Shown here: piece by piece, positions 1 through 64,000 of the stretch | Layout of the letters: every line of letters begins with the position of its first letter | Numbering within the stretch: position 1 is the first letter of the stretch | From: Synechococcus sp. UW140 | GTDB taxonomy: Bacteria > Bacteroidota > Bacteroidia > Chitinophagales > Chitinophagaceae | DNA: 64,000 nt | Direction of reading: 5' to 3' | NCBI GenBank assembly: GCA_943371295.1 | Contig: CALRUG020000001.1 | Coordinates: forward strand, 7,677 to 71,676 | Program-made: the position numbers and the translations under genes | The notes under the pieces: generated by a model | The model's database searches: none | Seen by the model: only the letters and a program-made list of their open reading frames with translations | What the model was told of the DNA's origin: nothing

Positions 1-1485
1 TTATGGGAAAAGATTGCCGCTCAAGACTTATCAGGTCCTAAAGACGGTTTTGATGAATTCGTCCAACATAAATTATACAACCATATTGTGGATGTACCAG
101 CGAATTTTTGGGAAAGAATTAAACCAGAAGAAGAAAAAAGAAGAAGATTCTTTATATGGATTCCTAAAAAATACATGGCAGCCGCTTCAATCTTATTGCT
201 TTTATTAGTTGGAACTTCCGCTGCCTATCTATTCGTTAACGGAAATCCTTTCACAAGCGAAGAAACAGAACTGCTGCAACTAGAAAACCCTTCAAACGAG
301 CAAACTACAACCCCTCCAATTAAAAATATACAAGAAGAAAAGCAATCCGCTATTTCTATCAAGGTAGACAGTATTCAAGAAAAACATGAAGCTACAACAG
401 TAGCAAATGAAAACAGTACAACTAAATCAAGTGTAGTAGCTGAATCTAAAACTGGTTGGAAATTAAATAAGAAAAATATTACCCAATCGTTTAAGCAAGT
501 TGAATCTGTTTTCCCATTTGACCAATCAATCAAAAATAAAAACCAGGAAATTACAGAAGGCAACGTATCAAGAAATAAATCATCTGAAATAGCCCAATTT
601 GAGGAAGAGGTGGAAATGTATGAGCCTACAGAAAAAGCAGGCAATGCTTTTATTAAACAAAAGAGAAACCTATCCGCCCTTTTCAATAAGGAAATGAACG
701 CCTATCATCATGCGTCTAGTTTTAAGAATGTAGTAATCTGCCCTACAGATAGAAAAATCAGAAATACAGATTGGGATTTGGAAGTATTTGTTTCACCAGA
801 TATGCCTTTTAAAACAGTTACCAACAATACGGCTAGCGCACAGTTATTAAGTAGAAAAGACAGTAGCGAATCTATGAGACCAGGCTTTTCAGCGGGATTC
901 AGAATTGTTAAACCGTTTAGCGATAACTTCTCCATTAAAACAGGTTTACAGTATTCTCAAATTAACGAGCGATTCACCTATAGAACAGAGAACGAAGCAA
1001 GAACAACTACCGTTGTTACCGTAAGATCAATTATAAGAGCTCCAGGAGATACATTAATTGTTAGAGACACTAGTACACTAACACAAATAGGATTTAAAAC
1101 CAATACAGTTAAAAATAGGTTTAGAAGTTTAGACATCCCTGTACTTGCTAGTTACCAAGTTGGAAATGACGACTTTAGTATTGGACTTACTACAGGTGTT
1201 ATTGTGAATTTATCAAGCTGGTATCAAGGCGTAATGTTAGACAGTAGCTTAGCAGCTGTTCCTTTAAGTAAAGAAACCAATATGGTTTATAAAAGCAATA
1301 TTGGTTTGGGATTATATGCAGGTATAACAGTGAACAAAAGAATCAATTACAACACCCAATTATTTTTTGAACCTTATTTTAGATACAATCTGTCGAATAT
1401 GACCAACCCAGAAGCTGCATTTAATCAAAGATTCAGTATTGGGGGGTTAGCAATGGGACTAAGATTTAATTTAACCAAAAGGTAG
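1..1485 (+). CDS. Outer-membrane beta-barrel (PorT-like) domain protein with N-terminal anti-sigma-like segment; 5' end lies outside the window
   Basis: Frame 1 is open from base 1 (LWEKIAAQDLSGPKDGFDEFVQHKLYNHIVDVPANFWERI). A TM helix (MAAASILLLLLVGTSAAYLF) is followed by a low-complexity linker and a C-terminal alternating beta-strand region ending GLRFNL. Confidence 0.6.
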   Translation, partial: LWEKIAAQDLSGPKDGFDEFVQHKLYNHIVDVPANFWERIKPEEEKRRRFFIWIPKKYMAAASILLLLLVGTSAAYLFVNGNPFTSEETELLQLENPSNEQTTTPPIKNIQEEKQSAISIKVDSIQEKHEATTVANENSTTKSSVVAESKTGWKLNKKNITQSFKQVESVFPFDQSIKNKNQEITEGNVSRNKSSEIAQFEEEVEMYEPTEKAGNAFIKQKRNLSALFNKEMNAYHHASSFKNVVICPTDRKIRNTDWDLEVFVSPDMPFKTVTNNTASAQLLSRKDSSESMRPGFSAGFRIVKPFSDNFSIKTGLQYSQINERFTYRTENEARTTTVVTVRSIIRAPGDTLIVRDTSTLTQIGFKTNTVKNRFRSLDIPVLASYQVGNDDFSIGLTTGVIVNLSSWYQGVMLDSSLAAVPLSKETNMVYKSNIGLGLYAGITVNKRINYNTQLFFEPYFRYNLSNMTNPEAAFNQRFSIGGLAMGLRFNLTKR

Positions 1486-1520
1486 GCAACAATAGAACTA
1501 AACAAAGTATCTCGATAGTA

Positions 1521-2549
1521 ATGTTATTCAAAATCAGTAAATATTATCTTTTTGCAGCAATCGGTTTAGTATTGTTGGCATCCTGCAATAAGGAGATATC
1601 GAATGGTAATTTTACTACCTATACTGGCAATGAATTAAATGATACTACTTGGTCCTACTCTACTACAACTAGTTTGGCATTACAAAGAATTACAGATTCC
1701 ACTGCCGTTTATAAACATATAGATACTTTATTGGGATCGAATGGCAAGACCATTGAATTTTCTGACCATTTCAGTTTAATACTTCCTCCCAATGCTTTCA
1801 TCACGAATACTGGAGCACCCGTTAATGGCACAATAACGATTAGAGGAATGTTTTTAGAAGATAAATCAGCATTTATTCGTAGCGTAAAGTCTTCATTACA
1901 TCATGAAAACTTATTGGAATCAGATCTTGCATTCTGCATTATTGCCACTTCCAATGGACAAGAATTAAGCATTGCACCTGGCGTAAACTATACCATCCGA
2001 GTGGGAAACAAAGACAATATTGCAAAGCAAGGGATGGTGATTTATAAAGGGGATGAGTCAATTGTTTATACTACACAATTACTGATAGACCCTCTATTTA
2101 CTTGGAATAATAATACCTCACAAGATTATCAACAATCCCTATTTAAAAAGCCAGGGAATAGTGGTTCTAAAGAAATTGAACGTTATGAAATAACTACCAA
2201 CAAGTTAAGATGGATTTCATTGGCGAGACCATTGAGTAATATTGGTTCACAAGGTAAATTCAATATTATTTTACCACCCAATTTTACCAATAAAAATACT
2301 ATTGCATTTGTTACAACAGACGACTACAATACAGTGATTCAATTAAAGCCAGAATTATCTAGTAGAAGTTTTACAGCTACTAATATTCCCTTACAAAAGA
2401 AGATTCATATTGTTACGATATCATTGATTGGTACACAATTTTACTACAGCGAACAAAGTATAAAAGCATTAAATAATACAGCAGTTCTTTCTTTGAAACC
2501 GCAGAAGATATCATTAGGAAGTATTATTTCCTACTTAAAGAAACTCTAA
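1521..2549 (+). CDS. Hypothetical lipoprotein
   Basis: Signal peptide II lipobox (VLLASC); 342 aa ORF. Confidence 0.65.
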   Translation: MLFKISKYYLFAAIGLVLLASCNKEISNGNFTTYTGNELNDTTWSYSTTTSLALQRITDSTAVYKHIDTLLGSNGKTIEFSDHFSLILPPNAFITNTGAPVNGTITIRGMFLEDKSAFIRSVKSSLHHENLLESDLAFCIIATSNGQELSIAPGVNYTIRVGNKDNIAKQGMVIYKGDESIVYTTQLLIDPLFTWNNNTSQDYQQSLFKKPGNSGSKEIERYEITTNKLRWISLARPLSNIGSQGKFNIILPPNFTNKNTIAFVTTDDYNTVIQLKPELSSRSFTATNIPLQKKIHIVTISLIGTQFYYSEQSIKALNNTAVLSLKPQKISLGSIISYLKKL

Positions 2550-2606
2550 ATAGTTCATGACGCATATCGGGGGATATGCTGGCCCTACATTATTGCAGGG
2601 CCATTT

Positions 2607-3830
2607 TTATTTTTTTACTCGTTTAACATGTAAAGCTTTGTAAGCCCATATTAAACTAAACAACATAAATAAAGCCCCCAATAAGAATGAAGCACCTGGG
2701 AAATAAAATGGTGCCGCATCACCAGCAAAATAAGCAAATGTACCAGTCATAATAATCGGTCCAACTATAGATGTGGCACTTATTAAACTGGTCAATGCGC
2801 CTTGCAGTTCGCCTTGTTCATTAGAAGGAACATTACCAGTAATAATGGACTGTAAAGCTGGTCCAGCAATTCCTCCTAAACAATAGGGAATCAAAAACAC
2901 AAACATCATCCAACTTTCTGCTGCAAAAGCAAAAAGAATTAATCCAGTGGTATACAAAGTAAGTCCTAAATAAACACTTTTCTCATTTCCTATTTTAGGA
3001 TTAATCACCCTGATTAATCCTCCCTGAACTACTGTTACCAATATTCCCACTACACCAAGGGATATTCCAATCATTCTGGGAGTCCATTTAAATTTTTCAA
3101 TATTTACAAAACTCCAATTACTCTGCACTGCATGAGCAGCCAAATAAATCAAGACCAATGATCCTATCAAACCAGTTACAGCAGGATATTTTTTTAATTG
3201 CAATAGAGACCCCATAGGATTAGCGCGCTTCCATTCAAAAGGTCTACGTAAAGATGGATCTAATGATTCTGGTAAAACAAAATACCCATATAACCAATTA
3301 GCCAATGCCAAACCTGCTGCTACAAAGAATGGAACCCTTGATCCATACTCGCCTAATAAGCCTCCCAACATTGGGCCAATAATAAAGCCTAATCCAAATG
3401 CCGCTCCAATCATTCCAAAATTTTGTGCCCTATTCTCAGGCGTACTAATATCCGCCATATAAGCGGATGCGGTTGTTATGCTCCCCCCTGTGATACCTGC
3501 AATAATTCTTCCTACAAATAACCACATGATTGTTGGTGCAAATGCCACAAATAAATAATCAAGACCAAAACCAAATAATGAAAATAATAAGACAGGCCTA
3601 CGTCCATATTGATCACTCAAATTGCCTAAAATGGGAGAAACTAAAAATTGCATAAATGCATAAGAGAAAGTAAGCCATCCTCCGTATTGTGATGCTAAAC
3701 TTGCACTACTATCGTGCACCAATTCTTCAATCAATTTGGGTACTACAGGAATAATTAATCCAATACCAATTACATCAATTAATATGGTGATGAAAATAAA
3801 ACCTACTGCTGCTTTTTTATTAGATGCCAT
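2607..3830 (-). CDS. MFS transporter, TCR/Tet (DHA1) family
   Basis: 12 TM pattern; motif A ([13 protein letters not shown]); motif C ([10 protein letters not shown]). Confidence 0.9.
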
Positions 3831-3878
3831 AAACTACACATTAACAATTGTAGCAAATATGCTTTAAATAAAGGAAGA

Positions 3879-4937
3879 TTAAGCCATTGTTCTACTAACA
3901 CCAGGAATTTCTAAAACCAAATCGGCTCCGTAGCAAGCTGCGGGCGTTTGATAGCCTGGCTTAAAATTTCCTGAAAGCACTTTTTGAAGTATAATCAAAC
4001 TGCTTATTGCGGTTAAGGTATACCCTTCTGGCCCTTCGATATTGGCTTTTAAAGTATTCCCTTCGGCATTGGTTACTTCGCCCCAAACCAAAGACTTTGC
4101 TTTTTTACGCATTGCCTCATTGGGACCCGCAGGCATTTTTTTAATTTTCTTTTTATAATAATTACGAACAAATGAAAGCTTGAGTACCCAATTGTATAAC
4201 CCTTGCCATTTTAACATTGAAAAAGTTTTAGGAGATACAGAAGTATAGGTTTCAATATTGGGTATGCCTGTAGTAGTATAAGCAGTTGAAATATCCCCCC
4301 AAGGAATGGTCATTGTAAATAATTTTTTACCAGTAAAATGGACCCACATTCCTTTATGTCCTAGAGGTTTTCTGATAATTTTTCCATTCTCTCTAATAGC
4401 ACCACCCTCTCCCATTCCTTCAGCCATTGTGGTTGCAGTACCATGAGACAATTTCCCTCCAACAGATGCAAAAGCCAATTTCAAATGCGTAGCGTTGGGC
4501 ATTTGATCAAATAGAAATTTAGCCATACAATCTGTGGGCACTACATCAAAACCCACACCTGGCATCACCATTCTTCCTTTTTGCTCAAACTGCGTACCCA
4601 TTTTTTTCAACAATTCAAACACCCCAATTTCACCAGTAATATCTAAATAATGAACTTCTGCTTTTATACAAGCTTTGGCCATTTTCAATGCCGTATGCAT
4701 AAATGGACCAGCAGCATGCAATACCACTTTGAATGATTGCAGTACTTCATTCAATTTCACTTCGTCATCTAAGTCTACCACTCGATAGTCTAATGACAAT
4801 TCATTAGCCATTAAAGACAAAGCCGCTTCATTTCTTCCTGCTAAAACAGGAACAAGATTAAACTCATGCGCCAATGAAGCAATTAGCCTTCCGGTATAAC
4901 CGTTTGCGCCGTATAATAGAAATGTATTTTCTTGCAT
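3879..4937 (-). CDS. Saccharopine dehydrogenase-like / trans-acting enoyl reductase family oxidoreductase
   Basis: Rossmann motif LYGANGYTG; AAGPF; YLDITGE; GFDVVPTD. Confidence 0.85.
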   Translation of the reverse strand: MQENTFLLYGANGYTGRLIASLAHEFNLVPVLAGRNEAALSLMANELSLDYRVVDLDDEVKLNEVLQSFKVVLHAAGPFMHTALKMAKACIKAEVHYLDITGEIGVFELLKKMGTQFEQKGRMVMPGVGFDVVPTDCMAKFLFDQMPNATHLKLAFASVGGKLSHGTATTMAEGMGEGGAIRENGKIIRKPLGHKGMWVHFTGKKLFTMTIPWGDISTAYTTTGIPNIETYTSVSPKTFSMLKWQGLYNWVLKLSFVRNYYKKKIKKMPAGPNEAMRKKAKSLVWGEVTNAEGNTLKANIEGPEGYTLTAISSLIILQKVLSGNFKPGYQTPAACYGADLVLEIPGVSRTMA

Positions 4938-4951
4938 ACTGTAAAATACAA

Positions 4952-4979
4952 AATCCCGACAACAAATGCTGCCGGGATT
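4952..4979 (-). terminator. Probable intrinsic terminator of the DUF4382 gene
   Basis: AATCCCG...CGGGATT inverted repeat followed on the minus strand by a U-rich tract. Confidence 0.55.
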
Positions 4980-5005
4980 CTATAATAGAGGGGATTTAGA
5001 ACAAA

Positions 5006-5878
5006 CTATTTCTTTAGGGTAATTAAACCGAGTTGTGCTTCTTTGGTTTTTGACACCACAACATAATTGATGGTTGTGTCTGCATATCCATTGGATGCAT
5101 TCACAAATACACTATAAGTACCATCGGCTAATCCACGAATCTTAAAATACCCTTCATGATTCGGTAAAGCGTATGCTGTGTCTTTGTTATTGAAGACAGT
5201 GATAACAGCTTGTGCTTCTTTTGGAGTTACTTTTCCTGATATTCCTGCTGTCGCTTTTACAGTAAAGAATTTAATATAAGGCTTTAAGTAAAACTGATTA
5301 TTTTTCTCAACGATAGATCTACTGATATCAAAATCTAACCAAAGTCTTGAACGATTGGGCATGAATTCATCCCACTCTCCACCTTTTAATTTAATTAACA
5401 CATAAGGCTTTTCATTAAATGGAATGTTTAATGGATACGTAACACTATCTTTTACTAAAGTATGTGTAGTACCTAATTCAATTTTAATTAAACGAATGGC
5501 TCCTTTAAAAACTGTTTTGGTAGCCAATAAGGTATCTACACCGTTACGTAATTTTAAAATATCATATACGCCAGCTTTTATACCAAGGTCTTGCCATACC
5601 AATGAAGAATCATTTTTTTCATGTCTTGAACTTCCAATTCTATCCCAATCACAGGTATCTTTTTTACGCGTGTCTTTACTCGTATCAATCAGTAACGACA
5701 CCGATTTGATATCAATAAATACATTGTCAAAAACGCCTGGAGCATCAGTTAAATACAAGGATACAGACTGAGTGCCCATAGGGCTTTCAACGGAGGCAGA
5801 TTTGTTACAAGCTGTAAACACAAAGGACACTAAAATTGCTGCTGCAGCAATAAAATAAAGGGGGTTTGTTTTTTTCAT
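5006..5878 (-). CDS. DUF4382 domain lipoprotein with C-terminal carboxypeptidase-regulatory-like domain
   Basis: Lipobox FTAC; LYLTDAP...VFIDIKSV; LDFDISRSIV; GYFKIRGLADGTYSV. Confidence 0.8.
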   Translation of the reverse strand: MKKTNPLYFIAAAAILVSFVFTACNKSASVESPMGTQSVSLYLTDAPGVFDNVFIDIKSVSLLIDTSKDTRKKDTCDWDRIGSSRHEKNDSSLVWQDLGIKAGVYDILKLRNGVDTLLATKTVFKGAIRLIKIELGTTHTLVKDSVTYPLNIPFNEKPYVLIKLKGGEWDEFMPNRSRLWLDFDISRSIVEKNNQFYLKPYIKFFTVKATAGISGKVTPKEAQAVITVFNNKDTAYALPNHEGYFKIRGLADGTYSVFVNASNGYADTTINYVVVSKTKEAQLGLITLKK

Positions 5879-6084
5879 GGTTCAAAGTTTTAGTGTAGCA
5901 TTATGCCATCGATTCATTTTTTGTTAATTCAATAATATTACAGGCCGCATTACACAGCAGGATTTTCTCAAGCAAATAGTTTTAAGGAATAAAGCCGAAA
6001 TAATTGATTGGCTTATATACAAGAGAGATGCAGGCAAATTCTATGCCGTTGCCTGTTAAATCAATTTTAACAAAAAAATTTTTT

Positions 6085-6759
6085 TTACCATGCAGCTATT
6101 ATAGCAGCAATATCTTTTAAAGAAGGTTTCTTTTTTGTTTTATTGTATGAAGAAGGAATGAATGATGCATCACTCTTAAATAATTCTTCTAAAGATTTTC
6201 CCTTCACCCCTATTAATTCTGAAGTTGCTATATTATATAAATAGGATTCATTAAAATATCGAAACTCTTTGCCACCAGTAGATTTACCATAATCATAGGT
6301 ATCCGCAGCCTTTTTTTGAACCAATTCGAATAAGTTATATTTTTTGCCACTTGCTTTTAATTCATATAAGAAAGGACTATCGGTAGACAATTTGATAAAA
6401 ACAGTTGAATCAAGTCTTCCCTCTGTGCTATATAGTAAAGTGATTTTCTTAACCGGTTCTATAAATTGAAACTCTGCATCTTTTTCTAAGAAATGTATAT
6501 TCCCATTGACCAAATTCACAATCAATTTCATATCATTAAAAGTTCTACCACTGAACATTTCAACTTTTGCTTTACACCATTCATCTTTCCAAAGTGGACT
6601 TCCTTTAATATAACCAATATTCGCCGTCAGCGGATTCCCTCTCTCATCGTACACTTCAATAAAATTGGTAATGGGCTTTGCTACATAAAAATTTTGAGCA
6701 AACAAAAAAGTGTTGAACAATATAAACAAGAGACTAAGTAAATATTTCATAAACTTCAT
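6085..6759 (-). CDS. Hypothetical secreted protein
   Basis: Signal peptide ending LFAQ; KGSPLWKDEW motif; 224 aa. Confidence 0.6.
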   Translation of the reverse strand: MKFMKYLLSLLFILFNTFLFAQNFYVAKPITNFIEVYDERGNPLTANIGYIKGSPLWKDEWCKAKVEMFSGRTFNDMKLIVNLVNGNIHFLEKDAEFQFIEPVKKITLLYSTEGRLDSTVFIKLSTDSPFLYELKASGKKYNLFELVQKKAADTYDYGKSTGGKEFRYFNESYLYNIATSELIGVKGKSLEELFKSDASFIPSSYNKTKKKPSLKDIAAIIAAW

Positions 6760-6812
6760 TTCCCTAATTTACAACATTCAACACTTTTATAGCAGAAATA
6801 CTCCATAATGAT

Positions 6813-9407
6813 TTAGTCGTTTCTGAAAACCACCAAACCGTCAAAAACATCTACTAGAACAGGTTGCGTTTTATCTATATCGCCAGAAAGAATTTTTTTA
6901 CTCAACGCATTTACAATGAGTTTTTGTATTAAACGCTTCAATGGTCTAGCACCTAATTGTGCATCAAATCCTTGTTCAATTAAATAGTCAACTAAATAGT
7001 CACTGAATTTTAATGCAATATCATTTTCAGCCACTAATTTTCGAAGCCCTTCTAATTGAATGGTCACAATTCCTCTAAGCTGTTTTTTATTTAAAGGGCT
7101 GAACATGATAATTTCATCAACCCTATTTAAAAACTCTGGTCTGATGGTTTGTTTAAGTAACCCCATTACTTCCGTCTTCGCTTTTTCTGTTGCTTCTTCA
7201 ATTCCAGTTTCAGTTACACCTTCAAAAGCTTCTTGAATTAAATGGCTTCCGATATTACTGGTCATAATAATAATGGTATTCTTGAAATTCACCATCCTAC
7301 CCTTATTATCAGTTAATCTTCCATCATCCAATACTTGCAACATCACATTCCAAACATCAGGATGCGCTTTCTCTATTTCATCCAACAATACCACACTGTA
7401 AGGCTTTCTTCTAACAGCTTCAGTAAGTTGACCACCTTCATCGTAACCCACATATCCTGGAGGAGCACCAATTAAGCGAGAAACAGTATGCTTCTCTTGG
7501 TATTCACTCATATCAATACGGGTCATCATGGTTTCATCGTCAAATAAATATTCAGCCAATGCTTTTGCCAATTCAGTTTTACCCACACCAGTGGTACCTA
7601 AGAAAATAAATGATCCAATAGGTTTTTTGGGATCTTGTAATCCGGCCCTACTTCTTCTGATGGCATCCGATACAGCACTAATAGCTTCTTCTTGACCAAC
7701 TACTCTACTATGCAATTCATCTTCTAAATGCAATAACTTTTCTCTCTCACCTTGCAACATTTTCGCAACAGGTATCCCAGTAGCTTTTGCAATACTTTCC
7801 GCTATATCTTCCGCATCCACTTCTTCCTTTAATAATCTTTTTTCAGAAGAATTTAATAGTTGCTCAGTTACAGCAGCAATCAATGTTTCTTGCTCTTTCA
7901 CTTTACCATAGCGAATTTCTGCTACTTTACCATATTCACCATTGCGTTCAGCTTGTTCCGCCTCTTGCTTTAGTTGTTCAATTTTAGCTTTAGCAGATTG
8001 CACTTTTTCCACCAATTCTTTTTCTTGGGTCCATTTCGCTTTTAATGTATCCCTTTCAACCGCAAGATTGCTTATTTCAATATTGAGTTCTTTTAATTTG
8101 TCTTCATCGTCTTCGCGCTTGATGGCTTCTCTTTCAATTTCTAGCTGCCTAATTTGTCTTTCTAACTTATCCAATTCCTCTGGCATTGAATTCATTTCAA
8201 GTCTCAACTTTGCAGCGCTTTCATCTATCAAGTCGATGGCTTTATCTGGTAAAAAACGATCCGTCACATACCTGTTAGATAATTCAACAGCAGCAATGAT
8301 TGCTTCGTCTTTTATTCTTACATGGTGGTGGGTTTCATAGCGATCCTTTAATCCACGCAAAATAGATATCGCATCTTCTACAGTTGGTTCATCAATAATT
8401 ACTTTTTGAAATCTACGCTCTAATGCTTTATCTTTTTCAAAATATTTTTGGTATTCATTGAGTGTAGTGGCACCAATTGCTCGCAATTCGCCTCTTGCCA
8501 ATGCAGGCTTTAATATATTGGCAGCATCCATTGCTCCTTCTCCACCCCCAGCGCCAATTAAAGTATGTATCTCATCTATGAATAGAATAATTTCTCCATC
8601 ACTTGACGCAACTTCTTTAACCACTCCCTTTAATCTTTCTTCAAACTCGCCTTTGTATTTGGCACCAGCGATTAATTGTCCCATATCTAATCCATAAATC
8701 ACTTTAGACTTTAGATTTTCTGGAACATCCCCATTTACTATACGCATCGCCAATCCTTCCACGATAGCTGTTTTACCCACTCCTGGCTCACCCACTAAAA
8801 TGGGATTATTCTTTGAACGTCTGGTTAAAATATGCAGGGTTCTTCTAATTTCTTCGTCTCTACCAATTACTGGATCCAACTTGCCATTTCTGGCCATATC
8901 ATTCAGGTTCTTAGCAAACTTGTTCAGCATATTGAGCTGTGTTTCTTGTGCTTGAGATTGAATGGTATCTCCCTTACGCAAATCTTTAATGGCAGTGGTT
9001 AGTCCTTTTTCAGTTAAGCCCGCATTTTTCAACAGCTTACCGGTTGCATCGTTCATTTGCACCAATGCCATCAACAAGTGTTCTGGAGTAATGAATTCAT
9101 CTTTAAATAAACCCATTACTGCATTCGCTTTCAATAATGCATTGCTAAAATCTCTACCAGCTGTTTGAGCAGGTTCCCCGTCTTGAATTTTGGGTAACTT
9201 ATTAATCTGTTCTAACAACTTCGCTTCTAAAAAAGCAGGATTTACATTATTCTTTTTCAATAAGAAATCAATAGCAGAATCTTTTTCTGCCAACAATGCT
9301 TTTAACAAGTGATCTGTTTCAATAGAAGGATTGCTATTGGTATAAGCAATCTGTTGAGCAGATTGAATTGCTTCTTGCGCTTTAATGGTATAATTGTTCA
9401 GATTCAT
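6813..9407 (-). CDS. clpB: ATP-dependent chaperone ClpB
   Basis: Two AAA+ modules (GEPGVGKT, GTTGVGKT), LDPVIGRDEEIRR, coiled-coil middle domain. Start placed at MNLNNYT (9407) rather than 9437. Confidence 0.97.
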   Translation of the reverse strand: MNLNNYTIKAQEAIQSAQQIAYTNSNPSIETDHLLKALLAEKDSAIDFLLKKNNVNPAFLEAKLLEQINKLPKIQDGEPAQTAGRDFSNALLKANAVMGLFKDEFITPEHLLMALVQMNDATGKLLKNAGLTEKGLTTAIKDLRKGDTIQSQAQETQLNMLNKFAKNLNDMARNGKLDPVIGRDEEIRRTLHILTRRSKNNPILVGEPGVGKTAIVEGLAMRIVNGDVPENLKSKVIYGLDMGQLIAGAKYKGEFEERLKGVVKEVASSDGEIILFIDEIHTLIGAGGGEGAMDAANILKPALARGELRAIGATTLNEYQKYFEKDKALERRFQKVIIDEPTVEDAISILRGLKDRYETHHHVRIKDEAIIAAVELSNRYVTDRFLPDKAIDLIDESAAKLRLEMNSMPEELDKLERQIRQLEIEREAIKREDDEDKLKELNIEISNLAVERDTLKAKWTQEKELVEKVQSAKAKIEQLKQEAEQAERNGEYGKVAEIRYGKVKEQETLIAAVTEQLLNSSEKRLLKEEVDAEDIAESIAKATGIPVAKMLQGEREKLLHLEDELHSRVVGQEEAISAVSDAIRRSRAGLQDPKKPIGSFIFLGTTGVGKTELAKALAEYLFDDETMMTRIDMSEYQEKHTVSRLIGAPPGYVGYDEGGQLTEAVRRKPYSVVLLDEIEKAHPDVWNVMLQVLDDGRLTDNKGRMVNFKNTIIIMTSNIGSHLIQEAFEGVTETGIEEATEKAKTEVMGLLKQTIRPEFLNRVDEIIMFSPLNKKQLRGIVTIQLEGLRKLVAENDIALKFSDYLVDYLIEQGFDAQLGARPLKRLIQKLIVNALSKKILSGDIDKTQPVLVDVFDGLVVFRND

Positions 9408-9475
9408 AATTGTGTTGATTAACTTAACTTTATACAATCAATCAAACTACAATCCAAGCCAATAATTCGGAAATT

Positions 9476-10525
9476 ATGTCGCTAAAAAAAAGGAAAACAT
9501 GCGCAATAGTCAGCCTAGCAACGGTTTTACTGTTATTATTTCAGCCCGCCAAAGCGCAGTATAATTTTCAAAGTTTAGAATCAGCTATTATTTCTTCTAA
9601 CAAAGAGTTGGGCAAAGAGTATGTGATTTTGGTTTATAAGGATGGAAAAATCATTTTCTCTAAATCAGCTGGAGAATTTACTCCCAAAACACAAGCACCT
9701 ATAGCCAGTAGCAGCAAATGGTTAACTGCTGCGCTAATAATGGCATTAGTAGACGAAGGAAAAATTTCTTTAGATGATAAAATCAGTAAGTACTTACCAG
9801 TATTTACCAAATACAGTAAGGGATTCATTACCATCAGACATTGTTTAAGCCATTTAACTGGAATTGAGTCGGAGCCTATTAAATTAGCGAATATCATCAA
9901 AAGAAGCAGGTACAGCAGCTTAGAAGAAGAAGTGGAAGAATTTGCCACCAAAAAAGAAATTGTAGCAAATCCAGGATTGGAGTTCAGGTACAGCAATATA
10001 GGGATGAATATTGCAGGCAGGTTGATTGAAGTTGCCACTAGAAGAAGTTTTGAACAATTGATGCAAGAAAAAATATTAAGACCGCTACAAATGCGCAGCA
10101 CTAATTTCTCTTCTTTCAATGCAATCAATCCATCAGGAGGTGCACAATCAACTGCCAACGATTATATGAACTTTTGCTCCATGTTATTAAACAAGGGAAT
10201 GCACAATGGGAAACGTATTTTATCTGAAACATCTGTGCAATTATTAATGCAGGCACAAACCACTGCTCCCATGATTAAATATGCGCCCAAATCTGCAGAA
10301 GGATACAATTATGCATTGGGATCATGGATTCTACAAACCGATCAAAACGGCAATGCTGCTGTTTTGGCTTGTCCTGGTTTATTTGGAACTTGGCCTATGA
10401 TAGATTTATGCAGGAACTATGCAGTCGTATTTTTTGTAAAGGAATTTTTATCGGAAGAAAAGAAAGAAGTTTATTTAAAGTTGAAGGGAATTATTGACGA
10501 ACAAATAGTAGCCAATTGTAACTAA
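9476..10525 (+). CDS. Serine hydrolase, beta-lactamase class C/AmpC-like family
   Basis: SxxK (SSSK), LSHLTG, YSN motifs; signal peptide. Confidence 0.85.
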   Translation: MSLKKRKTCAIVSLATVLLLLFQPAKAQYNFQSLESAIISSNKELGKEYVILVYKDGKIIFSKSAGEFTPKTQAPIASSSKWLTAALIMALVDEGKISLDDKISKYLPVFTKYSKGFITIRHCLSHLTGIESEPIKLANIIKRSRYSSLEEEVEEFATKKEIVANPGLEFRYSNIGMNIAGRLIEVATRRSFEQLMQEKILRPLQMRSTNFSSFNAINPSGGAQSTANDYMNFCSMLLNKGMHNGKRILSETSVQLLMQAQTTAPMIKYAPKSAEGYNYALGSWILQTDQNGNAAVLACPGLFGTWPMIDLCRNYAVVFFVKEFLSEEKKEVYLKLKGIIDEQIVANCN

Positions 10526-11457
10526 TGTTGCCCATTCAACAACATACCCAACAAGTTAAGCGAATTGCAAAAAAACTAGGCTTTGATTACTGTGGTATTG
10601 CCAAAGCAGTGAAATTAGAAGAGGAAGCAAGAAAGCTTGAAAAATGGCTGCACCAAGGAATGCATGGCAAAATGCATTACATGGAAAATCATTTTGATTT
10701 ACGTGTAGACCCAACCAAATTGGTGCCCGGCGCAAAGTCGGTGATTACGGTACTCAAGAATTATTATCCCTCCGCCAAACAAGAACCTAATACCCCTAAG
10801 ATTGCTAAATATGCTTGGGGAAAAGATTATCATGAAGTCATTCGTGCACAACTAAAAATATTTCTATCAGAATTAAACGAAAAAATTGGCGCAATAAACG
10901 GTAGAGGTTTTGTGGATTCTGCGCCAGTTTTAGAAAGGGCTTGGGCAGTTCAATCTGGATTGGGTTGGGTAGGCAAAAATGGGAACCTCATTCACAAGCA
11001 ATCAGGCTCATTCTTTTTTATTGCAACATTAATTGTTGATTTAGCGCTAGAAGCAGATAATGCATTTGCAAAAGATTATTGTGGCACTTGTACCAAGTGC
11101 ATTGATGCTTGTCCAACAGAAGCCATTTTACCCGATAAACAAATTGATGGAAGTAAATGCATCAGTTATTATACGATTGAATTGAAAGACGCACTGCTTC
11201 CCGACCATTTAAAAGATGCATTTAATAATTGGATGTTTGGATGCGATATATGCCAAGATATTTGTCCTTGGAACCGTTTTAGTAAGCAACACGATGAACC
11301 TTTATTTGAGCCCATTCCCGCTGTTTTGAATTTGACCACTAGCCAATGGGAAGAATTATCGGAAGAGTCTTTTAAAATAATTTTTAAAGACAGCCCATTA
11401 AAGCGAACAAAATTCAGTGGAATCAAAAGAAATCTGCGCTTGATCCAATCCCTCTAG
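10525..11457 (+). CDS. queG: tRNA epoxyqueuosine(34) reductase QueG
   Basis: YAWGKDYH, FVDSAPVLERAWA, 4Fe-4S motifs CGTCTKCIDACPT and FGCDICQDICPWN. Confidence 0.96.
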   Translation: MLPIQQHTQQVKRIAKKLGFDYCGIAKAVKLEEEARKLEKWLHQGMHGKMHYMENHFDLRVDPTKLVPGAKSVITVLKNYYPSAKQEPNTPKIAKYAWGKDYHEVIRAQLKIFLSELNEKIGAINGRGFVDSAPVLERAWAVQSGLGWVGKNGNLIHKQSGSFFFIATLIVDLALEADNAFAKDYCGTCTKCIDACPTEAILPDKQIDGSKCISYYTIELKDALLPDHLKDAFNNWMFGCDICQDICPWNRFSKQHDEPLFEPIPAVLNLTTSQWEELSEESFKIIFKDSPLKRTKFSGIKRNLRLIQSL

Positions 11458-11614
11458 CCTGGAAAAACTGCATTTTTTGCGGTTTTATGCATTTTTTAAA
11501 GCCGTATTTAATAGTTTTCCCCATTTATTCACCGTTTATATAAACAAAACCAAGAAATTACCGCACATATTATATATTTATGATGTTTTTATAAAACTCC
11601 AAAACGATACGCAT

Positions 11615-14600
11615 ATGAATGTTAACTATGGCAAGGCCAATGTTATATCGAAGTTGTGCTTCCTTCTCTTCGGTATCACATTAACAATTGGCTTACAAGC
11701 CCAAACAACCATTAAAGGAAAAGTAACAGACAGCAAAGGGCAACCAATTCCTGGCGCATCAGTTACCATTAAAAACTCAGGGGCAGGAACTGCTTCTAGT
11801 ACAGATGGTACTTATCAGTTTATTGCCAATTTAAAACAAGGCAAGTATGATGTAGTTATTTCTTCTGTTGGATTTAGGTCTGCAGAAAAAAATATCACCA
11901 TCAGTGCCACTACTGGCAGTTTTAGTTTTGATGCTTCTTTAAAAGAAGATGCAACCGGACTAGACGAAGTAGTTGTTACAGGTACATCACAAGGAACTAC
12001 CAAAAAGCAATTAGGTAATTACATTGGAACGGTAAAAGGAAGTCAAATTAATAATGCTGGATCTCCTAATGCCATTGCTTCTTTGCAGGGTAAAGTGCCA
12101 GGAGCACAAATTACACAGAACTCAGGTGACCCTGCTGGCGGTATGAGTGTAAAATTACGTGGTGTTAGTTCTATCTCCGGATCTTCTGATCCGTTGTATA
12201 TTATTGACGGGGTTATTTTAAACAACTCGAATGCAAGAGTAACTAATGCGCAAAGTGATTACGATACTTATGGTAGCGTAGGACAAAATAGAATGGTAGA
12301 TATTAACCCCAATGATATTGATCGAATTGAGGTATTGAATGGAGCTGCAGCAGCTGCTATTTATGGTAGCCGTGCAAATGCGGGGGTTATCCAAATTTTT
12401 ACAAAAAGAGGATCTACAGGTGCACCTAAAATTACATTCAGTTCAAAAGTGAGTACCAATTCATTAAGAAAAAGATTGGTATTCAACAATGCTACTACTA
12501 AGTTTGGTGGACCAACTGATGGAGCTGGTGCTCAAACACAAGACATTTTAACACCTGCTTTAACCACTACATCTCCTGTTACTCGTTACGATTACCAAGA
12601 TGATATTTTCAGAACAGGATATGGTACAGACAACAACGTTTCTATTACAGGTGGACAAGACAAAATGCGCTACTTTGCTTCTTTAAATTACAATAGCAAC
12701 CAAGGTATTATTAGAGGTACAGACAATACCCGTTTCGGTTTCAGATTAAATTTAGACAACAAAGTAAACAACTGGTTTAGTTGGAATGCAGGTATTAATT
12801 ATACCAACAATGCTACCAATGAAAAGCCAGATGGAAACAGTTTCTTCTCTCCTATTAACTCTATGACCATTATTGGGAACTTCCACAATATTGGATTAAG
12901 AGATGCAAATGGAAATTTACAAGCTGTAGGTGAAAGAGGTCGTGTAAATCCTTTAACGATCATTAACGATATCAAACAAAGAAACGTAACCAGTAGAACA
13001 GTTTCGAATGTAGGATTCAAGTTATTCCCAGTAAAAGGCTTAGTAATCGACTACACTGCAGGTTTAGATAATATTGCACAAAACGGAACTACTTTTATTC
13101 CTCCATTCCCATACAATGCTAGCCCAGGATTTTATGGTGGTGGTGCAACATTAGACCCAACATTGAATGGTTATGCAAGTGCAGCAAGTTTTAACTCTAC
13201 GTTCTTTAACCACGATTTAAACTTTACCTACACAACACAATTAACCAACAAATTGTCTTCAGTAACACAGTTTGGATATTCTGAGCAGTATGAAAAAGCC
13301 AATTATATATTAGCACAAAGCCGTGGTTTATTACCTGGTATTTCAACTGCAACTGGTGGTAGTACTTTATTGCCTAACTCAGATGGAAGAAGCGAAAGAA
13401 CCATTCGCGGTTTCTTCTTACAACAAAACTTCAAATTCAATAACCAATTGTTTGTAACCGTTGCAGGAAGAATTGATGGGTCATCTGTATTTGATAAAAA
13501 CAATAGAAACTTCTTCTACCCTAAAGTAAGTGGTAACTATATTTTATCTGAAACAGAATTCTTTAAGAAATCTGCATTGGCCAATACAGTAGACGTATTC
13601 AAGATTCGTGCTGCTTATGGTGAAAGTGGAAACTTAACAGGTATTGGTGCTTATGATCGTTTCAATATTTACAATATCTCTCCTTTCTTAGGAAGAACCA
13701 GTTTAACTTCTCCTTCTGCAACCATTAGTTCTGATTTAAAACCAGAGCGTCAGAAAGAATTAGAAATTGGTACAGACATTGCTTTATTAGGCAATAGATT
13801 GCAATTCACTTTCAACTATTACAATAAGAAAGTAACAGACTTATTGGTTCCTAATATTACCAATGCGCCAAGTTCAGGTTTCCCAACAGCTACCAAGAAC
13901 GTAGGTTCATTAAGCAATAAAGGATTTGAAATTATGGTTACAGCAGTTCCAATTAAGAACAAGAACTTTACTTGGGAAATCACTGGTAACTTTAATAAAA
14001 ACAAAAACAGAATTGAAAACTTAGGCGTTCCATTCATCTCATTTGCAGCTCCTACTGGTGCGGTATTTGCGTTGATTCCAGGATATGATGCGCCAGTATT
14101 CTATTCTACTTTCTTTGCAAGAAATGCAAACGGAACAGAAGTGAAAAATGCAGCAGGAATCCCACAAACTGCAAGAGGGCCTATTGCAAATGGTCAACCA
14201 TTTGGAACACCAACTTTAGATCCAGCAACTGGCTTGCCATTTACTACAGGACCAAACTCTACTATCTTACGTTCTGTATTGGGTTCACCTAACCCAACTT
14301 ATACAGCTACATTAATCAACAGCTTTACCTACAAAAAATGGTCATTTGGATTCCAATTAGACAGAGTAGCTGGAGCAGAAGTATTTAATGCAGACTTTAG
14401 AACAAGACAGGGAGTAGGTAACGGAAGTGAATTTGCTCAAAGAGAACACAAGGGAGAAATTCCAAGAGGATATATCAGTGGAATTTACGGTATTGAAGAA
14501 TGGAGAGTAGACGATGGATCATTTACCAAATTACGCGAATTATCTGTTGGATATGCATTTGGAAAAGTAAGCAACTTGTTCAGCAATTTAACCGTAACAT

Positions 14601-14752
14601 TTACTGGAAGAAACTTAATCTCATGGGATAACTACAGAGGATACGATCCTGAAACCAACTCAACCGGACAAAGCAGTTTGTTTAGAGGAGTTGATTTTGG
14701 TAACGTACCTATTCCGAAGACTTTCCAACTCGGTGTTGTAGCAAATTTCTAA
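11615..14752 (+). CDS. SusC/RagA family TonB-dependent outer membrane transporter
   Basis: Carboxypeptidase-like N domain; plug PLYIIDG; DINPNDIDRIEVLNGAAAAAIYGSRANAGVIQIFTK; C-terminal F. Start moved to ATG 11615. Confidence 0.95.
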   Translation: MNVNYGKANVISKLCFLLFGITLTIGLQAQTTIKGKVTDSKGQPIPGASVTIKNSGAGTASSTDGTYQFIANLKQGKYDVVISSVGFRSAEKNITISATTGSFSFDASLKEDATGLDEVVVTGTSQGTTKKQLGNYIGTVKGSQINNAGSPNAIASLQGKVPGAQITQNSGDPAGGMSVKLRGVSSISGSSDPLYIIDGVILNNSNARVTNAQSDYDTYGSVGQNRMVDINPNDIDRIEVLNGAAAAAIYGSRANAGVIQIFTKRGSTGAPKITFSSKVSTNSLRKRLVFNNATTKFGGPTDGAGAQTQDILTPALTTTSPVTRYDYQDDIFRTGYGTDNNVSITGGQDKMRYFASLNYNSNQGIIRGTDNTRFGFRLNLDNKVNNWFSWNAGINYTNNATNEKPDGNSFFSPINSMTIIGNFHNIGLRDANGNLQAVGERGRVNPLTIINDIKQRNVTSRTVSNVGFKLFPVKGLVIDYTAGLDNIAQNGTTFIPPFPYNASPGFYGGGATLDPTLNGYASAASFNSTFFNHDLNFTYTTQLTNKLSSVTQFGYSEQYEKANYILAQSRGLLPGISTATGGSTLLPNSDGRSERTIRGFFLQQNFKFNNQLFVTVAGRIDGSSVFDKNNRNFFYPKVSGNYILSETEFFKKSALANTVDVFKIRAAYGESGNLTGIGAYDRFNIYNISPFLGRTSLTSPSATISSDLKPERQKELEIGTDIALLGNRLQFTFNYYNKKVTDLLVPNITNAPSSGFPTATKNVGSLSNKGFEIMVTAVPIKNKNFTWEITGNFNKNKNRIENLGVPFISFAAPTGAVFALIPGYDAPVFYSTFFARNANGTEVKNAAGIPQTARGPIANGQPFGTPTLDPATGLPFTTGPNSTILRSVLGSPNPTYTATLINSFTYKKWSFGFQLDRVAGAEVFNADFRTRQGVGNGSEFAQREHKGEIPRGYISGIYGIEEWRVDDGSFTKLRELSVGYAFGKVSNLFSNLTVTFTGRNLISWDNYRGYDPETNSTGQSSLFRGVDFGNVPIPKTFQLGVVANF

Positions 14753-14771
14753 CCAATCAAACTAGATTATC

Positions 14772-16079
14772 ATGAAAAAAATATTATTGATTATTTTATC
14801 CGGAGTAAGTTTGGTTGCTTGTAAGCAAGACTTTACCAATCCCGGCGCAATTGGCGATACAGATGCTTTTTCTACCCCAAGAGGATTAGCAGGTGTTGCT
14901 GTTGGATTACAAAACGTTTACAGCAATGGCAGGCTAAGCCCTGTGTACAATGGCATTACAGCAGCAGGTGCATTAACGAATGAATTCAGGTTAATGAATG
15001 CGGGTAATACCGATGAATTACAATTATTTACAGGAGGAGCTGTTGTAGACAATTTAAATGGCATTGTAGGCAATATGTGGACTTGGAACAACAAGATCAT
15101 TTATGATGCAGACAATGTAATTGCGGGTGCAAATAAATTAGGAGACAAAAACTATGCTTCTGGCTTATTGGCTTATGCGAGTATTTTTAAAGCAATGGCT
15201 ATTGGAAACTTAGCCATGTTCTTTGAACAAATTCCAGCAGCACCTGGAACACAAGCAGCACCAGCAGCATTCCAGAGTAGAGCAGATGGGTTTAGAAGAG
15301 CAGTTACTACTTTACGTGCAGCGCAAACCGCATTAGGAGCCAATGCACCAAGTGCAGCATTTTTTGCAAATGTGCCCACTACTATTACCCCTGCATTTTT
15401 TAATAATACCATCAATGCATTAATTGCTCGTTACAGTTTATTTGCAGGTGATTATGCAGGCGCATTAACAGCAGCCAATGCAGTAGACCTAAATTTTGGT
15501 GGTTCTGTGTTAAGCTATGATGCCATTGTAACCAACCCTATTTTTACTACTGCAACTGCAACCAACAACGTTTTTCAAATTTTGGATTCAACACTAGGAT
15601 TACCTACTGCATTGGCACCAGATTTGAACGACCAACGTATTGCGTTTTACACTGCAATCAATACAACCATTTTGCCACGTTACAGAATCAGAGGATTCTT
15701 TAGCAATGCAACACAGGCAATTCCTGTTTACTTACCAGATGAAATGCGTTTGATTAGAGCGGAGTGTTATGTAAGACAATCTGCACCTAATTTAACAGCA
15801 GCAGTAGCAGAAATTGATGCCGTAAGAACTCAATTACCAAGTGCTGATCCATTTGGCGTAGGAGGAGGACTAACAGCATATAGTGGAGCAGTTAGTGCTG
15901 CTGCATTAACCGATGAAATTTATCGTCAACGTTGTATTGAATTGTGTATGAGCGGAATGAGATTAGAAGACAATAGAAGACTAGGACGTCCTGCAGGCGA
16001 AAGAAGAAGAACCTTCTTCCCTTATCCTAGCAGAGAGCGAGACAACAATCCAAACACACCAGCAGATCCTGCTAACTAA
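14772..16079 (+). CDS. SusD/RagB family lipoprotein
   Basis: Lipobox LVAC; directly follows susC; EMRLIRAE and RCIEL...G.RLED.RR motifs. Confidence 0.92.
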   Translation: MKKILLIILSGVSLVACKQDFTNPGAIGDTDAFSTPRGLAGVAVGLQNVYSNGRLSPVYNGITAAGALTNEFRLMNAGNTDELQLFTGGAVVDNLNGIVGNMWTWNNKIIYDADNVIAGANKLGDKNYASGLLAYASIFKAMAIGNLAMFFEQIPAAPGTQAAPAAFQSRADGFRRAVTTLRAAQTALGANAPSAAFFANVPTTITPAFFNNTINALIARYSLFAGDYAGALTAANAVDLNFGGSVLSYDAIVTNPIFTTATATNNVFQILDSTLGLPTALAPDLNDQRIAFYTAINTTILPRYRIRGFFSNATQAIPVYLPDEMRLIRAECYVRQSAPNLTAAVAEIDAVRTQLPSADPFGVGGGLTAYSGAVSAAALTDEIYRQRCIELCMSGMRLEDNRRLGRPAGERRRTFFPYPSRERDNNPNTPADPAN

Positions 16080-16104
16080 TCTTTCTCTCCCAATTAGTTT
16101 GTAA

Positions 16105-16139
16105 AAAGGCCCCGATCATTTAATTGATTCGGGGCCTTT
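16105..16139 (+). terminator. Bidirectional intrinsic terminator between susD and the convergent SRPBCC gene
   Basis: AAAGGCCCCG...CGGGGCCTTT perfect stem flanked by A/T tracts. Confidence 0.8.
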
Positions 16140-16161
16140 CATTATAAGGTAAACACTAAAA

Positions 16162-16650
16162 TTATTGCTCTAGGTTTTTCTTAAGCGATTGTAAATTTTG
16201 CTCCATCATCGTACCCATGATTTTATCATTCATCATAGAACCAAATCGATCCCAAGGATACCATCCTAACTGTTGAACGAATTGCCATTGCACTACTACA
16301 TAATCTTGAGTATCATTACCGATGATGCGAATGGTACTAATTTGTTGTTGCCCATTCGGACTGGTCCAAGTTGAAACAACGGTAGAATCGGTTACTAGAC
16401 CAATCTGCACTTTTGTATTTCCTAATTGCGCATCGGTATCAGAAATAATTTTAACCGATGAATCATTCATCCCCGCAATCCATAGCTTCCATTGATTCAT
16501 ATTACCCACGCGAAATTGAATGGAGTCAATGGGTGCTTTAATATCCACTGCCCTAGACACTAATACCGTAGAAGGAAACAATAAACCCATTAAGGTAACA
16601 ATGATTCCTAAAACGATTAAACTTATCAAACCCAGTTTAATCAATTTCAT
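16162..16650 (-). CDS. SRPBCC/polyketide cyclase-like family protein
   Basis: N-terminal TM then VSRAVDIKAP...W..W pattern. Start at 16650, directly after the upstream stop. Confidence 0.7.
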   Translation of the reverse strand: MKLIKLGLISLIVLGIIVTLMGLLFPSTVLVSRAVDIKAPIDSIQFRVGNMNQWKLWIAGMNDSSVKIISDTDAQLGNTKVQIGLVTDSTVVSTWTSPNGQQQISTIRIIGNDTQDYVVVQWQFVQQLGWYPWDRFGSMMNDKIMGTMMEQNLQSLKKNLEQ

Positions 16651-16651
16651 T

Positions 16652-17761
16652 TTACTCCCATTTAAATGTTTTAAAAGCAACAACGTACACTACAACAATC
16701 CAAATACCCAACACCCCTAATTCGAGTGTACAATCCAATAAGCTTGCCCCTTCAAAAGCAATATTGCGCATGGCATTATTGAAATGTGTTAAAGGCAATA
16801 TGCGAGAAATAGGTTGCAACCAAGAAGGAAAATTATCAATAGAAAAAAAAGTGCCTGCTAATAAAAACTGAGGCAAGGTAATTAGGTTGGCGAAGGGAGG
16901 AATGGTGCTTTCGCTTTTAGCCACACTACTTACGATGAAACCAAATCCCATAAATAAAATCAATGCAACAAAACTAAGTGCCATGATTTCGGCAAAAGTG
17001 ACCAAGCCATTCACTAAAGTGAAACTAAAAGCATAGTGGCCTACCAAAATAATAATGACAGCAGTAATCATTTGAAAAATAACCCTACTCAACGCCTCGC
17101 CCAAAACAATATAGGATCGTTTAATGGGCGTTGCATAAAAACGCTTCAACACCAGTTGTTGTCTTAAATTAAAAAACAAAAAAGCAACGCCAAACACTCC
17201 TGCACTCAATAAAGAAAAACCCAATTGACCGGGTAAAATAAAATCGATGGTTCTATAGACTCTCCCAGGTACTTTCTTCACTTCCTTATTAATCACGGCA
17301 ATAGTAGGGGTTGATGGAAACTGCCGCTGATTAATCCCACTGATAACAGCATTCAATATAGACTGAAGCACTTGAATATTCTGCGGATTAGCAGCTTCAG
17401 AACTAGTGAGCTGAATACTATACGGGGCAACGGAATTAGTAGGTTGTGTTACAATATTAATGATGGCAGTAATTCTCCCTTTTTCTAAATCTTCTTTTAA
17501 TCGATCACCTGTTTTATCGGAGACCCTGATACCGGGAATATTTTTAAGACTTTGATAAATGGGATTCGTGGTATCAGAACCATTGGCAAAAGCAATATTC
17601 ACGCTCACTTTACCTCCCCCACCAATAAAGCCAAACACCAAGATAAAAATCATGGGGAAAGCAATGCTAAATATAACGGCAGAAGGACTTCTAAAAATTG
17701 ACCTTAAACTCGCTTTGGTAATGGCCATCATGGCCTGAAACTGGCTATACGCTTTGTTCAT
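16652..17761 (-). CDS. ABC-2 type transporter permease
   Basis: FSIAFPMIF; FILPG; C-terminal PQFLLAGTFFSIDNFPSWLQPISRILPLTH. Confidence 0.9.
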   Translation of the reverse strand: MNKAYSQFQAMMAITKASLRSIFRSPSAVIFSIAFPMIFILVFGFIGGGGKVSVNIAFANGSDTTNPIYQSLKNIPGIRVSDKTGDRLKEDLEKGRITAIINIVTQPTNSVAPYSIQLTSSEAANPQNIQVLQSILNAVISGINQRQFPSTPTIAVINKEVKKVPGRVYRTIDFILPGQLGFSLLSAGVFGVAFLFFNLRQQLVLKRFYATPIKRSYIVLGEALSRVIFQMITAVIIILVGHYAFSFTLVNGLVTFAEIMALSFVALILFMGFGFIVSSVAKSESTIPPFANLITLPQFLLAGTFFSIDNFPSWLQPISRILPLTHFNNAMRNIAFEGASLLDCTLELGVLGIWIVVVYVVAFKTFKWE

Positions 17762-17782
17762 CGGGCTAATTTATAGGCAAAT

Positions 17783-19543
17783 CTATTGTATATTAACAAG
17801 AAAGGGAATCCTTGCTTGAGGAACACCCACCCAATTTTTTACTTGTTTTAGTTCACGCATCACTTGAATGGCAGCAGGATCAAATTGCTCTTTCATTATT
17901 TCAGTAGAGACAGATTTTTTATACCCACTCATGATTTGCTCAATAAAATTCTTCTTCTCAGGGTACTCTTTCAATTTTACTTCCGACTTTTTGATATCAG
18001 CCATTCGAGCAGCACAATCAATGGCATCTTGCAAACCACCTACTCTATCTGTTAGTCCAATTTTTTTGGCACTGGTGCCTGTCCAAACACGACCTTGGGC
18101 AATACTGTCAACATTGGCCACACCTAATTTTCTACCATCAGCAACCCTTGCTAAAAAAGTAGCATAAATACTATCTACAGCAGATTGAAAAAACCTTTTT
18201 TCATTATCGCCTAGCGGCTTACTAATATCTCCCATATCGGCATAAGGAGCAGTTTTAACTCCATCGAATGTGACGCCAATTTTATTCTTAAAGAAAGATT
18301 GCATATTGGGCACAACACTAAATACACCAATAGAACCAGTAATGGTATTAGCATTGGCAAAAACAGAATCTGCATTACAAGCAATATAATAACCACCAGA
18401 AGCAGCCACATCACCCATGCTTACCACAACAGGTTTTTCTTTTCTAATCAAAGAAATTTCTCTCCAAATCACTTCACTTGCTAAGGAACTTCCCCCACCT
18501 GAGTTGATTCTAAAAACAACCGCTTTAATAGACTTGTCGAATCTTATTTTACGCAGGATATTTTTATAACTATCACTTCCAATCATTTCATCATCTCCTT
18601 GACCAGACACAATATCACCGTTTGCAAAAACCAAGGCAATTTTTTCCGAACCACTTGGTTCAAAATCGGCAGCTTGCGCATAATCAGAAAGTGCAACAAA
18701 ATTGATTCTGGTTTTGAGTTCTTGTCTTAATTTCTTACTGATACTGGCCTTAATTTGGTCATCGTATTTTAAGTCGTCTACTAACCCATATTTCTTGGCA
18801 TCATGTGCAGTTTGAACCAACCCCTTTAAAGCCAATGATCGTAGAACAGCAGTGTCTTTATTCCGAGACATGGCAGCTGCCTGTAAAAAATGGGTGTATA
18901 ATTCTCCCAACCAAACACCTGTTTGTAATTTATTGGCATCGGTCATTTTTGTTTCTCTTAAAGGCTCCGTTGCACTTTTAAATTTACCTGCATAAAAAAT
19001 CTGCGGTTGAATTTCTAGTTTATCTAACATTCCTTTTAAGAAAAATAAATTGGTAGAGAACCCACTCCAATCAACACCACCTTGCGGGTTACAATACAAT
19101 TCATCTGCAGCGCTACCAATATAATATCCTTTCTGTGAAATCACTTCCCCATGCGCAATCACAAACTTTCCACTGTTTTTAAAATCTACCACAGCTTTAC
19201 GCAATTCTTCACTCGCAGCAAAACCATTGGCATTATCGGCACAAAGAATATACAAACCTTTTACTGCAGAATCTTGCTTTGCATGCTTTAAAAGTTGAGT
19301 AACCTGAAATAAGGAAGGAGCAACGTCTTCACCTTCATTTAATAGCTCAGCAAAAGGATCTTCTTGGTATTGTTCTTTAAAAGCAACTGATAAATCTAAG
19401 ACCAACACCGCTTTAGACCCAATAATGGGTTTATCAGAAGATGCAGCGCTGGTAGCAATTCCAATCAACACAAATACCCCAATTACTGTAAAAAGCACCA
19501 AAGCAATAAAGGTTGCGAAAACTATTTTTAAAAATCCTCTCAT
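17783..19543 (-). CDS. sppA: Signal peptide peptidase SppA, 67K type
   Basis: Tandem S49 domains; GKFKSATEP; RINSGGGS; SMGDVAASGGY; TITGSIGV. Confidence 0.95.
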   Translation of the reverse strand: MRGFLKIVFATFIALVLFTVIGVFVLIGIATSAASSDKPIIGSKAVLVLDLSVAFKEQYQEDPFAELLNEGEDVAPSLFQVTQLLKHAKQDSAVKGLYILCADNANGFAASEELRKAVVDFKNSGKFVIAHGEVISQKGYYIGSAADELYCNPQGGVDWSGFSTNLFFLKGMLDKLEIQPQIFYAGKFKSATEPLRETKMTDANKLQTGVWLGELYTHFLQAAAMSRNKDTAVLRSLALKGLVQTAHDAKKYGLVDDLKYDDQIKASISKKLRQELKTRINFVALSDYAQAADFEPSGSEKIALVFANGDIVSGQGDDEMIGSDSYKNILRKIRFDKSIKAVVFRINSGGGSSLASEVIWREISLIRKEKPVVVSMGDVAASGGYYIACNADSVFANANTITGSIGVFSVVPNMQSFFKNKIGVTFDGVKTAPYADMGDISKPLGDNEKRFFQSAVDSIYATFLARVADGRKLGVANVDSIAQGRVWTGTSAKKIGLTDRVGGLQDAIDCAARMADIKKSEVKLKEYPEKKNFIEQIMSGYKKSVSTEIMKEQFDPAAIQVMRELKQVKNWVGVPQARIPFLVNIQ

Positions 19544-19601
19544 AATATTGAATTAACCGATTATTTATTAAAGATATTTGATGCTTAGTATACTACCAAT
19601 T

Positions 19602-20087
19602 ATGCCTCTAGCCTATTTATTAATCGGAAGCAACTTAGGAGATAAAGCAACTTATCTGAAAAATGCCAGTTCATATATACAACAACAATGTGGTCAAATA
19701 GTTAAACAATCCAGTTTTTATGAAACCGAACCCTGGGGATTTACCGATCAACCCAGCTTTTTGAATCAAGCCATTTGCATTCAAACCGAATTAGCACCCG
19801 CTCAATTAATGCAAACTTTGTTGAAAATAGAAAACGAAATGGGTAGAACCAGAAGCATAAAAATGGGACCCCGTACCATCGATTTAGACATTTTGCAAAT
19901 TGACCAGCAAATATTCGACACCTCCTTATTACAACTGCCCCACCCTGCCATGCATTTGAGGCGATTTGCATTAATACCCATGGAAGAAATAGCACCAACA
20001 TTGATGCATCCGGTATTCAATAAAACCATGACCCAGCTATTGTCAGCTTGCACAGACACAACCAATGTGCAAAAAAAAATCATGTAA
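19602..20087 (+). CDS. folK: 2-amino-4-hydroxy-6-hydroxymethyldihydropteridine pyrophosphokinase
   Basis: YLLIGSNLGD; YETEPWG; GPRTIDLDIL; LPHP motifs. Confidence 0.96.
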   Translation: MPLAYLLIGSNLGDKATYLKNASSYIQQQCGQIVKQSSFYETEPWGFTDQPSFLNQAICIQTELAPAQLMQTLLKIENEMGRTRSIKMGPRTIDLDILQIDQQIFDTSLLQLPHPAMHLRRFALIPMEEIAPTLMHPVFNKTMTQLLSACTDTTNVQKKIM

Positions 20088-20129
20088 GCAAGGGCTTAGC
20101 AATTAATTTTGACCGCATAGGATAATTAC

Positions 20130-20762
20130 ATGAAGCATCAGTTTATTACAATAGAGGGGAATATTGGAGCGGGCAAAACCACATTGGCAACCATACTGGC
20201 CAAAAAATTGAATGCGAGAATTATTTTAGAAGAATTTGCAGAAAATCCTTTCTTGTCTAAATTCTATGATAATCCGGGGCAATATGCATTTCCTTTAGAA
20301 TTGTTTTTTATGGCGGAACGCTATAAACAATTAAAAGAAATGGTGCATACCAAGGATTTGTTTCAAAGCATTACGGTTTCTGATTATTTGTTTACGAAGT
20401 GTTTATTGTTTGCGAAAGTAAATTTACCAGAAGAAGAATTTAGGTTGTATCAGAAACTATTTGATATTATTCATCAGCAATTGGTGTTCCCCGATGTGTT
20501 AATTTATTTGCATGCGCCCGTAAATAAGTTGCAGCAAAACATCAAAAAAAGGAATCGCCCATTTGAACAAGCCATTCCAGATGAATATTTATTCAATATT
20601 CAGGAAACCTATACCCATTATATTAAACAACATAATATCAAAACCATTTTTGTAGATGCCAGCAATGCCGATTTCATAGGCAATGAAGCACATGTTGATA
20701 TTATACTGGATGCTTTAGAAAAGGACCTAGACTACGGACAACATTATTTTACGCTACCCTAG
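20130..20762 (+). CDS. Deoxynucleoside kinase
   Basis: IEGNIGAGKTT P-loop; ELFFMAERY; adjacent to folK as is common in Bacteroidota. Confidence 0.92.
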   Translation: MKHQFITIEGNIGAGKTTLATILAKKLNARIILEEFAENPFLSKFYDNPGQYAFPLELFFMAERYKQLKEMVHTKDLFQSITVSDYLFTKCLLFAKVNLPEEEFRLYQKLFDIIHQQLVFPDVLIYLHAPVNKLQQNIKKRNRPFEQAIPDEYLFNIQETYTHYIKQHNIKTIFVDASNADFIGNEAHVDIILDALEKDLDYGQHYFTLP

Positions 20763-20771
20763 AACCAAACA

Positions 20772-22022
20772 ATGCCGCAGCCACCAAAACAAACCACCGA
20801 AACATTCAAAGTATTGGGCATACCAGAATTCAGGCATTTATTAACAGGTAGATTTTTATTCATCATGGGCCTCAGAATGTTGGGCACATTAACCGGTTGG
20901 TGGATTTATGAATTAACCAATGATCCATTTGCCATTGGGTTGATTGGACTCGCCGAAGTAATACCAGCGGTATCCTTGGCATTATACGCAGGTTATATAA
21001 TTGACATAAGTGAGAAGAGAAAACTACTATTAAGGGGAATTTTATTTTATTTAAGCTGTGCCATTGCATTGTTGTTATTGAGCACCCATTATACTTTGGA
21101 ACAACTCGGAAAAAACTGGGTAGCATTTGCAATATACATCGTCATTTTTTGCACAGGCATTATACGCGCATTCACCGGACCTCTATTTGGAACGATGTTG
21201 GCAGCCATTGTTCCCAGAGAACAATTACAAAGTGCCACTACATGGAACCAAGGCATTTGGTTGTCGGCATCTGTAACCGGACATGCTGCAGCAGGATTTT
21301 TAATTGCCGGCATTGGTAACACCGGAGCCTTATTAATTATAGTCAGTTTTATTGCAACTGGTTTTGTTTTTTTATACCAACTCAAAGCCAAGCCAGCATT
21401 GAATAAGAAAGGAGAAAAAACAGGGCTAGAAAGTGTTAAAGAAGGATTGCAATTTGTATTTAAAACAAAAGAAGTATTGGGTGCATTGTCCTTGGATTTA
21501 TTCGCCGTATTTTTTGGTGGAGCAGTTGCCATGGTGCCCGTATTTGCCAGAGATATTTTAGCAGTAGGACCCATTGGATTTGGTTGGTTGAATGCAGCCA
21601 CCGATATAGGCGCCATCTGCATCATTGTATTAGCTACCATCTTCCCATTAAAAACAAACCAAGGAAAAATATTGCTTTGGTCGGTAGCCGGATTTGGCGC
21701 ATGCATTATTGTTTTTGCTTTGTCTAAATTATTTTGGCTCTCCTTTTTCGCCCTATTATTAAGTGGCATATTAGACGGCATCAGTGTAATCATCAGGGGC
21801 ACGATTGTGCAAATGAAAACACCCGATCATATGCGCGGAAGGGTCATGAGCGTCAACTCGATGTTTATTAATAGCAGCAATGAATTGGGCCAATTTGAAA
21901 GTGGATTGGCAGCTAAAATAATGGGCGTAATTCCTTCCGTTGTTTTTGGGGGATCAATGACCATACTAGTGGTAATAGCTACTTGGTTTAAAGCACCCGC
22001 ACTCAGAAAAATGAAGTATTAA
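20772..22022 (+). CDS. MFS transporter (DHA3/H+ antiporter-like)
   Basis: 12 TM; LDLFAVFFGGAVA; RGRVMSVNSMF..SSNELG.FESG. Confidence 0.88.
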   Translation: MPQPPKQTTETFKVLGIPEFRHLLTGRFLFIMGLRMLGTLTGWWIYELTNDPFAIGLIGLAEVIPAVSLALYAGYIIDISEKRKLLLRGILFYLSCAIALLLLSTHYTLEQLGKNWVAFAIYIVIFCTGIIRAFTGPLFGTMLAAIVPREQLQSATTWNQGIWLSASVTGHAAAGFLIAGIGNTGALLIIVSFIATGFVFLYQLKAKPALNKKGEKTGLESVKEGLQFVFKTKEVLGALSLDLFAVFFGGAVAMVPVFARDILAVGPIGFGWLNAATDIGAICIIVLATIFPLKTNQGKILLWSVAGFGACIIVFALSKLFWLSFFALLLSGILDGISVIIRGTIVQMKTPDHMRGRVMSVNSMFINSSNELGQFESGLAAKIMGVIPSVVFGGSMTILVVIATWFKAPALRKMKY

Positions 22023-22055
22023 TAATCATGCGGGCATACGCGAAAAAGCCAGGCA

Positions 22056-22538
22056 TTATTTTACTATTGCCATTAGGTTTTCCATCACATGATACACAGC
22101 AGGGCAAAAACTTGAATTTTTTAATGTAATCAAAGGGCGTTTGAGTAATACATCTTCATCAGTATAAGGGAAACGAGCACAATCGGAAGGGCGTTCATCG
22201 TAAATACTGCATTGATTATCTTGACCCAAAAATGGACAGGGAGTAGATTTCACCACATAATCCCCATCGGAATCTAAGTTTAAGTATTGCTGTATGAAAG
22301 CAGTCTCTTTCATACCCAAGTACTTGCTGATTCTTTTGATATCGGGTTGTTTAAAGCGAGGGGAGTAATTCTTGCAACAATTGGCACAGTCGAGGCAGTT
22401 GATTTGCTCAAAAGCCTTTTCATGAAGATCAGGTAATACTTTCAACACTTTGTTTTTATCGGCTTTTTTTAAGAACTGGCCGTACTTTTTTTGGTGTTCT
22501 GCCGACTTTTTATCCCAATTAATCATCAAGTCTTCCAC
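22056..22538 (-). CDS. YkgJ/FliB family cysteine-cluster (putative Fe-S) protein
   Basis: CLDCANCC; PCPFL...CSIYDERPSDCARFP. Confidence 0.88.
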   Translation of the reverse strand: MEDLMINWDKKSAEHQKKYGQFLKKADKNKVLKVLPDLHEKAFEQINCLDCANCCKNYSPRFKQPDIKRISKYLGMKETAFIQQYLNLDSDGDYVVKSTPCPFLGQDNQCSIYDERPSDCARFPYTDEDVLLKRPLITLKNSSFCPAVYHVMENLMAIVK

Positions 22539-22631
22539 GAGTATCAGTTAAACATATTAAGAAATTAATCACAACCCGGTAAAATTATGCTATTCACTCA
22601 ACAAAGCAGTTAAATTGATGTTCTTACTTAT

Positions 22632-22639
22632 TACCTTTG
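22632..22639 (+). promoter_or_regulatory. Bacteroidota sigma-A -7 box upstream of gcvP
   Basis: TACCTTTG matches the TAnnTTTG consensus, ~25 nt before the ATG. Confidence 0.6.
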
Positions 22640-22664
22640 CGCCACAAAAAACGCCCGTTTGAGT

Positions 22665-25538
22665 ATGAATTTATTTGAGCAACAATCCACCGAATTTCAA
22701 AGAAGACATATTGGACCCAATGCATCAGATTTGAATGCAATGTTGAAAACCATTCAAGAGCCCAATATTGAATCATTAATCAGCAAAACAGTACCTGATA
22801 GTATTAGAATCAAGCAAGATCTTGCAGTTCCACCTGCTATTAGTGAGTTTGAATATTTAGCGGAGCTTAAAAAAGTGGCGGCTAAAAACAAATTATACAA
22901 AAACTATATAGGCCAAGGCTATTATGGCACAATTACTCCGAGCGTTATTCTTAGAACTATTTTTGAAAATCCAGGATGGTATACCCAGTATACTCCTTAC
23001 CAAGCGGAGATTTCTCAAGGTCGTTTAGAAAGTTTATTGAACTTTCAAACCATGGTAACCGACTTAACTGGTTTACCTATGGCCAATGCATCTTTATTAG
23101 ATGAAGCAACTGCAGCAGCAGAAGCCATGGCGATGTTGTTTCATATTGCCAATAAAACAGACAATATTACCAAGCCGAAATTATTTGTAGACAATAATAT
23201 CTTCCCGCAAACCAAACAGGTATTAATCACTCGCGCAGAACCTATCCAAATTGAATTGGTATTTGGAGATTATAAAACGGCGAGCATTGATGAAACTTAT
23301 TTTGGTGCCATTATCCAATATCCAGCCAACAATGGATCAGTGAATGATTACAAAGCATTCATTGGTGCAGTGCATGAAGCCAATGCATATGTGATTATGG
23401 CCACCGATTTATTGGCATTAACTGTTTTAACTTCTCCAGGAGAATTAGGCGCAGACGTAGCAGTAGGATCAGCACAACGTTTTGGTGTACCAATGGGATA
23501 TGGTGGGCCACATGCTGCATTCTTTGCCACCAGCGACGATTTCAAAAGAGGCATGCCAGGAAGATTGATTGGTGTGAGCATTGATGCACAAGGCAATCGT
23601 GCATTAAGAATGGCATTACAAACCAGGGAGCAACATATCAAGCGCGAGAAAGCAACATCCAATATATGTACAGCACAAGCATTGTTGGCCAATATGGCTG
23701 CCATGTATGCGGTATACCATGGACCAGTAGGCTTAAAGAATATTGCATCAAGAGTGCATGCATTAGCGAATGCTACAGCAAAAGCATTAAGCAGCTTGGG
23801 TGTACAACAACACAATGCAGCTTATTTTGACACACTACATATCAGTGGTGTAGATGCCAATCAATTAAAAACTGCAGCAGAAAATGCGGGCATCAATTTC
23901 CGTTATTTTAATGATGGAACCGTTGGCATCACCATTGATGAAACCACTACTGCTGCTGATGTACAAGCATTGGTAAATGTATTTGAACAAGTAACAGGTA
24001 AGCAAGCAGCTGCATTGGAATTAAACAATACCCATACTGCATTGCCAACTGAATTAGTTAGAACAAGCCCTTATTTAACGCATCCAGTATTCAATACACA
24101 TCATAGCGAAAGCCAAATGATGCGTTATATCAAATCATTGGAGAACAAAGACCTTTCTTTGAATACCAGCATGATTAGTTTGGGAAGCTGTACCATGAAA
24201 TTAAATGCAGCAACCGAAATGATACCAGTAAGCTGGCCAGAATTCGGTGGCTTACATCCCTTTGTCCCCATTAATCAAACAGCAGGATACCAGCAAATAT
24301 TAACAGAACTGAATCAATACTTATGTGCAGTTACAGGATTTACTGCATGTAGCTTACAACCCAATAGTGGCGCACAAGGAGAGTATGCAGGATTGTTAAC
24401 CATCAGAGAATACCATAAGAGCAGAAACGAAACATTCAGAAATATTGTATTGATTCCAATTAGTGCACACGGAACCAACCCAGCAAGTGCAGTAATGGCG
24501 GGCTTTAAAGTGGTAGTAGTAAAATGTGATGAAGCAGGCAATATTGATGTAGCCGATTTAAAAGCAAAAGCAGAACAATACAAAGACACGCTGGGAGGCT
24601 TAATGGTTACCTACCCTTCAACACATGGCGTGTTCGAAGAAACCATTAAAGAAATTTGTGCATTGATTCACGAGAATGGTGGATTGGTATACATGGATGG
24701 AGCCAATATGAATGCACAAGTTGGATTAACCAGCCCAGGCATGATTGGAGCCGATGTATGTCACTTGAACTTGCACAAAACATTCGCAATACCACACGGC
24801 GGTGGTGGCCCAGGAATGGGACCCATTTGTGTAAACGATAAATTGGCACCATTTTTACCAGGACATTTATTGGGTTATGAACATACAGGATTAGAAGTAA
24901 GTGCTGCACCATTTGGATCTGCAAGCATTTTATTAATCAGCTATGCATATATCAAAATGTTGGGCGCAGATGGAATTAGAATGAGCACAGAATATGCCAT
25001 TTTAAATGCCAACTATATGAAAGCAAGATTAGAGAACTACTATCCCATTTTATATACTGGAAAAAATGGAACCTGTGCGCATGAATTCATTGTAGACTTA
25101 AGACCATTCAAACAAACAGCAGGCGTAGAAGCAGAAGATATTGCGAAGCGTTTGATTGATTATGGTTTCCACGCACCTACCATGAGTTTCCCAGTAGCAG
25201 GAACCATAATGATAGAACCAACAGAAAGCGAAGACAAAGCAGAATTAGATCGCTTCTGTGATGCAATGATTGCCATTCATGGTGAAATCAAAGACATTGA
25301 ATCGGGGAAAGCAGATAAGACGAATAATCCATTAAAAAACGCACCACATACACAAGCCGTGGTTTGTGCAGATGAATGGACACGACCTTATAGCAGACAA
25401 GAAGCCGCATTCCCATTGTACTATGTAACCCTCAATAAATTCTGGCCAAGTGTAGCAAGAGTCAACAATACACATGGAGATAGAAACTTGATTTGCACTT
25501 GCGAACCAGTTTCCTCTTATGCAGAAGAGAATGCATAA
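22665..25538 (+). CDS. gcvP: Glycine dehydrogenase (decarboxylating), P protein
   Basis: YTPYQAEISQGRLE; QTREQHIKREKATSNICTAQ; HLNLHKTF (PLP lysine); LGSCTMKLN. Confidence 0.98.
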   Translation: MNLFEQQSTEFQRRHIGPNASDLNAMLKTIQEPNIESLISKTVPDSIRIKQDLAVPPAISEFEYLAELKKVAAKNKLYKNYIGQGYYGTITPSVILRTIFENPGWYTQYTPYQAEISQGRLESLLNFQTMVTDLTGLPMANASLLDEATAAAEAMAMLFHIANKTDNITKPKLFVDNNIFPQTKQVLITRAEPIQIELVFGDYKTASIDETYFGAIIQYPANNGSVNDYKAFIGAVHEANAYVIMATDLLALTVLTSPGELGADVAVGSAQRFGVPMGYGGPHAAFFATSDDFKRGMPGRLIGVSIDAQGNRALRMALQTREQHIKREKATSNICTAQALLANMAAMYAVYHGPVGLKNIASRVHALANATAKALSSLGVQQHNAAYFDTLHISGVDANQLKTAAENAGINFRYFNDGTVGITIDETTTAADVQALVNVFEQVTGKQAAALELNNTHTALPTELVRTSPYLTHPVFNTHHSESQMMRYIKSLENKDLSLNTSMISLGSCTMKLNAATEMIPVSWPEFGGLHPFVPINQTAGYQQILTELNQYLCAVTGFTACSLQPNSGAQGEYAGLLTIREYHKSRNETFRNIVLIPISAHGTNPASAVMAGFKVVVVKCDEAGNIDVADLKAKAEQYKDTLGGLMVTYPSTHGVFEETIKEICALIHENGGLVYMDGANMNAQVGLTSPGMIGADVCHLNLHKTFAIPHGGGGPGMGPICVNDKLAPFLPGHLLGYEHTGLEVSAAPFGSASILLISYAYIKMLGADGIRMSTEYAILNANYMKARLENYYPILYTGKNGTCAHEFIVDLRPFKQTAGVEAEDIAKRLIDYGFHAPTMSFPVAGTIMIEPTESEDKAELDRFCDAMIAIHGEIKDIESGKADKTNNPLKNAPHTQAVVCADEWTRPYSRQEAAFPLYYVTLNKFWPSVARVNNTHGDRNLICTCEPVSSYAEENA

Positions 25539-25565
25539 TTGAAGTAAAATAAAGTACAACCAAAA

Positions 25566-25940
25566 CTAATATGCCAAAGCGCTCCTTTTTAAGGGGCGCT
25601 TTTTTTTGAGCAAATCAATCAATTCATTTTTATCGGCCAAAGATTTTTGAAGCAAAGCAATTTGTTCTTGTAATACCTGCACCATTTCAACTGGGGGTTC
25701 CTCATCAGAAGCATAAGGCAATGCATGCCGAATCATTCTACCCTTTCCCGTTAACAACCAATGAATATTGAGATCGGGAAAACATTCTTGAATTTTCAAA
25801 AGTACTTCAGACCCCATGGTTCCTTTTCCACGGTATTGTTTACCCAAATAACCGTTACTCAAATCGCAAGCGCGTTCAAAAGCATAAGCACTCATTGCAT
25901 GAAAATGCAAGTACTGGTACAATCGATCAATAATTCGCAT
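25566..25940 (-). CDS. Phage-repressor-like XRE/HTH transcriptional regulator
   Basis: AFERACDLSNGYLG...PDLNIHWLLTGKG pattern; C-terminal coiled coil. Confidence 0.8.
   Translation of the reverse strand: MRIIDRLYQYLHFHAMSAYAFERACDLSNGYLGKQYRGKGTMGSEVLLKIQECFPDLNIHWLLTGKGRMIRHALPYASDEEPPVEMVQVLQEQIALLQKSLADKNELIDLLKKKRPLKRSALAY
25577..25607 (+). terminator. gcvP terminator hairpin overlapping the 3' end of the convergent HTH gene
   Basis: AAAGCGCTCC-loop-GGGGCGCTTT followed by a T run. Confidence 0.7.
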
Positions 25941-26374
25941 GATATCATTTTTTAGGTGTATTGAATCCTCCTAAAATAAAAAGCCTCCTCTATTAACCCG
26001 ATTCGGCTATTACGGGATTGTTATGTTTTTTGACGGAATCCTTATAAAAAGGCGTTTACTCCATACCAACTGGTGGTGATTTTTGAAAAGGGACGTTAAA
26101 ACATTTCCGCCCAAAAAGGCTTCAAATAAAATTAAAAATAGCTTAATATAAGCTGCTGACTAGCAAATAATTATGAGTGGTTACCTAAAGTAAAATTAGA
26201 GGGAATTTCAGCATACTTTGCAGAAAGTACAAATAATTAGGCTACTCTTTGTTTCAAAAAAAGATGGAACTTGTGGTTTGTACAGTATTAAAGCATTCGT
26301 ACCCAACCCCCAAGTTGATTGCTTATTAAACGTATACTGTTGCCATTTTATTATTTGAACTTAAAAAAAAAGAT

Positions 26375-27034
26375 ATGTCTCGTTTATTAACAGGCATTGT
26401 TTTAATCGGGGTAAGTTTACTTACCAGCTGTTCTGGCGGCAAAAGCAGCAGTAGCTCTAAAGGCTATTTGAAAAGCAGTACCCCACAAAACAATCCTGCT
26501 GCTAACAATTCATATGCTCCGCCAAGCAATGCCGCATCAATCGACAAAAGTCAATATGTTGCATTTTCACGCGAACTACAGATGAAGCTCATGGCTTATA
26601 ATGTAGATGTGAAAAGAGTCCAATTTTATATTGACCAAAAATTGATTTTGACCAGAGCATTAGACAGTGCCAAAGCAGAAGTTGCTTCAGGAAGCGTTCG
26701 TTTTATCAATGGCAAATTGATTAATGAAATCATTATTCCCGCATATACTCCAGGCATAGTTGAATCAGCTGATTTAAATGGCTTAAGAGTAAGTTTTGAA
26801 AACGGCAACTCCTTTTACTTTGTACCAGCAGAAGGTGAAGACAAATTTGTAGTAGCCGGAAACAACTGGGACAATGGAACTGTAGAAATTCCTTATGATA
26901 AAAATATTTACAGAGCAGCAGCCGGCGTAACCAATGGCAGCGTAGCAGATGTAAAGTTGGTGGTTAAATTAACCGATGTTACCAAGAGTGACAAGAAAAC
27001 CCGTACCCTACAAGGCAGAAAGTTGGGTTTATAA
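26375..27034 (+). CDS. Hypothetical lipoprotein
   Basis: Lipobox LLTSC followed by a Ser-rich linker; 219 aa. Confidence 0.7.
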   Translation: MSRLLTGIVLIGVSLLTSCSGGKSSSSSKGYLKSSTPQNNPAANNSYAPPSNAASIDKSQYVAFSRELQMKLMAYNVDVKRVQFYIDQKLILTRALDSAKAEVASGSVRFINGKLINEIIIPAYTPGIVESADLNGLRVSFENGNSFYFVPAEGEDKFVVAGNNWDNGTVEIPYDKNIYRAAAGVTNGSVADVKLVVKLTDVTKSDKKTRTLQGRKLGL

Positions 27035-27067
27035 GACTTTCAACAAATTTAATCCTTGCCTTAACTA

Positions 27068-27093
27068 GAAGCACCTTATGGTGCTTCTTTGTT
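27068..27093 (+). terminator. Intrinsic terminator
   Basis: GAAGCACC-TTAT-GGTGCTTC followed by a T-rich tract. Confidence 0.75.
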
Positions 27094-27095
27094 TT

Positions 27096-27159
27096 GGGGG
27101 AACCCCAAACAAAGAATACATCAATTCGGGGGAACCCCAAACGTAGAATAAATCAAATC
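27096..27159. repeat. Two tandem 32 bp imperfect repeats
   Basis: GGGGGAACCCCAAAC(aa/gt)AGAATA(c/a)ATCAA(t/a)TC twice, followed by a degenerate third start. Confidence 0.75.
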
Positions 27160-27174
27160 AGAGGAAGCCCAATA

Positions 27175-28128
27175 TTAATCTTTCTTAAAATCAAACAACG
27201 TAGCAGTAAATATCGCGCGCTCGCGCTTCTTGAAGATGACATCCCAATTGCCTTTGTAACGAAGTGTTTTAGGCACAATTAAATTATTACCAAGGTTGGT
27301 CATTTCCACTTCCATGCTTACATCAAAATCGTAAACACCGGCTTTATAACTCAATGCATAATTGCGAGCCAATACCGACATGGTTTTCATATTAAACCAA
27401 GTAACCATTTGGTCAACCACAATGCGATCGTTTTTAATAAAACCTAAATCGGCTTTGGGCATAATAGAAAATACATAACAGAGCTCACCCTTGTACTCTT
27501 CAATATCTAGGCGATAATCGTAGTACTTATGCGCGGTTTCGTCGTAGAGGTCTAATTTATCTCCAATAAAAGGGATACCCGAAATTTTCTTTCCCGGATT
27601 AAAGAACAACATTTTCAATTGCTCTTTGTGTTTCTCCAATCCTTTTTTCCCCGACACAGAACGCTTCTTACCCGCAACAATATTGGTTTCCCCACAAATG
27701 GTTCCCTTGGTAAAAAACAAACTGGCGTACAATTCAGGTGTGGTATAATTATACTCCCCTTTGCGATCATAAAAATCACCCGTCACTTTTTCTTCTAACA
27801 CATCCATGGTTCTGCAACCATTGATTCTGTTCTGGCGTGTTTTGCTAGACAGAGAAGCCACCACAGCCCCATTCTTGTCTTTCATTTGAATATCGTTGTA
27901 CGAGCTGAAACCCAGTATGCGTAAGTTCTTGAAGGCTTTGTAAAAAGTAGTGTCTTCCTTGATTTGCTCTAGGAGCATTTTATAATCTAAGTTATTTCTA
28001 ACCACCACTTCCGATAAAGTGAACCGCTTTTCATCAATGATTAAAGTACTGTCTTGCGCCAACAACTTTACCGAAGCAGGCAGGATGCAACAAAGCACCA
28101 ACAAGATTACAAGGAGTGAACGCCTCAT
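27175..28128 (-). CDS. Hypothetical secreted protein
   Basis: Signal peptide; TLSEVVV motif typical of Bacteroidota exported proteins; overlaps the def stop by 4 nt. Confidence 0.7.
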   Translation of the reverse strand: MRRSLLVILLVLCCILPASVKLLAQDSTLIIDEKRFTLSEVVVRNNLDYKMLLEQIKEDTTFYKAFKNLRILGFSSYNDIQMKDKNGAVVASLSSKTRQNRINGCRTMDVLEEKVTGDFYDRKGEYNYTTPELYASLFFTKGTICGETNIVAGKKRSVSGKKGLEKHKEQLKMLFFNPGKKISGIPFIGDKLDLYDETAHKYYDYRLDIEEYKGELCYVFSIMPKADLGFIKNDRIVVDQMVTWFNMKTMSVLARNYALSYKAGVYDFDVSMEVEMTNLGNNLIVPKTLRYKGNWDVIFKKRERAIFTATLFDFKKD

Positions 28129-28703
28129 TTGGCAAAACTCATTTTATAATCCACTTTAATCTTGCCCTTACTGATATCATTGAGTTTGCCCTGCAACATT
28201 TTCTTGCGCAAAGGCTTTAAATAATCAATGAATAATTTTCCTTCAATATGATCGTACTCGTGTAAAATAACGCGAGCAGTTATGCCAGAAAAAGTAGAAC
28301 GAAACTGCTTAAAGTTTTCGTCGTAATAAGTCATGGTAACGGCTTCCCCACGCATAATGTCTTCGCGAATTTTAGGGATGCTTAAACAACCTTCGTTGTA
28401 TGCCCATTCTTCGCCATGAATGGCTTCTATTTGCGCGTTGATGAATACTTTTTTGATACCAGGTGCATCATTGTATTTGCCCTGCTCATCTTCTTCTAGG
28501 TTTTCAAAAATTTGCTCAGAGTCTACTACAAACAACCGAATATCACGGTTAATCTGAGGAGCAGCCAAACCCACTCCATTGCTCGAGTACATGGTTTCCC
28601 ACATATCTTCAATGAGTTTAGTAAGACCAGGATATTCATTGGTAATGGGTTGTGCTATCTTTCTTAACACAGGTGCACCATACGCTACAATAGGAAGAAT
28701 CAT
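28125..28703 (-). CDS. def: Peptide deformylase
   Basis: GVGLAAPQI, EGCLS, HEYDH motifs. Confidence 0.98.
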   Translation of the reverse strand: MILPIVAYGAPVLRKIAQPITNEYPGLTKLIEDMWETMYSSNGVGLAAPQINRDIRLFVVDSEQIFENLEEDEQGKYNDAPGIKKVFINAQIEAIHGEEWAYNEGCLSIPKIREDIMRGEAVTMTYYDENFKQFRSTFSGITARVILHEYDHIEGKLFIDYLKPLRKKMLQGKLNDISKGKIKVDYKMSFAK

Positions 28704-28725
28704 GCTATTTTAATTATAATGGGTG

Positions 28726-28733
28726 CAAAAGTA
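28726..28733 (-). promoter_or_regulatory. Bacteroidota -7 box upstream of def
   Basis: TACTTTTG on the minus strand. Confidence 0.55.
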
Positions 28734-28761
28734 CCCCGAAACAGCGAACCCGCAAAGCCAG

Positions 28762-29172
28762 TTAGCGGTTTTGCAAGAACTCTTGCAATAACATAGTAGC
28801 CGCAATCTGGTCAATATTGCCTTTTTCTCTGCGGTCTTTTTTCTTCATGCCCATATCTACCATAGCGCGAACAGCCAGTTTAGAACTGTAACGTTCATCC
28901 ACCGTTTGAATAGGAATACTGGGAAAAGCTTTTGTTAAATCTTGAATGGCTTTCTTCACCAAAGGGGTACCATGGGTAGGGCTATCATCTAAATTAAGGG
29001 GCTCTCCTATTAAGATCAATTCAACGGGTTCAGTAACCATATAATTTTTCAAAAAAGGAATCAATTCTTTGGAAGGAATGGTGGTTAATGCAGTAGCAAT
29101 TATTTGCATAGGATCTGTAACTGCTAAGCCAGTGCGTTTACCGCCGTAATCAATGCAAATAATTCTAGCCAT
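28762..29172 (-). CDS. ruvX: Holliday junction resolvase-like RuvX/YqgF (pre-16S rRNA nuclease)
   Basis: IDYGGKRTGLA; DERYSS; IDQIAA. Confidence 0.95.
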   Translation of the reverse strand: MARIICIDYGGKRTGLAVTDPMQIIATALTTIPSKELIPFLKNYMVTEPVELILIGEPLNLDDSPTHGTPLVKKAIQDLTKAFPSIPIQTVDERYSSKLAVRAMVDMGMKKKDRREKGNIDQIAATMLLQEFLQNR

Positions 29173-29239
29173 TTAAATATTTTTTTGAATTTGGGTTGAT
29201 TAAAGCCGCCGCACTATTCAGCGATACTATTCAACCGAA

Positions 29240-30160
29240 CTACCAACCATACTGAATAAACAAAGCCGCGATTACAAAAATAGCAAATACCACAGAAGCA
29301 ATGCCGTTACTTGTCATGAATGCCAAATTCACTTTACTCAAATCATTTGGTTTCACTAAGCGATGTTGATTAATCAACATGCCCACAAACACGCCGTAGC
29401 CAATAAAATACAACCAATGAAAACCACCATAGACCCCAGCAATGGTAACACAGGCCGCACTACATACATGCAATAAACGAGCTACCCATAAAGCCCGATC
29501 TTTTCCTAATGCAGCGGGTATAGAATTCAATTGATGCGATTGATCAAACTCTACGTCTTGCAAGGCATAAATAATATCAAATCCACTCACCCAAAAAATA
29601 ACGGCAAAGGAAAACAAGAGCGGCAATAAAGCAAAACTGCCTGTAACAGCTAAGTAAGCCCCGATGGGAGCCAGTGATAATCCCACCCCTAAAACCAAAT
29701 GACATAAAGCAGTAAAGCGCTTGGTAAAGCTATAAAACAACACCACAAACAAAGCCACAAAAGAGAGATAAAAACAAAGCGGATTAATGAACCAAGTGGC
29801 TATTACAAAGACGATGCTATTGCCAATCACAAAACGCAAAGCAGACTCAGCAGACAAAATACCAGCAGGAATTTCACGGATGGCCGTGCGCGGATTCAAG
29901 GCATCAAAATGACGATCTAAATAGCGATTAAACGCCATGGCCGCATTGCGAGCAGTAACCATACAAACCAATACCAGCAAGCCTTTCTGCAAAAGTACAG
30001 GAGACAATAAATTGGACATTGTGCCCACCACTTCCAATAAATGATTACCCGAAACACTGGCATAAGGAACCGCCAAAAAGAACCCAATGAAAGCAAAGGG
30101 CATGGCGAAAATGGTATGCGAAAATTTTACGAGGCTGAGGTATTTTTTAACAGTAGTCAA
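29240..30160 (-). CDS. UbiA-family polyprenyltransferase (MqnP-like)
   Basis: FSHTIFAMPF; AMAFNRYLDRHFDALNPRT; GFDIIYALQD. Confidence 0.9.
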   Translation of the reverse strand: MTTVKKYLSLVKFSHTIFAMPFAFIGFFLAVPYASVSGNHLLEVVGTMSNLLSPVLLQKGLLVLVCMVTARNAAMAFNRYLDRHFDALNPRTAIREIPAGILSAESALRFVIGNSIVFVIATWFINPLCFYLSFVALFVVLFYSFTKRFTALCHLVLGVGLSLAPIGAYLAVTGSFALLPLLFSFAVIFWVSGFDIIYALQDVEFDQSHQLNSIPAALGKDRALWVARLLHVCSAACVTIAGVYGGFHWLYFIGYGVFVGMLINQHRLVKPNDLSKVNLAFMTSNGIASVVFAIFVIAALFIQYGW

Positions 30161-30166
30161 ATTGAA

Positions 30167-30733
30167 TTATTTTAAAACGATGCGTTCGGTAATGGCCCAT
30201 ATAATAATGCCGGCAGCCACTGAAATGTTTAATGAATGTTTAGAACCCAATTGCGGAATTTCAATACAACCATCGCATATATCCAACACTTCATCGGCCA
30301 CCCCTTCTACTTCATTGCCCATTACAATGGCTAATTTAGGGGCGCTTGATGGAGAAGAATTTGCAGCATCGGTTATTGCGGTTGGATCAAACTGGTCTAA
30401 ATAAACAGCCCCCTCTGCTTGTTCAACTGCATATACTTTGTAGCCCTGGGATTGTAAGGTTTGCACTGCTTCCACCGTTGTGGGCGTATACTCCCAAGCA
30501 ACGGTTTCCGTAGCACCCAATGCCGTCTTATTGATATCTCTATGGGGTGGTTGCGGTGTATATCCACATAAATACATTTTCTCCACCAAAAAAGAATCGG
30601 CCGTTCTAAATACCGAACCCACATTGTGCATGCTTCGGATATTGTCTAATACCACTACCAAGGGCGTTTTAGGGGCTTCCTTAAAATCGGCTATCGATTT
30701 TCTCCCCAATTCTTGCATAGACCATTTGCGCAT
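30167..30733 (-). CDS. SpoU/TrmH family RNA methyltransferase
   Basis: LDNIRSMHNVGSVFR; GNEVEG; SLNISVAAGI. Start at 30733 is supported by a TACCTTTG box at 30738-30745. Confidence 0.92.
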   Translation of the reverse strand: MRKWSMQELGRKSIADFKEAPKTPLVVVLDNIRSMHNVGSVFRTADSFLVEKMYLCGYTPQPPHRDINKTALGATETVAWEYTPTTVEAVQTLQSQGYKVYAVEQAEGAVYLDQFDPTAITDAANSSPSSAPKLAIVMGNEVEGVADEVLDICDGCIEIPQLGSKHSLNISVAAGIIIWAITERIVLK

Positions 30734-30857
30734 GGGGCAAAGGTAAACCCATCCATTCAAATAATCTTTGGCAGTTTGTTGCAGAAAAAAACTACATTAA
30801 CATGCTCATTTTAAACAAAAAAAAGTCAACAGAAATTCTAAACAACAACCAACAGAT

Positions 30858-32453
30858 ATGAGAAAATTTGTTCAGCATTCATTGCTATTAGCCTTAGCCA
30901 GCCCCATTATGGCGCTTGCCCAAGGAACAGAGCCTGTAGACCAGGCCGTTATTAATCGAATCCGCAAAGAGGGTTTAGAGAATTCCAAAGTAATGGATAT
31001 CGTATTTAACCTAACCGATATGAGTGGCCCAAGATTGGCCAATTCTCCGGGCTATAGCAGAGCCGCCAATTATGCCATCAATACCCTCAAATCTTTTGGG
31101 GTAGAAAAAGCAGAACTAGATGCATGGGGCGAATTTGGAAAAGGATGGGAACTAGAGAAATCTTATATGGCCATGACAGCGCCTTATTATAGACCCATCA
31201 TGATCTATCCAAAAACATGGACAGCGGGCAATAAAAAATTGCAATCTGCAGAAGTATTGGTGATCAGTGCCAAAGACAGTGCAGACCTCATGAAATACAG
31301 CGGTCAGTTAAAAGGCAAAGTAATCATGATGGATCAAATGGTTACATACAAGCATTCGTTTAAAGCAGATGCGGTAAGATATACCGATGAAGAATTGGCC
31401 AAGATGGAAGCCGCAACAATGGCACCAGCAAGACCAGTAGATACTGCCGCATTGCGCAGACAACAACAAGCAATGGCACAACAAAGAGGCCCAGGCGGCG
31501 CAGCCCGAATGATGGCCATCTTAAAAGATATGGCCAAGGCAGAGGGCGCTGTTGCTTTATTAAGCAGCGGAGGCACTAGAAGCCATGATGGTACTGTGTT
31601 TGCGCAAGGTGGTGGTGCTTATCAGGGCACGGCTCCGGAGAATTTTTTAGACATTGCAGTAGGCATTGAAGACTTCAATAGCATTTTACGCATTGCTAAA
31701 ACAGGTACCCCAGTAAAATTGGATGTGGATGTAAAAACCAAGTTTCATACCAAGGATTTACAAGGCTATAATGTGATTGGAGAAATCCCTGGAACAGACC
31801 CCGTATTAAAAAATGAAATCGTAATGATTGGCGCACACTTAGATTCTTGGCAGGCTGGAACTGGTGCTACCGATAACGCATCTGGTTCTGCAGTGATGAT
31901 GGAAGTAATGCGCATATTAAAAGCCTTGAATATTTCTACCAAGCGCACCATTCGCATTGGCTTATGGAGTGCAGAAGAGCAAGGACTTTGGGGATCTAGA
32001 GGTTATGTAAAAAAGACTTTTGCCGATCCAGCAGATATGAAATTATTGCCTGAGCACGAGAAGTTATCTGGCTATTATAATATTGACAATGGTACCGGAA
32101 AAATCAGGGGTATTTATTTACAAGGCAACGAAGCATGTAGAAATATTTTCAAAGCATGGTTAATGCCATTCAAAGATTTAGGAGCACATGCCGTAACCAT
32201 TAACAATACCGGCGGAACCGATCACCAATCTTTTGATGGGGTGGGATTACCAGGGTTTCAATTTATTCAAGACCCAATTGAATACGATACCCGCACCCAC
32301 CACAGCAATATGGATGTGTACGACCATTTAATTGAAGACGATTTAAAACAAATGGCTACCATCGTAGCGAGTTTTGTGTACCACACTGCACAACGTGATG
32401 CCAAGCTTCCAAGAAAACCATTGCCAGCAGCAAGACCAGCTGTGAGAAGATAG
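30858..32453 (+). CDS. M28 family metallopeptidase (carboxypeptidase Q-like) with PA domain
   Basis: GPRLANSP; GAHLDSW; GATDNASG; AEEQGL; TDHQSF; THHSNMD. Confidence 0.92.
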   Translation: MRKFVQHSLLLALASPIMALAQGTEPVDQAVINRIRKEGLENSKVMDIVFNLTDMSGPRLANSPGYSRAANYAINTLKSFGVEKAELDAWGEFGKGWELEKSYMAMTAPYYRPIMIYPKTWTAGNKKLQSAEVLVISAKDSADLMKYSGQLKGKVIMMDQMVTYKHSFKADAVRYTDEELAKMEAATMAPARPVDTAALRRQQQAMAQQRGPGGAARMMAILKDMAKAEGAVALLSSGGTRSHDGTVFAQGGGAYQGTAPENFLDIAVGIEDFNSILRIAKTGTPVKLDVDVKTKFHTKDLQGYNVIGEIPGTDPVLKNEIVMIGAHLDSWQAGTGATDNASGSAVMMEVMRILKALNISTKRTIRIGLWSAEEQGLWGSRGYVKKTFADPADMKLLPEHEKLSGYYNIDNGTGKIRGIYLQGNEACRNIFKAWLMPFKDLGAHAVTINNTGGTDHQSFDGVGLPGFQFIQDPIEYDTRTHHSNMDVYDHLIEDDLKQMATIVASFVYHTAQRDAKLPRKPLPAARPAVRR

Positions 32454-32492
32454 GGCAAAAAATATACTACGGGTATCATTATATTTGTTGCC

Positions 32493-35105
32493 ATGGCAAA
32501 ATCTGGTAACGATACCCCATTGATGCAGCAGCATCGGGCTATTAAGCAAAAATATCCCGATGCTGTTTTGTTATTTAGGGTGGGTGATTTTTATGAAACA
32601 TTTGGAGAAGACGCGATTATTGCGTCTCGTGTATTGGGCATTACCCTAACCAAAAGAAACAATGGAGCTGCGGCTTCGAGCGAGCTCGCAGGGTTCCCGC
32701 ATCATTCATTAGAAACTTACTTACACAAGTTGGTAAAAGCAGGCCACAGAGTTGCCATCTGTGATCAATTGGAAGATCCGAAGATGGTTAAGGGCATTGT
32801 GAAAAGAGGCGTAACCGAAATGGTAACACCGGGCATTGCCACCAGTGATAAAATGCTGGAGAACAAAAGCAATAATTTTTTAGCAGCCGTACATTATACC
32901 GAAGAAAATACGGGCATTGCATTGCTCGATATTTCTACCGGAGAATTTTTTGCAGCAGAAGGCAATGAAGAATACATCGACAAATTGTTGCAGAGTATGC
33001 AACCTGCAGAAGTCATATTTGAACGCAGTTACCTCAAGAAATTTAAAGAGCAATATGGAACCAGGTTTTATACCTATACCATGGAGCGATGGATATTTGA
33101 AGAAGGATTTGCCAGAGAAAATTTAGTGAAGCAGTTCAATACCCATTCCCTAAAGGGATTTGGGATAGATGCAATGCCAGCAGCCATTATTGCGGCCAGT
33201 GCCATTTTGCATTATTTAAAAGACACCGAGCATCCGAACCTGCAACATATTACACAGATACAACGCATTGAACGCGATCAGTTTTTGTGGATGGATCGAT
33301 TCACGATTCGCAATTTAGAATTACTGCCCCTACAATCGGAAGGCCATACTTCTTTATTGCAAGTGATTGATAATACCGTGAGTGCCATGGGTGCAAGACT
33401 ATTGAAAAGATGGTTGGTATTTCCACTAAAGAACAAACAACAAATTGAAGAACGCCTAGAAGCCGTTGAATACAGCATTATACAAACCGAACTAAGACAA
33501 CAATTAGCCGGAGCCATCAAAGCCTGTGGAGATATTGAGAGATTAGTGAGTAAAATTGCTTTAAGAAAAATTGGGCCAAGAGAAGTCGTACAATTGGCCA
33601 GGGGATTAGAGCAGACGGCCATTGTAAAAGCCCTATTGAACAATAGCCCCAACCAATGGCTGGGCAAATTATCGAATCAGTTGGATGCCTGCGAAGCCAT
33701 GCAAACCCGCATCAACAAAGAGATACAAGAAAACCCTGCCGTACTCATTAACAAAGGAGGGGTAATTGCAGCGGGTGTAAATGAAGAATTAGACCAGTTA
33801 AGAAATATTGCGAATGGTGGAAAAGAATTCTTGGTAAACATACAAGAAAGAGAAGCAGAAAGAACGGGAATCGGCTCGCTAAAAATTAGTTTCAACAATG
33901 TGTTTGGCTATTATTTAGAAGTAACCAATTCGCATAAAAACAAAGTGCCTGCAGATTGGATCCGCAAGCAAACTTTGACTAATGCAGAGCGATATATTAC
34001 CCCAGAATTAAAAGAATACGAAGAAAAAATTATTGGAGCCGAAGACAAGATCTTAGCGATTGAACAAGACTTGTACAATCAACTCATTACCGATTTACAA
34101 ACCTATATCGCTCCTATTCAAGTAAACGGAAATATACTGGCCACATTGGATTGCATTATATGTTTTGCAGAAAACGCTTTGCAATACCAATATAGAAAAC
34201 CAGTGATTCATGAGGGATTGGAATTGCAGATAAAGGAAGGCCGCCACCCTGTGATAGAACGCAAGCTGGCATTGGATGAGCAATATGTTTCAAATGATAT
34301 TGAACTCAATAAAACCGATCAGCAAATCATTATTTTAACGGGGCCGAATATGAGTGGTAAGAGTGCACTCCTTCGCCAAACCGCTATCATAACCTTGATG
34401 GCCCATATGGGATCTTTTGTACCCGCAGCGGCGGCTATGATCCCCCTAACCGATAAAATATTTACCCGTGTAGGTGCATCCGATAATTTAAGTGGAGGTG
34501 AATCTACTTTCATGGTAGAAATGAATGAAACGGCGAGCATCATTAATAATATGAGTGAGCGCTCCTTGATATTACTTGATGAAATAGGAAGAGGAACAGC
34601 TACTTATGATGGTATTTCGATTGCGTGGAGCATGGTGGAATACATACACAACAGTCCGTTTGCACCGAAGACTTTGTTTGCTACGCACTACCATGAGTTG
34701 AATGAATTGGAAGAACATTTACCGCGCGTAAAAAATTACCATATCACGCACAAAGAGCTGAACAATAAAATTATTTTCTTGCGCAAAATGGCCACAGGCG
34801 GCAGCACACATAGCTTTGGTATACAGGTAGCAAAAATGGCGGGCATGCCTACTGCATTAATTAACCGAGCTACTGCAATTATGGAGCAGTTAGAGAAAGA
34901 GCACGTGAAAGAAGAAGCGGGTAATAATATCGTTAGCGAAGCTGTGCAAAATGCATCCGTTCCCAAAGTACAGTTGAGCATATTTGATGCACATACCGAA
35001 ACCTTTGAAAGCATACGAGCCAAACTAAATGCGATTGATATTAATCAATTAACGCCAGTGGAAGCATTGATGAAACTGAATGATATCAAGGCTTTGCTGA
35101 AATAG
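32493..35105 (+). CDS. mutS: DNA mismatch repair protein MutS
   Basis: TPLMQQ; FRVGDFYE; TGPNMSGKS; LDEIGRGT; FATHYHEL. Confidence 0.98.
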   Translation: MAKSGNDTPLMQQHRAIKQKYPDAVLLFRVGDFYETFGEDAIIASRVLGITLTKRNNGAAASSELAGFPHHSLETYLHKLVKAGHRVAICDQLEDPKMVKGIVKRGVTEMVTPGIATSDKMLENKSNNFLAAVHYTEENTGIALLDISTGEFFAAEGNEEYIDKLLQSMQPAEVIFERSYLKKFKEQYGTRFYTYTMERWIFEEGFARENLVKQFNTHSLKGFGIDAMPAAIIAASAILHYLKDTEHPNLQHITQIQRIERDQFLWMDRFTIRNLELLPLQSEGHTSLLQVIDNTVSAMGARLLKRWLVFPLKNKQQIEERLEAVEYSIIQTELRQQLAGAIKACGDIERLVSKIALRKIGPREVVQLARGLEQTAIVKALLNNSPNQWLGKLSNQLDACEAMQTRINKEIQENPAVLINKGGVIAAGVNEELDQLRNIANGGKEFLVNIQEREAERTGIGSLKISFNNVFGYYLEVTNSHKNKVPADWIRKQTLTNAERYITPELKEYEEKIIGAEDKILAIEQDLYNQLITDLQTYIAPIQVNGNILATLDCIICFAENALQYQYRKPVIHEGLELQIKEGRHPVIERKLALDEQYVSNDIELNKTDQQIIILTGPNMSGKSALLRQTAIITLMAHMGSFVPAAAAMIPLTDKIFTRVGASDNLSGGESTFMVEMNETASIINNMSERSLILLDEIGRGTATYDGISIAWSMVEYIHNSPFAPKTLFATHYHELNELEEHLPRVKNYHITHKELNNKIIFLRKMATGGSTHSFGIQVAKMAGMPTALINRATAIMEQLEKEHVKEEAGNNIVSEAVQNASVPKVQLSIFDAHTETFESIRAKLNAIDINQLTPVEALMKLNDIKALLK

Positions 35106-35109
35106 CGTT

Positions 35110-35175
35110 TAGTCGAGACTCAATTAATCTAGAAAAACTAATCCCAAAAAAACTAGTCGAGACTCAATTAATCTA
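35110..35175. repeat. 22 bp exact direct repeat (TAGTCGAGACTCAATTAATCTA) at 35110-35131 and 35154-35175
   Basis: Read directly; the second copy contains the stop codon of the convergent gene. Confidence 0.9.
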
Positions 35176-36370
35176 TCTGGGCGTAGTCTTTTAAATACTC
35201 GAACGGTTCGGTGAGGTTGCCTTCGTTTAAAATAGTGGCGCGCTCAATGATGGCCGACCCGCCTTTGCGTACATCATCCAAAATATATTTGATAAGCTGT
35301 TCACCAAAATAACGACTGGCATCACGAGGCAATTCATTGGGCAGGTTACCCACGGCCATGATGTCTACTGAATTAGGCAAATAAGGATCGGTTTTTTGAC
35401 CAGACAATTTATTCACGCCATACACCGGATCTTGAATGGTTGCATCGCCCAGGTTACAAGGAATAGAACCATGTTTGTCATCGGTAATATCGGCAATGGT
35501 TTGAATCTTGAAATCGGGACGCTTCAAGGATTCCATCGAAAACAATCGAGGCACATTGGTACCCCAATAAATCCCATTCATGAGAATATCGGTATGCGCA
35601 CAATATTGTTCGAATAAACATTCATACTCATCCGGATGCTCGTGAAAATTATCACGATGATAAGTTTTATTGATGCTATGCTGATAAAGATTATTGCCCT
35701 TTAAATGCACATACACTGGATAATCAAAGTCTTTGCTCAGGTATTCATCGGGTTCTACTTCCTGCACGTCTAAGAGGTTCATGATTTCTAAAATACCATG
35801 TGCCACTCTCCCACTACCCGTCACCGCAATTTTAATGGGGGGCAATTTCAAACCAAAATAAGTATGGATCAGGGCGCGATAGTCTTTGATTTTATGCACC
35901 CTTTCTAATTTAAACGCACCCGTACGATTGCCATACGCCATGATGCCATTGTGCGCCCCGACAATACCGGCAAAAAAACCAAAGCCAATGATGCGCTGCC
36001 CATCTTTGTGTTCCAGGCATTCATAATCGATAAGGGTAATATTCTTTTGCACCATGGCCTGCATGAGGGCACGGTTATAAGGCTGCATTTTTTTGGTATG
36101 CGAAAAGAACATGTACCGTTTGTTCGGAATGAGCTGACTCACGGGCACTTCCTTAATACCCAACAACAAATTACAATCAGAAAGATCATTGGTAATTTCC
36201 ACCCCCGCCCGCGCATACTCCTCATCAGAATAACAACGATCCGGCGCCGACTCTACTTTCACCACTACATTCTCTACATTCTTGGTAAGGAATTTACACT
36301 GCGCCGGCGTTAACGCCACGCGATTATCCGCCGGAATTTTACCCTCTCTAATAAGACCAATAACAAGCAT
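35168..36370 (-). CDS. AlaDH/PNT-family NAD(P)-dependent oxidoreductase (saccharopine dehydrogenase / lysine-ketoglutarate reductase-like)
   Basis: IGLIREGK...RVALTP; GIKEVP; FFSHT.K; ADITDD; MAVGNLPNELPRDAS. Confidence 0.88.
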   Translation of the reverse strand: MLVIGLIREGKIPADNRVALTPAQCKFLTKNVENVVVKVESAPDRCYSDEEYARAGVEITNDLSDCNLLLGIKEVPVSQLIPNKRYMFFSHTKKMQPYNRALMQAMVQKNITLIDYECLEHKDGQRIIGFGFFAGIVGAHNGIMAYGNRTGAFKLERVHKIKDYRALIHTYFGLKLPPIKIAVTGSGRVAHGILEIMNLLDVQEVEPDEYLSKDFDYPVYVHLKGNNLYQHSINKTYHRDNFHEHPDEYECLFEQYCAHTDILMNGIYWGTNVPRLFSMESLKRPDFKIQTIADITDDKHGSIPCNLGDATIQDPVYGVNKLSGQKTDPYLPNSVDIMAVGNLPNELPRDASRYFGEQLIKYILDDVRKGGSAIIERATILNEGNLTEPFEYLKDYAQID

Positions 36371-36471
36371 CGAACAATTTTGCACGAATTTAAACGATTG
36401 CCCACTCACCTACCAATGATATTTATCATTTCTCGAAACCTTAATGAATACTAAGGGCGTAAATTTGTGCC

Positions 36472-36978
36472 ATGAATTATTTTGAATTATTCGGGATCGA
36501 ACCCAGTTTCACCATCGACACCGCAACCATAAAGAAAAAGTTTTACGAACTGAGCAGGGCCAGTCACCCCGACTTTTTTGGCGGAGCCACTGCCGATGAA
36601 CAAAATGCTGCACTAGAGCAATCAGCAACGATTAATGAGGCCTACAAAACCTTGCAGAACAAAGACCAATTGGTCAAATATATATTGGGATTAAAGGGAT
36701 TGATACAAGAAGAAGAGAAATACCAATTACCTCCTGATTTCTTGATGGAAGTAATGGACTTGAACGAGCAAGTAATGGAACTAGACAAAGCCGACACCGC
36801 AGCCGTAGCAGCCATCAAAGCTGCAGCCAATAACCTACAAAACGAAATATATGAAGCTATTGAGCCAGTTATGGCGAATTATTCAGAAGATACTACTACC
36901 GAAAAAGAGTTGCTGCAAGTAAAAGACTATTACTTTAAAAAGAAGTATTTAGATCGGATTTTAGCTGGCCTGCAATAG
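36472..36978 (+). CDS. hscB: Fe-S assembly co-chaperone HscB
   Basis: MNYFELF; J-domain HPD; INEAYKTL; FLMEVMDLNE. Confidence 0.9.
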   Translation: MNYFELFGIEPSFTIDTATIKKKFYELSRASHPDFFGGATADEQNAALEQSATINEAYKTLQNKDQLVKYILGLKGLIQEEEKYQLPPDFLMEVMDLNEQVMELDKADTAAVAAIKAAANNLQNEIYEAIEPVMANYSEDTTTEKELLQVKDYYFKKKYLDRILAGLQ

Positions 36979-37028
36979 AATATTTTGGAAAATAAGAGTG
37001 CATAGGCTAATATTGCACTCCAATTAAA

Positions 37029-37112
37029 GCCCAGATGGCGGAATTGGTAGACGCGCTAGACTCAAAATCTGGTTATCGCAAGGTAGTGCAGGTTCGATTC
37101 CTGTTCTGGGCA
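37029..37112 (+). tRNA. tRNA-Leu(CAA)
   Basis: Acceptor GCCCAGA/TCTGGGC; D-loop GGCGGAATTGGTAGACGC; anticodon arm CTAGA-CTCAAAA-TCTGG; long variable arm; T-arm GCAGG-TTCGATT-CCTGT. Confidence 0.97.
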
Positions 37113-37117
37113 CAAGC

Positions 37118-37148
37118 AAAAAATCCCGCACATAGTGCGGGATTTTTT
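37118..37148 (+). terminator. tRNA-Leu terminator
   Basis: AAAAAATCCCGCAC...GTGCGGGATTTTTT. Confidence 0.85.
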
Positions 37149-37320
37149 TATGGACACGACCGAAGCTTGCTTTAGGGAGTGGACAGAGAAAAATCCCAGA
37201 CTTGCGATGCAAGTGGGACTTTTTGCTTGGGTACGCCCCCCTCCTAGGAAGTCGGCGAAACGTAGTGGAGCCGACAATCCTGCTCTTCCTTGCGAATATC
37301 CTTTCATCAAAAAGACACAT

Positions 37321-37435
37321 AATTATTTCATCATATGATGATTTATTTATAACTTACTCATCCCAATTTATTCCTCCCCCAATTGTTAGTGTTTGTAAGT
37401 GTTTTACTGACCTTGGAATTTTATGTCTGGGAGTC
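37321..37435 (+). repeat. Diverged ~110 bp repeat, copy 1 (upstream of the ATPase)
   Basis: Shares colinear blocks with 40955-41065: AATTATTTCAT, ATGATTTA(T/G)TTATAACTTACT, CCCCAATTGTTA, TTTTATGTCT. Confidence 0.8.
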
Positions 37436-37472
37436 AGGGGGCAGTTCTGTAGAATAAAAATGATAATTAAAA

Positions 37473-39446
37473 ATGAGTTTTAAAATAATAGCAATAAGGC
37501 CATTATTTGGTATTAGTACAAAATATTTAAAAAACCTTGTGGCAGGTGAAGTTTATAATTTATGTAATGAATATACCCTTTTAAATAAAAATCTAATACC
37601 AGTCTCAATTGATGATGAAGTTTATTCAATTGAATATAAGAAGACCGTTCCTGATAATCTTTATTCTATTAGAAAAATAAACGGCGAAATTATAAATATA
37701 AATGTGTCAGCAGTTGTTGGCAAGAATGGAGCCGGCAAAAGCAGTTTAATGGATCTGCTGCTACACTCTGTTTTCGTAGTTTCAAACAATCTTGGCTTTG
37801 TAAATCCGAAAAGTTTTCTTGAACCTGAATCAAACACCGCCGAACAAAATGAGCAGCAAGCTTACAAAAAAGAGATAGAAGATATTAAAACAGGTTTGAA
37901 AGTTGAAATATACTATTTACTATATGATAAGTATTACAGACTTCTTATCTCAAATGGGCAATTCAACCTTACTTCATGTTTATCTGCAGATAAATATTCA
38001 TATTTTAGGGAGGATAACATTTCTATAAAAAATTATCAGGAGGTTAATAATTTCTTCTATACTATAGTAGTCAATTATTCATTTTATGCCCATAATTCTA
38101 ATTACAATAGTTTATGGTTGAAATCCTTCTTTCACAAAAATGATGGTTACCAATTACCAATTGTGATTAATCCTTTCAGGGATAAAGGGAATATGAACGT
38201 TAATTCTGAGACACTATTAACCCGTTCTCGTTTATTATCAAACATTCTAAGTATTGCCAACTATAAAAAAATCAACTACAAATCTGCAATAGATAAAGTT
38301 GAATTATACTTTGATAAAAATAAAGATTACAAGTTTCTGTCAAATGGTGAAATTCGGTTTAGTCATGGCTTTATTGAAAAGTTCAGAGCCCTTATCCTAT
38401 CTCCTCTTTATTCCAAGATGTTTGGAGAGTCTGTTTCATACCCAAATACAGATATACCCATAAAGGAATACGCAGAGATATACTTAATAAACAAGTTAAT
38501 TACCATTCCTTCTAAATATGAACCTTTTAAAGAATTTGACAAACGATTGGCCAAAGTAAAAGAACGGCCTGATAATTATGATTTAACACAAAGTGCTTCT
38601 AAGGCATATATTGATGACCTTTATGAAGACAGAAGCCATGTAACTTTAAAGGTGAGACAAACGCTTAATTTTCTGAAAGAAGATATATACAATTTGCCTT
38701 CCGATTTTACCTTTAAGAGCTATTTTGACATTGGCTCAGTTGTTCAAAAAATGAACAGTTTGAAAAGAAATGAATGGTTTACAGAATTGATTGACTATTT
38801 ACCGCCTCCATTCCTGTATAGCAGAATAAAATTCAAAGATAATAGTTATTTTGAAGATTTAAGTTCCGGGGAGAAACAAAAGATATATTCCTTGAATTCT
38901 ATCATCTATCATCTTAAAAACTTAGACTCAATCAATAAAAATAAATACCGAAATACTGAAAAAAAAATTTCGTCATATCAATCGGTAAACATGATATTTG
39001 ATGAAGTAGAACTTTATTATCATCCCCAGTATCAGAAAGAAACAATTTCAAGTCTACTCAATTTAATCAGAATATCAAACTTTAAGTATATCAAGAATAT
39101 AAACTTAATTTTCCTTACTCATTCCCCCTTTATACTTTCAGATATACCTATACAAAACACTATTCTTCTCACCATTGATAAGAAAACTGGAAGAAGTAAA
39201 TTAATAACGAAGAAAAAGCAGTCATTTGGGGCCAATATTCACGATTTGCTTACTGATAACTTCTTTTTAACCGGTACTTTAATAGGAGATTTAGCAGACC
39301 GGAAAATAATGAAATTAATAAACCAAATAAAAAAAGGTACGATTTCAAAAGATGATAAATTGCTTTTGAAACTTATTGGCGATACATTTTTAAAATCAAG
39401 TATAGAGCAATTCCAACTAAAAAATGATCAAGATACAAATCGATAA
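37473..39446 (+). CDS. ABC-type (AAA_21-like) ATPase, PtuA/Septu-like defence ATPase
   Basis: Walker A GKNGAGKS; signature LSSGE; Walker B IFDEVE..YHP; H-loop THSPF; C-terminal FGANIHDLL..NFFL. Confidence 0.85.
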   Translation: MSFKIIAIRPLFGISTKYLKNLVAGEVYNLCNEYTLLNKNLIPVSIDDEVYSIEYKKTVPDNLYSIRKINGEIININVSAVVGKNGAGKSSLMDLLLHSVFVVSNNLGFVNPKSFLEPESNTAEQNEQQAYKKEIEDIKTGLKVEIYYLLYDKYYRLLISNGQFNLTSCLSADKYSYFREDNISIKNYQEVNNFFYTIVVNYSFYAHNSNYNSLWLKSFFHKNDGYQLPIVINPFRDKGNMNVNSETLLTRSRLLSNILSIANYKKINYKSAIDKVELYFDKNKDYKFLSNGEIRFSHGFIEKFRALILSPLYSKMFGESVSYPNTDIPIKEYAEIYLINKLITIPSKYEPFKEFDKRLAKVKERPDNYDLTQSASKAYIDDLYEDRSHVTLKVRQTLNFLKEDIYNLPSDFTFKSYFDIGSVVQKMNSLKRNEWFTELIDYLPPPFLYSRIKFKDNSYFEDLSSGEKQKIYSLNSIIYHLKNLDSINKNKYRNTEKKISSYQSVNMIFDEVELYYHPQYQKETISSLLNLIRISNFKYIKNINLIFLTHSPFILSDIPIQNTILLTIDKKTGRSKLITKKKQSFGANIHDLLTDNFFLTGTLIGDLADRKIMKLINQIKKGTISKDDKLLLKLIGDTFLKSSIEQFQLKNDQDTNR

Positions 39447-40629
39447 TGTTCATCAAAGGAAACAAGAATACGAGATTGCAATAACTGATTTAGTTGCAAA
39501 CAGAATATTTGTATTGAAACAATCACTATCTCATTTAAATGGGGTGCCTGTTGATTTTACTACAGGGAGTTTTACTAGCTTTAAAGCAGTTACTAGACAA
39601 ATAGTGAATATTGTTGGTAATGTTATAAATATTTCAAAAGGCCATCAAGTTTATATTAATGAAATAAATAATTACCGTTCTAACCCTAATAACTTAGGCA
39701 ATATAAATATAGCCAATCTTATTCAGCTATGTGACTATTTATTGGCAAACAATGAGCAACAATTACGCAATCTTCTTGTGGAGGATGCAGTTAATTTAAT
39801 TAATCTTAATTCTGATATTTTAAATAATCATGGCCTCAATACGCAGCTAAATATTGAAATTATTAAGCTAGCATTTAATTACCAGAAATACGATGAAATC
39901 GCCAAGGAAATTAGAATATATTTTAGAGTAAATAATTTTACTAAGTTTTGCTCTTATTGCAATGCAGAACCAGTAACACACCAGACTAACTTTGTTGGCC
40001 AAGTTGTTAGATCTTATGAACTGGATCACTTTTATGATAAATCAAGGCATCCTCTTTTGGCCTATAGTTTATTTAATTTGGTTCCAAGTGATCACCATTG
40101 TAATGTTACGAATAAATCTACAACTGAATTTACCGATCAATACCATTTAAACCCACATCATATGGGCTATGCCGAACAATTCAGTTTTATCCCAATTGGC
40201 ATATCTACTGCCTTTGATGTAAACAAAATTGAAACTATTATTTTAGAGGCACAGGGTACATCCTTATACAAACAGATCAATGGACATAATCAATCAAATG
40301 AAGAACAAGGAAATTTGGGGAATTTAAATGTATTTAGAATCAGATCTAAATATTCAGACAAGCTGCATCTAGCCAGTACATTACTAAAACGCTTACATAA
40401 TGAGAATACTTACTTTAAACACTTAAAGAAATATTTGAAAAATCTTGATGGGATTGATAGAAAAAAAAACTATATAAAATGGTATGAAAAGGAATTAGAT
40501 GTTCAATTCAATTACATAGATTTTAACAATAAAGCATTTTCGAAGTTTTCCCGTGATATACATGATTATTATTTTCAGAATAATAAAACAAGATGGAATA
40601 GATATATTCTTGAATTAATAAACACTTAG
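39424..40629 (+). CDS. HNH endonuclease, PtuB-like, with long N-terminal extension
   Basis: CSYCN...LDHFYDKSRHPLLAYSLFNLVPSDHHCN; overlaps the ATPase stop (coupled). Confidence 0.82.
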   Translation: MIKIQIDNVHQRKQEYEIAITDLVANRIFVLKQSLSHLNGVPVDFTTGSFTSFKAVTRQIVNIVGNVINISKGHQVYINEINNYRSNPNNLGNINIANLIQLCDYLLANNEQQLRNLLVEDAVNLINLNSDILNNHGLNTQLNIEIIKLAFNYQKYDEIAKEIRIYFRVNNFTKFCSYCNAEPVTHQTNFVGQVVRSYELDHFYDKSRHPLLAYSLFNLVPSDHHCNVTNKSTTEFTDQYHLNPHHMGYAEQFSFIPIGISTAFDVNKIETIILEAQGTSLYKQINGHNQSNEEQGNLGNLNVFRIRSKYSDKLHLASTLLKRLHNENTYFKHLKKYLKNLDGIDRKKNYIKWYEKELDVQFNYIDFNNKAFSKFSRDIHDYYFQNNKTRWNRYILELINT

Positions 40630-40954
40630 TAAAGTGTCATTTACAAGACCAAATGAATAAGTCAGGCACGTTTCCAAAACACAGAGAAGACACATTTAAA
40701 GAAACTTTGCAAAAAAACCTGCTTTGTGTCAACATACAGTCAACAGATTAAGGTGATAAACATATCCAATTTATAAATCATTGGTATCAAGCACAAACAT
40801 CCGACAATAGGTTTTGTGAAATTGGGGCATGACCATAAAGTATTTATCGTAAGTACTTGCCCATGAAATGCATTTGTGGACACAAGCGTCTAAAGAATTT
40901 AAAGCTGAACAAAGTTCAGGGCATAGAATAAACTCTATACCATAATAAGCAGTA

Positions 40955-41065
40955 AATTATTTCATAAAATAATGATTTAGTTATAACTTACTTGGCTTAC
41001 CTATTCAACCCCAATTGTTACTTATTGTTAGTTTTTAAATGGTTCTTTATTTTATGTCTAGGAAT
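40955..41065 (+). repeat. Diverged ~110 bp repeat, copy 2 (upstream of the HEPN gene)
   Basis: Same block order and near-identical spacing as 37321-37435. Confidence 0.8.
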
Positions 41066-41124
41066 GCGTAATAAAGAGTTAAAAATGAATTCAAACTGAA
41101 ACACCCAAAAACTTAAAATATTTT

Positions 41125-42453
41125 ATGACACAATCGTACATTTTTGAAATACTAGCAATAGATAAAAATGGACAAACTAGTATCACAACAGGTGAATCAT
41201 TGGTATATGGGCTACTTTTCAGTGAATCACTATGGAAAAATAAAGAAGTTATAAAAATCTCTGATACCCAAAAAATAGTAGATAAGGAACAACAATTAGA
41301 ACTTAAATTTCAATCTGTTGATACAAGTTCGACATTAAATGATCTAATTGAAGCGGCATTTGTAATAAGAATAAAAGGAGAAAACTATACCCAATTAGAA
41401 ATATTTAGATATAATTTCCTTGTTCATCTAAGAAGAAAATTAAATTTTACTAACATAAGAATATTAAGAGATGATATTTCAACAAAAATTTCAAATGAAA
41501 TTTATCCATTAATTAATAAAGTGGAGAATTTACTAAGAAGATATTTAGTGAAGTTTTTCACCCAAAAGATTGGAGTTGATTGGTGGGAAGTAACAGCCCC
41601 TAGATTATTCACAGATAAACTAAATTCAAGAAAAGGGAATGAAAAAATATTTAGCAATGTTGTGGACACTGATGTTACTTTAATTGATTTTGACGATTTA
41701 GGCGAACTAATTTATAAACAAACAACTGGTTTTAATAAACAAGAAAATATTATATCGAGAGTAATGAACTCAAATACTGTTGATGAATTAAATATTTTGA
41801 AACAAGAATTACAAGGCAACTATACCAAATATTTCAAGGAAGCTTTTCAAGATAATAATTTCGAGAAGAAATGGAAAAGCCTATTTGAAATACGGAATAA
41901 AGTTGCACATAATAATTTGTTCATACACAATGACTTGGAAACGGCTATTCAACTCACTAAAGATTTAACAGAAATTATAAATTCAGCTGAATCTAGAATC
42001 GACGAATTCAAATTCAGCATTGAAGATCAAGAAGCTTTAAGACAAGCAACAATTGATGCTTATAAAGTAGCGGAAAATGAAATAGAAAATAATGAGAAAA
42101 CTTTGGAGCAGTTAGGAGTTAAAGTTGTAGGAAAAATTGAATTACCAAATGATGAATTTCAAAATAAAAATCAACTATTAATTATTACACAAGAGGATTT
42201 ACTTGAAGAATTAAATATTGCTGAAAGCAGAATTAATGATAGAAGTTATTTACCTTATGTTCCATTAAAATCATTTGTAACAAAAATATTAGGGAATAAA
42301 GGTTACTCCTATGGCCCTTCATATTCTTTAATAAATATTTTAAAAGAGAAAGGAATTATAGAAATATTTGATCCAGTTGATGTTAAATTAATGAATACAA
42401 TGGAATTTAATAATGGAGTCATTCCAAAGGGAATAAGAATAACAAGAAATTAA
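41125..42453 (+). CDS. HEPN-domain protein (R-x4-H), Swt1-like core with unknown N- and C-terminal domains
   Basis: ENLLRRYL...WW helix; TLIDFDDLGELI; catalytic-type IRNKVAHN. Confidence 0.78.
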   Translation: MTQSYIFEILAIDKNGQTSITTGESLVYGLLFSESLWKNKEVIKISDTQKIVDKEQQLELKFQSVDTSSTLNDLIEAAFVIRIKGENYTQLEIFRYNFLVHLRRKLNFTNIRILRDDISTKISNEIYPLINKVENLLRRYLVKFFTQKIGVDWWEVTAPRLFTDKLNSRKGNEKIFSNVVDTDVTLIDFDDLGELIYKQTTGFNKQENIISRVMNSNTVDELNILKQELQGNYTKYFKEAFQDNNFEKKWKSLFEIRNKVAHNNLFIHNDLETAIQLTKDLTEIINSAESRIDEFKFSIEDQEALRQATIDAYKVAENEIENNEKTLEQLGVKVVGKIELPNDEFQNKNQLLIITQEDLLEELNIAESRINDRSYLPYVPLKSFVTKILGNKGYSYGPSYSLINILKEKGIIEIFDPVDVKLMNTMEFNNGVIPKGIRITRN

Positions 42454-42578
42454 AATGAATGATTTTTAATATAAACATCCAAAATTTAGAATTAAAAGTA
42501 ATTGTTTAATCTAAAAAATTAATTTCAATCTAATTGAACTCTTTGATTTAAATAAACTAAAAAAATCAGATAAAAAGA

Positions 42579-44519
42579 ATGGACCCCTCAACTACCTCTA
42601 AAGATTTAAGGCTTAATAATGTCATCCAAGAAATTTATACTGGAGAGTATCAACTTCCCGAATTTCAAAGAGATTATATTTGGAAAGATGCAAATGTAAA
42701 AGGATTATTTGAATCTGTTTTACTTGGCCATCCAATTGGTTCTATTTTGCTTTTAGAATTGAATAAAGAAAATCCATTACTCGCATGGGTTAATTTTAGT
42801 GAAATAATCCCCCCAGAACAAAGACAATTTGAATATAATGGAACAGATAAAGTTCCTCCAAGGTTTTTAGTTTTAGACGGTCAGCAAAGACTAACATCAC
42901 TTAGTAGACTAACTAATGGCACATCAGAGAAAATTTGGTATTTAAATTTAAAGACTATTAAAGAAAGTTGGGAAAAAAATAATTGCCCAGAATCAGAAAA
43001 AGAACTCAAAGAATGGATTGAATTGGGATTAGATATTACAAGTGCACTTTCTAAACAAAATAAAACTGCAGACCAATTAAAAGATTTAAGAGGCAAAAAC
43101 CGAAAAATGCCTTTAACACTTTTATCAGAAAAGACAAGATTTACAACTATCTTAAATGAAGTTAGAGATGAGATTAATCAGACAGTAACAGAAAAGAATT
43201 ATGAAATAAAAAATCATACGAAATTAAAAATTAAAAAAAGTAAAAACGAGTTACAAGAAATAGTTAATGAAAGTTCCATTTGGCTTAAATTTTTGTCAGC
43301 GCCGATAAACCGTCTATTTGATAACTATTTTAATTATAACATGCCATCTGTAATTGTTTCAGAAAAAATGGGAATAACAGGTGTATGTAAAGTATTCACT
43401 AAAATTAATACTTCAGGTATCGCTTTAGGAGCATTTGATTTATTAGTAGCTGTAATGTACCCTAAAGATATACGCATAAAGCAAATGTTTGATGAAGCAA
43501 TTGATAAGTACCCTTTGATAAAAGTATTAGATGAAATTTCAAAAAGATACTTATTACAAACTATAGCATTAATGGCCGGAATTTCACCAAAAACAGCTTC
43601 TTTACCCGAACTGATAAAACCAAAACATATAGAAAATTTTTGGGATACGGCTTGTGAAGCCTTGGAAGAGGCATGTAATCAAATTGATTTAAACTGTGGA
43701 TCTGCTTTACAAAAAGGAACAGATAAATTTTTAGTATATTCCCCATTAGTAGCAAGTGTTGCTTGTATATTAAAAGAATTTCCAATAAACATAAAAGATG
43801 GAAGATTAAAATTACTTAGACAACATAAATTAAAAGCTTGGTATTACGGTTCTGGGGTGGCTGACAGGTACAGTGATGGAACTGATGCCAAACAAAATCA
43901 AGATATTAATGAAATGAGGTTATGGTTTAGTTCGGAAAACATGGAAACAAATATTCCAACATGGTTAAAAGAACTTTGGAGTGATTTTAACTCTTCAAAA
44001 AATGCATCATTAGGAAAAGCAATCATTTCCATGATAAACTTTAAGGAACCTAAAGATTTTTATGAAGATAAACCAGTAGGGCCTGCTTCGGTGGTACCGT
44101 GCGACTTGCATCACATTTTCCCCAAAGCTGCACTCCGAGAACAAATAATGGCAAAAAGACAAATAAATGATAAGGGTAAAGCAGAAAAAATTATTAAATC
44201 GGAATTTTCAGTAGATTCTATTTTAAACCAAACGTGGATTTTTTCAGATACTAATCGAAAAATTATCGCCGACAAATTACCATCTATATATTTAGAAGAA
44301 ATAATTACTCAATACGGAGGAAAAACATCAGGGAAAAAGAAATTATTAGAAATCATGCAAAGTCATTGTATAAATGCTGAGGCAGTAGAAGCATTACTAA
44401 AGGACGATTACGAAACCTTTATACTTGAAAGAAAAAAATCAATAATTTCAGAATTTAAAACAACAGGTTTTGTTCAAAATTTAATTGATCAAAAACCAAA
44501 TGACATTGATGATGAATAG
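42579..44519 (+). CDS. DUF262 (ParB/Srx-like NTPase) + C-terminal His-Me/DUF1524-like nuclease, GmrSD/SspE family
   Basis: YQLPEFQRDYIW; HPIGSILL; LVLDGQQRLTSL; F.KINTSG..L; C-terminal DLHHIFPK...SILNQT...TNRKI..K.PS.YL. Confidence 0.88.
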   Translation: MDPSTTSKDLRLNNVIQEIYTGEYQLPEFQRDYIWKDANVKGLFESVLLGHPIGSILLLELNKENPLLAWVNFSEIIPPEQRQFEYNGTDKVPPRFLVLDGQQRLTSLSRLTNGTSEKIWYLNLKTIKESWEKNNCPESEKELKEWIELGLDITSALSKQNKTADQLKDLRGKNRKMPLTLLSEKTRFTTILNEVRDEINQTVTEKNYEIKNHTKLKIKKSKNELQEIVNESSIWLKFLSAPINRLFDNYFNYNMPSVIVSEKMGITGVCKVFTKINTSGIALGAFDLLVAVMYPKDIRIKQMFDEAIDKYPLIKVLDEISKRYLLQTIALMAGISPKTASLPELIKPKHIENFWDTACEALEEACNQIDLNCGSALQKGTDKFLVYSPLVASVACILKEFPINIKDGRLKLLRQHKLKAWYYGSGVADRYSDGTDAKQNQDINEMRLWFSSENMETNIPTWLKELWSDFNSSKNASLGKAIISMINFKEPKDFYEDKPVGPASVVPCDLHHIFPKAALREQIMAKRQINDKGKAEKIIKSEFSVDSILNQTWIFSDTNRKIIADKLPSIYLEEIITQYGGKTSGKKKLLEIMQSHCINAEAVEALLKDDYETFILERKKSIISEFKTTGFVQNLIDQKPNDIDDE

Positions 44520-44737
44520 GGAACCAATAAACTAATTAGTTAATACAAAATATTTTGACCCTGAAATACTTAGGGGAAAAAGACTCATCTATAAACTAAA
44601 GAGCTAATTACTTGACAATATCTTACAAATCCAAATTGGAAGTTTGCAAATATTAAAATATTTGAATAGTAATATTTCACAAAAAGAATATTTTCTCTAC
44701 CAACAAAATCTATTTTTTCTAACCAAAGAAATACTTT

Positions 44738-44769
44738 AAGTCTTAATAAAACCAAAAGTATTAAGACTT
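44738..44769. promoter_or_regulatory. Perfect 11 bp inverted repeat, candidate operator for the XRE/C-protein
   Basis: AAGTCTTAATA-N10-TATTAAGACTT, ~130 bp upstream of the regulator ATG. Confidence 0.45.
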
Positions 44770-44901
44770 TATTTTAATAACTAAATCCATATCTGAATTT
44801 ATATACAAAATCAGTAACCGCATAAATTGTTAATAATAATCTTAAAATATAGATTGATTTATTAAATAATGTCTATATTTTTGGATTTAAATGTCCAAAA
44901 A

Positions 44902-45213
44902 ATGAAGTCCAACTATACATTACTAACAGGTGACATCATAAGGCAAATAAGAGAGACCAAACAACTTCCATTAAGAAAAATAGCTGCAATACTTGACATT
45001 GATACTTCTTATTATAGCAAGATTGAACGTAATATGAAAAAAGCAACAAAAGAGCAAATCCAACAACTAGAATTCTTTTTTGAGTTAAAGAAAAACACAT
45101 TAATGATACCATATTTAAGTGAAAGAATCTATTTAGAAATATCGGATGAAGATTGTGCGGAACAAGTATTAAAAGTTGCAGAAAAAAAAGTTAAATACAA
45201 AAAAAGGAAATAA
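44902..45213 (+). CDS. XRE-family HTH regulator (controller-protein-like) leading the R-M operon
   Basis: IRQIRETKQLPLRKIAAILDIDTSYYSKIERN HTH; 5 nt from the first MTase. Confidence 0.85.
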   Translation: MKSNYTLLTGDIIRQIRETKQLPLRKIAAILDIDTSYYSKIERNMKKATKEQIQQLEFFFELKKNTLMIPYLSERIYLEISDEDCAEQVLKVAEKKVKYKKRK

Positions 45214-45218
45214 ATAAA

Positions 45219-46289
45219 ATGCAGAAAAAATTTAAGGTCATAGATTTATTTTCAGGCTGTGGAGGGTTCTCTTTTGGTTTTGAATCAGCAGGTTTTCATG
45301 TAATATTGGGTGTTGACAATGACAAAGCAGCATTAGAAACATTTAAAGCCAATCACAACAATTCAAAAACATTACTTGCTGACCTACACGAAGACCAAGC
45401 AATTGAGAATATAATTAACGAGGTAAAAGGTCATAAAATAGATGTAATAATAGCAGGTCCCCCTTGTCAAGGTTTTTCACTAACAGGTGCAAGGCAAAAA
45501 GATGATGACCGCAATAAATTATTTTACTCCGTATTTAAACTTGCAAAAAGATTAAAACCACAAGCGGTTATTATTGAAAATGTTCCGGGACTTGCAACTC
45601 TTTATAATGGTCAAGCAAAAGAAGCTATACTTGATGAATTTAAAAAAATGAAGTTAGCATCAAATTTCAAAGTACTATATGCACCTGATTTTGAAGTTCC
45701 ACAAATAAGAAAAAGAATATTTTTTGTTGGACTTAATTCAAAAATTGGAACATTTGAATTTCCAGATAAAGTTTTACCGCCAGAAAAGTATAATACAACA
45801 TCAATTGCAATTTCTGATTTACCGTCAAGAGAAGCTGAATTCGGTTATGAAGAAGATAAATATGATAAGCCACCTAAAAATGAATATCAAAAGAAAATGA
45901 GAAATGGTGCTAAAAAATTATTTAATCATGTAGCAACCAAACATACAGAACATGTCATCAATGTTATCGCTCAGGTTCCAGAGGGCGGTAATCATAAAGA
46001 TTTACCCGAAGGAGTTGGTGATAGTAGAAAATTTAATGAAGCTTGGACTAGATATCATAGCAATAAACCCTCAAAAACAATAGATACAGGTCATAGAAAT
46101 CATTTTCATTATAAATACAACAGAGTTCCAACTGTACGAGAAAATGCAAGACTACAATCCTTCCCAGATAATTTCATTTTTACTGGTTCAAGAACTCAAC
46201 AGAATAAACAAGTCGGAAATGCTGTACCACCGCTACTAGGCTTTCATATAGCAAAGCAGTTATTAAAATACTTAAATAAAAAATCATGA
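45219..46289 (+). CDS. DNA (cytosine-5) methyltransferase 1
   Basis: Motif I DLFSGCGG; motif IV GPPCQGFS; VI ENV; VIII QIRKR; IX-X RENARLQSFPD...GNAVPP. Confidence 0.96.
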   Translation: MQKKFKVIDLFSGCGGFSFGFESAGFHVILGVDNDKAALETFKANHNNSKTLLADLHEDQAIENIINEVKGHKIDVIIAGPPCQGFSLTGARQKDDDRNKLFYSVFKLAKRLKPQAVIIENVPGLATLYNGQAKEAILDEFKKMKLASNFKVLYAPDFEVPQIRKRIFFVGLNSKIGTFEFPDKVLPPEKYNTTSIAISDLPSREAEFGYEEDKYDKPPKNEYQKKMRNGAKKLFNHVATKHTEHVINVIAQVPEGGNHKDLPEGVGDSRKFNEAWTRYHSNKPSKTIDTGHRNHFHYKYNRVPTVRENARLQSFPDNFIFTGSRTQQNKQVGNAVPPLLGFHIAKQLLKYLNKKS

Positions 46290-47521
46290 ATATAAAGCTC
46301 AAAACAATTGATTTATTTGCAGGCTGTGGCGGGCTATCTGATGGATTTGAACAAACTCAATTATATGAAACACTTGCTTGTGTTGAGTGGGAAAAAGAAC
46401 CATGTAATACACTTGTAAATCGCTTGCAGAATAAATGGGGAATTAAAAAAGCGAATGAAATAGTTTTACATTTTGATATTCAAAGAATTGATGAATTAAT
46501 AAATGGATGGGATAATGATTTATTGTATGGTTCAAATCAGGGTCTGAAAAAAATCATCAATAAAAAAAAGGGAATTGATGTAGTTATAGGAGGTCCTCCT
46601 TGCCAAGCTTATTCTATTGCGGGAAGAATTCGGGATGAGAATGGCATGAACGATGACTATAGAAACTATCTTTTTGAGAGCTACTTAAAAGTTGTTGAAG
46701 AATTCAAACCTAAAGCATTTATTTTTGAGAATGTTCCTGGCATGTTAAGCGCAAAGCCTGGAGGATTATCTATAGTTGATAGAATCACGAAAGCAATTTT
46801 CAATAAAGGTTACGAAATAACTAATAACTTAAGAGACAAAGCCTTAATTGATTGTACTAAATATGGGGTTCCTCAGGCTAGGAAAAGAATGGTAATTTTA
46901 GGAGTAAATAGAGAATTAATAAAGGAACCCCCTCAAAATGCATTAAACTATTTCTATGATGTAATCTTCCCAATTTATCAGTCAAAAAAAATATCAACGG
47001 TTAAAGATGCACTTTTTGATCTTCCTAAACTACACCCACTTGGAGAACCAATAAAAATTGGGAATAAAAAATACTCCCATTCATTCGACAAATTCAAAAT
47101 TAGGAATCATGAACCTCGTATGCATAACAGAAGAGATGTAGAAACATTTGGCCTTTTAACGAGAGACATACAATCAGGTCAAAACAAGTATTCATCTGCT
47201 GAATCATTGAAAAACTTATATTATGAAATAACAGGGAAAAAATCAAACATTCACAAATACCACGTTTTAAAATGGAATAAACCAAGCAATACAATCCCTG
47301 CTCATCTTTATAAAGATGGCTTAAGGCATATTCACCCAGATCCTGAACAATCAAGGAGTATAACAGTTCGAGAGGCAGCAAGGCTTCAATCTTTTGATGA
47401 TGATTTTGAATTTTTAGGAAGTGTGTCAGATCAATACAAAATGGTAGGAAATGCAGTACCCCCAAAATTTGCAAAAGCAATTGGCTTTGCACTAAATGAT
47501 TTCATTAATAAATTTTACTAG
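46286..47521 (+). CDS. DNA (cytosine-5) methyltransferase 2
   Basis: DLFAGCGG; GGPPCQAYS; FENVPG; PQARKR; REAARLQSF...GNAVPP. Confidence 0.96.
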   Translation: MNIKLKTIDLFAGCGGLSDGFEQTQLYETLACVEWEKEPCNTLVNRLQNKWGIKKANEIVLHFDIQRIDELINGWDNDLLYGSNQGLKKIINKKKGIDVVIGGPPCQAYSIAGRIRDENGMNDDYRNYLFESYLKVVEEFKPKAFIFENVPGMLSAKPGGLSIVDRITKAIFNKGYEITNNLRDKALIDCTKYGVPQARKRMVILGVNRELIKEPPQNALNYFYDVIFPIYQSKKISTVKDALFDLPKLHPLGEPIKIGNKKYSHSFDKFKIRNHEPRMHNRRDVETFGLLTRDIQSGQNKYSSAESLKNLYYEITGKKSNIHKYHVLKWNKPSNTIPAHLYKDGLRHIHPDPEQSRSITVREAARLQSFDDDFEFLGSVSDQYKMVGNAVPPKFAKAIGFALNDFINKFY

Positions 47522-47522
47522 A

Positions 47523-48491
47523 ATGCTTTTTACAGAAAACCTAGAAGAAATAATCTTTAACAGACATCAACTTTTTCAAACTGATGAATTTATAGTTGTT
47601 TCTGGTTATCTGGGACCAAAACCTGTACAAAGACTACATACACTTCCATTTAATACTAGAGTAATATATGGCATGTATGGATCTGATGGAATACAAACTA
47701 ATTTACATGATGCTTTAATCAAGATCCAAAATCAATTTAATAACATAAACATATTCTACTCAGATTTACCTGTACACTCAAAATGCTATGTTTGGAGAAA
47801 TAATGGTCAAATTATTCACGCACTTGTAGGTTCTGCAAATTTCTCTACAAATGGCCTTACAACACCATTTAGAGAAATCCTTGCTGAGACAACTTTTGAT
47901 ACGTTTAAGCCTTTAAATGATTATATCAATCGGATACTTCAAAATTCTTATTCTTGTTTAGAAATTGTTGTAGTAGAAAAACAAGGCATTACTAATGAGG
48001 ATAATGAATGTAAAATGTCCCTTTTAATGGATGATGGTCAAACACATAATGCAAGTGGATTGAATTGGGGATATATGGCAAATGGTCAACCTGCAGAAAA
48101 ACGGGGAATAAATGATGCTTGCATACCGATTAGAATTGAACATTTAAGAATATTCCCAGATTTATTTCCGCAAAAACAAATCTACCCTATACAAGAAGAT
48201 GGAAGAGGAAGGGCCCAGAGACATAATGATGCGATTGAAATTTTATGGGACGACGGAATGAGTATGGAAGGATTGTTAGAAGGATCGCAACCGTTAGACA
48301 CCATACTATATCCTAAACAAATTAGTTCTTTCCCCTCAAAAAGTCAAATGGGTGAGTATTTAAGAAATAGAATCGGGGTCCCTTTAGGCCAACCTGTAAG
48401 GAGATTTCACTTGGATAAATACGGCAGGACTGATATTTCTGTTTCAAAAATTGGGGATGGAATTTATAAATTTGACTTTTCAGTAAAATAA
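47523..48491 (+). CDS. PLD-superfamily restriction endonuclease, NgoFVII/BfiI-like
   Basis: HSK..W...GSANFS PLD catalytic motif; C-terminal SGLNWG...IPI B3-like DNA-binding region. Start at ATG 47523, right after the MTase stop. Confidence 0.85.
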   Translation: MLFTENLEEIIFNRHQLFQTDEFIVVSGYLGPKPVQRLHTLPFNTRVIYGMYGSDGIQTNLHDALIKIQNQFNNINIFYSDLPVHSKCYVWRNNGQIIHALVGSANFSTNGLTTPFREILAETTFDTFKPLNDYINRILQNSYSCLEIVVVEKQGITNEDNECKMSLLMDDGQTHNASGLNWGYMANGQPAEKRGINDACIPIRIEHLRIFPDLFPQKQIYPIQEDGRGRAQRHNDAIEILWDDGMSMEGLLEGSQPLDTILYPKQISSFPSKSQMGEYLRNRIGVPLGQPVRRFHLDKYGRTDISVSKIGDGIYKFDFSVK

Positions 48492-48583
48492 AATGGTACC
48501 TAGCATATTTATATTTTGCTTAAATGATTAAAATATTTTAAAACTTACACAACTTTCAAAATTAATAATCACTTTCTCCCCCC

Positions 48584-49105
48584 TCACAACCTAATTTTAT
48601 ACACCCCAACCCCATTCCTCGGGATATCATTAATAATAAACTGTTCCCCCTCCTCCGCTTCCTCAATAAAACTAAAAGAAGACCAAGAACTAGGCAGCCC
48701 TTTAAAAAGCAACGTAAATTGAAGCGACTCATGGTGCCCATTGTATAAATGCTTCTCAGGCGCAATAGGAACACCAATAGCTTGTAACAAAGGCAGCCTA
48801 TCCTCAGCGTCATTACCCTTTAAATAAGTCTTAGGACTAATATTAATCCATCCACCTAAATTAAACCTAGGCTCAGCATAATGCGTGCAATGAATAATGG
48901 TTTGCTTTTCTACTTCAGGAACAGATACCCATTCCAATTGAACGATGGGTGAATTAGGTTTGATACAATAATCGTCCCCCACTAACTTCACTTCACCTTC
49001 CAACCCAAGAATACATTTATCCTTTATCTAAATAGGCGAATGCCCAAAACGCTTAATCATCGCCATTCGTATCGCACCTAAATAACTCTTCAAAAGCTTA
49101 TTCAT
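48584..49105 (-). pseudogene. Conserved-looking Bacteroidota hypothetical protein; in-frame TAG at 49028-49030 separates ATG 49105 from the body (or a short gene starting at TTG 49003)
   Basis: The minus frame reads MNKLLKSYLGAIRMAMIKRFGHSPI*IKDKCILGLEGEVK... continuously into the 139 aa ORF. Confidence 0.45.
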
Positions 49106-49111
49106 AATCAT

Positions 49112-49519
49112 TTATTTAGTTACTTTAATAACAGTTTCATCTAACACAATCTGATTAATAAAATCAATATTAGCCGGTATAAACAACACCAACGAGAATT
49201 CCGAAAAAGCCTGGATATAGTTCCCATTCACTTTACTAGACTTAGGAATCTGTAATACTTTTTTCACCAGGTTTGACTGATAATCAACATTCACCTGCAC
49301 TAAAGGAAAATCAAAAGACTGCTTTGAAAAATACTGAACCGTAGGGCTACTAAATACCAACGCAAGCGGTTTGGTAAAGTCTTTCTTTTTACGATAAGCC
49401 AAAGATTGGAAAATCTCTATTTCAGAGGAAGCCAGCTCACACTCAAGGGTAAAACTTTTTTTACGGTTTTTAACTACAACAGTTGTTGTTTCTGCAAAAG
49501 GGAATTTTAAATGCTTCAT
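49112..49519 (-). CDS. Divergent DUF192-like protein
   Basis: LECELASSEIEIFQSLAYRKK...LVFSSPTVQYFSKQSFDFPL aligns by eye to the DUF192 pattern VEIA.T..E...GLM.R...LF.F......FWMKNT..PL, but lacks several conserved residues. Confidence 0.5.
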   Translation of the reverse strand: MKHLKFPFAETTTVVVKNRKKSFTLECELASSEIEIFQSLAYRKKKDFTKPLALVFSSPTVQYFSKQSFDFPLVQVNVDYQSNLVKKVLQIPKSSKVNGNYIQAFSEFSLVLFIPANIDFINQIVLDETVIKVTK

Positions 49520-49675
49520 TGCGATTAGGTTTTAAAAGTTAATCGCACCAAGATGAAGAGGAGAAGCTTACAGCGCTTTATTTTGACTAAGTAGTCCTCA
49601 TCTCAAACACCACCGTGGACTCGCGTCTCGGTTGGTTTCTACTCACGTAGAATCTTGATGACAAAACAAAAGTAG
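49520..49675 (-). ncRNA. Putative structured 5' leader / ncRNA with two GNRA-capped hairpins
   Basis: TACTTTTG -7 box at 49667-49674; UUCUAC-GUGA-GUAGAA; long stem capped GAC-GCGA-GUC; GAGAUGA/UCAUCUU multistem; 8 bp stem abutting the AUG. Confidence 0.6.
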
Positions 49676-49739
49676 GAAAATAAACGATGTGAAGAATTAA
49701 GGGAAAGTTAAATCAAAGGGGGTGGCTGTGATCCCCCCG

Positions 49740-49769
49740 ATTACCATGGGGAGCAATTGTGGGGGATAT
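49740..49769. repeat. 30 bp direct repeat, copy 1
   Basis: ATTACCATGGGGAGCAATTGTGGGGGATAT; 29/30 identical to 51090-51119. Confidence 0.9.
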
Positions 49770-49877
49770 AGTGAAATTTAGAAATTAGTCTAATAATTGA
49801 GCCAATTAATACCCATAAATTTGGTTTCAAACAAGTGACTTCAAATATTTCAGTAACTTTAATACAAACATTAATGT

Positions 49878-50108
49878 ATGAAATACGGAGAAATTAGCAT
49901 TGACCCTGAAGTAATGAGTGGTGCTCCAGTATTTGCAGGAACCCGAGTTCAGATACAAACACTATTTGATTATATTGAAGGAGGTGAAGACTTAGCAGAG
50001 TTTCTAGACGACTTCCCTTCTGTTTCAAAAGAATCAGCTTTGGCAGTTTTAGAAATGGCAAAAAAATCGCTAACATCAGAGAAAATGCTTCATGAAAATT
50101 TTGCTTGA
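49878..50108 (+). CDS. DUF433 family antitoxin
   Basis: IDPEVMSGAPVFAGTRV...FLDDFPSV. Confidence 0.9.
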   Translation: MKYGEISIDPEVMSGAPVFAGTRVQIQTLFDYIEGGEDLAEFLDDFPSVSKESALAVLEMAKKSLTSEKMLHENFA

Positions 50109-50184
50109 CGAAAGTTTACCCAGAAAAATAAGACATGATTTTGGCAAAGATCATGATGTTTGGACTGTTCGAGATAAAGAATAG
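50092..50184 (+). pseudogene. Truncated DUF5615 (PIN-like) toxin
   Basis: MKILLDESLPRKIRHDFGKDHDVWTVRDKE*; typical N-terminus overlapping the DUF433 stop, ends after 30 aa. Confidence 0.8.
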
Positions 50185-50485
50185 ATTAGCTGCCAGTTAC
50201 TATAGCAGTATTAAAAGGGTCAGACAATAGATTGACTACACTACAAAAATTAATTCCACTTTTATTTCATAAGCTAAAAGAAGGAAATCTTCCCAATGTG
50301 ATAGAAATATTTTAACATGAGGATATTGATGAAAAATAGAGAAATCAGCCCCACTCCCCCTACACCCTATGTATCCAAACTTATTGATTGACTTCGAGCG
50401 TGGCAAAGAGAATTTTGATAACCTAATGGCCACATACGACCTAATAGAAACCTACTAGGAAAGAAAGAAGGATAAAAATTACATT

Positions 50486-50707
50486 TTATGCATTAGATGC
50501 ATCATTTGTTAAATCTATTTCTGTGTAATTAAAAATGGATACATCGTAATTCGCCAAAAGTTCCATAAAAGTCCTTTTAGTATATCCAGCAAGATCAGCA
50601 GCTTGACCTAAAGACAAATCTCCTTTTTCAAACAACTTTGCTGCTAAAAAAGTTTTAGCGTATCGCTCATCTAAGTCATCAGGTATTTGAAGTGTCAAAG
50701 TTTTCAT
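50486..50707 (-). CDS. UPF0175 family antitoxin
   Basis: LAAKLFEKGDLSLGQAADLAG...FMELL. Confidence 0.88.
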   Translation of the reverse strand: MKTLTLQIPDDLDERYAKTFLAAKLFEKGDLSLGQAADLAGYTKRTFMELLANYDVSIFNYTEIDLTNDASNA

Positions 50708-50931
50708 AATATAAATTTACAAATAGGGTCTTTAATGAATTCCTTCAAGTATACAAATATAGCCCTCAAAGATTCGGCAGTAACTGTTGGATAAGACTCA
50801 AGAATTTGTTTCTCAGTCCAACCAGCAGAAAATAATTCCAATACTAACTCTACAGAAATTCTAGTACCCTTTATGGTAGGTTTTCCAAGTAGAACTTGAT
50901 TATCAGAAACAATATGGTCTTGCCAATTCAT
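50704..50931 (-). CDS. DUF433 family antitoxin (second copy, C-terminus possibly rearranged)
   Basis: WQDHIVSD..VLLGKPTIKGTRISVELVLE...WTEKQILESYP. Confidence 0.88.
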   Translation of the reverse strand: MNWQDHIVSDNQVLLGKPTIKGTRISVELVLELFSAGWTEKQILESYPTVTAESLRAIFVYLKEFIKDPICKFIL

Positions 50932-51089
50932 AAAACAATTTACAAAATTTTAAAATTGCAACCACTAGACAAGATTAATACTTAAAAAAGATCATTCCGA
51001 CAAACTGAGCCACTTCCCAAATCCCAAAGCTCTAATCCCCCAACACACAAAGACCAATATTCCGGAAGCAATCAACAATGGAGTGTTTA

Positions 51090-51119
51090 ATTACCATGGG
51101 GTGCAATTGTGGGGGATAT
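51090..51119. repeat. 30 bp direct repeat, copy 2
   Basis: ATTACCATGGGGTGCAATTGTGGGGGATAT. Confidence 0.9.
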
Positions 51120-51284
51120 GAAAAAGAATAAACGTTATCTAACACGGTGGCTTTGATTCCCCCTACCCCTTAAGTACAAACACCTAATCTATTCCACCAA
51201 GCAATCCCTAGCTTCAAGCCTGAAAAAATAATTTTTCGAAAACTTCACATTTTGTGAACTTTTATTACATTTACAAATGAAACA

Positions 51285-51617
51285 ATGAAAATCAGGTTAG
51301 TCACACAACAATCCATTGAAGAATTCATTGAACAAAATGCTAATAGCTTGAATGGCTTTAGAACTTGGTTAACTCTTTTAAATTCTGCAAATTGGGAAGA
51401 ACCTTCGGACATGAAAGAAACATATAAAACGGCAGATTTATTAGGAAATGGGACTAATAGAGTGATTTTCAATATAGGGGGCAATAACTATAGAATGATA
51501 TGCAAATATCAATTCGGAGCTACGCAAGTTCATCTTTACATAAAGTGGATTGGCACACATTCCGATTACACAAAACTTTGTAAAAACAACAAACAATATA
51601 CCATTTCAACATACTAA
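51285..51617 (+). CDS. higB: HigB-family mRNA interferase toxin
   Basis: RVIFNIGGNNYRMI...YIKWIGTHSDY. Confidence 0.9.
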   Translation: MKIRLVTQQSIEEFIEQNANSLNGFRTWLTLLNSANWEEPSDMKETYKTADLLGNGTNRVIFNIGGNNYRMICKYQFGATQVHLYIKWIGTHSDYTKLCKNNKQYTISTY

Positions 51618-51627
51618 AATTCATCCC

Positions 51628-52077
51628 ATGACCCATCTACCCTATACCATCATCAAATCAAAGGCACAATACTATAAGTATTGTAATATTCTTGAAGCTT
51701 TGGTAGAAAGCAAAAAGAAAACCAAATCCATTCAGGATGAAATAGAACTACTCGAATTATTGATAGAAAAATATGATGCAGAGAATAGCAGCTTTACCAA
51801 TGCAGACCCTGTAGAGATTATCAAATCACTCATGACCGAACACAATATGAAAGCTGTAGACTTAGCCGAGCTTTTAAATGTGAGTGAAGGGCTGGTATCA
51901 GACATGCTGAAATATAAAAAAGGACTATCTAAAGAAACCATTCGAATTCTATCTCAAAAATTCAAAATCAGTCAGGAAGCATTGAATAAACCTTATGCAT
52001 TAAAACTAACTCCTCTTATCAAAATAAGAACCATAAAAAAACGACCCGCAGCCAGAAAAATAGCAAGGACTTTTTGA
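51628..52077 (+). CDS. higA: HigA-family HTH antitoxin
   Basis: ELLELLIEKYD; DPVEIIKSLMTEHNMKAVDLAELL...VSDMLKYKKGLS. Start at ATG 51628. Confidence 0.88.
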   Translation: MTHLPYTIIKSKAQYYKYCNILEALVESKKKTKSIQDEIELLELLIEKYDAENSSFTNADPVEIIKSLMTEHNMKAVDLAELLNVSEGLVSDMLKYKKGLSKETIRILSQKFKISQEALNKPYALKLTPLIKIRTIKKRPAARKIARTF

Positions 52078-53070
52078 TTACACGGCAACCCCACTCCCCC
52101 CAATCCTCAATAATTTCTCCGAAATATTTTTCAAATAATTCGCTTTTATATTTTCTCTTAGGAAAGAGTTGTTAACCATCTCAACAACCATAGGTTGCTT
52201 GACAATAAATTGCGCCAATATTCTTTCTGCTCTTTTAGGAAGGATAGACAGTCGTTTAGCAAGTTCTAAAAAATTGGGTCGTCCATAATATCCGTATTTA
52301 CTATAAAAGGCAGACTCATAATCTCCTTGATAGAGTTGCAATGCTGTATCCGATTCACCTGGACTATGAATGACAGTGCTTAATAAATCATAAGCAGGAC
52401 TTAACTGGTATTCACCATCCGTATTGCGGATCAAAGAAAAATTCTTAAGATGGGCATCCCCGTTTGAAAAGACATAATTAAAAACCACCAGTGTGAACAA
52501 ACGCTCACATGCGGTAATGGAAGCTGGTACGTATTGCTGAATCAGTTTTCCGATGTCTTCATAACTTCCCTGGTACTTAAAATTATCTCCATGGGTGCTT
52601 GAAGTCTTGCCGGATATTTGTGCAAAGTCTTCCTGTAAATATTTTGTGCCATCTGCAGCCAAATCAAATCGTTTAGTCAGATAAGCAGGCGTACCATCTT
52701 TAAAATATATAAGTACATTTTCGGCAGTAGGAATATTAAAAACCTGTTTAGCAATCTGCATAGTTAAATGCTCATTCTCTGGCACCTGATCAATCTGAGC
52801 CAACTGTTGGTAAGGTGGAATGGGTTTGAGTATATAAGTGCCTCCCCTTTCAGTCAGCACCAGTTCTTTATTTTCTAGCTTTAGTGAATACTTCAATTGT
52901 ACCCCTGAAATTGATAAGCGTTTACTATGCGCTTGAAAGTACGGGAGGTTCACATCTTTAGGCGTATCAAATGGCAATATGGGAGAAGTGCGTAACCCAG
53001 CAAACATTGTCTTCCTGCAGGAAAGACAATATCCCTCTTTTACTTCCTTATAACATCCCATGCATTGCAT
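52078..53070 (-). CDS. HipA-family kinase (HipT-like, C-terminal domain only)
   Basis: SISGVQLK; YILKP; NEHLTMQIA; YLTKRFD; QEDFAQ; NGDAHLKNFSL; LSPAYDLL. Confidence 0.92.
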   Translation of the reverse strand: MQCMGCYKEVKEGYCLSCRKTMFAGLRTSPILPFDTPKDVNLPYFQAHSKRLSISGVQLKYSLKLENKELVLTERGGTYILKPIPPYQQLAQIDQVPENEHLTMQIAKQVFNIPTAENVLIYFKDGTPAYLTKRFDLAADGTKYLQEDFAQISGKTSSTHGDNFKYQGSYEDIGKLIQQYVPASITACERLFTLVVFNYVFSNGDAHLKNFSLIRNTDGEYQLSPAYDLLSTVIHSPGESDTALQLYQGDYESAFYSKYGYYGRPNFLELAKRLSILPKRAERILAQFIVKQPMVVEMVNNSFLRENIKANYLKNISEKLLRIGGSGVAV

Positions 53071-53390
53071 TAGTCAATCGTTTTAATAGTTATAGCACCA
53101 ATCGTGTCTTCACCGGCAGTTTGCAATAGCCGAGTAAAATCATCGCGTTCATCTATTTTCAAGGTCCTACATTGGATATCCTTATTCACCCCTTCTGCCA
53201 ATAACCCTTGAAAAAAAGCGAATAAATGGTCTGATGTATATATGGGTTGGTTTTTGGGTAAAGTCAGACTTATTGCAGGTTGAGCATCATCATGATAATA
53301 AGCCAGATCATAACTAAAACTAAATTGACCCTCCCGATTTTTAGTCAAGTATCCTGCCAGTTTTCCATTGTTATAAACTGCTCCGGTCAT
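53070..53390 (-). CDS. HipA N-terminal (couple_hipA / HipS-like) protein
   Basis: AGYL...F.F.YD...ISLTLP...LFAFFQGLLAEG...DTIGAITI. Confidence 0.9.
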   Translation of the reverse strand: MTGAVYNNGKLAGYLTKNREGQFSFSYDLAYYHDDAQPAISLTLPKNQPIYTSDHLFAFFQGLLAEGVNKDIQCRTLKIDERDDFTRLLQTAGEDTIGAITIKTID

Positions 53391-53599
53391 GCATTAATTT
53401 TTTTAATAGTTACTACGATATCCAGTCCTAGTACCTCTACAATTTTTGCTAACGTTGAAAAGGAAGGATTGCCTTTACCGGATTCTAACTGGTAGATAGT
53501 TTTGGTAGTAACACCAGCCAATTCAGACAAATCCTCCTGTTTTAAAGAAAGGTCCACCCTTCTTTTGGCCACTAATTGTCCAATTTTAGCTAATTCCAT
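53387..53599 (-). CDS. HipB-like XRE HTH regulator
   Basis: RRVDLSLKQEDLSELAGVTTKTIYQLESGKGNPSFSTL. Confidence 0.9.
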   Translation of the reverse strand: MELAKIGQLVAKRRVDLSLKQEDLSELAGVTTKTIYQLESGKGNPSFSTLAKIVEVLGLDIVVTIKKINA

Positions 53600-53601
53600 C
53601 G

Positions 53602-53673
53602 GTATTATAATTCTTAATTACCCCAATATTAGGCAAAAATTTTCAAATACAAACAAAATAGGTATTATAATAC
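53602..53673. promoter_or_regulatory. Two 12 bp palindromic operators upstream of the hipB-like gene
   Basis: GTATTATAATAC (perfect, 53662-53673) and GTATTATAATTC (53602-53613), 60 bp apart. Confidence 0.6.
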
Positions 53674-53689
53674 TGAAATGAAGTTCAAC

Positions 53690-55018
53690 CTAAACAAACC
53701 GATTAATCAAATTCTCCAAATACTCTTGCCTACCACTAATTACAGCAGGCTCCCCGGCTTGAATGGCATAACTACGTAAGTCTTCTAATACCAAATTCCC
53801 ATCCGCAAAATCCTTACCCCGGCCTTGATCAAATGACGCATAACGTTGCGTGCGGAAACTGCGATACTCAGATTGGTTCAATATTTTATCCGCAACAATT
53901 AATGCCCTGGCAAATGCATCCATACCACCAATATGCGCATAAAATAAATCAGCAGGGTCGGTACTATTTCGACGAATCTTCGCATCAAAATTAATTCCAC
54001 CACCCGCAAAACCATCGGCTTCTACAATCACCAACATGGCTTCCACCAATTCATTAATATTCGTAGGGAATTGATCGGTGTCCCAACCATTTTGATAATC
54101 TCCCCTATTCGCATCCATACTACCTAATAAACCAGCATCAGCAGCAACTTGTAACTCATGCTGAAAAGTGTGCCCAGCAAGGGTTGCGTGGTTCACTTCA
54201 ATATTCAATTTAAAATCATTTAACAAATCATACTGACGTAAAAAACCAATCACTGTTTCGCAATCGTAATCATACTGGTGTTTACTAGGCTCACAAGGTT
54301 TGGGCTCTATAAAAAATGTTCCCTTAAATCCATTCTTACGCGCATAGTCTTTGGCCATATGCAAGAAGCGCGCAAGATGATCTTTCTCGCGTTTCATATT
54401 GGTATTGAGCAAACTCATATACCCTTCTCTACCACCCCAAAAAACATAATTTTCTCCACCCAATGCAATGGTTGCATCTAATGCCGCTTTCACTTGTGCA
54501 CCTGCATGTGCAAGCACCTGAAAATCTGGATTCGTAGCAGCACCATTCATATACCTTCTGTTACTGAACAAATTAGCAGTACCCCAAAGCAATTTCACGC
54601 CACTGGCTTGTTGCTTCTCTTTAAAATAATCCGTAATAGCCCCTAAGCGACGTTCATTCTCATGGATATCATTGGTATAATCCACTGCATCCACATCATG
54701 AAAACAATAATATGGAACACCTAGTTTGGTAATAAATTCAAAAGCCGCGTCGGCTTTTTGCTTGGCTCTTTCAACTGCGTCTGATGTTTGATCCCAAGGA
54801 AATAAATGAGTGGGTTCACCAAACGGATCAGCACCACTACCACAGAAGCTATGCCAATAAGCGCAAGCAAAACGCATCCACTCTTTCATCGTTTTTCCAG
54901 CCACCACGCGACCTTCATCGTACCAACGAAACGCAAGCGGGTTATCACTCTCCAACCCTTCGTAATTTATTTTTCCAATTCCTTTGAAATATTCTTTTTG
55001 GCCAAGTAAAATAGACAT
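53690..55018 (-). CDS. xylA: Xylose isomerase
   Basis: RFACAYWH; FHDVD; WGGREGY; [14 protein letters not shown]; [12 protein letters not shown]; GWDTDQFP. Confidence 0.98.
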
Positions 55019-55062
55019 ATCGTTTTTTATTTTTTTGTTATTGTGGGATTATAGCTGTTGAA

Positions 55063-56541
55063 TTATTGAAGCTGTAGCTCCAACTGTTCCCTCCATCCAT
55101 GATAGCGTTCGTTATATGCTGCAATATGTTTGGGTTCAGTAACTGAAATAGAATGGCGATTGCTAAACGCATCTTGCGCATCGGAATAGATACCCGCACC
55201 AATGCCGGCACCCAGAGCTGCACCGATGCTTCCATCCCCCTCATAAAATTCTACTGCCACATCATTCACTGATGCAAATGCTTGTGTAAATACATCGCTT
55301 AAAAAAAGATTGGCTTTGCCTGCGCGAACAACCGACGGATTCATTCCATTCTCGCGCATGATATCAAATCCATACCGCATGGCAAAAGCGATGCCTTCTT
55401 GCACCGAACGAACCATATGCGCCGTATCGTGTAAATTAAAATCAAGCCCAGTAAATTGTCCACCTATTAATTGATTACCCAACATGCGTTCAGCTCCATT
55501 TCCAAAAGGCAATGCATATAATCCATTGGCGCCAATAGGCACCCTTGCCGCTAATTCATTCAATGTTGCATAACTATGTTGAGCACCAGTAATATTTTTC
55601 ATCCATCGGTTAAAAATGCCCGTGCCATTAATACAAAGCAGCACCCCAATACGAGGTTCTTCACTGCTATGGTTTACATGCGCAAAGCTGTTGATTCTAG
55701 ATTGTTGATCGTAAGCCAGTTTATTGTTGACTCCATAAATAACACCTGAAGTACCTGCTGTAGTAGCTACTTCACCTGGTTGCATTACTTGCAATGCCAA
55801 TGCATTATTGGGTTGATCACCCGCTTTGTAACTTACAGGTATACCCTTACGCATTTGTAAGCGTTCAGCTACTTGATTACTAATGGTACCATGATTGCTG
55901 AAAACCGGCTGTATAGAAGGAAAGAGGGAATTAGAGAATCCAAAATAATCTAGCACATCCCTAGAAATTTGCTGCGCTTTAAAGTCCCAGAAAATCCCTT
56001 CAGAAAGTGCAGAAACAGTAGTGGTTGTATTACGGGTTAATTTCATTGCAATAAAATCACCGGGTAACATCACTTGATGAATTTTTTCATAAACAGCTGG
56101 TTCATGTTGTTTCACCCAAGCCAGTTTACTGGCGGTAAAATTCCCAGGAGAGTTCAATAAATGTTCTAAACAACGCTTCGAGCCAATTGCTTCAAAAGCT
56201 TGATTACCTATTTCAACAGCCCTACTATCGCACCAAATAATGGCATTCCTCAAAACATTGCCATCTCGATCAACCAATACCAAACCATGCATTTGATAAG
56301 CAATACCGATAGCACCAATATCCTTAGGATCATAATTGCCCTTTGCATGGCATTTTAGAATCGCCTGCTGAACATATTCCCACCATTTATCGGGGCTTTG
56401 TTCGGCCCAACCTGCATGAAGTGCAATGATTTCTGCTTCAGTCTCCGGGTAAGTAGCAGACGATACAGATTGTTGCGTAGCTGCATCTACCACAGAAACT
56501 TTTACAGATGAAGTACCAATATCAATTCCTAATAAAAGCAT
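55063..56541 (-). CDS. xylB: Xylulokinase (FGGY family)
   Basis: GIDIGTSSVK; GIAYQMHG; WCDSRA; AGDQPNNA; GTSG; adjacent to xylA. Confidence 0.95.
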   Translation of the reverse strand: MLLLGIDIGTSSVKVSVVDAATQQSVSSATYPETEAEIIALHAGWAEQSPDKWWEYVQQAILKCHAKGNYDPKDIGAIGIAYQMHGLVLVDRDGNVLRNAIIWCDSRAVEIGNQAFEAIGSKRCLEHLLNSPGNFTASKLAWVKQHEPAVYEKIHQVMLPGDFIAMKLTRNTTTTVSALSEGIFWDFKAQQISRDVLDYFGFSNSLFPSIQPVFSNHGTISNQVAERLQMRKGIPVSYKAGDQPNNALALQVMQPGEVATTAGTSGVIYGVNNKLAYDQQSRINSFAHVNHSSEEPRIGVLLCINGTGIFNRWMKNITGAQHSYATLNELAARVPIGANGLYALPFGNGAERMLGNQLIGGQFTGLDFNLHDTAHMVRSVQEGIAFAMRYGFDIMRENGMNPSVVRAGKANLFLSDVFTQAFASVNDVAVEFYEGDGSIGAALGAGIGAGIYSDAQDAFSNRHSISVTEPKHIAAYNERYHGWREQLELQLQ

Positions 56542-56575
56542 TTCACTAATTTACATATTATATCAATGAAAATAC

Positions 56576-57205
56576 ATGAACACCCAACAAGCATACAATA
56601 TCTGGTCGGAACAATACGACACCAATGAAAATAAAACCAGAGACCTAGAAGCCATTTCATTAAGAGAACATATAAAGGGGCAAACATTTGAACATTGCTT
56701 AGAAATTGGATGCGGTACAGGAAAGAATACGGAATGGTTAGTTACACAAGCCGCCAAAGTATTGGCAGTAGACCTTTCTGAAGAAATGCTGTCAAAAGCC
56801 AAACAGAAAATCAACGCTTCTAACATAACATTTATACAAGCGGATATCACCCAAGACTGGAGCTTTACCAACGGTAATCAATTCGACCTAGCCACATTCA
56901 GTTTAGTATTAGAACATATTGAAGACCTAGAAGCAATCTTTGCGCAACTCAACAAAGTCATGCAAACCAATGGCATTATTTACATAGGCGAATTACATCC
57001 TTTTAAACAATACAATGGATCAAAAGCACGCTTTGAAACCAGTGAGGGAGTACAAGTAGTTACCTGCTTTAATCACCATATTACCGACTTTGTAAATGCT
57101 GCAAAAAACCATGGTTTTGAACTCATCAAGATTAACGAATACTTCGACGAGAACAACAAGAATGCGATTCCTAGAATCTTAACGCTAGTATTCAAAAAAA
57201 ACTAA
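56576..57205 (+). CDS. Class I SAM-dependent methyltransferase
   Basis: LEIGCGTGKN; AVDLSEEML; LVLEHI; ELHPFKQY.G. Confidence 0.9.
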   Translation: MNTQQAYNIWSEQYDTNENKTRDLEAISLREHIKGQTFEHCLEIGCGTGKNTEWLVTQAAKVLAVDLSEEMLSKAKQKINASNITFIQADITQDWSFTNGNQFDLATFSLVLEHIEDLEAIFAQLNKVMQTNGIIYIGELHPFKQYNGSKARFETSEGVQVVTCFNHHITDFVNAAKNHGFELIKINEYFDENNKNAIPRILTLVFKKN

Positions 57206-57208
57206 ATC

Positions 57209-59335
57209 ATGCTTAAAAAAATACTTTTTTTCTGTTTTGTCTTTTTTTCAATTACTTATACAACTGCGCAAAATAACACTTCAGCTATTTCATTAGAAAA
57301 AGCAATTGAGGATTTTAATGCTGCCTTTAATTATACACCGTATGGTAATAGTGAATATCTTACTAAAATCAGTTTGAACGAAAAAAGGAATATCATCACA
57401 TTACATTTCCAAAAGAGCAAACCACAAATTTTACTAGAACGCATCGACAAAATGGAATGTATAAAGTTTGGAAAAGACGATGCTAAAATAAGATTGAGTT
57501 CTAATAAAATTGGCTATTGTTATTGCAGTAGCGATAACGACTGTAGAGATTATTTTGAATTTGATAAGTTTAATCAGGCAGCACTAGATAAATTCTTTCT
57601 TCATTTTGGGAATATTATAGATGCATGGAAACAAGAAAATAAAATAAAAACTAAGGGGTTAACTTATGTAGAAAAAAATGCTAAGATGAGATCTCCTGAC
57701 TTTCTTTGGGAAATAAAAGAAGGCAAATTGGTTCAAATCATTGATATACCAAAATCTGATTTCAATTACAAATCCGTTAAAAAAATTATTGGCACTACTG
57801 TTAAAGTAGGACGTATGGATTTAAATAATGATTTTGAAACATACAGAGGGTTAATTAAAACAGCTGAGAATGAATTAATGGCTATTGACAATGCTTCGAT
57901 TATACCTATCAACAACAATATCCGCAATACTGGCACACAAACCATTGCAGCCAATTTATATGAAACTAGCGACCCGGCCATTTATGAGAACAAGTATTTC
58001 AATTTCAACAAAAAACTATACACTGTAAATAAAGGCGATAACAAAATTGAAGAAATTGATTTTGAATTTGGGAAAGCCAAAACAATAATAGAAAAAGATT
58101 TGAACGAAAAGATTATTGCCACAGCAACCAGTAATCGTTATATCTATTTTGCAACAACAAATGGGAACAGGTATTCACTCTATTCTTATGACCCCGTTAC
58201 TACTGAATCTAAAACGCTCTCGAATAAACAGAATGATTGGTTAACCTATTTAGAAAATGCTGCTACAGGGGAAAAATACGAGCTTTATCTTTCTAGCTTC
58301 AAAGATAGAATTGAAATCATTTATTCTGTAAATAAGATAAATAATTCTACAGGCTTCTCTGCTCAGAATAGAAAACACTATATCGTATTTGATGAAGACT
58401 TAATAGTCAGGGCTGTGCATACAAACTCAAGAATTAATTCGGCAACTGATCTATTAAAATTCAAGAACTACGGTATCACATATACTGGATTTGGTTTTAC
58501 AAAGCATAAGCTATTGATGAATATTTACAAAGACGAAACAGGAAAATTCCATCAACTGGCAACAGCAACTTACAACCCTAAAACATTTTCATACGATAGT
58601 ATAAAAACATACCTCCTAAAACCAGAAAGTATGACAACGGAAAAGATTTTTGAGGCAAAAGGGGAAGTTTTTGCTATAGTATCTTTCAAGGATGACACGT
58701 ACTCAAAAACAAAGAGGAATCATCTTTATAAATTGAATGAGAAAGGTCAACTTATATCAATTGGGAATTTAGGAAAAGGAGAAGAAAATGATCTTGCATC
58801 CATTGCTATCATGGGGGATCATATCTATATAAAATCCTTTTCTGCATTTTATAAATACACCCTCTCATTAGATTACTTAAAAGAAATAATTAGTTATCCT
58901 GAAAATGTAATTATACCATCCGACTTATACCCCTCGAAAGATGGGCATCTTATTTTTCGAAAATTTGCAAAGAACCCGCTTGGCCCTTTAGAAAATATGA
59001 TCTACAACTGGAAAACGGAAACAGTGACTCCCATTACCCAAATACTTAATTCAAATAAAGACTTTAAAGATACAGAAGACCCATTTTCAAAATGGATCAG
59101 CACAGAAAAGTTCAATTATGTAATTAAAAAAACTAATGAGAAATATGCTTTGTATAAAATTGATATCAATCAAAATTTAGCCGAACAAGTTCAAATTCCC
59201 AATTTAGATTATCTCAAGTTTAAAGAGATTATAACATATGCTTACTCCATTAACATAAACCATATTTTTCTTAAAGTTAAATACCTTGAAAAAAATAAAG
59301 AAGTTGAAAAATATTTAGTGTACAAGTGTGAATAA
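57209..59335 (+). CDS. Large hypothetical secreted protein (possible beta-propeller C-half)
   Basis: Signal peptide ending TTAQ; AT-rich coding; repeated short aromatic beta-strand motifs. Confidence 0.6.
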   Translation: MLKKILFFCFVFFSITYTTAQNNTSAISLEKAIEDFNAAFNYTPYGNSEYLTKISLNEKRNIITLHFQKSKPQILLERIDKMECIKFGKDDAKIRLSSNKIGYCYCSSDNDCRDYFEFDKFNQAALDKFFLHFGNIIDAWKQENKIKTKGLTYVEKNAKMRSPDFLWEIKEGKLVQIIDIPKSDFNYKSVKKIIGTTVKVGRMDLNNDFETYRGLIKTAENELMAIDNASIIPINNNIRNTGTQTIAANLYETSDPAIYENKYFNFNKKLYTVNKGDNKIEEIDFEFGKAKTIIEKDLNEKIIATATSNRYIYFATTNGNRYSLYSYDPVTTESKTLSNKQNDWLTYLENAATGEKYELYLSSFKDRIEIIYSVNKINNSTGFSAQNRKHYIVFDEDLIVRAVHTNSRINSATDLLKFKNYGITYTGFGFTKHKLLMNIYKDETGKFHQLATATYNPKTFSYDSIKTYLLKPESMTTEKIFEAKGEVFAIVSFKDDTYSKTKRNHLYKLNEKGQLISIGNLGKGEENDLASIAIMGDHIYIKSFSAFYKYTLSLDYLKEIISYPENVIIPSDLYPSKDGHLIFRKFAKNPLGPLENMIYNWKTETVTPITQILNSNKDFKDTEDPFSKWISTEKFNYVIKKTNEKYALYKIDINQNLAEQVQIPNLDYLKFKEIITYAYSININHIFLKVKYLEKNKEVEKYLVYKCE

Positions 59336-59353
59336 AAAGACAAACCAATTTAA

Positions 59354-59701
59354 ATGCTCCAAATAACTCTAGTAACTCATTCAACCACGTATACCGAAGC
59401 CACCGCTTTAGCAAATACCTTACAATCAATTTTAGGCCCTTCAACAAATATTGTATCCATAAACCCCTATCCTAAATTCACAGACAGCTTTAGGGTTGAT
59501 CTCGAAACGATTGTTCCACTCGATAATCCATCAGCTATAATCCACCAAGCTATAGACATAGCCGACCAAATAGTTTCTCCCTGGCTAACCTATTATGATA
59601 GTGACCTAGAAAAAATCGAATTGATTTATAACGAAACAGAAAATACACAAAAAAGACACCCTGCTTTCAAAGCAATCAAATGGGCGCAGATAACCTATTA
59701 A
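59354..59701 (+). CDS. Hypothetical protein
   Basis: 115 aa ORF co-oriented with neighbours, short spacers. Confidence 0.55.
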   Translation: MLQITLVTHSTTYTEATALANTLQSILGPSTNIVSINPYPKFTDSFRVDLETIVPLDNPSAIIHQAIDIADQIVSPWLTYYDSDLEKIELIYNETENTQKRHPAFKAIKWAQITY

Positions 59702-59748
59702 AACAGACTATATTTGATAGTATCATTTGATACTATCAACGACCACCC

Positions 59749-61278
59749 ATGAAACCACTTCTCTCCTTAATTGCCCTTTGCTTGATTAACCAGCTTTTCG
59801 CGCAAACAAATGAATTAAGCAGCATTCAAAAATACCGAGAAGTCAACACTGCCGCAATAATGAAGGAGTATGTATCCTTCCTCTCCATACCCAACACGGC
59901 GAATGATACCATCGGTTTAAGAAAGAATACCGACTTCATTCAACAAATGATGCAGCAAAGAGGCATTCAAAATATTCAACTACTATATGCCAACACACCC
60001 AATACAGCACCCGTTGTGTATGGTGAAGTGAATACACCTGGCGCGACAAAAACACTGATCTTTTATGCACATTACGATGGGCAACCGGTAAATCCTGCAC
60101 AATGGGCAAAAGGATTACAACCTTTTCAACCCAAACTTTACACGAATGCGATAGATAAAAACGGAATACCAATTGATTTCCCTAGCAACAATGTATACCT
60201 ACCCGATTATCGTATTTATGCAAGAGGCGCTTCAGATGATAAAGCAGGTGTAGCAGCTATTTTAAATGCTTATGCTGCTATTAAACAATCGAACCTACCC
60301 TTGCAATACAACCTGAAATTTTTCTTTGAAGGCGAAGAAGAAGCAGGCTCTCCGCACTTAGACCAGATACTCAAAAAATATGCGCCACAATTGCAATCTG
60401 ATTTGTGGATTATTTGCGATGGACCTGTTCATCAATCAGGTAAAAAACAAATTGTATTTGGTGTACGAGGCGATACCCATGTAGACTTAACAGTTTATGC
60501 TTCTAAGAGACCCTTACACAGTGGGCACTATGGCAACTGGGCACCCAATCCTGCATTGCAATTGTCCACACTTTTGGCTAGCATGAAAAACGAGAAAGGC
60601 AGGGTAACCATCAAGGGATTTTACGATGATGTAACACCACTAACTCCTACGGAGAAAAAAGCCTTACAAGATGTACCGCCCGTTGATGAACAAATGAAAG
60701 CAGAGTTGGGATTTAATACGCCGGAAATGCAAGGCTCATCACTGGGTGAATCCATCAACCTACCTTCATTAAATATCAATGGAATTCAGAGTGGTAATGT
60801 AGGAAAGTTAGCATCCAATCAAATCCCCACTTTTGCCACTGCAGTATTAGACTTAAGATTGGTTTTGGGCAATGATTGGAAAAGACAACAACAAAAAGTA
60901 ATTAATCATATTAAAGCGCAGGGTTTCCATGTAATCAATAATGAACCAACAGAAGCAGAAAGAAAACAATACGCTAAATTAATTAAAATAGCACCCGGCG
61001 CAGATGGCATGAATGCCCAACGTACGCCAATGGATTTGCCCATGGCACAGAAAGTAATTAAAGCAGTGAAGTCTACTAGTGCTGATCAAGTGGTATTACA
61101 GCCTACCATGGGTGGCAGCCTTCCGCTCTATTTATTTGAACAAATACTAAAGGCTAGAACCATCACCGTGCCAATTGCCAATCACGACAATAACCAACAC
61201 GCAGAAAACGAAAATATTCGTTTGAAGAATTTCTTCGAAGGCATCAATACCATGGCGGCATTGATGTTGATGAGATAG
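59749..61278 (+). CDS. M20/M25/M40 family metallopeptidase (dipeptidase-like)
   Basis: YAHYDGQP; ARGASDDKAG; EGEEEAGSP; LHSGHYG; NNQHAENEN. Confidence 0.92.
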   Translation: MKPLLSLIALCLINQLFAQTNELSSIQKYREVNTAAIMKEYVSFLSIPNTANDTIGLRKNTDFIQQMMQQRGIQNIQLLYANTPNTAPVVYGEVNTPGATKTLIFYAHYDGQPVNPAQWAKGLQPFQPKLYTNAIDKNGIPIDFPSNNVYLPDYRIYARGASDDKAGVAAILNAYAAIKQSNLPLQYNLKFFFEGEEEAGSPHLDQILKKYAPQLQSDLWIICDGPVHQSGKKQIVFGVRGDTHVDLTVYASKRPLHSGHYGNWAPNPALQLSTLLASMKNEKGRVTIKGFYDDVTPLTPTEKKALQDVPPVDEQMKAELGFNTPEMQGSSLGESINLPSLNINGIQSGNVGKLASNQIPTFATAVLDLRLVLGNDWKRQQQKVINHIKAQGFHVINNEPTEAERKQYAKLIKIAPGADGMNAQRTPMDLPMAQKVIKAVKSTSADQVVLQPTMGGSLPLYLFEQILKARTITVPIANHDNNQHAENENIRLKNFFEGINTMAALMLMR

Positions 61279-61286
61279 GAAAACGA

Positions 61287-62108
61287 TTATTCCTTTTCAA
61301 AATTAGCTAAATCAGCATCCCAATTGTATTCATTAAATTCAATCGAATACCCTGTAAAGTTGCGCTTAAAAACTTTTGTCATAAGCGCCCTAATTCCACT
61401 AGACCCACCAAAATCACCCTTAAACCATAATAAAATTTTACTGGTAGTAATCACTTTCCTTTCTTCATCAATTTCTGTCTCTCCTTTTATAAAAGCAACA
61501 GTAGCCATATCTAATTGCTGGTCAATTTTATGGTATCGATAAAACGCAATCGGCGGACAACTCTTGGCTCCACAGTTCAATGCAAAATGAATACGATAAT
61601 CAATTGAATCAACCGCCAATTCTTTAATTGCTTTTTGCGGTAAAAACTGCGGCAAATAACCCATACTCCACTTCCATCGATATTTACGAAGAATACCATG
61701 CTCTATATCATCTAAGCTCAAGCTTAACCCTGCTATTGAAATCAATTGCTCTGTAAATATTTTAGGCCTAGTCTTATTCAACCGAATCGCCAAAATTTGA
61801 TACCAGGCATTGTACATATTTACCCAAAAAGTTTTTTTAGCAGCATCATTCTTAAGCCCTTCTAATAGTTGATTATAAGTTAAACCAGACAATGCTTTTT
61901 CTACTGCCTTGCTATCCGCCTTTATCTTTACTTTATACAACAACTCCCCTGAAAGTTTCAACATAGAATCAGTCATTGGATTGATCATAGCGGCCGCGTT
62001 ACCAGAATCCATTTGCGATTTATTTACAGGTTGAGCACCATAGCACCAAACGACAATTAAACAGCACAAAGCAAGTAAAACAATAAGAAATTTCAAAGAT
62101 GTGTTCAT
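61287..62108 (-). CDS. DUF547 domain protein
   Basis: FWVNMYNA; SLDDIEHGILR; DYRIHFALNCGAKSCP; YNWD. Confidence 0.92.
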   Translation of the reverse strand: MNTSLKFLIVLLALCCLIVVWCYGAQPVNKSQMDSGNAAAMINPMTDSMLKLSGELLYKVKIKADSKAVEKALSGLTYNQLLEGLKNDAAKKTFWVNMYNAWYQILAIRLNKTRPKIFTEQLISIAGLSLSLDDIEHGILRKYRWKWSMGYLPQFLPQKAIKELAVDSIDYRIHFALNCGAKSCPPIAFYRYHKIDQQLDMATVAFIKGETEIDEERKVITTSKILLWFKGDFGGSSGIRALMTKVFKRNFTGYSIEFNEYNWDADLANFEKE

Positions 62109-62184
62109 GTAACTTTATAAAAATTTATACTAAACTTTTTGCATTTTGTTGAACCATCAAGATTTCCTTGACAGTTCAAGCGCA

Positions 62185-63312
62185 TCAAAACCGCTCCCCA
62201 TGTGTCTGCTTTACAATAGCACGCACCAAGAAAGGAAAAGGCTTTAGCATGGCTATAAATAAGTTGGTCATCCAAGTTTTACCAAAAAATCGTTGCACCC
62301 ATCTGCCAACTGTTAAGCGCTTTGCAAAAGTATTAGTCCATGCATTGCTGTATTGCTCCTCCATGGTAATCCTACTTATTTCATTACGCAAAAACGGCGC
62401 AATAGCTTCATAAGCAAGCTTTGATCCATGCAATGCCATACTCATACCATTGCCACAAAGGGGCGTAATCATACCCCCCGCATCGCCCACCATGAGTACA
62501 TGGTTTTCGATTAATGATTTTCTTTCGAAAGAAATCTGTGCAATGGTTACGGGAGCTTCATACAAGTGCACTGCTTTTTCTAAAATTTCTTTTAAATACG
62601 GATTGGTCTTTAATACCAATTCTTCCATGGATGCAATAGAACCACCATGGGTTTTTAAATTATGCGCAGTAGTTAAATAACACAAACAGGTTTTACCATC
62701 TTCAACATTAGAGATACCACAATACCCGTCTTTAAAATTATGTAAGGCAATAATATCGTTCGGCCAATCAATATCAATATGATATTTTACCCCAATAAAA
62801 TTATCCAGTTGCTTTTGTTTACCTAAAATAAAAGGTCGCTTCCACTTCACATCTAGATTGCTGCGCTTTCCAAAACTCCCCACTGCTATACGCGATTGAA
62901 TAATACCAACTGAAGAGTGCACACTAAATATATCTGCTTCAAAAACAATATCATCTACTTTTACTCCTTCTTCAACCCTTACTCCCAAATCTTTTGCTAG
63001 ATCAACCAATGCGTTATCTATGGTATACCTACTGATACCAAAGCCTCCTAAATATAATGGCTGCTCAATACTATTACCATTGGGTGCAGTGACCATTAAA
63101 CGGTTCACAATGGGTAATTGCATCTTACTTAAAGGAACGCCTAAGCTTTCAATAAAATCCCAACTTTCTAGACTAATGTACTCTCCACATACTTTATGAA
63201 ATGGATAATGTTCTTTCTCGAACAAGACCACGCTGAAACCTGCTTTAGCGGATTGAATAGACAATGCCAATCCTGCCAATCCACCTCCAACAATAGCTAT
63301 ATCGTAACGCAT
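62185..63312 (-). CDS. FAD-dependent oxidoreductase (geranylgeranyl reductase-like)
   Basis: IVGGGLAG; HKVCGEYIS; VGDAGGMITPLCGNGMSMA. Confidence 0.9.
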   Translation of the reverse strand: MRYDIAIVGGGLAGLALSIQSAKAGFSVVLFEKEHYPFHKVCGEYISLESWDFIESLGVPLSKMQLPIVNRLMVTAPNGNSIEQPLYLGGFGISRYTIDNALVDLAKDLGVRVEEGVKVDDIVFEADIFSVHSSVGIIQSRIAVGSFGKRSNLDVKWKRPFILGKQKQLDNFIGVKYHIDIDWPNDIIALHNFKDGYCGISNVEDGKTCLCYLTTAHNLKTHGGSIASMEELVLKTNPYLKEILEKAVHLYEAPVTIAQISFERKSLIENHVLMVGDAGGMITPLCGNGMSMALHGSKLAYEAIAPFLRNEISRITMEEQYSNAWTNTFAKRLTVGRWVQRFFGKTWMTNLFIAMLKPFPFLVRAIVKQTHGERF

Positions 63313-63313
63313 A

Positions 63314-64000
63314 TTATACATGGTTGTTCATTTTGGTTATAGAACAAACTAACCACCTAAACGCCCATTTCCATTGAAGCTCATAATGGGTTATGCCAGC
63401 AGCTGAAAACAAATTTTCCAATTCCTCTTTACTAAATCCTCTCAGCACCGATAGAGGTGCATCATTTTTTACCAAGTAACTATTCGAAAAAACACTGGTT
63501 AATATTTTAATAGAATGATAAGCCAAGGGATGTCTTTGCAAATCGTTTATGAAATGCCCCACTAAAGCATTAGACTTGCACCAATTCAACATCTGCAGTA
63601 ATTGTTCATCAGTTAAATGATGGCAAAAAAGAGAAGAGAATATAATATGCGGCTGTTGTTTAAGCGTTGCCAGCAAATAGTCGGAAGGAACAAATTCAAT
63701 GCCTGCATTCTCCTTTCTGCTTTGTGCATACGCAATACAATGCGGATTAATATCCACGCCCATTAATTCCACTTCAATCTGATGTTGTCTGCACCAATCT
63801 CGTATTACCCGAAGATTATCTCCTCCACCAGAACCGATTTCGCAAATACGAATAGGCTGTTTTGTGTCCGCAAAATCCAATACATATTTCAACCCTGCAA
63901 TCGTTATATCATGTCCACCCAATAAAGTATTGATGGTATTCAGCTCTTTCATATTTTGTTGTATTGCTTCAAAAGGAATATCATCCTTATCGAGCAATTC
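63314..64000 (-). CDS. SAM-dependent methyltransferase; 5' end beyond the window
   Basis: Frame open to the window end (ELLDKDDIP); EIGSGGGD; SLFCHH; INDLQR; NDAPLSVLRGF. Confidence 0.85.
   Translation of the reverse strand, partial: ELLDKDDIPFEAIQQNMKELNTINTLLGGHDITIAGLKYVLDFADTKQPIRICEIGSGGGDNLRVIRDWCRQHQIEVELMGVDINPHCIAYAQSRKENAGIEFVPSDYLLATLKQQPHIIFSSLFCHHLTDEQLLQMLNWCKSNALVGHFINDLQRHPLAYHSIKILTSVFSNSYLVKNDAPLSVLRGFSKEELENLFSAAGITHYELQWKWAFRWLVCSITKMNNHV

Follow-up and report, generated by a model that had tools for sequence, protein, structure and literature searches.

Core defence hotspots have been described in Pseudomonas aeruginosa (cDHS1 and cDHS2), as have defence-island hotspots in E. 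coli (PMC10250203, PMC10121019). They lie between conserved core genes, with a tRNA or tmRNA on one side, and show a highly variable cargo rich in defence genes and a low-GC signature, with no single class of mobile element being responsible (PMC10250203, PMC10121019). These traits were shared by the interval between tRNA-Leu and the xylose genes of a freshwater Sediminibacterium, analyzed here within a stretch of 64,000 nt (the window, whose positions are used throughout; Table 1). The window differed from the described hotspots in its host, a freshwater genus of Bacteroidota, in a cargo that begins past a conserved structured leader and not at the tRNA, in the strong co-orientation of this cargo, in the small size of the interval (11–16 kb) and in the presence of internal conserved anchors (a riboswitch operon and HigBA). 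We consider, with a probability of about 60%, that the interval from tRNA-Leu(CAA) and its leader to xylA is a chromosomal defence hotspot of Sediminibacterium and not a self-mobile island.

Table 1. Features of the tRNA-Leu to xylAB interval (positions in the 64,000-nt window).
Feature	Position	Strand	Evidence or remark
tRNA-Leu(CAA), left landmark	37029..37113	+	ARAGORN; Rfam tRNA 58.7 bits
Conserved, structured non-coding leader, ~350–360 nt	37114..37472	+	DNA homology to 11 relatives
Leader hairpin H1, terminator-like	37121-37145		
Leader hairpin H2	about 37155-37186		
Leader hairpin H3	37201-37219		
Leader block A, decayed pseudo-copy of tRNA 3' half	about 37224-37290		
Leader block B	37319-37452		Ends in invariant TCTGGGAGTCAGGGGGC
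ABC-type ATPase, Septu PtuA-like (PADLOC PDC-M62A)	37473..39446	+	PDC-M62A 4.6e-38; PtuA 7.8e-15
HNH-type nuclease partner, PtuB-like (PDC-M62B)	39424..40629	+	PDC-M62B 1.1e-22; PtuB 1e-4
Intergenic repeat family X, degenerate copy	40647..40775	+	nhmmer E=1.3e-23
Block B, second copy, diverged	40955..41075	+	Repeat search D5/D9/D14; blastn
Stand-alone HEPN protein, otherwise uncharacterised	41125..42453	+	HEPN_Swt1 31.8 bits (cut-off 27.5); Abi_2 weak
GmrSD/BrxU-like type IV (modification-dependent) restriction enzyme	42579..44519	+	GmrSD_N 1.4e-27; HEC-05 3.2e-25
HTH controller (C) protein	44869..45213	+	HTH_3 7e-6; PADLOC Control_protein 1.9e-5
m5C DNA methyltransferase 1	45219-46289	+	PF00145 2.7e-71; MTase_II 7e-118
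m5C DNA methyltransferase 2	46286-47521	+	PF00145 1.9e-59; MTase_II 1.5e-130
NgoFVII-family PLD restriction endonuclease	47496..48491	+	RE_NgoFVII 2.9e-34 (N-terminal); RE_NgoFVII_C 4.5e-24
u139, orphan	48584-49003	-	Only 9 clusters
u135, DUF192 fold	49112-49519	-	AF2 pLDDT 85; Foldseek 3PJY/3M7A TM 0.65–0.70
SAM-I/IV riboswitch, full length	49569-49666	-	Rfam 58.9 bits vs gathering 41.1
Segment missing from L164	49717..51140	.	Comparison with L164
DUF433a, antitoxin-type	49878-50108	+	
Toxin remnant, 30 codons	50092-50184	+	By eye; no Pfam/NCBIfam match
UPF0175, antitoxin-type	50486-50707	-	
DUF433b, antitoxin-type	50704-50931	-	
HigB toxin	51285-51617	+	HigB_toxin 1.2e-23
HigA HTH antitoxin	51625-52077	+	HTH_3
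HipT-like kinase	52078-53070	-	HipA_C 4.6e-43
HipS-like	53070-53390	-	Couple_hipA 4e-20
HipB	53387-53599	-	HTH_3
xylA + xylB, core right flank	53690..56541	-	XylA homologues 91–95% in relatives; identical downstream synteny

The mutS-hscB-tRNA-Leu flank and a leader of about 350 nt were common to 11 Sediminibacterium relatives (left-flank proteins 85–98% identical in nine close ones), and the cargo, mostly defence genes, differed in each. The cross-relative comparison bearing on the island claim of the first-pass annotation clearly found the interval not to be identical across the genus, no island gene occurring within the 10 kb downstream of the tRNA in any of the nine. The GC content was about 41% in the flank, dropped sharply to 27–33% from about 37.3 kb and stayed at 33–39% up to xylA (stop at 53690); low-GC cargo followed the leader in all close relatives, and in this genome it amounted to 11 kb of DNA of foreign composition. 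A census of the relatives' cargo (51 ORFs) yielded GajA (E=0) with a UvrD helicase, PtuA (1.6e-134), MvaI/BcnI and BsuBI/PstI restriction endonucleases, methyltransferases, AIPR, HEPN families, PIN_12 and GmrSD_N. The whole interval was spanned by one relative only, L164 (L165 being a near-identical partial copy), as the other contigs stop inside the island. In L164 the complete hscB to xylA interval occupied 11.2 kb, with a cyclase-like protein, an OLD-type ATPase, Mrr-nSTAND3 and a BglII R-M system as cargo, and between the flanks it shared with the window only the riboswitch operon and HigBA. Sequence comparison showed that the flanks are inherited, the left one comprising mutS, hscB, tRNA-Leu and the leader, the right one the riboswitch operon, HigBA and xylAB; the cargo that they enclose, mostly predicted anti-phage genes, differed in every genome examined. 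Conserved flanks together with different cargo in all relatives point to a chromosomal defence hotspot and not to a mobile island. An ordinary, vertically inherited chromosome whose odd composition reflects gene function and not transfer would account for what is conserved among relatives, namely flanks, riboswitch operon and HigBA, but it is highly improbable, the 11-kb cargo having no counterpart in any of the 11 relatives with the same flank and the GC content falling by 10–14 points exactly at the leader end.

The eight genes between 37473 and 48491, all on the + strand, made up four co-oriented low-GC defence modules according to PADLOC and Pfam-type profile matches. This agreed with the earlier claim of at least four candidate anti-phage modules pointing away from the tRNA, since ATPase+HNH, HEPN, DUF262 nuclease and m5C R-M were all matched by profiles. 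As in Septu (PtuAB), an HNH nuclease gene overlapped the end of an ABC-type ATPase gene, here by 23 nt. However, the pair scored far better on PDC-M62, an unpublished candidate model of PADLOC, than on the PtuA/PtuB models, and its proteins (657 and 401 aa) were larger than most matched PtuA/PtuB profiles (386–545 and 216–250 positions); in other genomes PDC-M62 and Septu calls largely coincide (PMC11811056). The ATPase matched AAA_15/AAA_21 of Pfam, its translation displaying by eye a Walker A (GKNGAGKSS), a signature (LSSGEKQ) and a Walker B motif (IFDEVE); the nuclease had no Pfam match and carried, also by eye, the motif ELDHF...NLVPSDHHCN. The HEPN protein, with an R-x4-H motif (RNKVAH), belonged to a family of 848 representatives at E<=1e-3, mainly full length, and is predicted, at the domain level only, to be an RNase of the abortive-infection type.

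HEC-05, matched by the third module, corresponds to BrxU (bioRxiv 10.1101/2024.01.29.577857). The window enzyme shared with BrxU/GmrSD a single polypeptide of about 600 aa, a DUF262 N-terminal domain with DGQQR and a C-terminal His-Me-type motif (DLHHIFP; both motifs by eye). It matched the BrxU structure 7P9K at 2.4e-9, aligning by sequence over the N-terminal 100 residues only, and Pfam DUF1524 was undetected in it at E<0.01. Its gene differed from those of BrxU/GmrSD in being directly followed by an m5C R-M system, an arrangement that raises the question of self-compatibility. This R-M operon (44869–48491) combined, as in NgoFVII-family type II systems, m5C methylases (both with the catalytic PPCQ motif) and a PLD nuclease (HKD motif HSK...GSAN) with a B3-like, DNA-binding C-terminal domain, and differed from them in having a C-protein. 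Related CglI/NgoAVII systems carry a helicase-like partner gene, which the window operon lacks. The four predicted layers would have different targets: a Septu-like ATPase with its HNH nuclease, a HEPN RNase acting by abortive infection, a BrxU/GmrSD-like nuclease that would cut modified phage DNA, and an NgoFVII-type restriction enzyme, timed by the C-protein, from which two m5C methylases would protect the host.

The right-hand part of the interval was of a different nature. Of five TA loci annotated previously, HigBA and HipBST were intact, two DUF433/UPF0175 sets contained antitoxins only and the fifth was the riboswitch operon, the pair at 49519–48584 being no TA locus but two genes preceded by a full-length SAM-I/IV riboswitch. 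This operon (48584..49666) is a conserved right-hand anchor, 93% identical in nucleotides to that of L164, and the riboswitch was found in L162, L164 and L165. HigBA (51285..52077) was kept beside xylA in L164, where HigB was 99% identical in amino acids. The swapped defence cargo is thus only 37473–48575, and the whole 16.5 kb is not one unit; from the proposed single island of that size, multi-layer defence and the lack of an own recombinase stood, whereas both riboswitch operon and HigBA are anchors next to xylA that relatives have kept.

Two insertions were specific to the window with respect to L164. In the DUF433 segment, 30 codons were all that remains of the usual toxin partner of DUF433a, and no toxin ORF was found downstream of DUF433b and UPF0175 (50931–50486). 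The segment was flanked by a 30-nt direct repeat (49740–49769 and 51090–51119; repeat D8) and by a duplication of about 18 nt (GGTGGCTnTGATyCCCCC). The tripartite HipBST-like module (52078..53599), whose HipT counterpart targets TrpS in E. coli, was present in L163 and not in L164. It shared with the reference HipBST systems (PMC6581861, PMC10627512) the order hipB-hipS-hipT, the sizes (70/106/330 aa) and a kinase nearer HipT (8EZR of HipT(Lp), 1e-30; 7AB3 of E. coli O127, 6e-22) than HipA (1e-8), although the similarity of the kinase reached only about 1e-30. HipBST and the DUF433 sets were thus inserted on the xylA side and are in part decaying. Repeated capture and decay, as previously suggested, fits the truncated toxin, the orphan antitoxins, the degenerate block B copy and the two window-specific insertions.

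Identity to the relatives was uneven: 83% in the leader, 93% in u139/u135, 94.6% in HigBA and 88% in xylAB for L164, and 98% in HigA, 93% in HipBST (nucleotides) and 85% in xylAB for L163. This indicated exchange between lineages. Mobilization of the whole island in trans was unsupported, as conserved flanks with mosaic identity argue for exchange at a chromosomal hotspot, where cargo would be replaced or added mainly when incoming DNA recombines with the conserved anchors. We infer homologous exchange from mosaic identity only, as no two genomes on hand have the same cargo between different flanks.

Instead of adjoining the tRNA, the cargo begins about 360 nt further on, past the leader, whose homology to the 11 relatives extended to window positions 37448–37474 and then ended. 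Compensatory changes occurred in 19 of 38 pairs of the leader structure, and 93.5% of cells were paired vs. 40–48% in slid controls. Block A copies of the relatives clearly matched the tRNA 3' half (0/2000 shuffles); the homologous window copy is by itself too decayed for significance (431/2000). No second copy of the 18-nt tRNA 3' end was found in the window at <=3 mismatches, and neither integrase nor transposase among the 18 island ORFs tested, as the first-pass annotation had stated. Its claim that the tRNA end is not duplicated stood for an intact copy, but not for the decayed one in block A, which sits between tRNA and cargo and so does not bracket the island.

In relatives, integrative elements use tRNA-Leu(CAA) to attach. 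L003 carried a 7.2-kb integrase element between tRNA and leader, flanked by the duplicated last 18 nt of the tRNA (att), and three viral contigs (IMG/VR) carried a 55-nt attP-like fragment equal to its last 55 nt, adjoined by an integrase in both contigs checked; this use of the tRNA elsewhere indicates that integrases visited the site in the past. Islands integrated at tRNAs by tyrosine integrases share with the locus the location at a tRNA 3' end and a pseudo-tRNA relic, whereas the window lacked an integrase, an intact att duplication and a repeat bracketing the cargo. The interval might consist of decayed remains of one or more such elements, accreted in tandem at tRNA-Leu with loss of integrases and far att repeats. 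Block A, the live example in L003, the viral contigs and a 4.2-kb insert of L013, which has no integrase and is bracketed by block A copies ending in CCTGTTCTGGGCAC, agree with this origin. It is nonetheless unlikely: the relic stays on the tRNA side with no match to it on the right, the variable junction lies about 180 nt past it, after block B, in all relatives, and in L003 the leader separates the integrase element from the defence cargo, the two being distinct units. Within the hotspot reading, integrases targeting the tRNA 3' half would have first opened the site, the pseudo-tRNA of the leader being their relic.

The variable junction in relatives was at a fixed point just past block B. 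The two block B copies, 3634 nt apart, bracketed the ATPase+HNH module; the second (blastn 73% over 116 nt, E=1e-10, and 4e-10 in a repeat run) independently matched the leaders of L003, L004, L005, L010, L030 and L164. This duplication suggests that incoming modules tend to be added next to the leader. The fixed junction, the newest-looking module lying nearest to the leader between both copies, and the orientation of about 90% of cargo genes (window and relatives) away from the tRNA would also suit an integron-like cassette platform, in which a recombinase encoded elsewhere inserts promoterless co-oriented modules past block B, with structured intergenic repeats as module boundaries. In L001, ORFs alternated with repeats of about 200 nt having inverted ends. 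The 13 copies of the repeat families X, Y and Z all shared one strand. Both features, like the direct repeats around the DUF433 segment, favour such a platform. Repeat X, with three copies in the island of L005, folded there into a long hairpin (z=-3.9), but not in the window (z=0.1). Such a platform is, however, rather improbable, more so than decayed integrative elements: neither the 64-kb window nor any locus showed an integron-type integrase, window intergenic regions were AT-rich and unstructured (z about 0), the fold of the Y repeat was not significantly better than that of shuffles (z=-1.2), the modules are large and multi-gene, and integrons occur very seldom in Bacteroidetes (PMC9024848). 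Site-specific recombination by an enzyme whose gene lies elsewhere could still have left the block B duplication, the 30- and 18-nt repeats of the DUF433 segment and the intergenic repeats that share one strand in relatives. Taken as a chromosomal defence hotspot, the locus is a well-documented yet ordinary case of a known type of genome region.

The interval between tRNA-Leu(CAA) and xylA/xylB is best read as a core-gene-flanked defence hotspot like those known from Pseudomonas and E. coli (PMC10250203, PMC10121019), in which cargo would turn over through recombination with conserved anchors. The first-pass annotation, which had proposed a defence island here, was largely right in what it observed and right in outline in its interpretation, whereas its count of toxin-antitoxin (TA) loci, its unit and its start point were wrong. 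Eight genes on the + strand follow the tRNA and fall into four defence modules; module-by-module profile matches on this strand confirmed both the four modules and the shared orientation claimed for them.

Features of the tRNA-Leu(CAA) to xylA/xylB interval and of the compared loci (L numbers: loci of relatives, except L171, L173 and L174, which are IMG/VR viral contigs)
Feature	Sequence	Position	Strand	Matches or remarks
tRNA-Leu(CAA)	window	37029-37113		
Leader hairpins	window	37114-37320		
Block A	window; L019; L013	37224-37290; 10815-10900; 10797-10928 and 15124-15187		
ATPase	window	37473-39446	+	PADLOC PDC-M62A 4.6e-38; weaker PtuA 7.8e-15
HNH nuclease	window	39424-40629	+	PADLOC PDC-M62B 1.1e-22; weaker PtuB 1e-4
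Block B, second copy	window	40955-41075		
HEPN protein	window	41125-42453	+	Swt1-type HEPN domain above Pfam cut-off; R-x4-H motif RNKVAH
GmrSD/BrxU-like gene	window	42579-44519	+	GmrSD_N 1.4e-27; HEC-05 3e-25; BrxU structure 7P9K 2.4e-9
Inverted repeat	window	44741-44768		perfect, 9 bp
R-M operon	window	44869-48491	+	HTH controller protein, two m5C methylases, NgoFVII-family PLD nuclease with B3-like domain
Riboswitch operon	window; L164; L162	48584-49666; 9854-10870; 13960-14386	- (window)	
SAM-I/IV riboswitch	window	upstream of 49519-48584	-	58.9 bits vs gathering score 41.1; model positions 1-99/99
DUF433 sets	window	49717-51140		DUF433a at 49878-50108
HigB + HTH antitoxin	window	51285-52077		intact
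HipB/HipS/HipT	window	53599-52078	-	intact, tripartite
C-rich motif	window; L164	48578, 49733, 50356, 51037, 51159, 52096; 8850, 9788, 10876, 10894		also in L161-L163
Low-GC genes right of xylB	window	56576-59701		31% GC
Element with integrase	L003	10643-17840		7.2 kb
55-nt tRNA fragment (with the adjoining integrase in L171 and L174)	L171; L174; L173	6683-8039; 5525-7973; 1466-1520		
Repeat families X, Y, Z	L001; L010; L030; L005	12092-18998; 11946-12165; 12101-12319; 11215-18447		
Genes next to xylA	L161-L163	11428-12863 (L161 coordinates)		Panacea-domain HTH protein, 114-aa partner, Thiamine_BP gene
Genes next to xylA	L166	8290-9823		AbiEii + DUF6088

The ATPase and HNH genes overlap by 23 nt and have the layout of Septu, a PtuA ATPase adjoining a PtuB HNH nuclease; the best models were nevertheless PDC-M62A and PDC-M62B. 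Another study found PDC-M62 and Septu calls to coincide for the most part; systems named PDC-x have the status of unpublished candidates (PMC11811056). The HEPN protein combines the HEPN fold with an R-x4-6-H motif and is a predicted abortive-infection RNase; its family is unnamed and numbers 848 cluster representatives, with 132 matching at E<=1e-30. The GmrSD/BrxU-like gene presented the N-terminal DUF262/DGQQR signature, whereas its C-terminal motif DLHHIFP was read by eye, with no Pfam DUF1524 match. HEC-05 corresponds to BrxU, which has been shown to defend (bioRxiv 10.1101/2024.01.29.577857). The last module, with a PLD nuclease, a B3-like domain and m5C methylase, is a putative NgoFVII-family type II R-M system, and a PDB sequence search with its REase returned spurious repeat-protein matches only. 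Members of the BrxU/GmrSD family cleave DNA with modified cytosine. The BrxU/GmrSD-like gene lies directly upstream of the two m5C methylases (window 42579-47521) and would therefore tolerate host methylation, or be specific for bulkier modifications. The controller-protein gene is preceded, at a distance of 100 nt, by the inverted repeat GTCTTAATA...TATTAAGAC, a possible terminator for the gene before it or a possible C-protein operator.

GC content was ~41% to the left of the tRNA, 27-33% at 37.5-48.5 kb, 33-39% up to 53.6 kb, and 41-42% in xylA/xylB. The window is Sediminibacterium DNA (Chitinophagaceae, Bacteroidota), its HscB sharing 92-95% identity with several Sediminibacterium MAGs, and mutS, an AlaDH/PNT-like gene, hscB and tRNA-Leu were kept in nine close relatives (85-98% protein identity), this left flank being found also in >20 distant relatives. 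Within the next 10 kb after the tRNA, none of the window island genes and no xylA occurred in the nine close relatives, and low-GC DNA was present at the same place in all nine. A census of 51 ORFs from the cargo of relatives yielded Gabija GajA (E=0) with a UvrD helicase, PtuA (1.6e-134), MvaI/BcnI and BsuBI/PstI nucleases, several methylases, AIPR, two HEPN families, PIN_12, GmrSD_N and one IS110 transposase; ~90% of the relatives' cargo genes were directed away from the tRNA. The strain comparison of the hscB...xylA interval that had been suggested as a check was thus favourable, with the same flanking core genes and a differing, defence-enriched cargo.

Exact-protein look-ups of hscB, xylA and mutS gave no match. 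A metagenome scan with xylA left the right flank undefined because it retrieved only 72-84% relatives without island genes; this flank was defined by protein search and contig look-ups. XylA homologues with 91-95% identity displayed the same xylB, methyltransferase and M20-peptidase synteny, and xylAB with the downstream synteny was found in L161-L167. One of these loci, L164 (477-kb contig), spans the whole interval with both flanks on one contig, in the order xylA, HigA, HigB, riboswitch, u135, u139-like, BglII nuclease, m5C methylase, Mrr-nSTAND3, OLD-type ATPase, cyclase-like gene, leader, tRNA, hscB. DNA identity between the window and L164 was 88% in xylAB, 94.6% in HigBA, 93% in the riboswitch operon and 83% in the leader, whereas 37473-48575 gave no match to L164 except for a second block B copy of the leader (40942-41032, 75% to the L164 leader). 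Two segments of the window were absent from L164: the HipBST module, and the DUF433 sets with the direct repeats of 30 nt and ~18 nt on either side of them. In L163, a further relative, HipBST (93%) and HigA (98%) were close to those of the window despite xylAB being only 85% identical, which indicated that TA modules move between lineages. These two comparisons thus resolve the 16.5 kb, previously taken as a single unit, into an 11-kb replaceable defence cargo and an older 5-kb stretch, a mosaic made up of anchors and inserted TA modules.

In the sister lineages L161-L163 and L166, other TA or Abi modules adjoin xylA, L166 having an rve transposase and HepT/MNT as well. A second island was suspected in the low-GC stretch at 56.5-59.7 kb, right of xylB, and was discarded because L161-L164 have these genes in synteny. 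They encode a SAM-dependent methyltransferase, a 708-aa protein without Pfam domain and a 115-aa protein, with 55-57% amino acid identity in relatives vs. 85-92% for their neighbours, and are fast-evolving core genes.

Only part of the five TA loci first counted in the mosaic held: HigB/HTH and HipBST are intact, two DUF433 sets lack an intact toxin and the fifth pair is the riboswitch operon. The HipT-like kinase matched HipA at 1e-8 and was closer to HipT proteins of solved structure, with 1e-30 and 6e-22, and the order hipB-hipS-hipT, a HipT without the HipA N-terminal domain and a HipS supplying that part are those of HipBST. Neither DUF433 set has an intact toxin gene adjoining the antitoxin. 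DUF433a is followed by a 30-codon ORF that, read by eye, resembles the start of the usual toxin partner and then stops, and which had no family match; DUF433b is of antitoxin type, as is UPF0175, and downstream of UPF0175 neither a toxin ORF nor, in three frames, a DUF3368/PIN remnant was found. A C-rich motif, approximately (A)ACAC..GGCTnTAATCCCCCC(TACCCC), marks junctions of TA modules and anchors in a single strand orientation throughout, and 15 of the 27 C5+ runs in the window lie within the 15-kb island.

The SAM-I/IV riboswitch lies 50 nt before the start codon of u135, the first of the two genes of the operon (u139 is the second), on the same strand, and is kept in three relatives. The u135 product is modelled with a DUF192 fold (AlphaFold pLDDT 85; Foldseek 3PJY/3M7A TM 0.65-0.70); ~35 relatives of u135 are known, and u139 is an orphan with nine clusters. 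A TA pair was considered for u135/u139 and rejected because a riboswitch precedes the genes, u135 has a DUF192 fold and the pair is conserved as an anchor. The operon adjoins m5C R-M genes in the window and in L164; elsewhere, one u135 homologue adjoins a Vsr-AIPR-DUF4420-Z1 cluster, and a distant u139 homologue comes after a WYL regulator. As a speculation, the role of u135/u139 may be tied to SAM supply or to the sensing of SAM loss.

DNA homology between the window and all relatives extends beyond the tRNA as far as window 37448-37474 and then ends; cargo begins after the leader and not, as first annotated, at the tRNA. This 350-nt leader contains three hairpins in which 19 of 38 pairs were changed on both sides, and hairpin cells were paired in 93.5% of cases vs. 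40-48% with partners slid. Located at the same place in 10 relatives, the hairpins keep their pairing while their sequences differ by lineage; an Rfam E-value scan of the leader gave no known family, and the hairpins may act as terminators or form a small structured RNA. Block A of the leader is conserved and block B terminates in the invariant TCTGGGAGTCAGGGGGC. Mutual homology continued for ~200 nt further in six relatives, whereas in the window, L003, L004 and L164 it ended right after block B. The second, diverged copy of block B lies 3634 nt past the first, just upstream of the HEPN gene, and independently matches the leaders of six relatives. The ATPase + HNH module is therefore bracketed by leader repeats; it lies nearest to the leader and looks like the latest addition.

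As had been claimed, neither integrase nor transposase was found: domain searches of 18 island ORFs detected no recombinase or transposase domain and no tyrosine or serine recombinase gene. The claim that no duplicated tRNA 3' end exists was partly upheld, since its 18 nt had no second copy within the window with <=3 mismatches allowed, but a relic persists in the leader. This relic, block A, is the sole one and lies on the near side of the cargo, and the far boundary is without a direct repeat of the tRNA 3' end. Block A copies in the relatives L019 and L013 match the tRNA 3' half (0/2000 shuffles); that of the window is homologous to them and too decayed for a match of its own. Block A is a pseudo-copy of the tRNA-Leu 3' half, spanning the variable arm up to the acceptor end, and distant relatives preserve it well. 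In L013 its copies enclose a 4.2-kb Fic + histidine-kinase insert without integrase. The close relative L003 has an integrative element inserted in the tRNA-Leu 3' end, where it separates the tRNA from the leader and the defence ATPase that comes next; an 18-nt att duplication of the tRNA end marks its limits. It encodes AAA_25 and DUF4468 proteins and a tyrosine integrase of Bacteroidota type (Arm-DNA-bind_5, SAM_5). Three IMG/VR contigs have the last 55 nt of tRNA-Leu(CAA), 91-93% identical, without the rest of the tRNA, and a tyrosine integrase adjoins this fragment in both contigs examined for it (L171, L174), an attP-like arrangement. The L003 element, the viral fragments and the block A copies taken together indicated that integrases have used the site. 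The present window cargo is without bounding att repeats; a scan of viral contigs turned up neither the ATPase nor the HEPN protein nor the block B motif, and plasmid tblastn gave distant homologues only (25-36% identity).

The block B duplication around the ATPase + HNH module, the ~90% co-orientation of cargo and the short direct repeats at TA-module junctions would also fit a leader through which a gene-capture platform of Bacteroidota, specific for orientation, takes in new cargo, with a recombinase encoded elsewhere inserting defence modules just downstream of block B, so that the newest module would be nearest the leader and transcription would run outward from it. Intergenic repeats of ~130-220 nt, in families X, Y and Z, occur in the islands of relatives, Y having 18-nt inverted ends (GCATTGGCRATRTGGCGG). 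The same-strand placement of these repeats would fit capture as well: 13/13 copies of the three families are on the gene strand, and the layout in L001 is ORF-repeat-ORF. Because of them, site-specific insertion at the leader is worth testing. Such a platform would be analogous to an integron in function and made of other parts. An attC-like fold sought in repeats X and Y was significant solely for the L005 X copy, window intergenic regions are without such structure, no IntI-type integrase next to an array was found in the hscB...xylA interval of the window, and integrons are very rare in Bacteroidetes (PMC9024848). We consider capture of this kind unlikely and retain the defence hotspot as the reading of the region; if the leader did direct insertion, it would constitute a new capture mechanism.

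Core-gene-flanked defence hotspots are amply documented for Pseudomonas, E. coli, Vibrio and Acinetobacter, and to our knowledge scarcely so for environmental Bacteroidota. The kind of region is already known; what is new, and of moderate interest, is the detail: the specific locus, its leader and its riboswitch operon. The locus is a small, clean example with both anchors defined, and draws attention to three candidates: an unnamed 442-aa HEPN family of ~850 clusters, the long variant of PDC-M62 and the SAM-riboswitch-controlled DUF192/orphan pair, recurrent beside restriction genes. Primers or probes targeting hscB/leader at one end and the riboswitch operon or xylA at the other would retrieve the Sediminibacterium defence repertoire from any strain or metagenome.

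Follow-up and report, generated by a model that had tools for sequence, protein, structure and literature searches.

The window, the 64-kb stretch of DNA analyzed here, comes from a Sediminibacterium (Chitinophagaceae) and carries a defence island beside a tRNA gene. The gene for tRNA-Leu(CAA) (37029–37113, forward strand; ARAGORN, Rfam tRNA score of 58.7 bits) has a constant position across relatives and is the fixed anchor of the hotspot. Directly downstream lies a conserved non-coding segment, the platform (37114–37466, forward strand), that was delimited by synteny with nine related genomes, alignments, and metagenome coverage. It is followed by a minimal two-gene defence cassette (37466–40632, forward strand; PADLOC and Pfam), made up of a PDC-M62A/Septu-like ATPase (37473–39446, forward strand; PADLOC and Pfam) and an HNH-like PDC-M62B partner (39424–40629, forward strand; PADLOC). 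The "HNH" label originally given to the second gene holds as far as its PADLOC PDC-M62B and PtuB-like matches go, but Pfam returned no match. An inter-cassette element, X (40650–40799, forward strand), comes next; it also occurs in the relative L007, in the spacer (17908–18060) that follows a type III restriction-modification (RM) cassette, and is absent next to ATPase-HNH homologs in other genomes.

The remaining defence cargo (41125–48491, forward strand; Pfam and PADLOC) is co-oriented and comprises a Swt1/Abi2-like HEPN protein (41125–42453), a GmrSD-type restriction enzyme (42579–44519), a helix-turn-helix (HTH) controller protein (44869–45213), two cytosine-5 DNA methyltransferases (45219–47521), and an NgoFVII-type restriction endonuclease (47496–48491), all on the forward strand. 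Its GC content is 27%–32%, compared with 38%–41% in the flanks, and no hotspot open reading frame (ORF) other than the annotated island genes exceeds 139 aa. On the right, a mosaic at 48.5–53.7 kb (a SAM-riboswitch gene, HigBA, and a split HipA) separates the island from xylA (53690–55018, reverse strand), the first firmly conserved gene on that side. A 135-aa protein (49112–49519) was rejected as the right-flank marker because it is not conserved in relatives, and xylA was taken instead; the contigs of close relatives stop 3–4 kb beyond xylA. In exact-protein look-ups, HscB returned no record and the HEPN protein matched only on a contig of the source metagenome.

From its 5′ end, the platform contains terminator hairpin 1 (about 37119–37150), hairpin 2 with a T run (37194–37218), the motif GGGTACGCCCCCC (37229–37241), REP-like hairpin 3 (37246–37281), an AT-rich stretch, and finally a core (37363–37446, forward strand) delimited by ortholog and paralog identity. 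The core opens with CCTCCCCCAATTGTTA, continues into an imperfect hairpin with arms CTGAC (37407–37411) and GTCAG (37433–37437), and ends in GGGAGTCAGGGGGC (37429–37442); both the stem and GGGAGTCAGGGGGC are retained even in S. salmoneum. The sequence first described as copy A (blocks 1–4, 37321–37435, forward strand; sequence match) lies inside this unit, starting 208 nt past the tRNA. Its blocks 1 and 2 belong to the AT-rich stretch, whose rate of evolution is close to neutral (63%–80% identity), and blocks 3 and 4 fall in the constrained core. Core identity is 85%–94% between genomes, against 61%–72% at four-fold sites of neighboring genes; the core is therefore under selection, and this selection is purifying across the hairpin region. 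RNAalifold predicts CCCC/GGGG pairings that close two hairpins. Covariation is seen only in hairpin 3 and says nothing about the main stem, which is invariant. Our leading guesses are that the core serves promoterless cassettes as a leader or insulator, or that it is a landing pad for a bound protein.

Homologs of the A-type element do exist and are linked to tRNA genes. The platform follows tRNA-Leu at the equivalent site in at least nine related Sediminibacterium genomes, with a length of 350–540 nt across the clade, and a paralogous, tRNA-Met-linked platform occurs in two further sequences (L086 and L107), with 94% identity in the core and 48%–64% beside it. A scan of genomes and metagenomes with a degenerate core pattern recovered the orthologs and these two paralogs; its matches in Photorhabdus and elsewhere were dismissed as chance. 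In viral contigs the hairpin pattern gave 17 matches, approximately the number expected by chance, and none fitted the family profile. Searches of the window and the tRNA-Met paralogs against Rfam 15 at a permissive threshold gave the platform, copy B, and the paralogs no match at E ≤ 1, beyond sub-threshold Thr/Leu-leader matches, at chance level, over the terminator hairpins 3′ of the tRNA (37097–37206). The platform "extension" present in relatives is absent elsewhere within the window.

Synteny with the nine relatives breaks at 37457–37474, immediately past copy A, and coverage in other metagenomes falls to zero beyond 37471. At least two other strains in the source lake sample have the left flank in common with the window but part from it inside the platform or past its end. 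The platform is inherited along with the core genome. Beyond it, at a distance of 10–190 nt from its end, unrelated defence cassettes begin and point away from the tRNA; the left junctions lie +10, +15–20, +30, or about +190 nt after the hairpin, varying by genome. The cargo found 3′ of platforms includes Gabija, type III RM, a cytosine-5 methyltransferase with a HATPase protein, Mrr/AIPR/SMODS, an AAA_21 ATPase, and Eco57I with GmrSD. In Sediminibacterium salmoneum NBRC 103935 (L011), an Eco57I-type RM system and GmrSD come after the platform. Only defence systems or unannotated genes were found directly 3′ of platforms, and platform-adjacent cargo is co-oriented in the window and in all eight related loci compared. 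The suggested association with variable cargo is therefore borne out for the A-type element: the co-oriented defence systems that follow it differ in every case. With a left flank conserved in nine genomes and different defence cargo in each, the locus is a core defence hotspot, and copy A is best read as its selected border.

A second, partial likeness of the platform lies inside the island. The original prediction described two copies of a four-block, colinear repeat, A and B (40955–41065), placed before the ATPase-HNH operon and the HEPN gene, respectively; both were confirmed at these positions, 27–60 nt ahead of the start codon with which each module begins. The four blocks stand, but the described extent was too short: A is part of the platform at 37114–37466, and homology in B runs from 40873 to approximately 41098 (full copy B, 40873–41098, forward strand; local alignment). 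Even with up to three mismatches allowed, the 21-mer ATGATTTAKTTATAACTTACT has exactly two occurrences in the 64-kb window, whereas 0.03 are expected. Aligned locally to the platform, the B region reaches scores of 98–115 compared with 26–30 ± 3–4 for shuffles, and B matches the family profile with an nhmmer E-value of 1.4e-20. Chance resemblance of intergenic DNA could be entertained on the grounds that both regions are AT-rich, but the two ATGATTTAKTTATAACTTACT occurrences, an alignment score more than 20 standard deviations above shuffles, and the profile E-value make it vanishingly improbable. The A-B repeat is confirmed as real. A scan of the genome collection for the exact 21-mer gave only two Firmicutes matches, judged to be chance. 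A miniature or insertion sequence end (MITE/IS) was also rejected: A and B are directly repeated and have no inverted repeats at their flanks, only two copies occur in 64 kb, and in the sole two-copy genome found each copy follows a tRNA gene.

Copy B has lost what the platform family conserves. Its hairpin 3 homolog, which lies 5′ of the originally reported start, is intact and of the L007/L009 type (CTGAAC, 40905–40910; GTTCAG, 40914–40919); the GGGTAC region is decayed, the core hairpin is destroyed, and the invariant stem and GGGAGTCAGGGGGC are missing. B is 57%–61% identical to every tRNA-Leu-type platform and equidistant from them, with the A copy of the window not the closest; this identity is at about the neutral level. 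A and B do share one derived base (ACTTACT, compared with ACTT[T/C]CT in all other copies). Changes in B are AT biased, with 42 strong-to-weak (G/C to A/T) against 19 weak-to-strong, even though G and C are the minority bases. At constrained columns its matches are not enriched (59% versus 57%, p = 0.77): AT-rich, weakly constrained parts were kept and family-invariant parts were lost. This pattern speaks against the earlier suggestion that the conserved blocks are protein-binding sites. It also holds a caution, in that "conserved blocks with diverged spacers" may come from AT-biased decay, as the drift of B would account for this look, rather than from binding sites.

Because B appears to have drifted neutrally toward A+T, the A-B similarity would reflect common descent rather than a present-day common function. 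B would be called non-functional by the constraints of the A family, the sole yardstick used. A-B matches are nevertheless more clustered than independent-site decay predicts (p = 0.002–0.008), with four exact matches of 10 nt or longer in 113 nt arising in only 0.2%–0.8% of simulations, so some constraint or short-patch gene conversion acting on B is possible. The notion of a recurring signature found no counterpart for B, as neither the fetched loci nor scans of genome and metagenome collections with exact patterns yielded a second B-like copy. Nor is a role for B as a promoter or operator that accompanies the HEPN gene supported, since HEPN homologs with 76%–86% identity have no B in front of them.

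The cassettes themselves are minimal, their homology elsewhere extending from approximately 10 nt (at most 14 nt) 5′ of the ATG through the stop codon. Homology of the ATPase-HNH cassette in unrelated contexts covers only 37459/37466 to 40619/40632, and that of the HEPN protein with other genomes begins at 41137. None of the ATPase-HNH or HEPN cassettes of other genomes carries A, X, or B. The proposal that A and B are the two ends of one cassette is not supported by this evidence, as the ATPase-HNH cassette occurs elsewhere without either copy.

We consider it probable that A is the constant edge, on the tRNA side, of a chromosomal defence hotspot and that B is the stranded relic of an older or imported platform. 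In homology-facilitated illegitimate recombination, or Campbell-type additive integration, foreign genes can be added beside a one-sided anchor in homologous DNA, and the anchor region may persist as a duplicate or in truncated form. The A-cassette-B arrangement fits such a process, and a relic platform left behind by additive, homology-anchored insertion is the most likely and best reading of B. Cargo would be swapped through recombination that uses the conserved left flank or the platform as its anchor, the other end being joined in other common spacers or illegitimately. B would be the remnant of an older or imported tRNA-Leu-type platform. A fresh platform would then have arrived on the tRNA side along with the ATPase-HNH cassette, stranding B between two cassettes, after which B would have drifted neutrally toward A+T, with its GC-rich functional motifs eroding and its AT-rich stretches surviving. 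The event is reconstructed from its end product, in one genome, with neither donor nor intermediate seen; no strain with the presumed ancestral order, in which the platform leads directly to the HEPN gene, was found.

On a regulatory explanation, the blocks shared by the two copies would act as promoter, operator, or leader, and one trans-acting factor would co-regulate the ATPase-HNH operon and the HEPN gene through them. Each copy lies just 5′ of the first gene of a module, 27–60 nt from the start codon, the blocks cluster non-randomly, and the cassettes bring almost no upstream DNA of their own and would thus need an external promoter. Metatranscriptome contigs of an L012-like strain also span the platform as far as block 2, although they are partial and ambiguous; no RNA runs containing the platform of the window were found. 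The Bacteroidetes −33/−7 consensus is, however, absent from A, B, and the orthologs: a sigma-A scan (TTTG at −33, TAnnTTTG at −7, spacing of 17–23 nt) gave no match in A and weak, non-conserved matches elsewhere, with the qualification that the scan used the consensus only and Chitinophagaceae promoters could deviate from it. A sigma-70-type promoter scan gave no excess over shuffles, under a model unsuited to this phylum. Neither copy has a regulator gene beside it, B has lost the invariant motifs of the family and retains mostly weakly constrained AT-rich sequence, and B turned up in none of the other sequences searched. On balance, we regard co-regulation through the shared blocks as unlikely.

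Two recombination-based explanations were weighed against the relic reading of B. In an integron-like or att-like capture process, the platform would be a landing site, B and the spacer repeats its partner sites, and the recombinase would be encoded elsewhere. Co-oriented arrays, minimal cassettes, and a sharp platform-cassette junction are consistent with this, as are the presence of the platform at two distinct tRNA loci and a core hairpin loop, TTTTATGTCT, that is identical between A and B. In relatives, moreover, the repeats R1 and R2, with terminal inverted repeats, lie between unrelated genes, and R1, R2, and the platform extension all end in YGTTR. Against it, left junctions vary by up to 180 nt among genomes, falling at +10 to about +190 nt rather than at a single precise insertion point of the attI (G|TT) type; the A-B homology, at approximately 225 nt, is much longer than a crossover core; and the inverted-repeat arms of B are destroyed. 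The R1 repeats have terminal inverted repeats and GTT ends, but fold z-scores for R1 and R2 as DNA are weak, and other spacers of the window (42440–42590, 44505–44880, and 48480–48600) show no attC-like fold (z of −1.1 to −1.8). Pfam found no recombinase among the listed ORFs of at least 100 aa at 26–61 kb of the window, a set that leaves aside short ORFs overlapped by longer annotated genes. Contigs of the source metagenome show no A × B deletion or circle joints, a result of little weight as it concerns contigs only, and integrons are very rare among Bacteroidetes (PMC9024848). Capture of this kind therefore seems distinctly unlikely, and an integron-like system at this locus is unsupported. 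We give an equally low standing to the extended proposal that a system with its recombinase in trans stocks Chitinophagaceae tRNA hotspots with minimal defence cassettes, using the selected core as landing pad or promoter-leader and R1, R2, X, and relic platforms such as B as partner sites; if true, such a cassette system would be a Bacteroidota analog of the integron. Alternatively, A and B might be attL/attR scars of tandem tRNA-targeting genomic islands, given that the island adjoins a tRNA and that the relative L005 has an integrase element at tRNA-Leu. That element serves as a positive control, having both an integrase and an 18-bp repeat of the tRNA 3′ end at its bounds, but it sits between the tRNA and the platform, which places the platform on the chromosomal side. 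Copy A begins 208 nt after the tRNA, no integrase was found in the window, and the tRNA 3′ end (22-mer, up to three mismatches) has no further match there. The scar explanation is largely refuted and very improbable, and the tyrosine recombinase association anticipated earlier was likewise not found, with none encoded at 26–61 kb and no tRNA 3′ repeat.

Among known systems, the locus recalls cDHS1 and cDHS2 of Pseudomonas aeruginosa, core defence hotspots with conserved genes, together with a tRNA or tmRNA, at their flanks (Johnson et al., 2023; PMC10250203). Shared features are a fixed chromosomal site bounded by core genes with a tRNA at its edge, defence content that is highly variable across strains or species, many occupants without mobile-element hallmarks, and proposed exchange via conserved flanks (PMC10250203). 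The host, by contrast, belongs to the Chitinophagaceae, and the border is a long, constrained non-coding unit, reused after a second tRNA and present as a decayed copy inside the island; no platform of this sort has been described for the cDHS. Like an integron (intI, Pc, attI, and attC), the locus has a conserved platform followed by co-oriented, largely promoterless cassettes that include defence genes and have no upstream region of their own, some of them separated by repeats. It differs in lacking an integron integrase, in its heterogeneous left junctions, and in window spacers with no apparent attC-like folded sites, and the A-B similarity is a long, decayed homology rather than a structured recombination site. 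The tRNA-gene integrative islands use the same tRNA-Leu, as the L005 element does, but the window island shows no integrase and no repeat of the tRNA, and its platform falls outside the att site.

In a little-studied genus of freshwater Bacteroidota, the locus stands as a clean case of a core defence hotspot, and the non-coding unit that borders it is conserved, under selection, and reused at two different tRNAs. The platform is a candidate regulatory or recombination element at the borders of hotspots without mobile-element genes. The relic B would provide a rare internal timestamp of island growth by addition, and the platform offers a practical search handle for new Chitinophagaceae defence cassettes.

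Pairwise alignment of copies A (37321–37435) and B (40955–41065), which precede the ATPase-HNH operon and the HEPN gene, respectively, showed four colinear blocks, as expected from the original prediction of a ~110-nt element before two modules. A repeat finder recovered the blocks as families D6, D9, and D13. Even with three mismatches allowed, the block 2 21-mer has exactly two occurrences in the 64-kb window (0.03 expected), and four exact runs of ≥10 nt in 113 nt arose in only 0.2–0.8% of independent-site decay simulations. A family-built profile retrieved copy B (E = 1.4e-20), and further A-type homologs exist in relatives. The repeat is thus genuine, and so is its block structure.

The window was assigned to Sediminibacterium (family Chitinophagaceae) from its flanking genes. 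A single tRNA-Leu(CAA) is located at 37029–37113, and GC content drops from 38–41% to 27–32% across 37.4–48.5 kb, where the plus strand encodes a PDC-M62 (Septu-like) ATPase with its HNH-like partner, a Swt1/Abi2-type HEPN protein, a GmrSD enzyme, and a controller protein with two cytosine-5 methyltransferases and an NgoFVII-type endonuclease. The segment at 48.5–53.7 kb is a mosaic of a SAM-riboswitch gene, HigBA, and a split HipA; firm conservation on the right side starts with xylA. No recombinase genes are encoded across 26–61 kb, and no repeat of the tRNA-Leu 3′ end was found in the window.

Nine related genomes were colinear with the window from ~26.3 kb to 37457–37474 and unrelated beyond, so copy A falls within the conserved part. 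It lies in a non-coding platform (37114–37466) that begins directly 3′ of the tRNA and comprises, in order, a terminator hairpin, a second hairpin, GGGTACGCCCCCC, a REP-like hairpin (hairpin 3), an AT-rich stretch containing blocks 1 and 2, and a core (37363–37446) ending in the imperfect hairpin ACTGACC-N16-GGGAGTCAGGGGGC. Most relatives carry an extra 170-nt AT-rich extension that is absent from the window. Hairpin 3 (37246–37281) resembles a REP unit and covaries, with two stem variants related by compensatory changes, and some genomes (the three related loci L006, L012, and L032, at about 10760–10850) carry it as tandem duplicates. Relative to the window, four-fold degenerate sites in neighboring genes were 61–72% identical (47% in S. 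salmoneum), the platform core was 85–92% identical, and the AT-rich stretch was 63–80% identical in most relatives. By these comparisons, the core is under purifying selection, and blocks 1 and 2 sit in sequence with a close-to-neutral evolutionary rate.

The platform is a marker of defense hotspots beside two different tRNAs. When the genome collection was scanned by pattern, one genome, that of Sediminibacterium sp. FEMGT703S, proved to contain a second copy, located after tRNA-Met, with the same hairpin architecture and a core 94% identical to that of the window (surroundings, 48–64%); this arrangement was repeated on metagenome contig L107. Over the 8–20 kb compared around each related locus, post-platform cargo was different in every genome and defense-related wherever it could be annotated: Gabija; type III restriction-modification (RM), seen twice; a cytosine-5 methyltransferase with a HATPase protein; Mrr, AIPR, and SMODS; an AAA_21 ATPase; and Eco57I-type RM with GmrSD. 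Genes adjoining the platform were co-oriented with it. The predicted link of the element to tRNAs and variable defense cargo is thus upheld by the platforms of relatives after tRNA-Leu and tRNA-Met. In other metagenomes, coverage of the window ends at 37471, and the source lake sample contains at least two further strains with the same left flank that diverge inside the platform or past it. In run X1, the assembly graph of this lake metagenome forks within copy A (37326–37445), where a left arm at depth 11.7 leads into three continuations at 4.7, 3.7, and 2, indicating several coexisting strains with a common flank that differ from the platform onward.

The copies had also been proposed as the ends of a cassette-like element. 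The ATPase-HNH operon was found at 75–79% protein identity in unrelated contexts, e.g., after a UDG gene or an Eco57I-like gene, with DNA homology to the window confined to 37459/37466–40619/40632. For homologs of the HEPN protein (76–86% identity; gene start, 41125), homology begins only at 41137, and the upstream regions are unrelated to B. Given these limits, the cassettes are minimal, with A, B, and the spacer element X outside them, and homologous cassettes elsewhere carry neither A nor B, which argues against their being cassette ends. The PDC-M62 pair travels as a bare two-gene unit and was seen in no fewer than three unrelated genomic settings, its homology starting ~10 nt ahead of the ATG and ending with the stop codon. 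The left junction varies by genome, at ~+10, +15–20, +30 (window), or +190 nt past the hairpin. Element X, a ~150-nt spacer after the HNH-like gene (40650–40799), does not belong to the ATPase-HNH cassette in the form found in other genomes; it recurs in related locus L007 as a spacer after a type III RM cassette (17908–18060 and 18341–18424).

Local alignment extended the homology of copy B to 40873–41098, adding a decayed GGGTAC region and an intact hairpin 3 homolog that matches the variant in L007 and L009 (another related locus), not that of window A. Copy B was 57–61% identical to every tRNA-Leu-type platform, window A being no closer, 51–52% identical to the tRNA-Met type, and 43% identical to S. 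salmoneum; such divergence approximates the neutral level within this clade. The family-invariant stem and the GGGAGTCAGGGGGC motif are gone from B, and its matches to the family consensus were not enriched at constrained columns (35/59 versus 107/188, p = 0.77). This lack of enrichment and the near-neutral rate of blocks 1 and 2 do not favor the suggestion that the conserved blocks are protein-binding sites. Changes in B were AT-biased (42 strong-to-weak, G/C to A/T, versus 19 weak-to-strong) even though G or C make up only 96 of 247 consensus bases, and such decay would account for the survival of the AT-rich blocks and loss of the GC-rich motifs between them. The simplest reading is that B is a relic platform freed from the constraint on the family; the excess clustering of matches, together with a single derived base common to A and B, would still be compatible with a degree of residual constraint or with short-patch gene conversion. 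No further B-type copies were detected in the related loci or, by exact degenerate patterns that divergent copies may escape, in the genome and metagenome collections.

The hotspot thus combines a fixed border under selection with minimal, co-oriented cassettes and heterogeneous junctions, and it has no local recombinase. We propose that cargo turns over through recombination that is anchored in the platform or the conserved left flank, and that the other end would be resolved illegitimately or in shared spacer sequence, of which element X, common to the window and L007, may be one example. As read from this single genome, an older platform followed by the HEPN gene could have gained, on its tRNA side, a new platform with the ATPase-HNH cassette through an additive event of this kind, giving the order A, cassette, X, B, cassette.

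The window locus has the features of a core defense hotspot such as those described in Pseudomonas (PMC10250203). It resembles an integron in its co-oriented minimal cassettes and conserved platform but has neither an integrase nor a single insertion point; integrons are very rare in Bacteroidetes (PMC9024848). The spacers of the window showed no attC-like sites. In relatives' hotspots, two more families of 175–195 nt inter-cassette repeats, R1 and R2, have terminal inverted repeats and GTT ends that give them a suggestive attC-like look, with weak folding support. Copies were located in related loci L003 (12859–13055 and 17735–17929), L012 (11970–12166), L032 (12126–12316 and 18868–19037), and L004 (12112–12288), each just upstream of unrelated genes; in L003, the Gabija cassette has an R1 copy on either side. 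The R1 terminal inverted repeats are AAC..GCATTGGC // GCCAATGC..GTT, and ..YGTTR is the common end of R1, R2, and the platform extension. The window locus does not qualify as a tRNA integrative island because the tRNA 3′ end is unrepeated. In related locus L005, a 7.2-kb integrative element (10645–17821) encoding a tyrosine integrase (16516–17628) and an AAA_25 protein is inserted in the tRNA-Leu 3′ end, bounded by an 18-bp direct repeat of that end (GATTCCTGTTCTGGGCAC), upstream of an intact platform. Because this element sits between tRNA and platform, the platform is chromosomal relative to tRNA-targeting integrases.

The platform core had no match in Rfam, no Bacteroidetes promoter consensus was found, and its stem is invariant, so covariation was uninformative. 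For an L012-like platform, metatranscriptome contigs reached from the tRNA end no farther than block 2, a signal that could be tRNA trailer read-through. Possible roles for the core are as a leader or insulator for promoterless cassettes or as a protein-bound landing site.

Within the mosaic, a SAM-I/IV riboswitch (49569–49666, minus strand; 58.9 bits, exceeding the gathering score) lies upstream of an ORF for a 135-aa protein (49112–49519, minus strand) that has no Pfam family and, in the genome collection, only one distant relative; related strain L111 retains the riboswitch segment. Toxin-antitoxin genes at 51285–53390, HigB/HigA and the split HipA (N-terminal ORF, 53070–53390; C-terminal ORF, 52078–53070), occupy the right side of the variable region, and a SocA/Panacea-type pair replaces HipA at that place in close relatives.

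What the first reader, a model, noticed from the sequence alone, without database searches (positions are those of the whole stretch)
49520..49675. Promoter-anchored multi-stem RNA with two GNRA tetraloops: candidate new cis-regulatory RNA or ncRNA
On the minus strand, a consensus Bacteroidota -7 box (TACTTTTG, 49674-49667) is followed by four structured parts. (1) UUCUAC-GUGA-GUAGAA. (2) A long imperfect stem AAACCAACCG-A-GAC-GCGA-GUC-CA-CGGUGGUGUUU. (3) A multiloop closed by GAGAUGA(GGA)/(UCC..)UCAUCUU with inner GACU/AGUC and AAGC/GCUU hairpins. (4) An 8 bp stem UGCGAUUA/UAAUCGCA ending at the AUG, with the A/U-rich initiation region in its loop. Both tetraloops are GNRA only on the transcribed strand, and the segment is GC-rich within AT-rich surroundings, which argues for selection on RNA structure. 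I cannot assign it to a riboswitch or ribozyme I know. I recall similar leaders before genes of Bacteroidota mobile elements (unverified), so a single-stranded-DNA promoter/origin role is an alternative.
Basis: partly seen in the sequence, partly recalled or inferred. Interest (0 to 1): 0.8.

Follow-up and report, generated by a model that had tools for sequence, protein, structure and literature searches.

The report
Known SAM riboswitch, unusual downstream genes
The structured leader is an ordinary member of a known RNA family, the SAM-I/IV riboswitch, but it controls two small proteins of unknown function in a restriction-modification and toxin-antitoxin island rather than the usual methionine genes.

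Summary
Rfam places window 49569-49666 (minus strand) in RF01725, the SAM-I/IV riboswitch: 58.9 bits against a gathering score of 41.1, over the full model. Reader stems 1 and 2 are P2 and P3, and GACU/AGUC is P4. Its "multiloop" is a ligand-free alternative pairing found only in this lineage.

The riboswitch heads the operon in 15 of 16 related loci, and 9 of 19 aptamer pairs show compensatory changes. A TAnnTTT[GA] box sits at a fixed distance upstream of P1.

In all nine distinct leaders, the 5' strand of P1 plus J1/2 can instead pair with a segment abutting a hairpin that ends at the AUG. This pairing covaries between lineages. There is no intrinsic terminator. I infer a translational OFF switch.

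The downstream genes are the unusual part. ORF1 (135 aa) has a DUF192 fold and belongs to a tiny family. ORF2 is an orphan beta-sandwich that carries an in-frame stop codon here. The cassette lies in a low-GC island with restriction-modification, GmrSD and toxin-antitoxin genes, and similar contexts recur elsewhere. The function of both proteins is unknown.

The parts
49667..49674 (-). Bacteroidota-type -7 promoter box, TACTTTTG. It ends 5 nt before P1, so the transcript should start at about 49662.
   Evidence: Sequence. A TAnnTTT[GA] box starts at -13 relative to P1 in 9 of 15 homologous leaders, at -16 in 2 and at -12 in 1. No RNA or DNA contig laid on the region reaches upstream of 49663. 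Promoter activity itself is inferred.
49569..49666 (-). SAM-I/IV riboswitch aptamer (Rfam RF01725), full-length match.
   Evidence: cmscan gives 58.9 bits against a gathering score of 41.1, model positions 1-99 of 99, E 3.7e-7 for the window.
49657..49661 (-). P1 5' strand, UCAUC. J1/2 (AAGA) follows at 49656-49653.
   Evidence: cmscan alignment. P1 pairs covary in homologues: UA/GC/AU and CG/UA.
49637..49652 (-). It has no internal loop.
   Evidence: All four consensus P2 pairs show compensatory changes.
49609..49636 (-).
   Evidence: The lower stem is invariant and the upper stem covaries (GAC/GUC, AGAG/CUCU, GAG/CUC, GUG/CAC).
49598..49602 (-). P1 3' strand, GAUGA. J3/1 (GUUUGA) precedes it at 49608-49603.
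   Evidence: cmscan alignment and RNAalifold.
49585..49596 (-). P4 hairpin GACU-ACUU-AGUC, lying 3' of P1 as in SAM-IV.
   Evidence: cmscan alignment.
49569..49584 (-). 3' tail of the aptamer. GCGC at 49576-49573 is the candidate pseudoknot partner of the P3 loop.
   Evidence: A 2-3 bp loop-tail complement sits at the same tail position in most homologues: GCG/CGC, ACA/UGU, CG/CG. This is suggestive only.
49546..49560 (-). Switching strand CUCUUCAUCUUGGUG. AUCUUGGUG pairs with the P1 5' strand plus J1/2 (CAUCAAGAU, 49660-49652). UCUUCAUCUU can pair with the P1 3' strand (this lineage only). CUUCAU (49558-49553) can pair with AUGAAG (49519-49514).
   Evidence: RNAduplex gives -10.9 kcal/mol, z -3.0. 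The same helix occurs in all 9 distinct leaders with compensatory changes, z -2.7 to -6.1. Folds with P1 forced are, and the lineage-specific helix is tested.
49520..49547 (-).
   Evidence: Every homologous leader has a hairpin of different sequence that ends 0-5 nt before the AUG.
49112..49519 (-). ORF1, 135 aa. It is a divergent DUF192-fold protein and the regulated gene. The start codon is at 49519-49517.
   Evidence: The N-terminus MKHLxFPF is conserved in the family. The AF2 model has pLDDT 83. The Foldseek top hits are the DUF192 structures 3pjy and 3m7a, TM 0.64-0.71. No Pfam, NCBIfam or PADLOC family reaches significance.
48584..49111 (-). ORF2, the second gene of the operon, an orphan beta-sandwich. 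In this window it is interrupted by one in-frame TAG at 49030-49028. The conserved core lies downstream of that stop.
   Evidence: Translation and homologues. The AF2 model has pLDDT 67 and no significant PDB match.

Best explanation
Window 49666-49569 (minus strand) is a SAM-I/IV class riboswitch aptamer. It is transcribed from a Bacteroidota -7 promoter box that ends 5 nt upstream of P1. It controls a two-gene operon: ORF1, a DUF192-fold protein, and ORF2, a beta-sandwich protein.

Proposed mechanism, a translational OFF switch:

- At low SAM, P1 is open. Its 5' strand plus J1/2 (CAUCAAGAU) pairs with AUCUUGGUG just upstream of the pre-AUG hairpin. In this lineage the 3' strand of P1 can alternatively pair with UCUUCAUCUU. 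Either pairing ties up the switching strand and eats into the base of the hairpin, so the start codon stays accessible.
- When SAM binds, P1 closes and the switching strand is released. The hairpin UGCGAUUA/UAAUCGCA forms fully and is extended by CUUCAU/AUGAAG, which buries the AUG.

What is shown: class membership, conservation and covariation of the aptamer, a conserved and covarying switch helix, a conserved pre-AUG hairpin, and the absence of an intrinsic terminator.

What is inferred: SAM as the ligand, the direction of regulation (OFF), and translation as the regulated step.

The biochemical function of the two regulated proteins is unknown. From their context I infer an accessory role tied to mobile restriction-modification and toxin-antitoxin islands rather than to methionine biosynthesis.
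For: - Rfam RF01725 scores 58.9 bits against a gathering score of 41.1 over the full model.
- The same family scores above its gathering score at the head of the ORF1-homologue operon in 15 of 16 loci that hold enough upstream DNA.
- RNAalifold recovers P1, P2 and P3, and 9 of 19 pairs are kept through double changes.
- The switch helix between the P1 5' strand plus J1/2 and the segment next to the hairpin is present in all 9 distinct leaders. It shows compensatory changes: CAUCAAGAU/AUCUUGGUG, CAUCAGGAA/UUCCUG-CUG, GCAUUUCGAG/CUUGAGAUGU. Its z-scores against shuffles are -2.7 to -6.1.
- Forcing P1 lowers, or leaves equal, the mean unpaired probability of positions -12 to +6 in 9 of 9 leaders. 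In the window it falls from 0.45 to 0.22, and CUUCAU pairs with AUGAAG.
- No terminator-like site lies in 48300-49900.
- The -7 box is conserved in position.
- Metatranscriptome contigs span the leader and ORF1 (49381-49608) and the aptamer (49572-49642).
Against: - No ligand-binding or expression data exist for this RNA.
- The computed change in accessibility is small in several homologues: 0.25 to 0.24 and 0.29 to 0.28.
- In the unconstrained MFE folds the switch helix and most of the hairpin coexist, so the thermodynamic model does not cleanly separate an ON state from an OFF state.
- The pseudoknot expected for this class is only 2-3 bp here.
- The downstream genes have no recognisable link to SAM or methionine metabolism, which is atypical and leaves room for an altered ligand.
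- The RNA-library contigs are unstranded assemblies from related strains and could include DNA carry-over.
Confidence: 0.8

Rival explanations
1. The RNA has the SAM-I/IV fold but has changed ligand, for example to SAH or another adenosyl or sulfur metabolite. This would explain why it controls genes outside methionine metabolism.
For: The downstream genes have no Met or SAM annotation. Other riboswitch classes are known to contain variants with altered specificity (established knowledge, not tested here). Further copies in relatives also precede non-metabolic genes such as an AAA_5 ATPase.
Against: All strongly conserved consensus positions are kept: CAUCAAGA, CCAACC, GGUGG, AGAUG-GG and CAAAA-AA. 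The score is well above the gathering score. No systematic departure from the core shows in the 13 aligned aptamers.
Confidence: 0.07
2. The riboswitch acts mainly on transcription, through Rho-dependent termination or mRNA decay that follows translational silencing or occurs independently of it. Direct occlusion of the start codon is not the main effect.
For: The predicted accessibility change is modest in several homologues. The hairpin persists in both modelled states.
Against: There is no intrinsic terminator. The hairpin is always placed 0-5 nt from the AUG and the switch strand always abuts it. That placement points to control of initiation.
Confidence: 0.1
3. One reading: a new class of cis-regulatory RNA or ncRNA, or a single-stranded-DNA promoter or origin of a mobile element.
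For: The element lies in a mobile or defence-type island. In L011 an 18-nt direct repeat brackets the cassette.
Against: The full-length Rfam match accounts for stems 1, 2 and the GACU hairpin. The remainder is a conventional expression platform. No replication or relaxase gene appeared among the genes I annotated around it, and there are no viral relatives.
Confidence: 0.01
4. The element is a decaying relic that no longer regulates anything. The cassette is eroding in several genomes.
For: ORF2 carries an in-frame TAG in the window. ORF1 is internally deleted in L007 and L010 while the riboswitch remains. ORF1 is truncated in L015.
Against: ORF1 is intact here and 94% identical to the intact copy in L011. 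The aptamer, switch helix and hairpin are kept with compensatory changes across divergent lineages.
Confidence: 0.04

Closest known systems
SAM-I/IV variant riboswitch (Rfam RF01725; Weinberg et al. 2010, PMC2864571)
   Same: It matches the full covariance model above the gathering score. It has the P1-P2-P3 junction with J1/2 AAGA and the CCAACC/GGUGG core. P2 has no internal loop. P4 lies 3' of P1. It sits in a 5' leader on the strand of the downstream gene.
   Different: It controls a DUF192-fold protein and an orphan beta-sandwich protein in restriction-modification and toxin-antitoxin islands of Chitinophagaceae, not methionine or SAM genes. The expression platform has no Shine-Dalgarno sequence and works through a hairpin abutting the AUG, as expected in Bacteroidota. 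The pseudoknot is at most 2-3 bp.
SAM-IV riboswitch (RF00634) and SAM-I riboswitch (RF00162), same Rfam clan CL00012
   Same: They share the ligand-binding core architecture around P1, P3 and J1/2. SAM-IV also places P4 outside P1.
   Different: According to PMC2864571, SAM-I and SAM-IV have an internal loop in P2, which is absent here. In the clan competition in cmscan, SAM-I/IV was kept as the best model.
DUF192 / COG1430 / UPF0127 proteins (PF02643; structures 3pjy, 3m7a)
   Same: The ORF1 model superposes on both structures with TM 0.64-0.71, Foldseek E 1.6e-5. Some distant family members reach the Pfam gathering score. Phage COG1430 proteins are the top BFVD matches.
   Different: The window protein itself matches no Pfam model. 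It has no signal peptide or membrane segment that I could see by eye. DUF192 has no known function, so the relationship gives no mechanism.

Membership tests
SAM-I/IV riboswitch (RF01725) | Score at or above Rfam's curated gathering score over the whole model | tested here: met
   58.9 bits against 41.1, model positions 1-99 of 99, not truncated.
SAM-I/IV riboswitch (RF01725) | P1 closing a junction with P2 and P3, with conserved J1/2 and P3 core nucleotides | tested here: met
   UCAUC/GAUGA, AAGA and CCAACC...GGUGG are identical to the consensus. RNAalifold recovers P1, P2 and P3.
SAM-I/IV riboswitch (RF01725) | P2 without the internal loop that SAM-I and SAM-IV have | tested here: met
   P2 is six uninterrupted pairs, UUCUAC/GUAGAA. 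The feature is stated in PMC2864571.
SAM-I/IV riboswitch (RF01725) | An additional hairpin (P4) 3' of P1 | tested here: met
   GACU-ACUU-AGUC at 49596-49585 aligns to the model's last helix.
SAM-I/IV riboswitch (RF01725) | Pseudoknot between the P3 loop and the 3' tail (recalled from the SAM-IV literature, not read here) | tested here: inconclusive
   Only a 2-3 bp complement sits at a fixed tail position, with apparent covariation GCG/CGC, ACA/UGU, CG/CG. This is too short to test.
SAM-I/IV riboswitch (RF01725) | Helices supported by compensatory changes among homologues | tested here: met
   9 of 19 consensus pairs have double changes that keep the pair, in 13 aptamers.
SAM-I/IV riboswitch (RF01725) | Selective binding of S-adenosylmethionine | not testable with these tools
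   This needs in-line probing, ITC or equilibrium dialysis.
SAM-I/IV riboswitch (RF01725) | Typical, not defining: lies upstream of methionine or SAM metabolism or transport genes | tested here: not met
   ORF1 and ORF2 have no Pfam, NCBIfam or PADLOC family. ORF1 has a DUF192 fold.
DUF192 (PF02643), for ORF1 | Match to the Pfam model at its gathering score | tested here: not met
   The window protein has no hit even at E<=10. Three of 23 family members hit weakly. More distant relatives P0064, P0081 and P0088 reach the gathering score.
DUF192 (PF02643), for ORF1 | The fold of the solved DUF192 structures | tested here: met
   Foldseek on 3pjy and 3m7a: E 1.6e-5 to 3.9e-5, TM 0.64-0.71, model pLDDT 83.

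The most novel reading that the evidence does not exclude
The riboswitch serves as a sensor of SAM depletion for a mobile-island cassette. When SAM falls, through starvation or a phage SAM-degrading enzyme, the OFF switch opens and the DUF192-fold and beta-sandwich proteins are made. They might protect the host from its own SAM-dependent restriction-modification systems, which would leave the host's own DNA undermethylated. Alternatively they might act as a defence or abortive-infection effector. Either way, this would be a metabolite riboswitch recruited to genome-conflict functions.

The evidence does not exclude this, but it is circumstantial only:
- The cassette recurs beside C5 methyltransferase restriction-modification systems, Mrr and GmrSD nucleases, Abi and toxin-antitoxin genes and integrases.
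- It keeps its place at the xylAB hotspot while the neighbouring restriction-modification system is swapped.
- Its genes decay often.
- Further SAM-I/IV copies precede an AAA_5 ATPase in a VWA cluster.
Probability: 0.12. Interest if true: 0.8.

Novelty: new member of a known kind. Interest (0 to 1): 0.33.

Why it matters
The RNA itself adds nothing new.

The value lies in what it regulates. A SAM-responsive leader is tightly and repeatedly linked to a very small family of DUF192-fold proteins: 65 cluster representatives among 1.84 billion. This gives a first functional handle, regulation by SAM level, on a domain of unknown function. It also flags a cassette that travels with restriction-modification and toxin-antitoxin islands in freshwater Chitinophagaceae.

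Gene associations of riboswitches have repeatedly pointed to new enzymes and transporters. Here the association points either to an unrecognised SAM-related activity or to SAM-gated control of an island function.

The leaders also give a clean, covarying example of how a riboswitch expression platform is built in Bacteroidota, which do not use Shine-Dalgarno pairing.

Tried and rejected
- **New RNA class:** rejected by the Rfam match.
- **Single-stranded-DNA origin or promoter:** nothing supports it, and there are no relatives in IMG/VR.
- **Intrinsic terminator in the leader:** none found.
- **GNRA loops as a functional signature:** not conserved in homologues.
specific to this lineage.
- **Naming ORF1 by sequence:** Pfam, NCBIfam, PHROGs, PADLOC and PDB sequence searches gave nothing usable. 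A weak PADLOC 'E2' hit (E 0.011) and a PHROG of unknown function (E 0.0014) were ignored.
- **A SAM-hydrolase link:** a Foldseek match to SAM hydrolase MJ1651 (rank 34, TM 0.37, E 0.64) is too weak to use.
- **Naming ORF2:** 9 homologues, pLDDT 67, no PDB match with E<0.001.
- **Tying the riboswitch to ORF2:** ORF2 homologues occur without ORF1 and without a riboswitch, so the link is to ORF1.
- **Literature:** searches for the SAM riboswitch together with defence islands or restriction-modification, and for COG1430 or UPF0127, found nothing. The 22 papers that mention DUF192 showed nothing on its function in their titles and abstracts. The first 200 supplementary files of Weinberg et al. 2010 mention neither DUF192 nor COG1430.
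- **MAFFT alignment of whole leaders (A5):** it misaligned P2 and P3, so I did not use it for pair counts. I used aptamer-only RNAalifold and per-sequence duplex tests instead.
- **STnc550:** the hit at 49710-49780 (13 bits against a gathering score of 48) is noise.

Full report
**1. What is in the sequence**

| Element | Coordinates |
|---|---|
| TACTTTTG box | 49674-49667 |
| UUCUAC-GUGA-GUAGAA | 49652-49637 |
| Long imperfect stem ACC..GAC-GCGA-GUC..GGU | 49636-49609 |
| GACU-ACUU-AGUC | 49596-49585 |
| UGCGAUUA-(12 nt)-UAAUCGCA | 49547-49520 |
| AUG of a 135-codon ORF | 49519-49517 (ORF ends at 49112) |

**2. Identity of the RNA**

A scan of the whole window against Rfam 15 at curated thresholds returns two hits. 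One is a tRNA at 37029-37112. The other is RF01725, the SAM-I/IV riboswitch, at 49666-49569 on the minus strand. It scores 58.9 bits against a gathering score of 41.1, with E 3.7e-7, and covers the complete model.

The alignment assigns the parts as follows:
- P1 is UCAUC (49661-49657) paired with GAUGA (49602-49598).
- J1/2 is AAGA.
- P4 is the GACU/AGUC hairpin, lying 3' of P1.
- A 16-nt tail follows.

The class was described by Weinberg et al. 2010 as a SAM-I/SAM-IV variant that lacks the internal loop in P2 (PMC2864571). P2 here is six uninterrupted pairs.

**3. Comparative support**

ORF1 has a small set of homologues: 35 at E<=1e-3 in the 5.8-billion-protein index. I fetched genomic loci for these from GTDB genomes and from metagenome assemblies. 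RF01725 scores above its gathering score at the head of the operon in 15 of the 16 loci that hold enough upstream DNA. The exception, L002, has only 288 nt upstream. In some lineages a further small gene of 74, 107 or 151 aa sits between the riboswitch and the ORF1 homologue.

RNAalifold on 13 aptamers recovers P1, P2 and P3. Nine of 19 pairs are kept through changes on both sides.

The two GNRA loops are not conserved. A pseudoknot between the P3 loop and the tail can only be 2-3 bp, though it sits at a fixed position.

**4. Promoter**

A TAnnTTT[GA] box begins 13 nt before P1 in 9 of 15 leaders, 16 nt before in two and 12 nt before in one.

Assembled contigs from metatranscriptome libraries of related strains cover 49381-49608 (leader plus ORF1), 49572-49642 (aptamer) and 49252-49402. 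Nothing laid on the region reaches beyond 49663. This agrees with the promoter assignment but is weak evidence, because the contigs are unstranded and DNA carry-over is possible.

**5. Expression platform**

No intrinsic terminator is found in 48300-49900.

In every one of nine distinct leaders, the 5' strand of P1 plus J1/2 has a 9-12 bp complement that lies directly 5' of, and overlaps by 2-6 nt, a hairpin that ends 0-5 nt before the AUG. The complement changes together with P1 and J1/2:

| Leaders | P1 5' strand + J1/2 | Complement |
|---|---|---|
| window | CAUCAAGAU | AUCUUGGUG |
| L013, L015 | CAUCAAGAA | UUCUUGAUG |
| L003 | CAUCAGGAA | UUCCUG-CUG |
| L006, L008 | GCAUUUCGAG | CUUGAGAUGU |

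The duplex energies lie 2.7-6.1 standard deviations below shuffled controls.

The hairpins differ in sequence but keep their pairing and position.

Forcing P1, as a stand-in for bound SAM, lowers or leaves equal the mean unpaired probability of positions -12 to +6 in 9 of 9 leaders. In the window it falls from 0.45 to 0.22. There the released strand CUUCAU (49558-49553) pairs with AUGAAG and extends the hairpin over the start codon.

It is strong only in the window's lineage (-12.9 kcal/mol, reached by 3% of shuffles) and is no better than shuffles elsewhere. It is therefore a lineage-specific reinforcement of the ligand-free state, not part of the aptamer.

My reading is a translational OFF switch. 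The effect sizes are modest, and both the direction and the regulated step are inferences.

**6. The regulated genes**

*ORF1 (135 aa).* It matches no Pfam, NCBIfam or PADLOC family and no PDB sequence. An AlphaFold model built on 23 homologues (pLDDT 83) superposes on the two solved DUF192 structures, 3pjy and 3m7a, with E 1.6e-5 to 3.9e-5 and TM 0.64-0.71. It also superposes on phage COG1430 proteins.

A profile search of 1.84 billion cluster representatives finds only 65 relatives at E<=1e-3. A few of these reach the Pfam DUF192 threshold or are fused to DUF3293 or DUF7663. ORF1 is thus a rare, divergent, apparently cytoplasmic branch of DUF192, a family of unknown function. The papers that mention DUF192 showed nothing on its function in their titles and abstracts.

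*ORF2.* It has 9 homologues. Its model is a beta-sandwich with pLDDT 67 and no significant structural match. In the window its full reading frame (49111-48584) carries one in-frame TAG at 49030-49028, where homologues have tyrosine. ORF2 homologues also occur without ORF1 and without a riboswitch. The riboswitch is therefore tied to ORF1.

**7. Genomic context**

The cassette lies in a low-GC stretch (27-34% against 41-43% in the flanks) that runs from the tRNA at 37029-37112 to about 52 kb. This stretch encodes:
- an AAA_15 ATPase
- a HEPN protein
- GmrSD
- a restriction-modification operon with a controller-type HTH protein, two C5 methyltransferases and an NgoFVII-type endonuclease, convergent with the cassette
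- DUF433/UPF0175 pairs
- HipA

It ends at xylA and xylB.

A close relative, L011, has ORF1 at 94% identity and an aptamer and expression platform identical to the window's in the stretch read. It carries the cassette at the same xylAB-side position. There it sits next to HigB, a BglII-type endonuclease with a C5 methyltransferase, Mrr-nSTAND3 and an AAA_15 protein.

Other loci place the cassette beside:
- AbiEii and PIN genes
- an AspBHI/Mrr nuclease and a large helicase
- the Vsr-AIPR-DUF4420-Z1 cluster
- integrases and a C5 methyltransferase
- a Panacea antitoxin and HipA
- a tRNA gene, directly, in L005

A few contexts look like housekeeping regions. No relative is found in IMG/VR viral contigs.

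The cassette erodes often. ORF1 is internally deleted in L007 and L010 with the riboswitch still intact, and truncated in L015. In L011 an 18-nt direct repeat brackets the promoter, riboswitch, ORF1 and ORF2 exactly.

**8. Interpretation and limits**

The finding is a new instance of a known riboswitch class, not a new RNA. The riboswitch parts are well supported.

The biology of the regulated proteins is open. They could carry an unrecognised SAM-related activity. Alternatively they could serve the island, for example by protecting the host from restriction when SAM is too low for methylation, or as a defence triggered by SAM depletion. I found no paper that links SAM riboswitches to defence or restriction-modification loci. 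The evidence here is association only, so I give that reading about 0.12.

The window most likely comes from a freshwater Sediminibacterium-like member of the Chitinophagaceae, judging from the best-matching genomes and the runs that hold the sequence.

Noticed in passing
window 49028-49030 (within ORF2 frame 48584-49111, minus strand): There is a single in-frame TAG where homologues P0039 and P0036 have tyrosine. The rest of ORF2 stays in frame and keeps its conserved core. ORF2 is either a recent pseudogene or is re-initiated at TTG 49003.
   Followed up: yes
window ~37100-52000: A low-GC island (27-34% against 41-43% in the flanks) begins at the tRNA gene 37029-37112 and ends before xylA and xylB (53690-56541). 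It holds AAA_15, HEPN_Swt1, GmrSD, a controller HTH protein with two C5 methyltransferases and an NgoFVII-type endonuclease, DUF433/UPF0175 pairs and HipA. Relatives L011 and L019 carry different cargo at the same xylAB position, so this is a hotspot.
   Followed up: partly
L009 2234-2332 (-) and L015 5366-5459 (+): These are second SAM-I/IV copies (69.1 and 60.7 bits). In L009 the copy sits between a 376-aa gene and a 505-aa AAA_5 ATPase inside a VWA-containing gene cluster. In L015 no ORF follows for about 535 nt. This is another unusual target for a SAM riboswitch.
   Followed up: partly
L007 5001-5253 (and L010): ORF1 is internally deleted, leaving only a 45-aa N-terminal piece and a 26-aa C-terminal piece. 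The riboswitch upstream is still intact (60.4 bits). A UPF0175/PIN toxin-antitoxin pair follows.
   Followed up: yes
L011 7774-7791 and 8880-8897: An 18-nt direct repeat, TAAGGG(G/T)TAGGGGGGATT (17 of 18 identical), brackets the promoter, riboswitch, ORF1 and ORF2 exactly. This suggests the cassette moves as a unit. The window keeps only a related GGGGGGATCACAGCC motif upstream (about 49740-49726).
   Followed up: partly
L019/L020 8001-8459: An ORF2 homologue stands alone, without ORF1 or a riboswitch, at the same xylB-xylA hotspot. It lies next to AbiEii/DUF6088 and an rve transposase.
   Followed up: partly
L021 (GCA_031407835.1) 1-10208: A distant ORF2 homologue (132 aa) follows a WYL-domain regulator. 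It sits beside an AAA_5 / DUF5682 / VWA_CoxE / DUF4132 cluster and a Cas4-like DUF2779 protein. No riboswitch is present.
   Followed up: no
proteins P0053, P0054, P0058 (distant ORF1 relatives): The ORF1-like domain is fused to DUF3293 (two proteins) or to DUF7663 (one protein). Both are domains of unknown function. I could not look at their genomic contexts.
   Followed up: no
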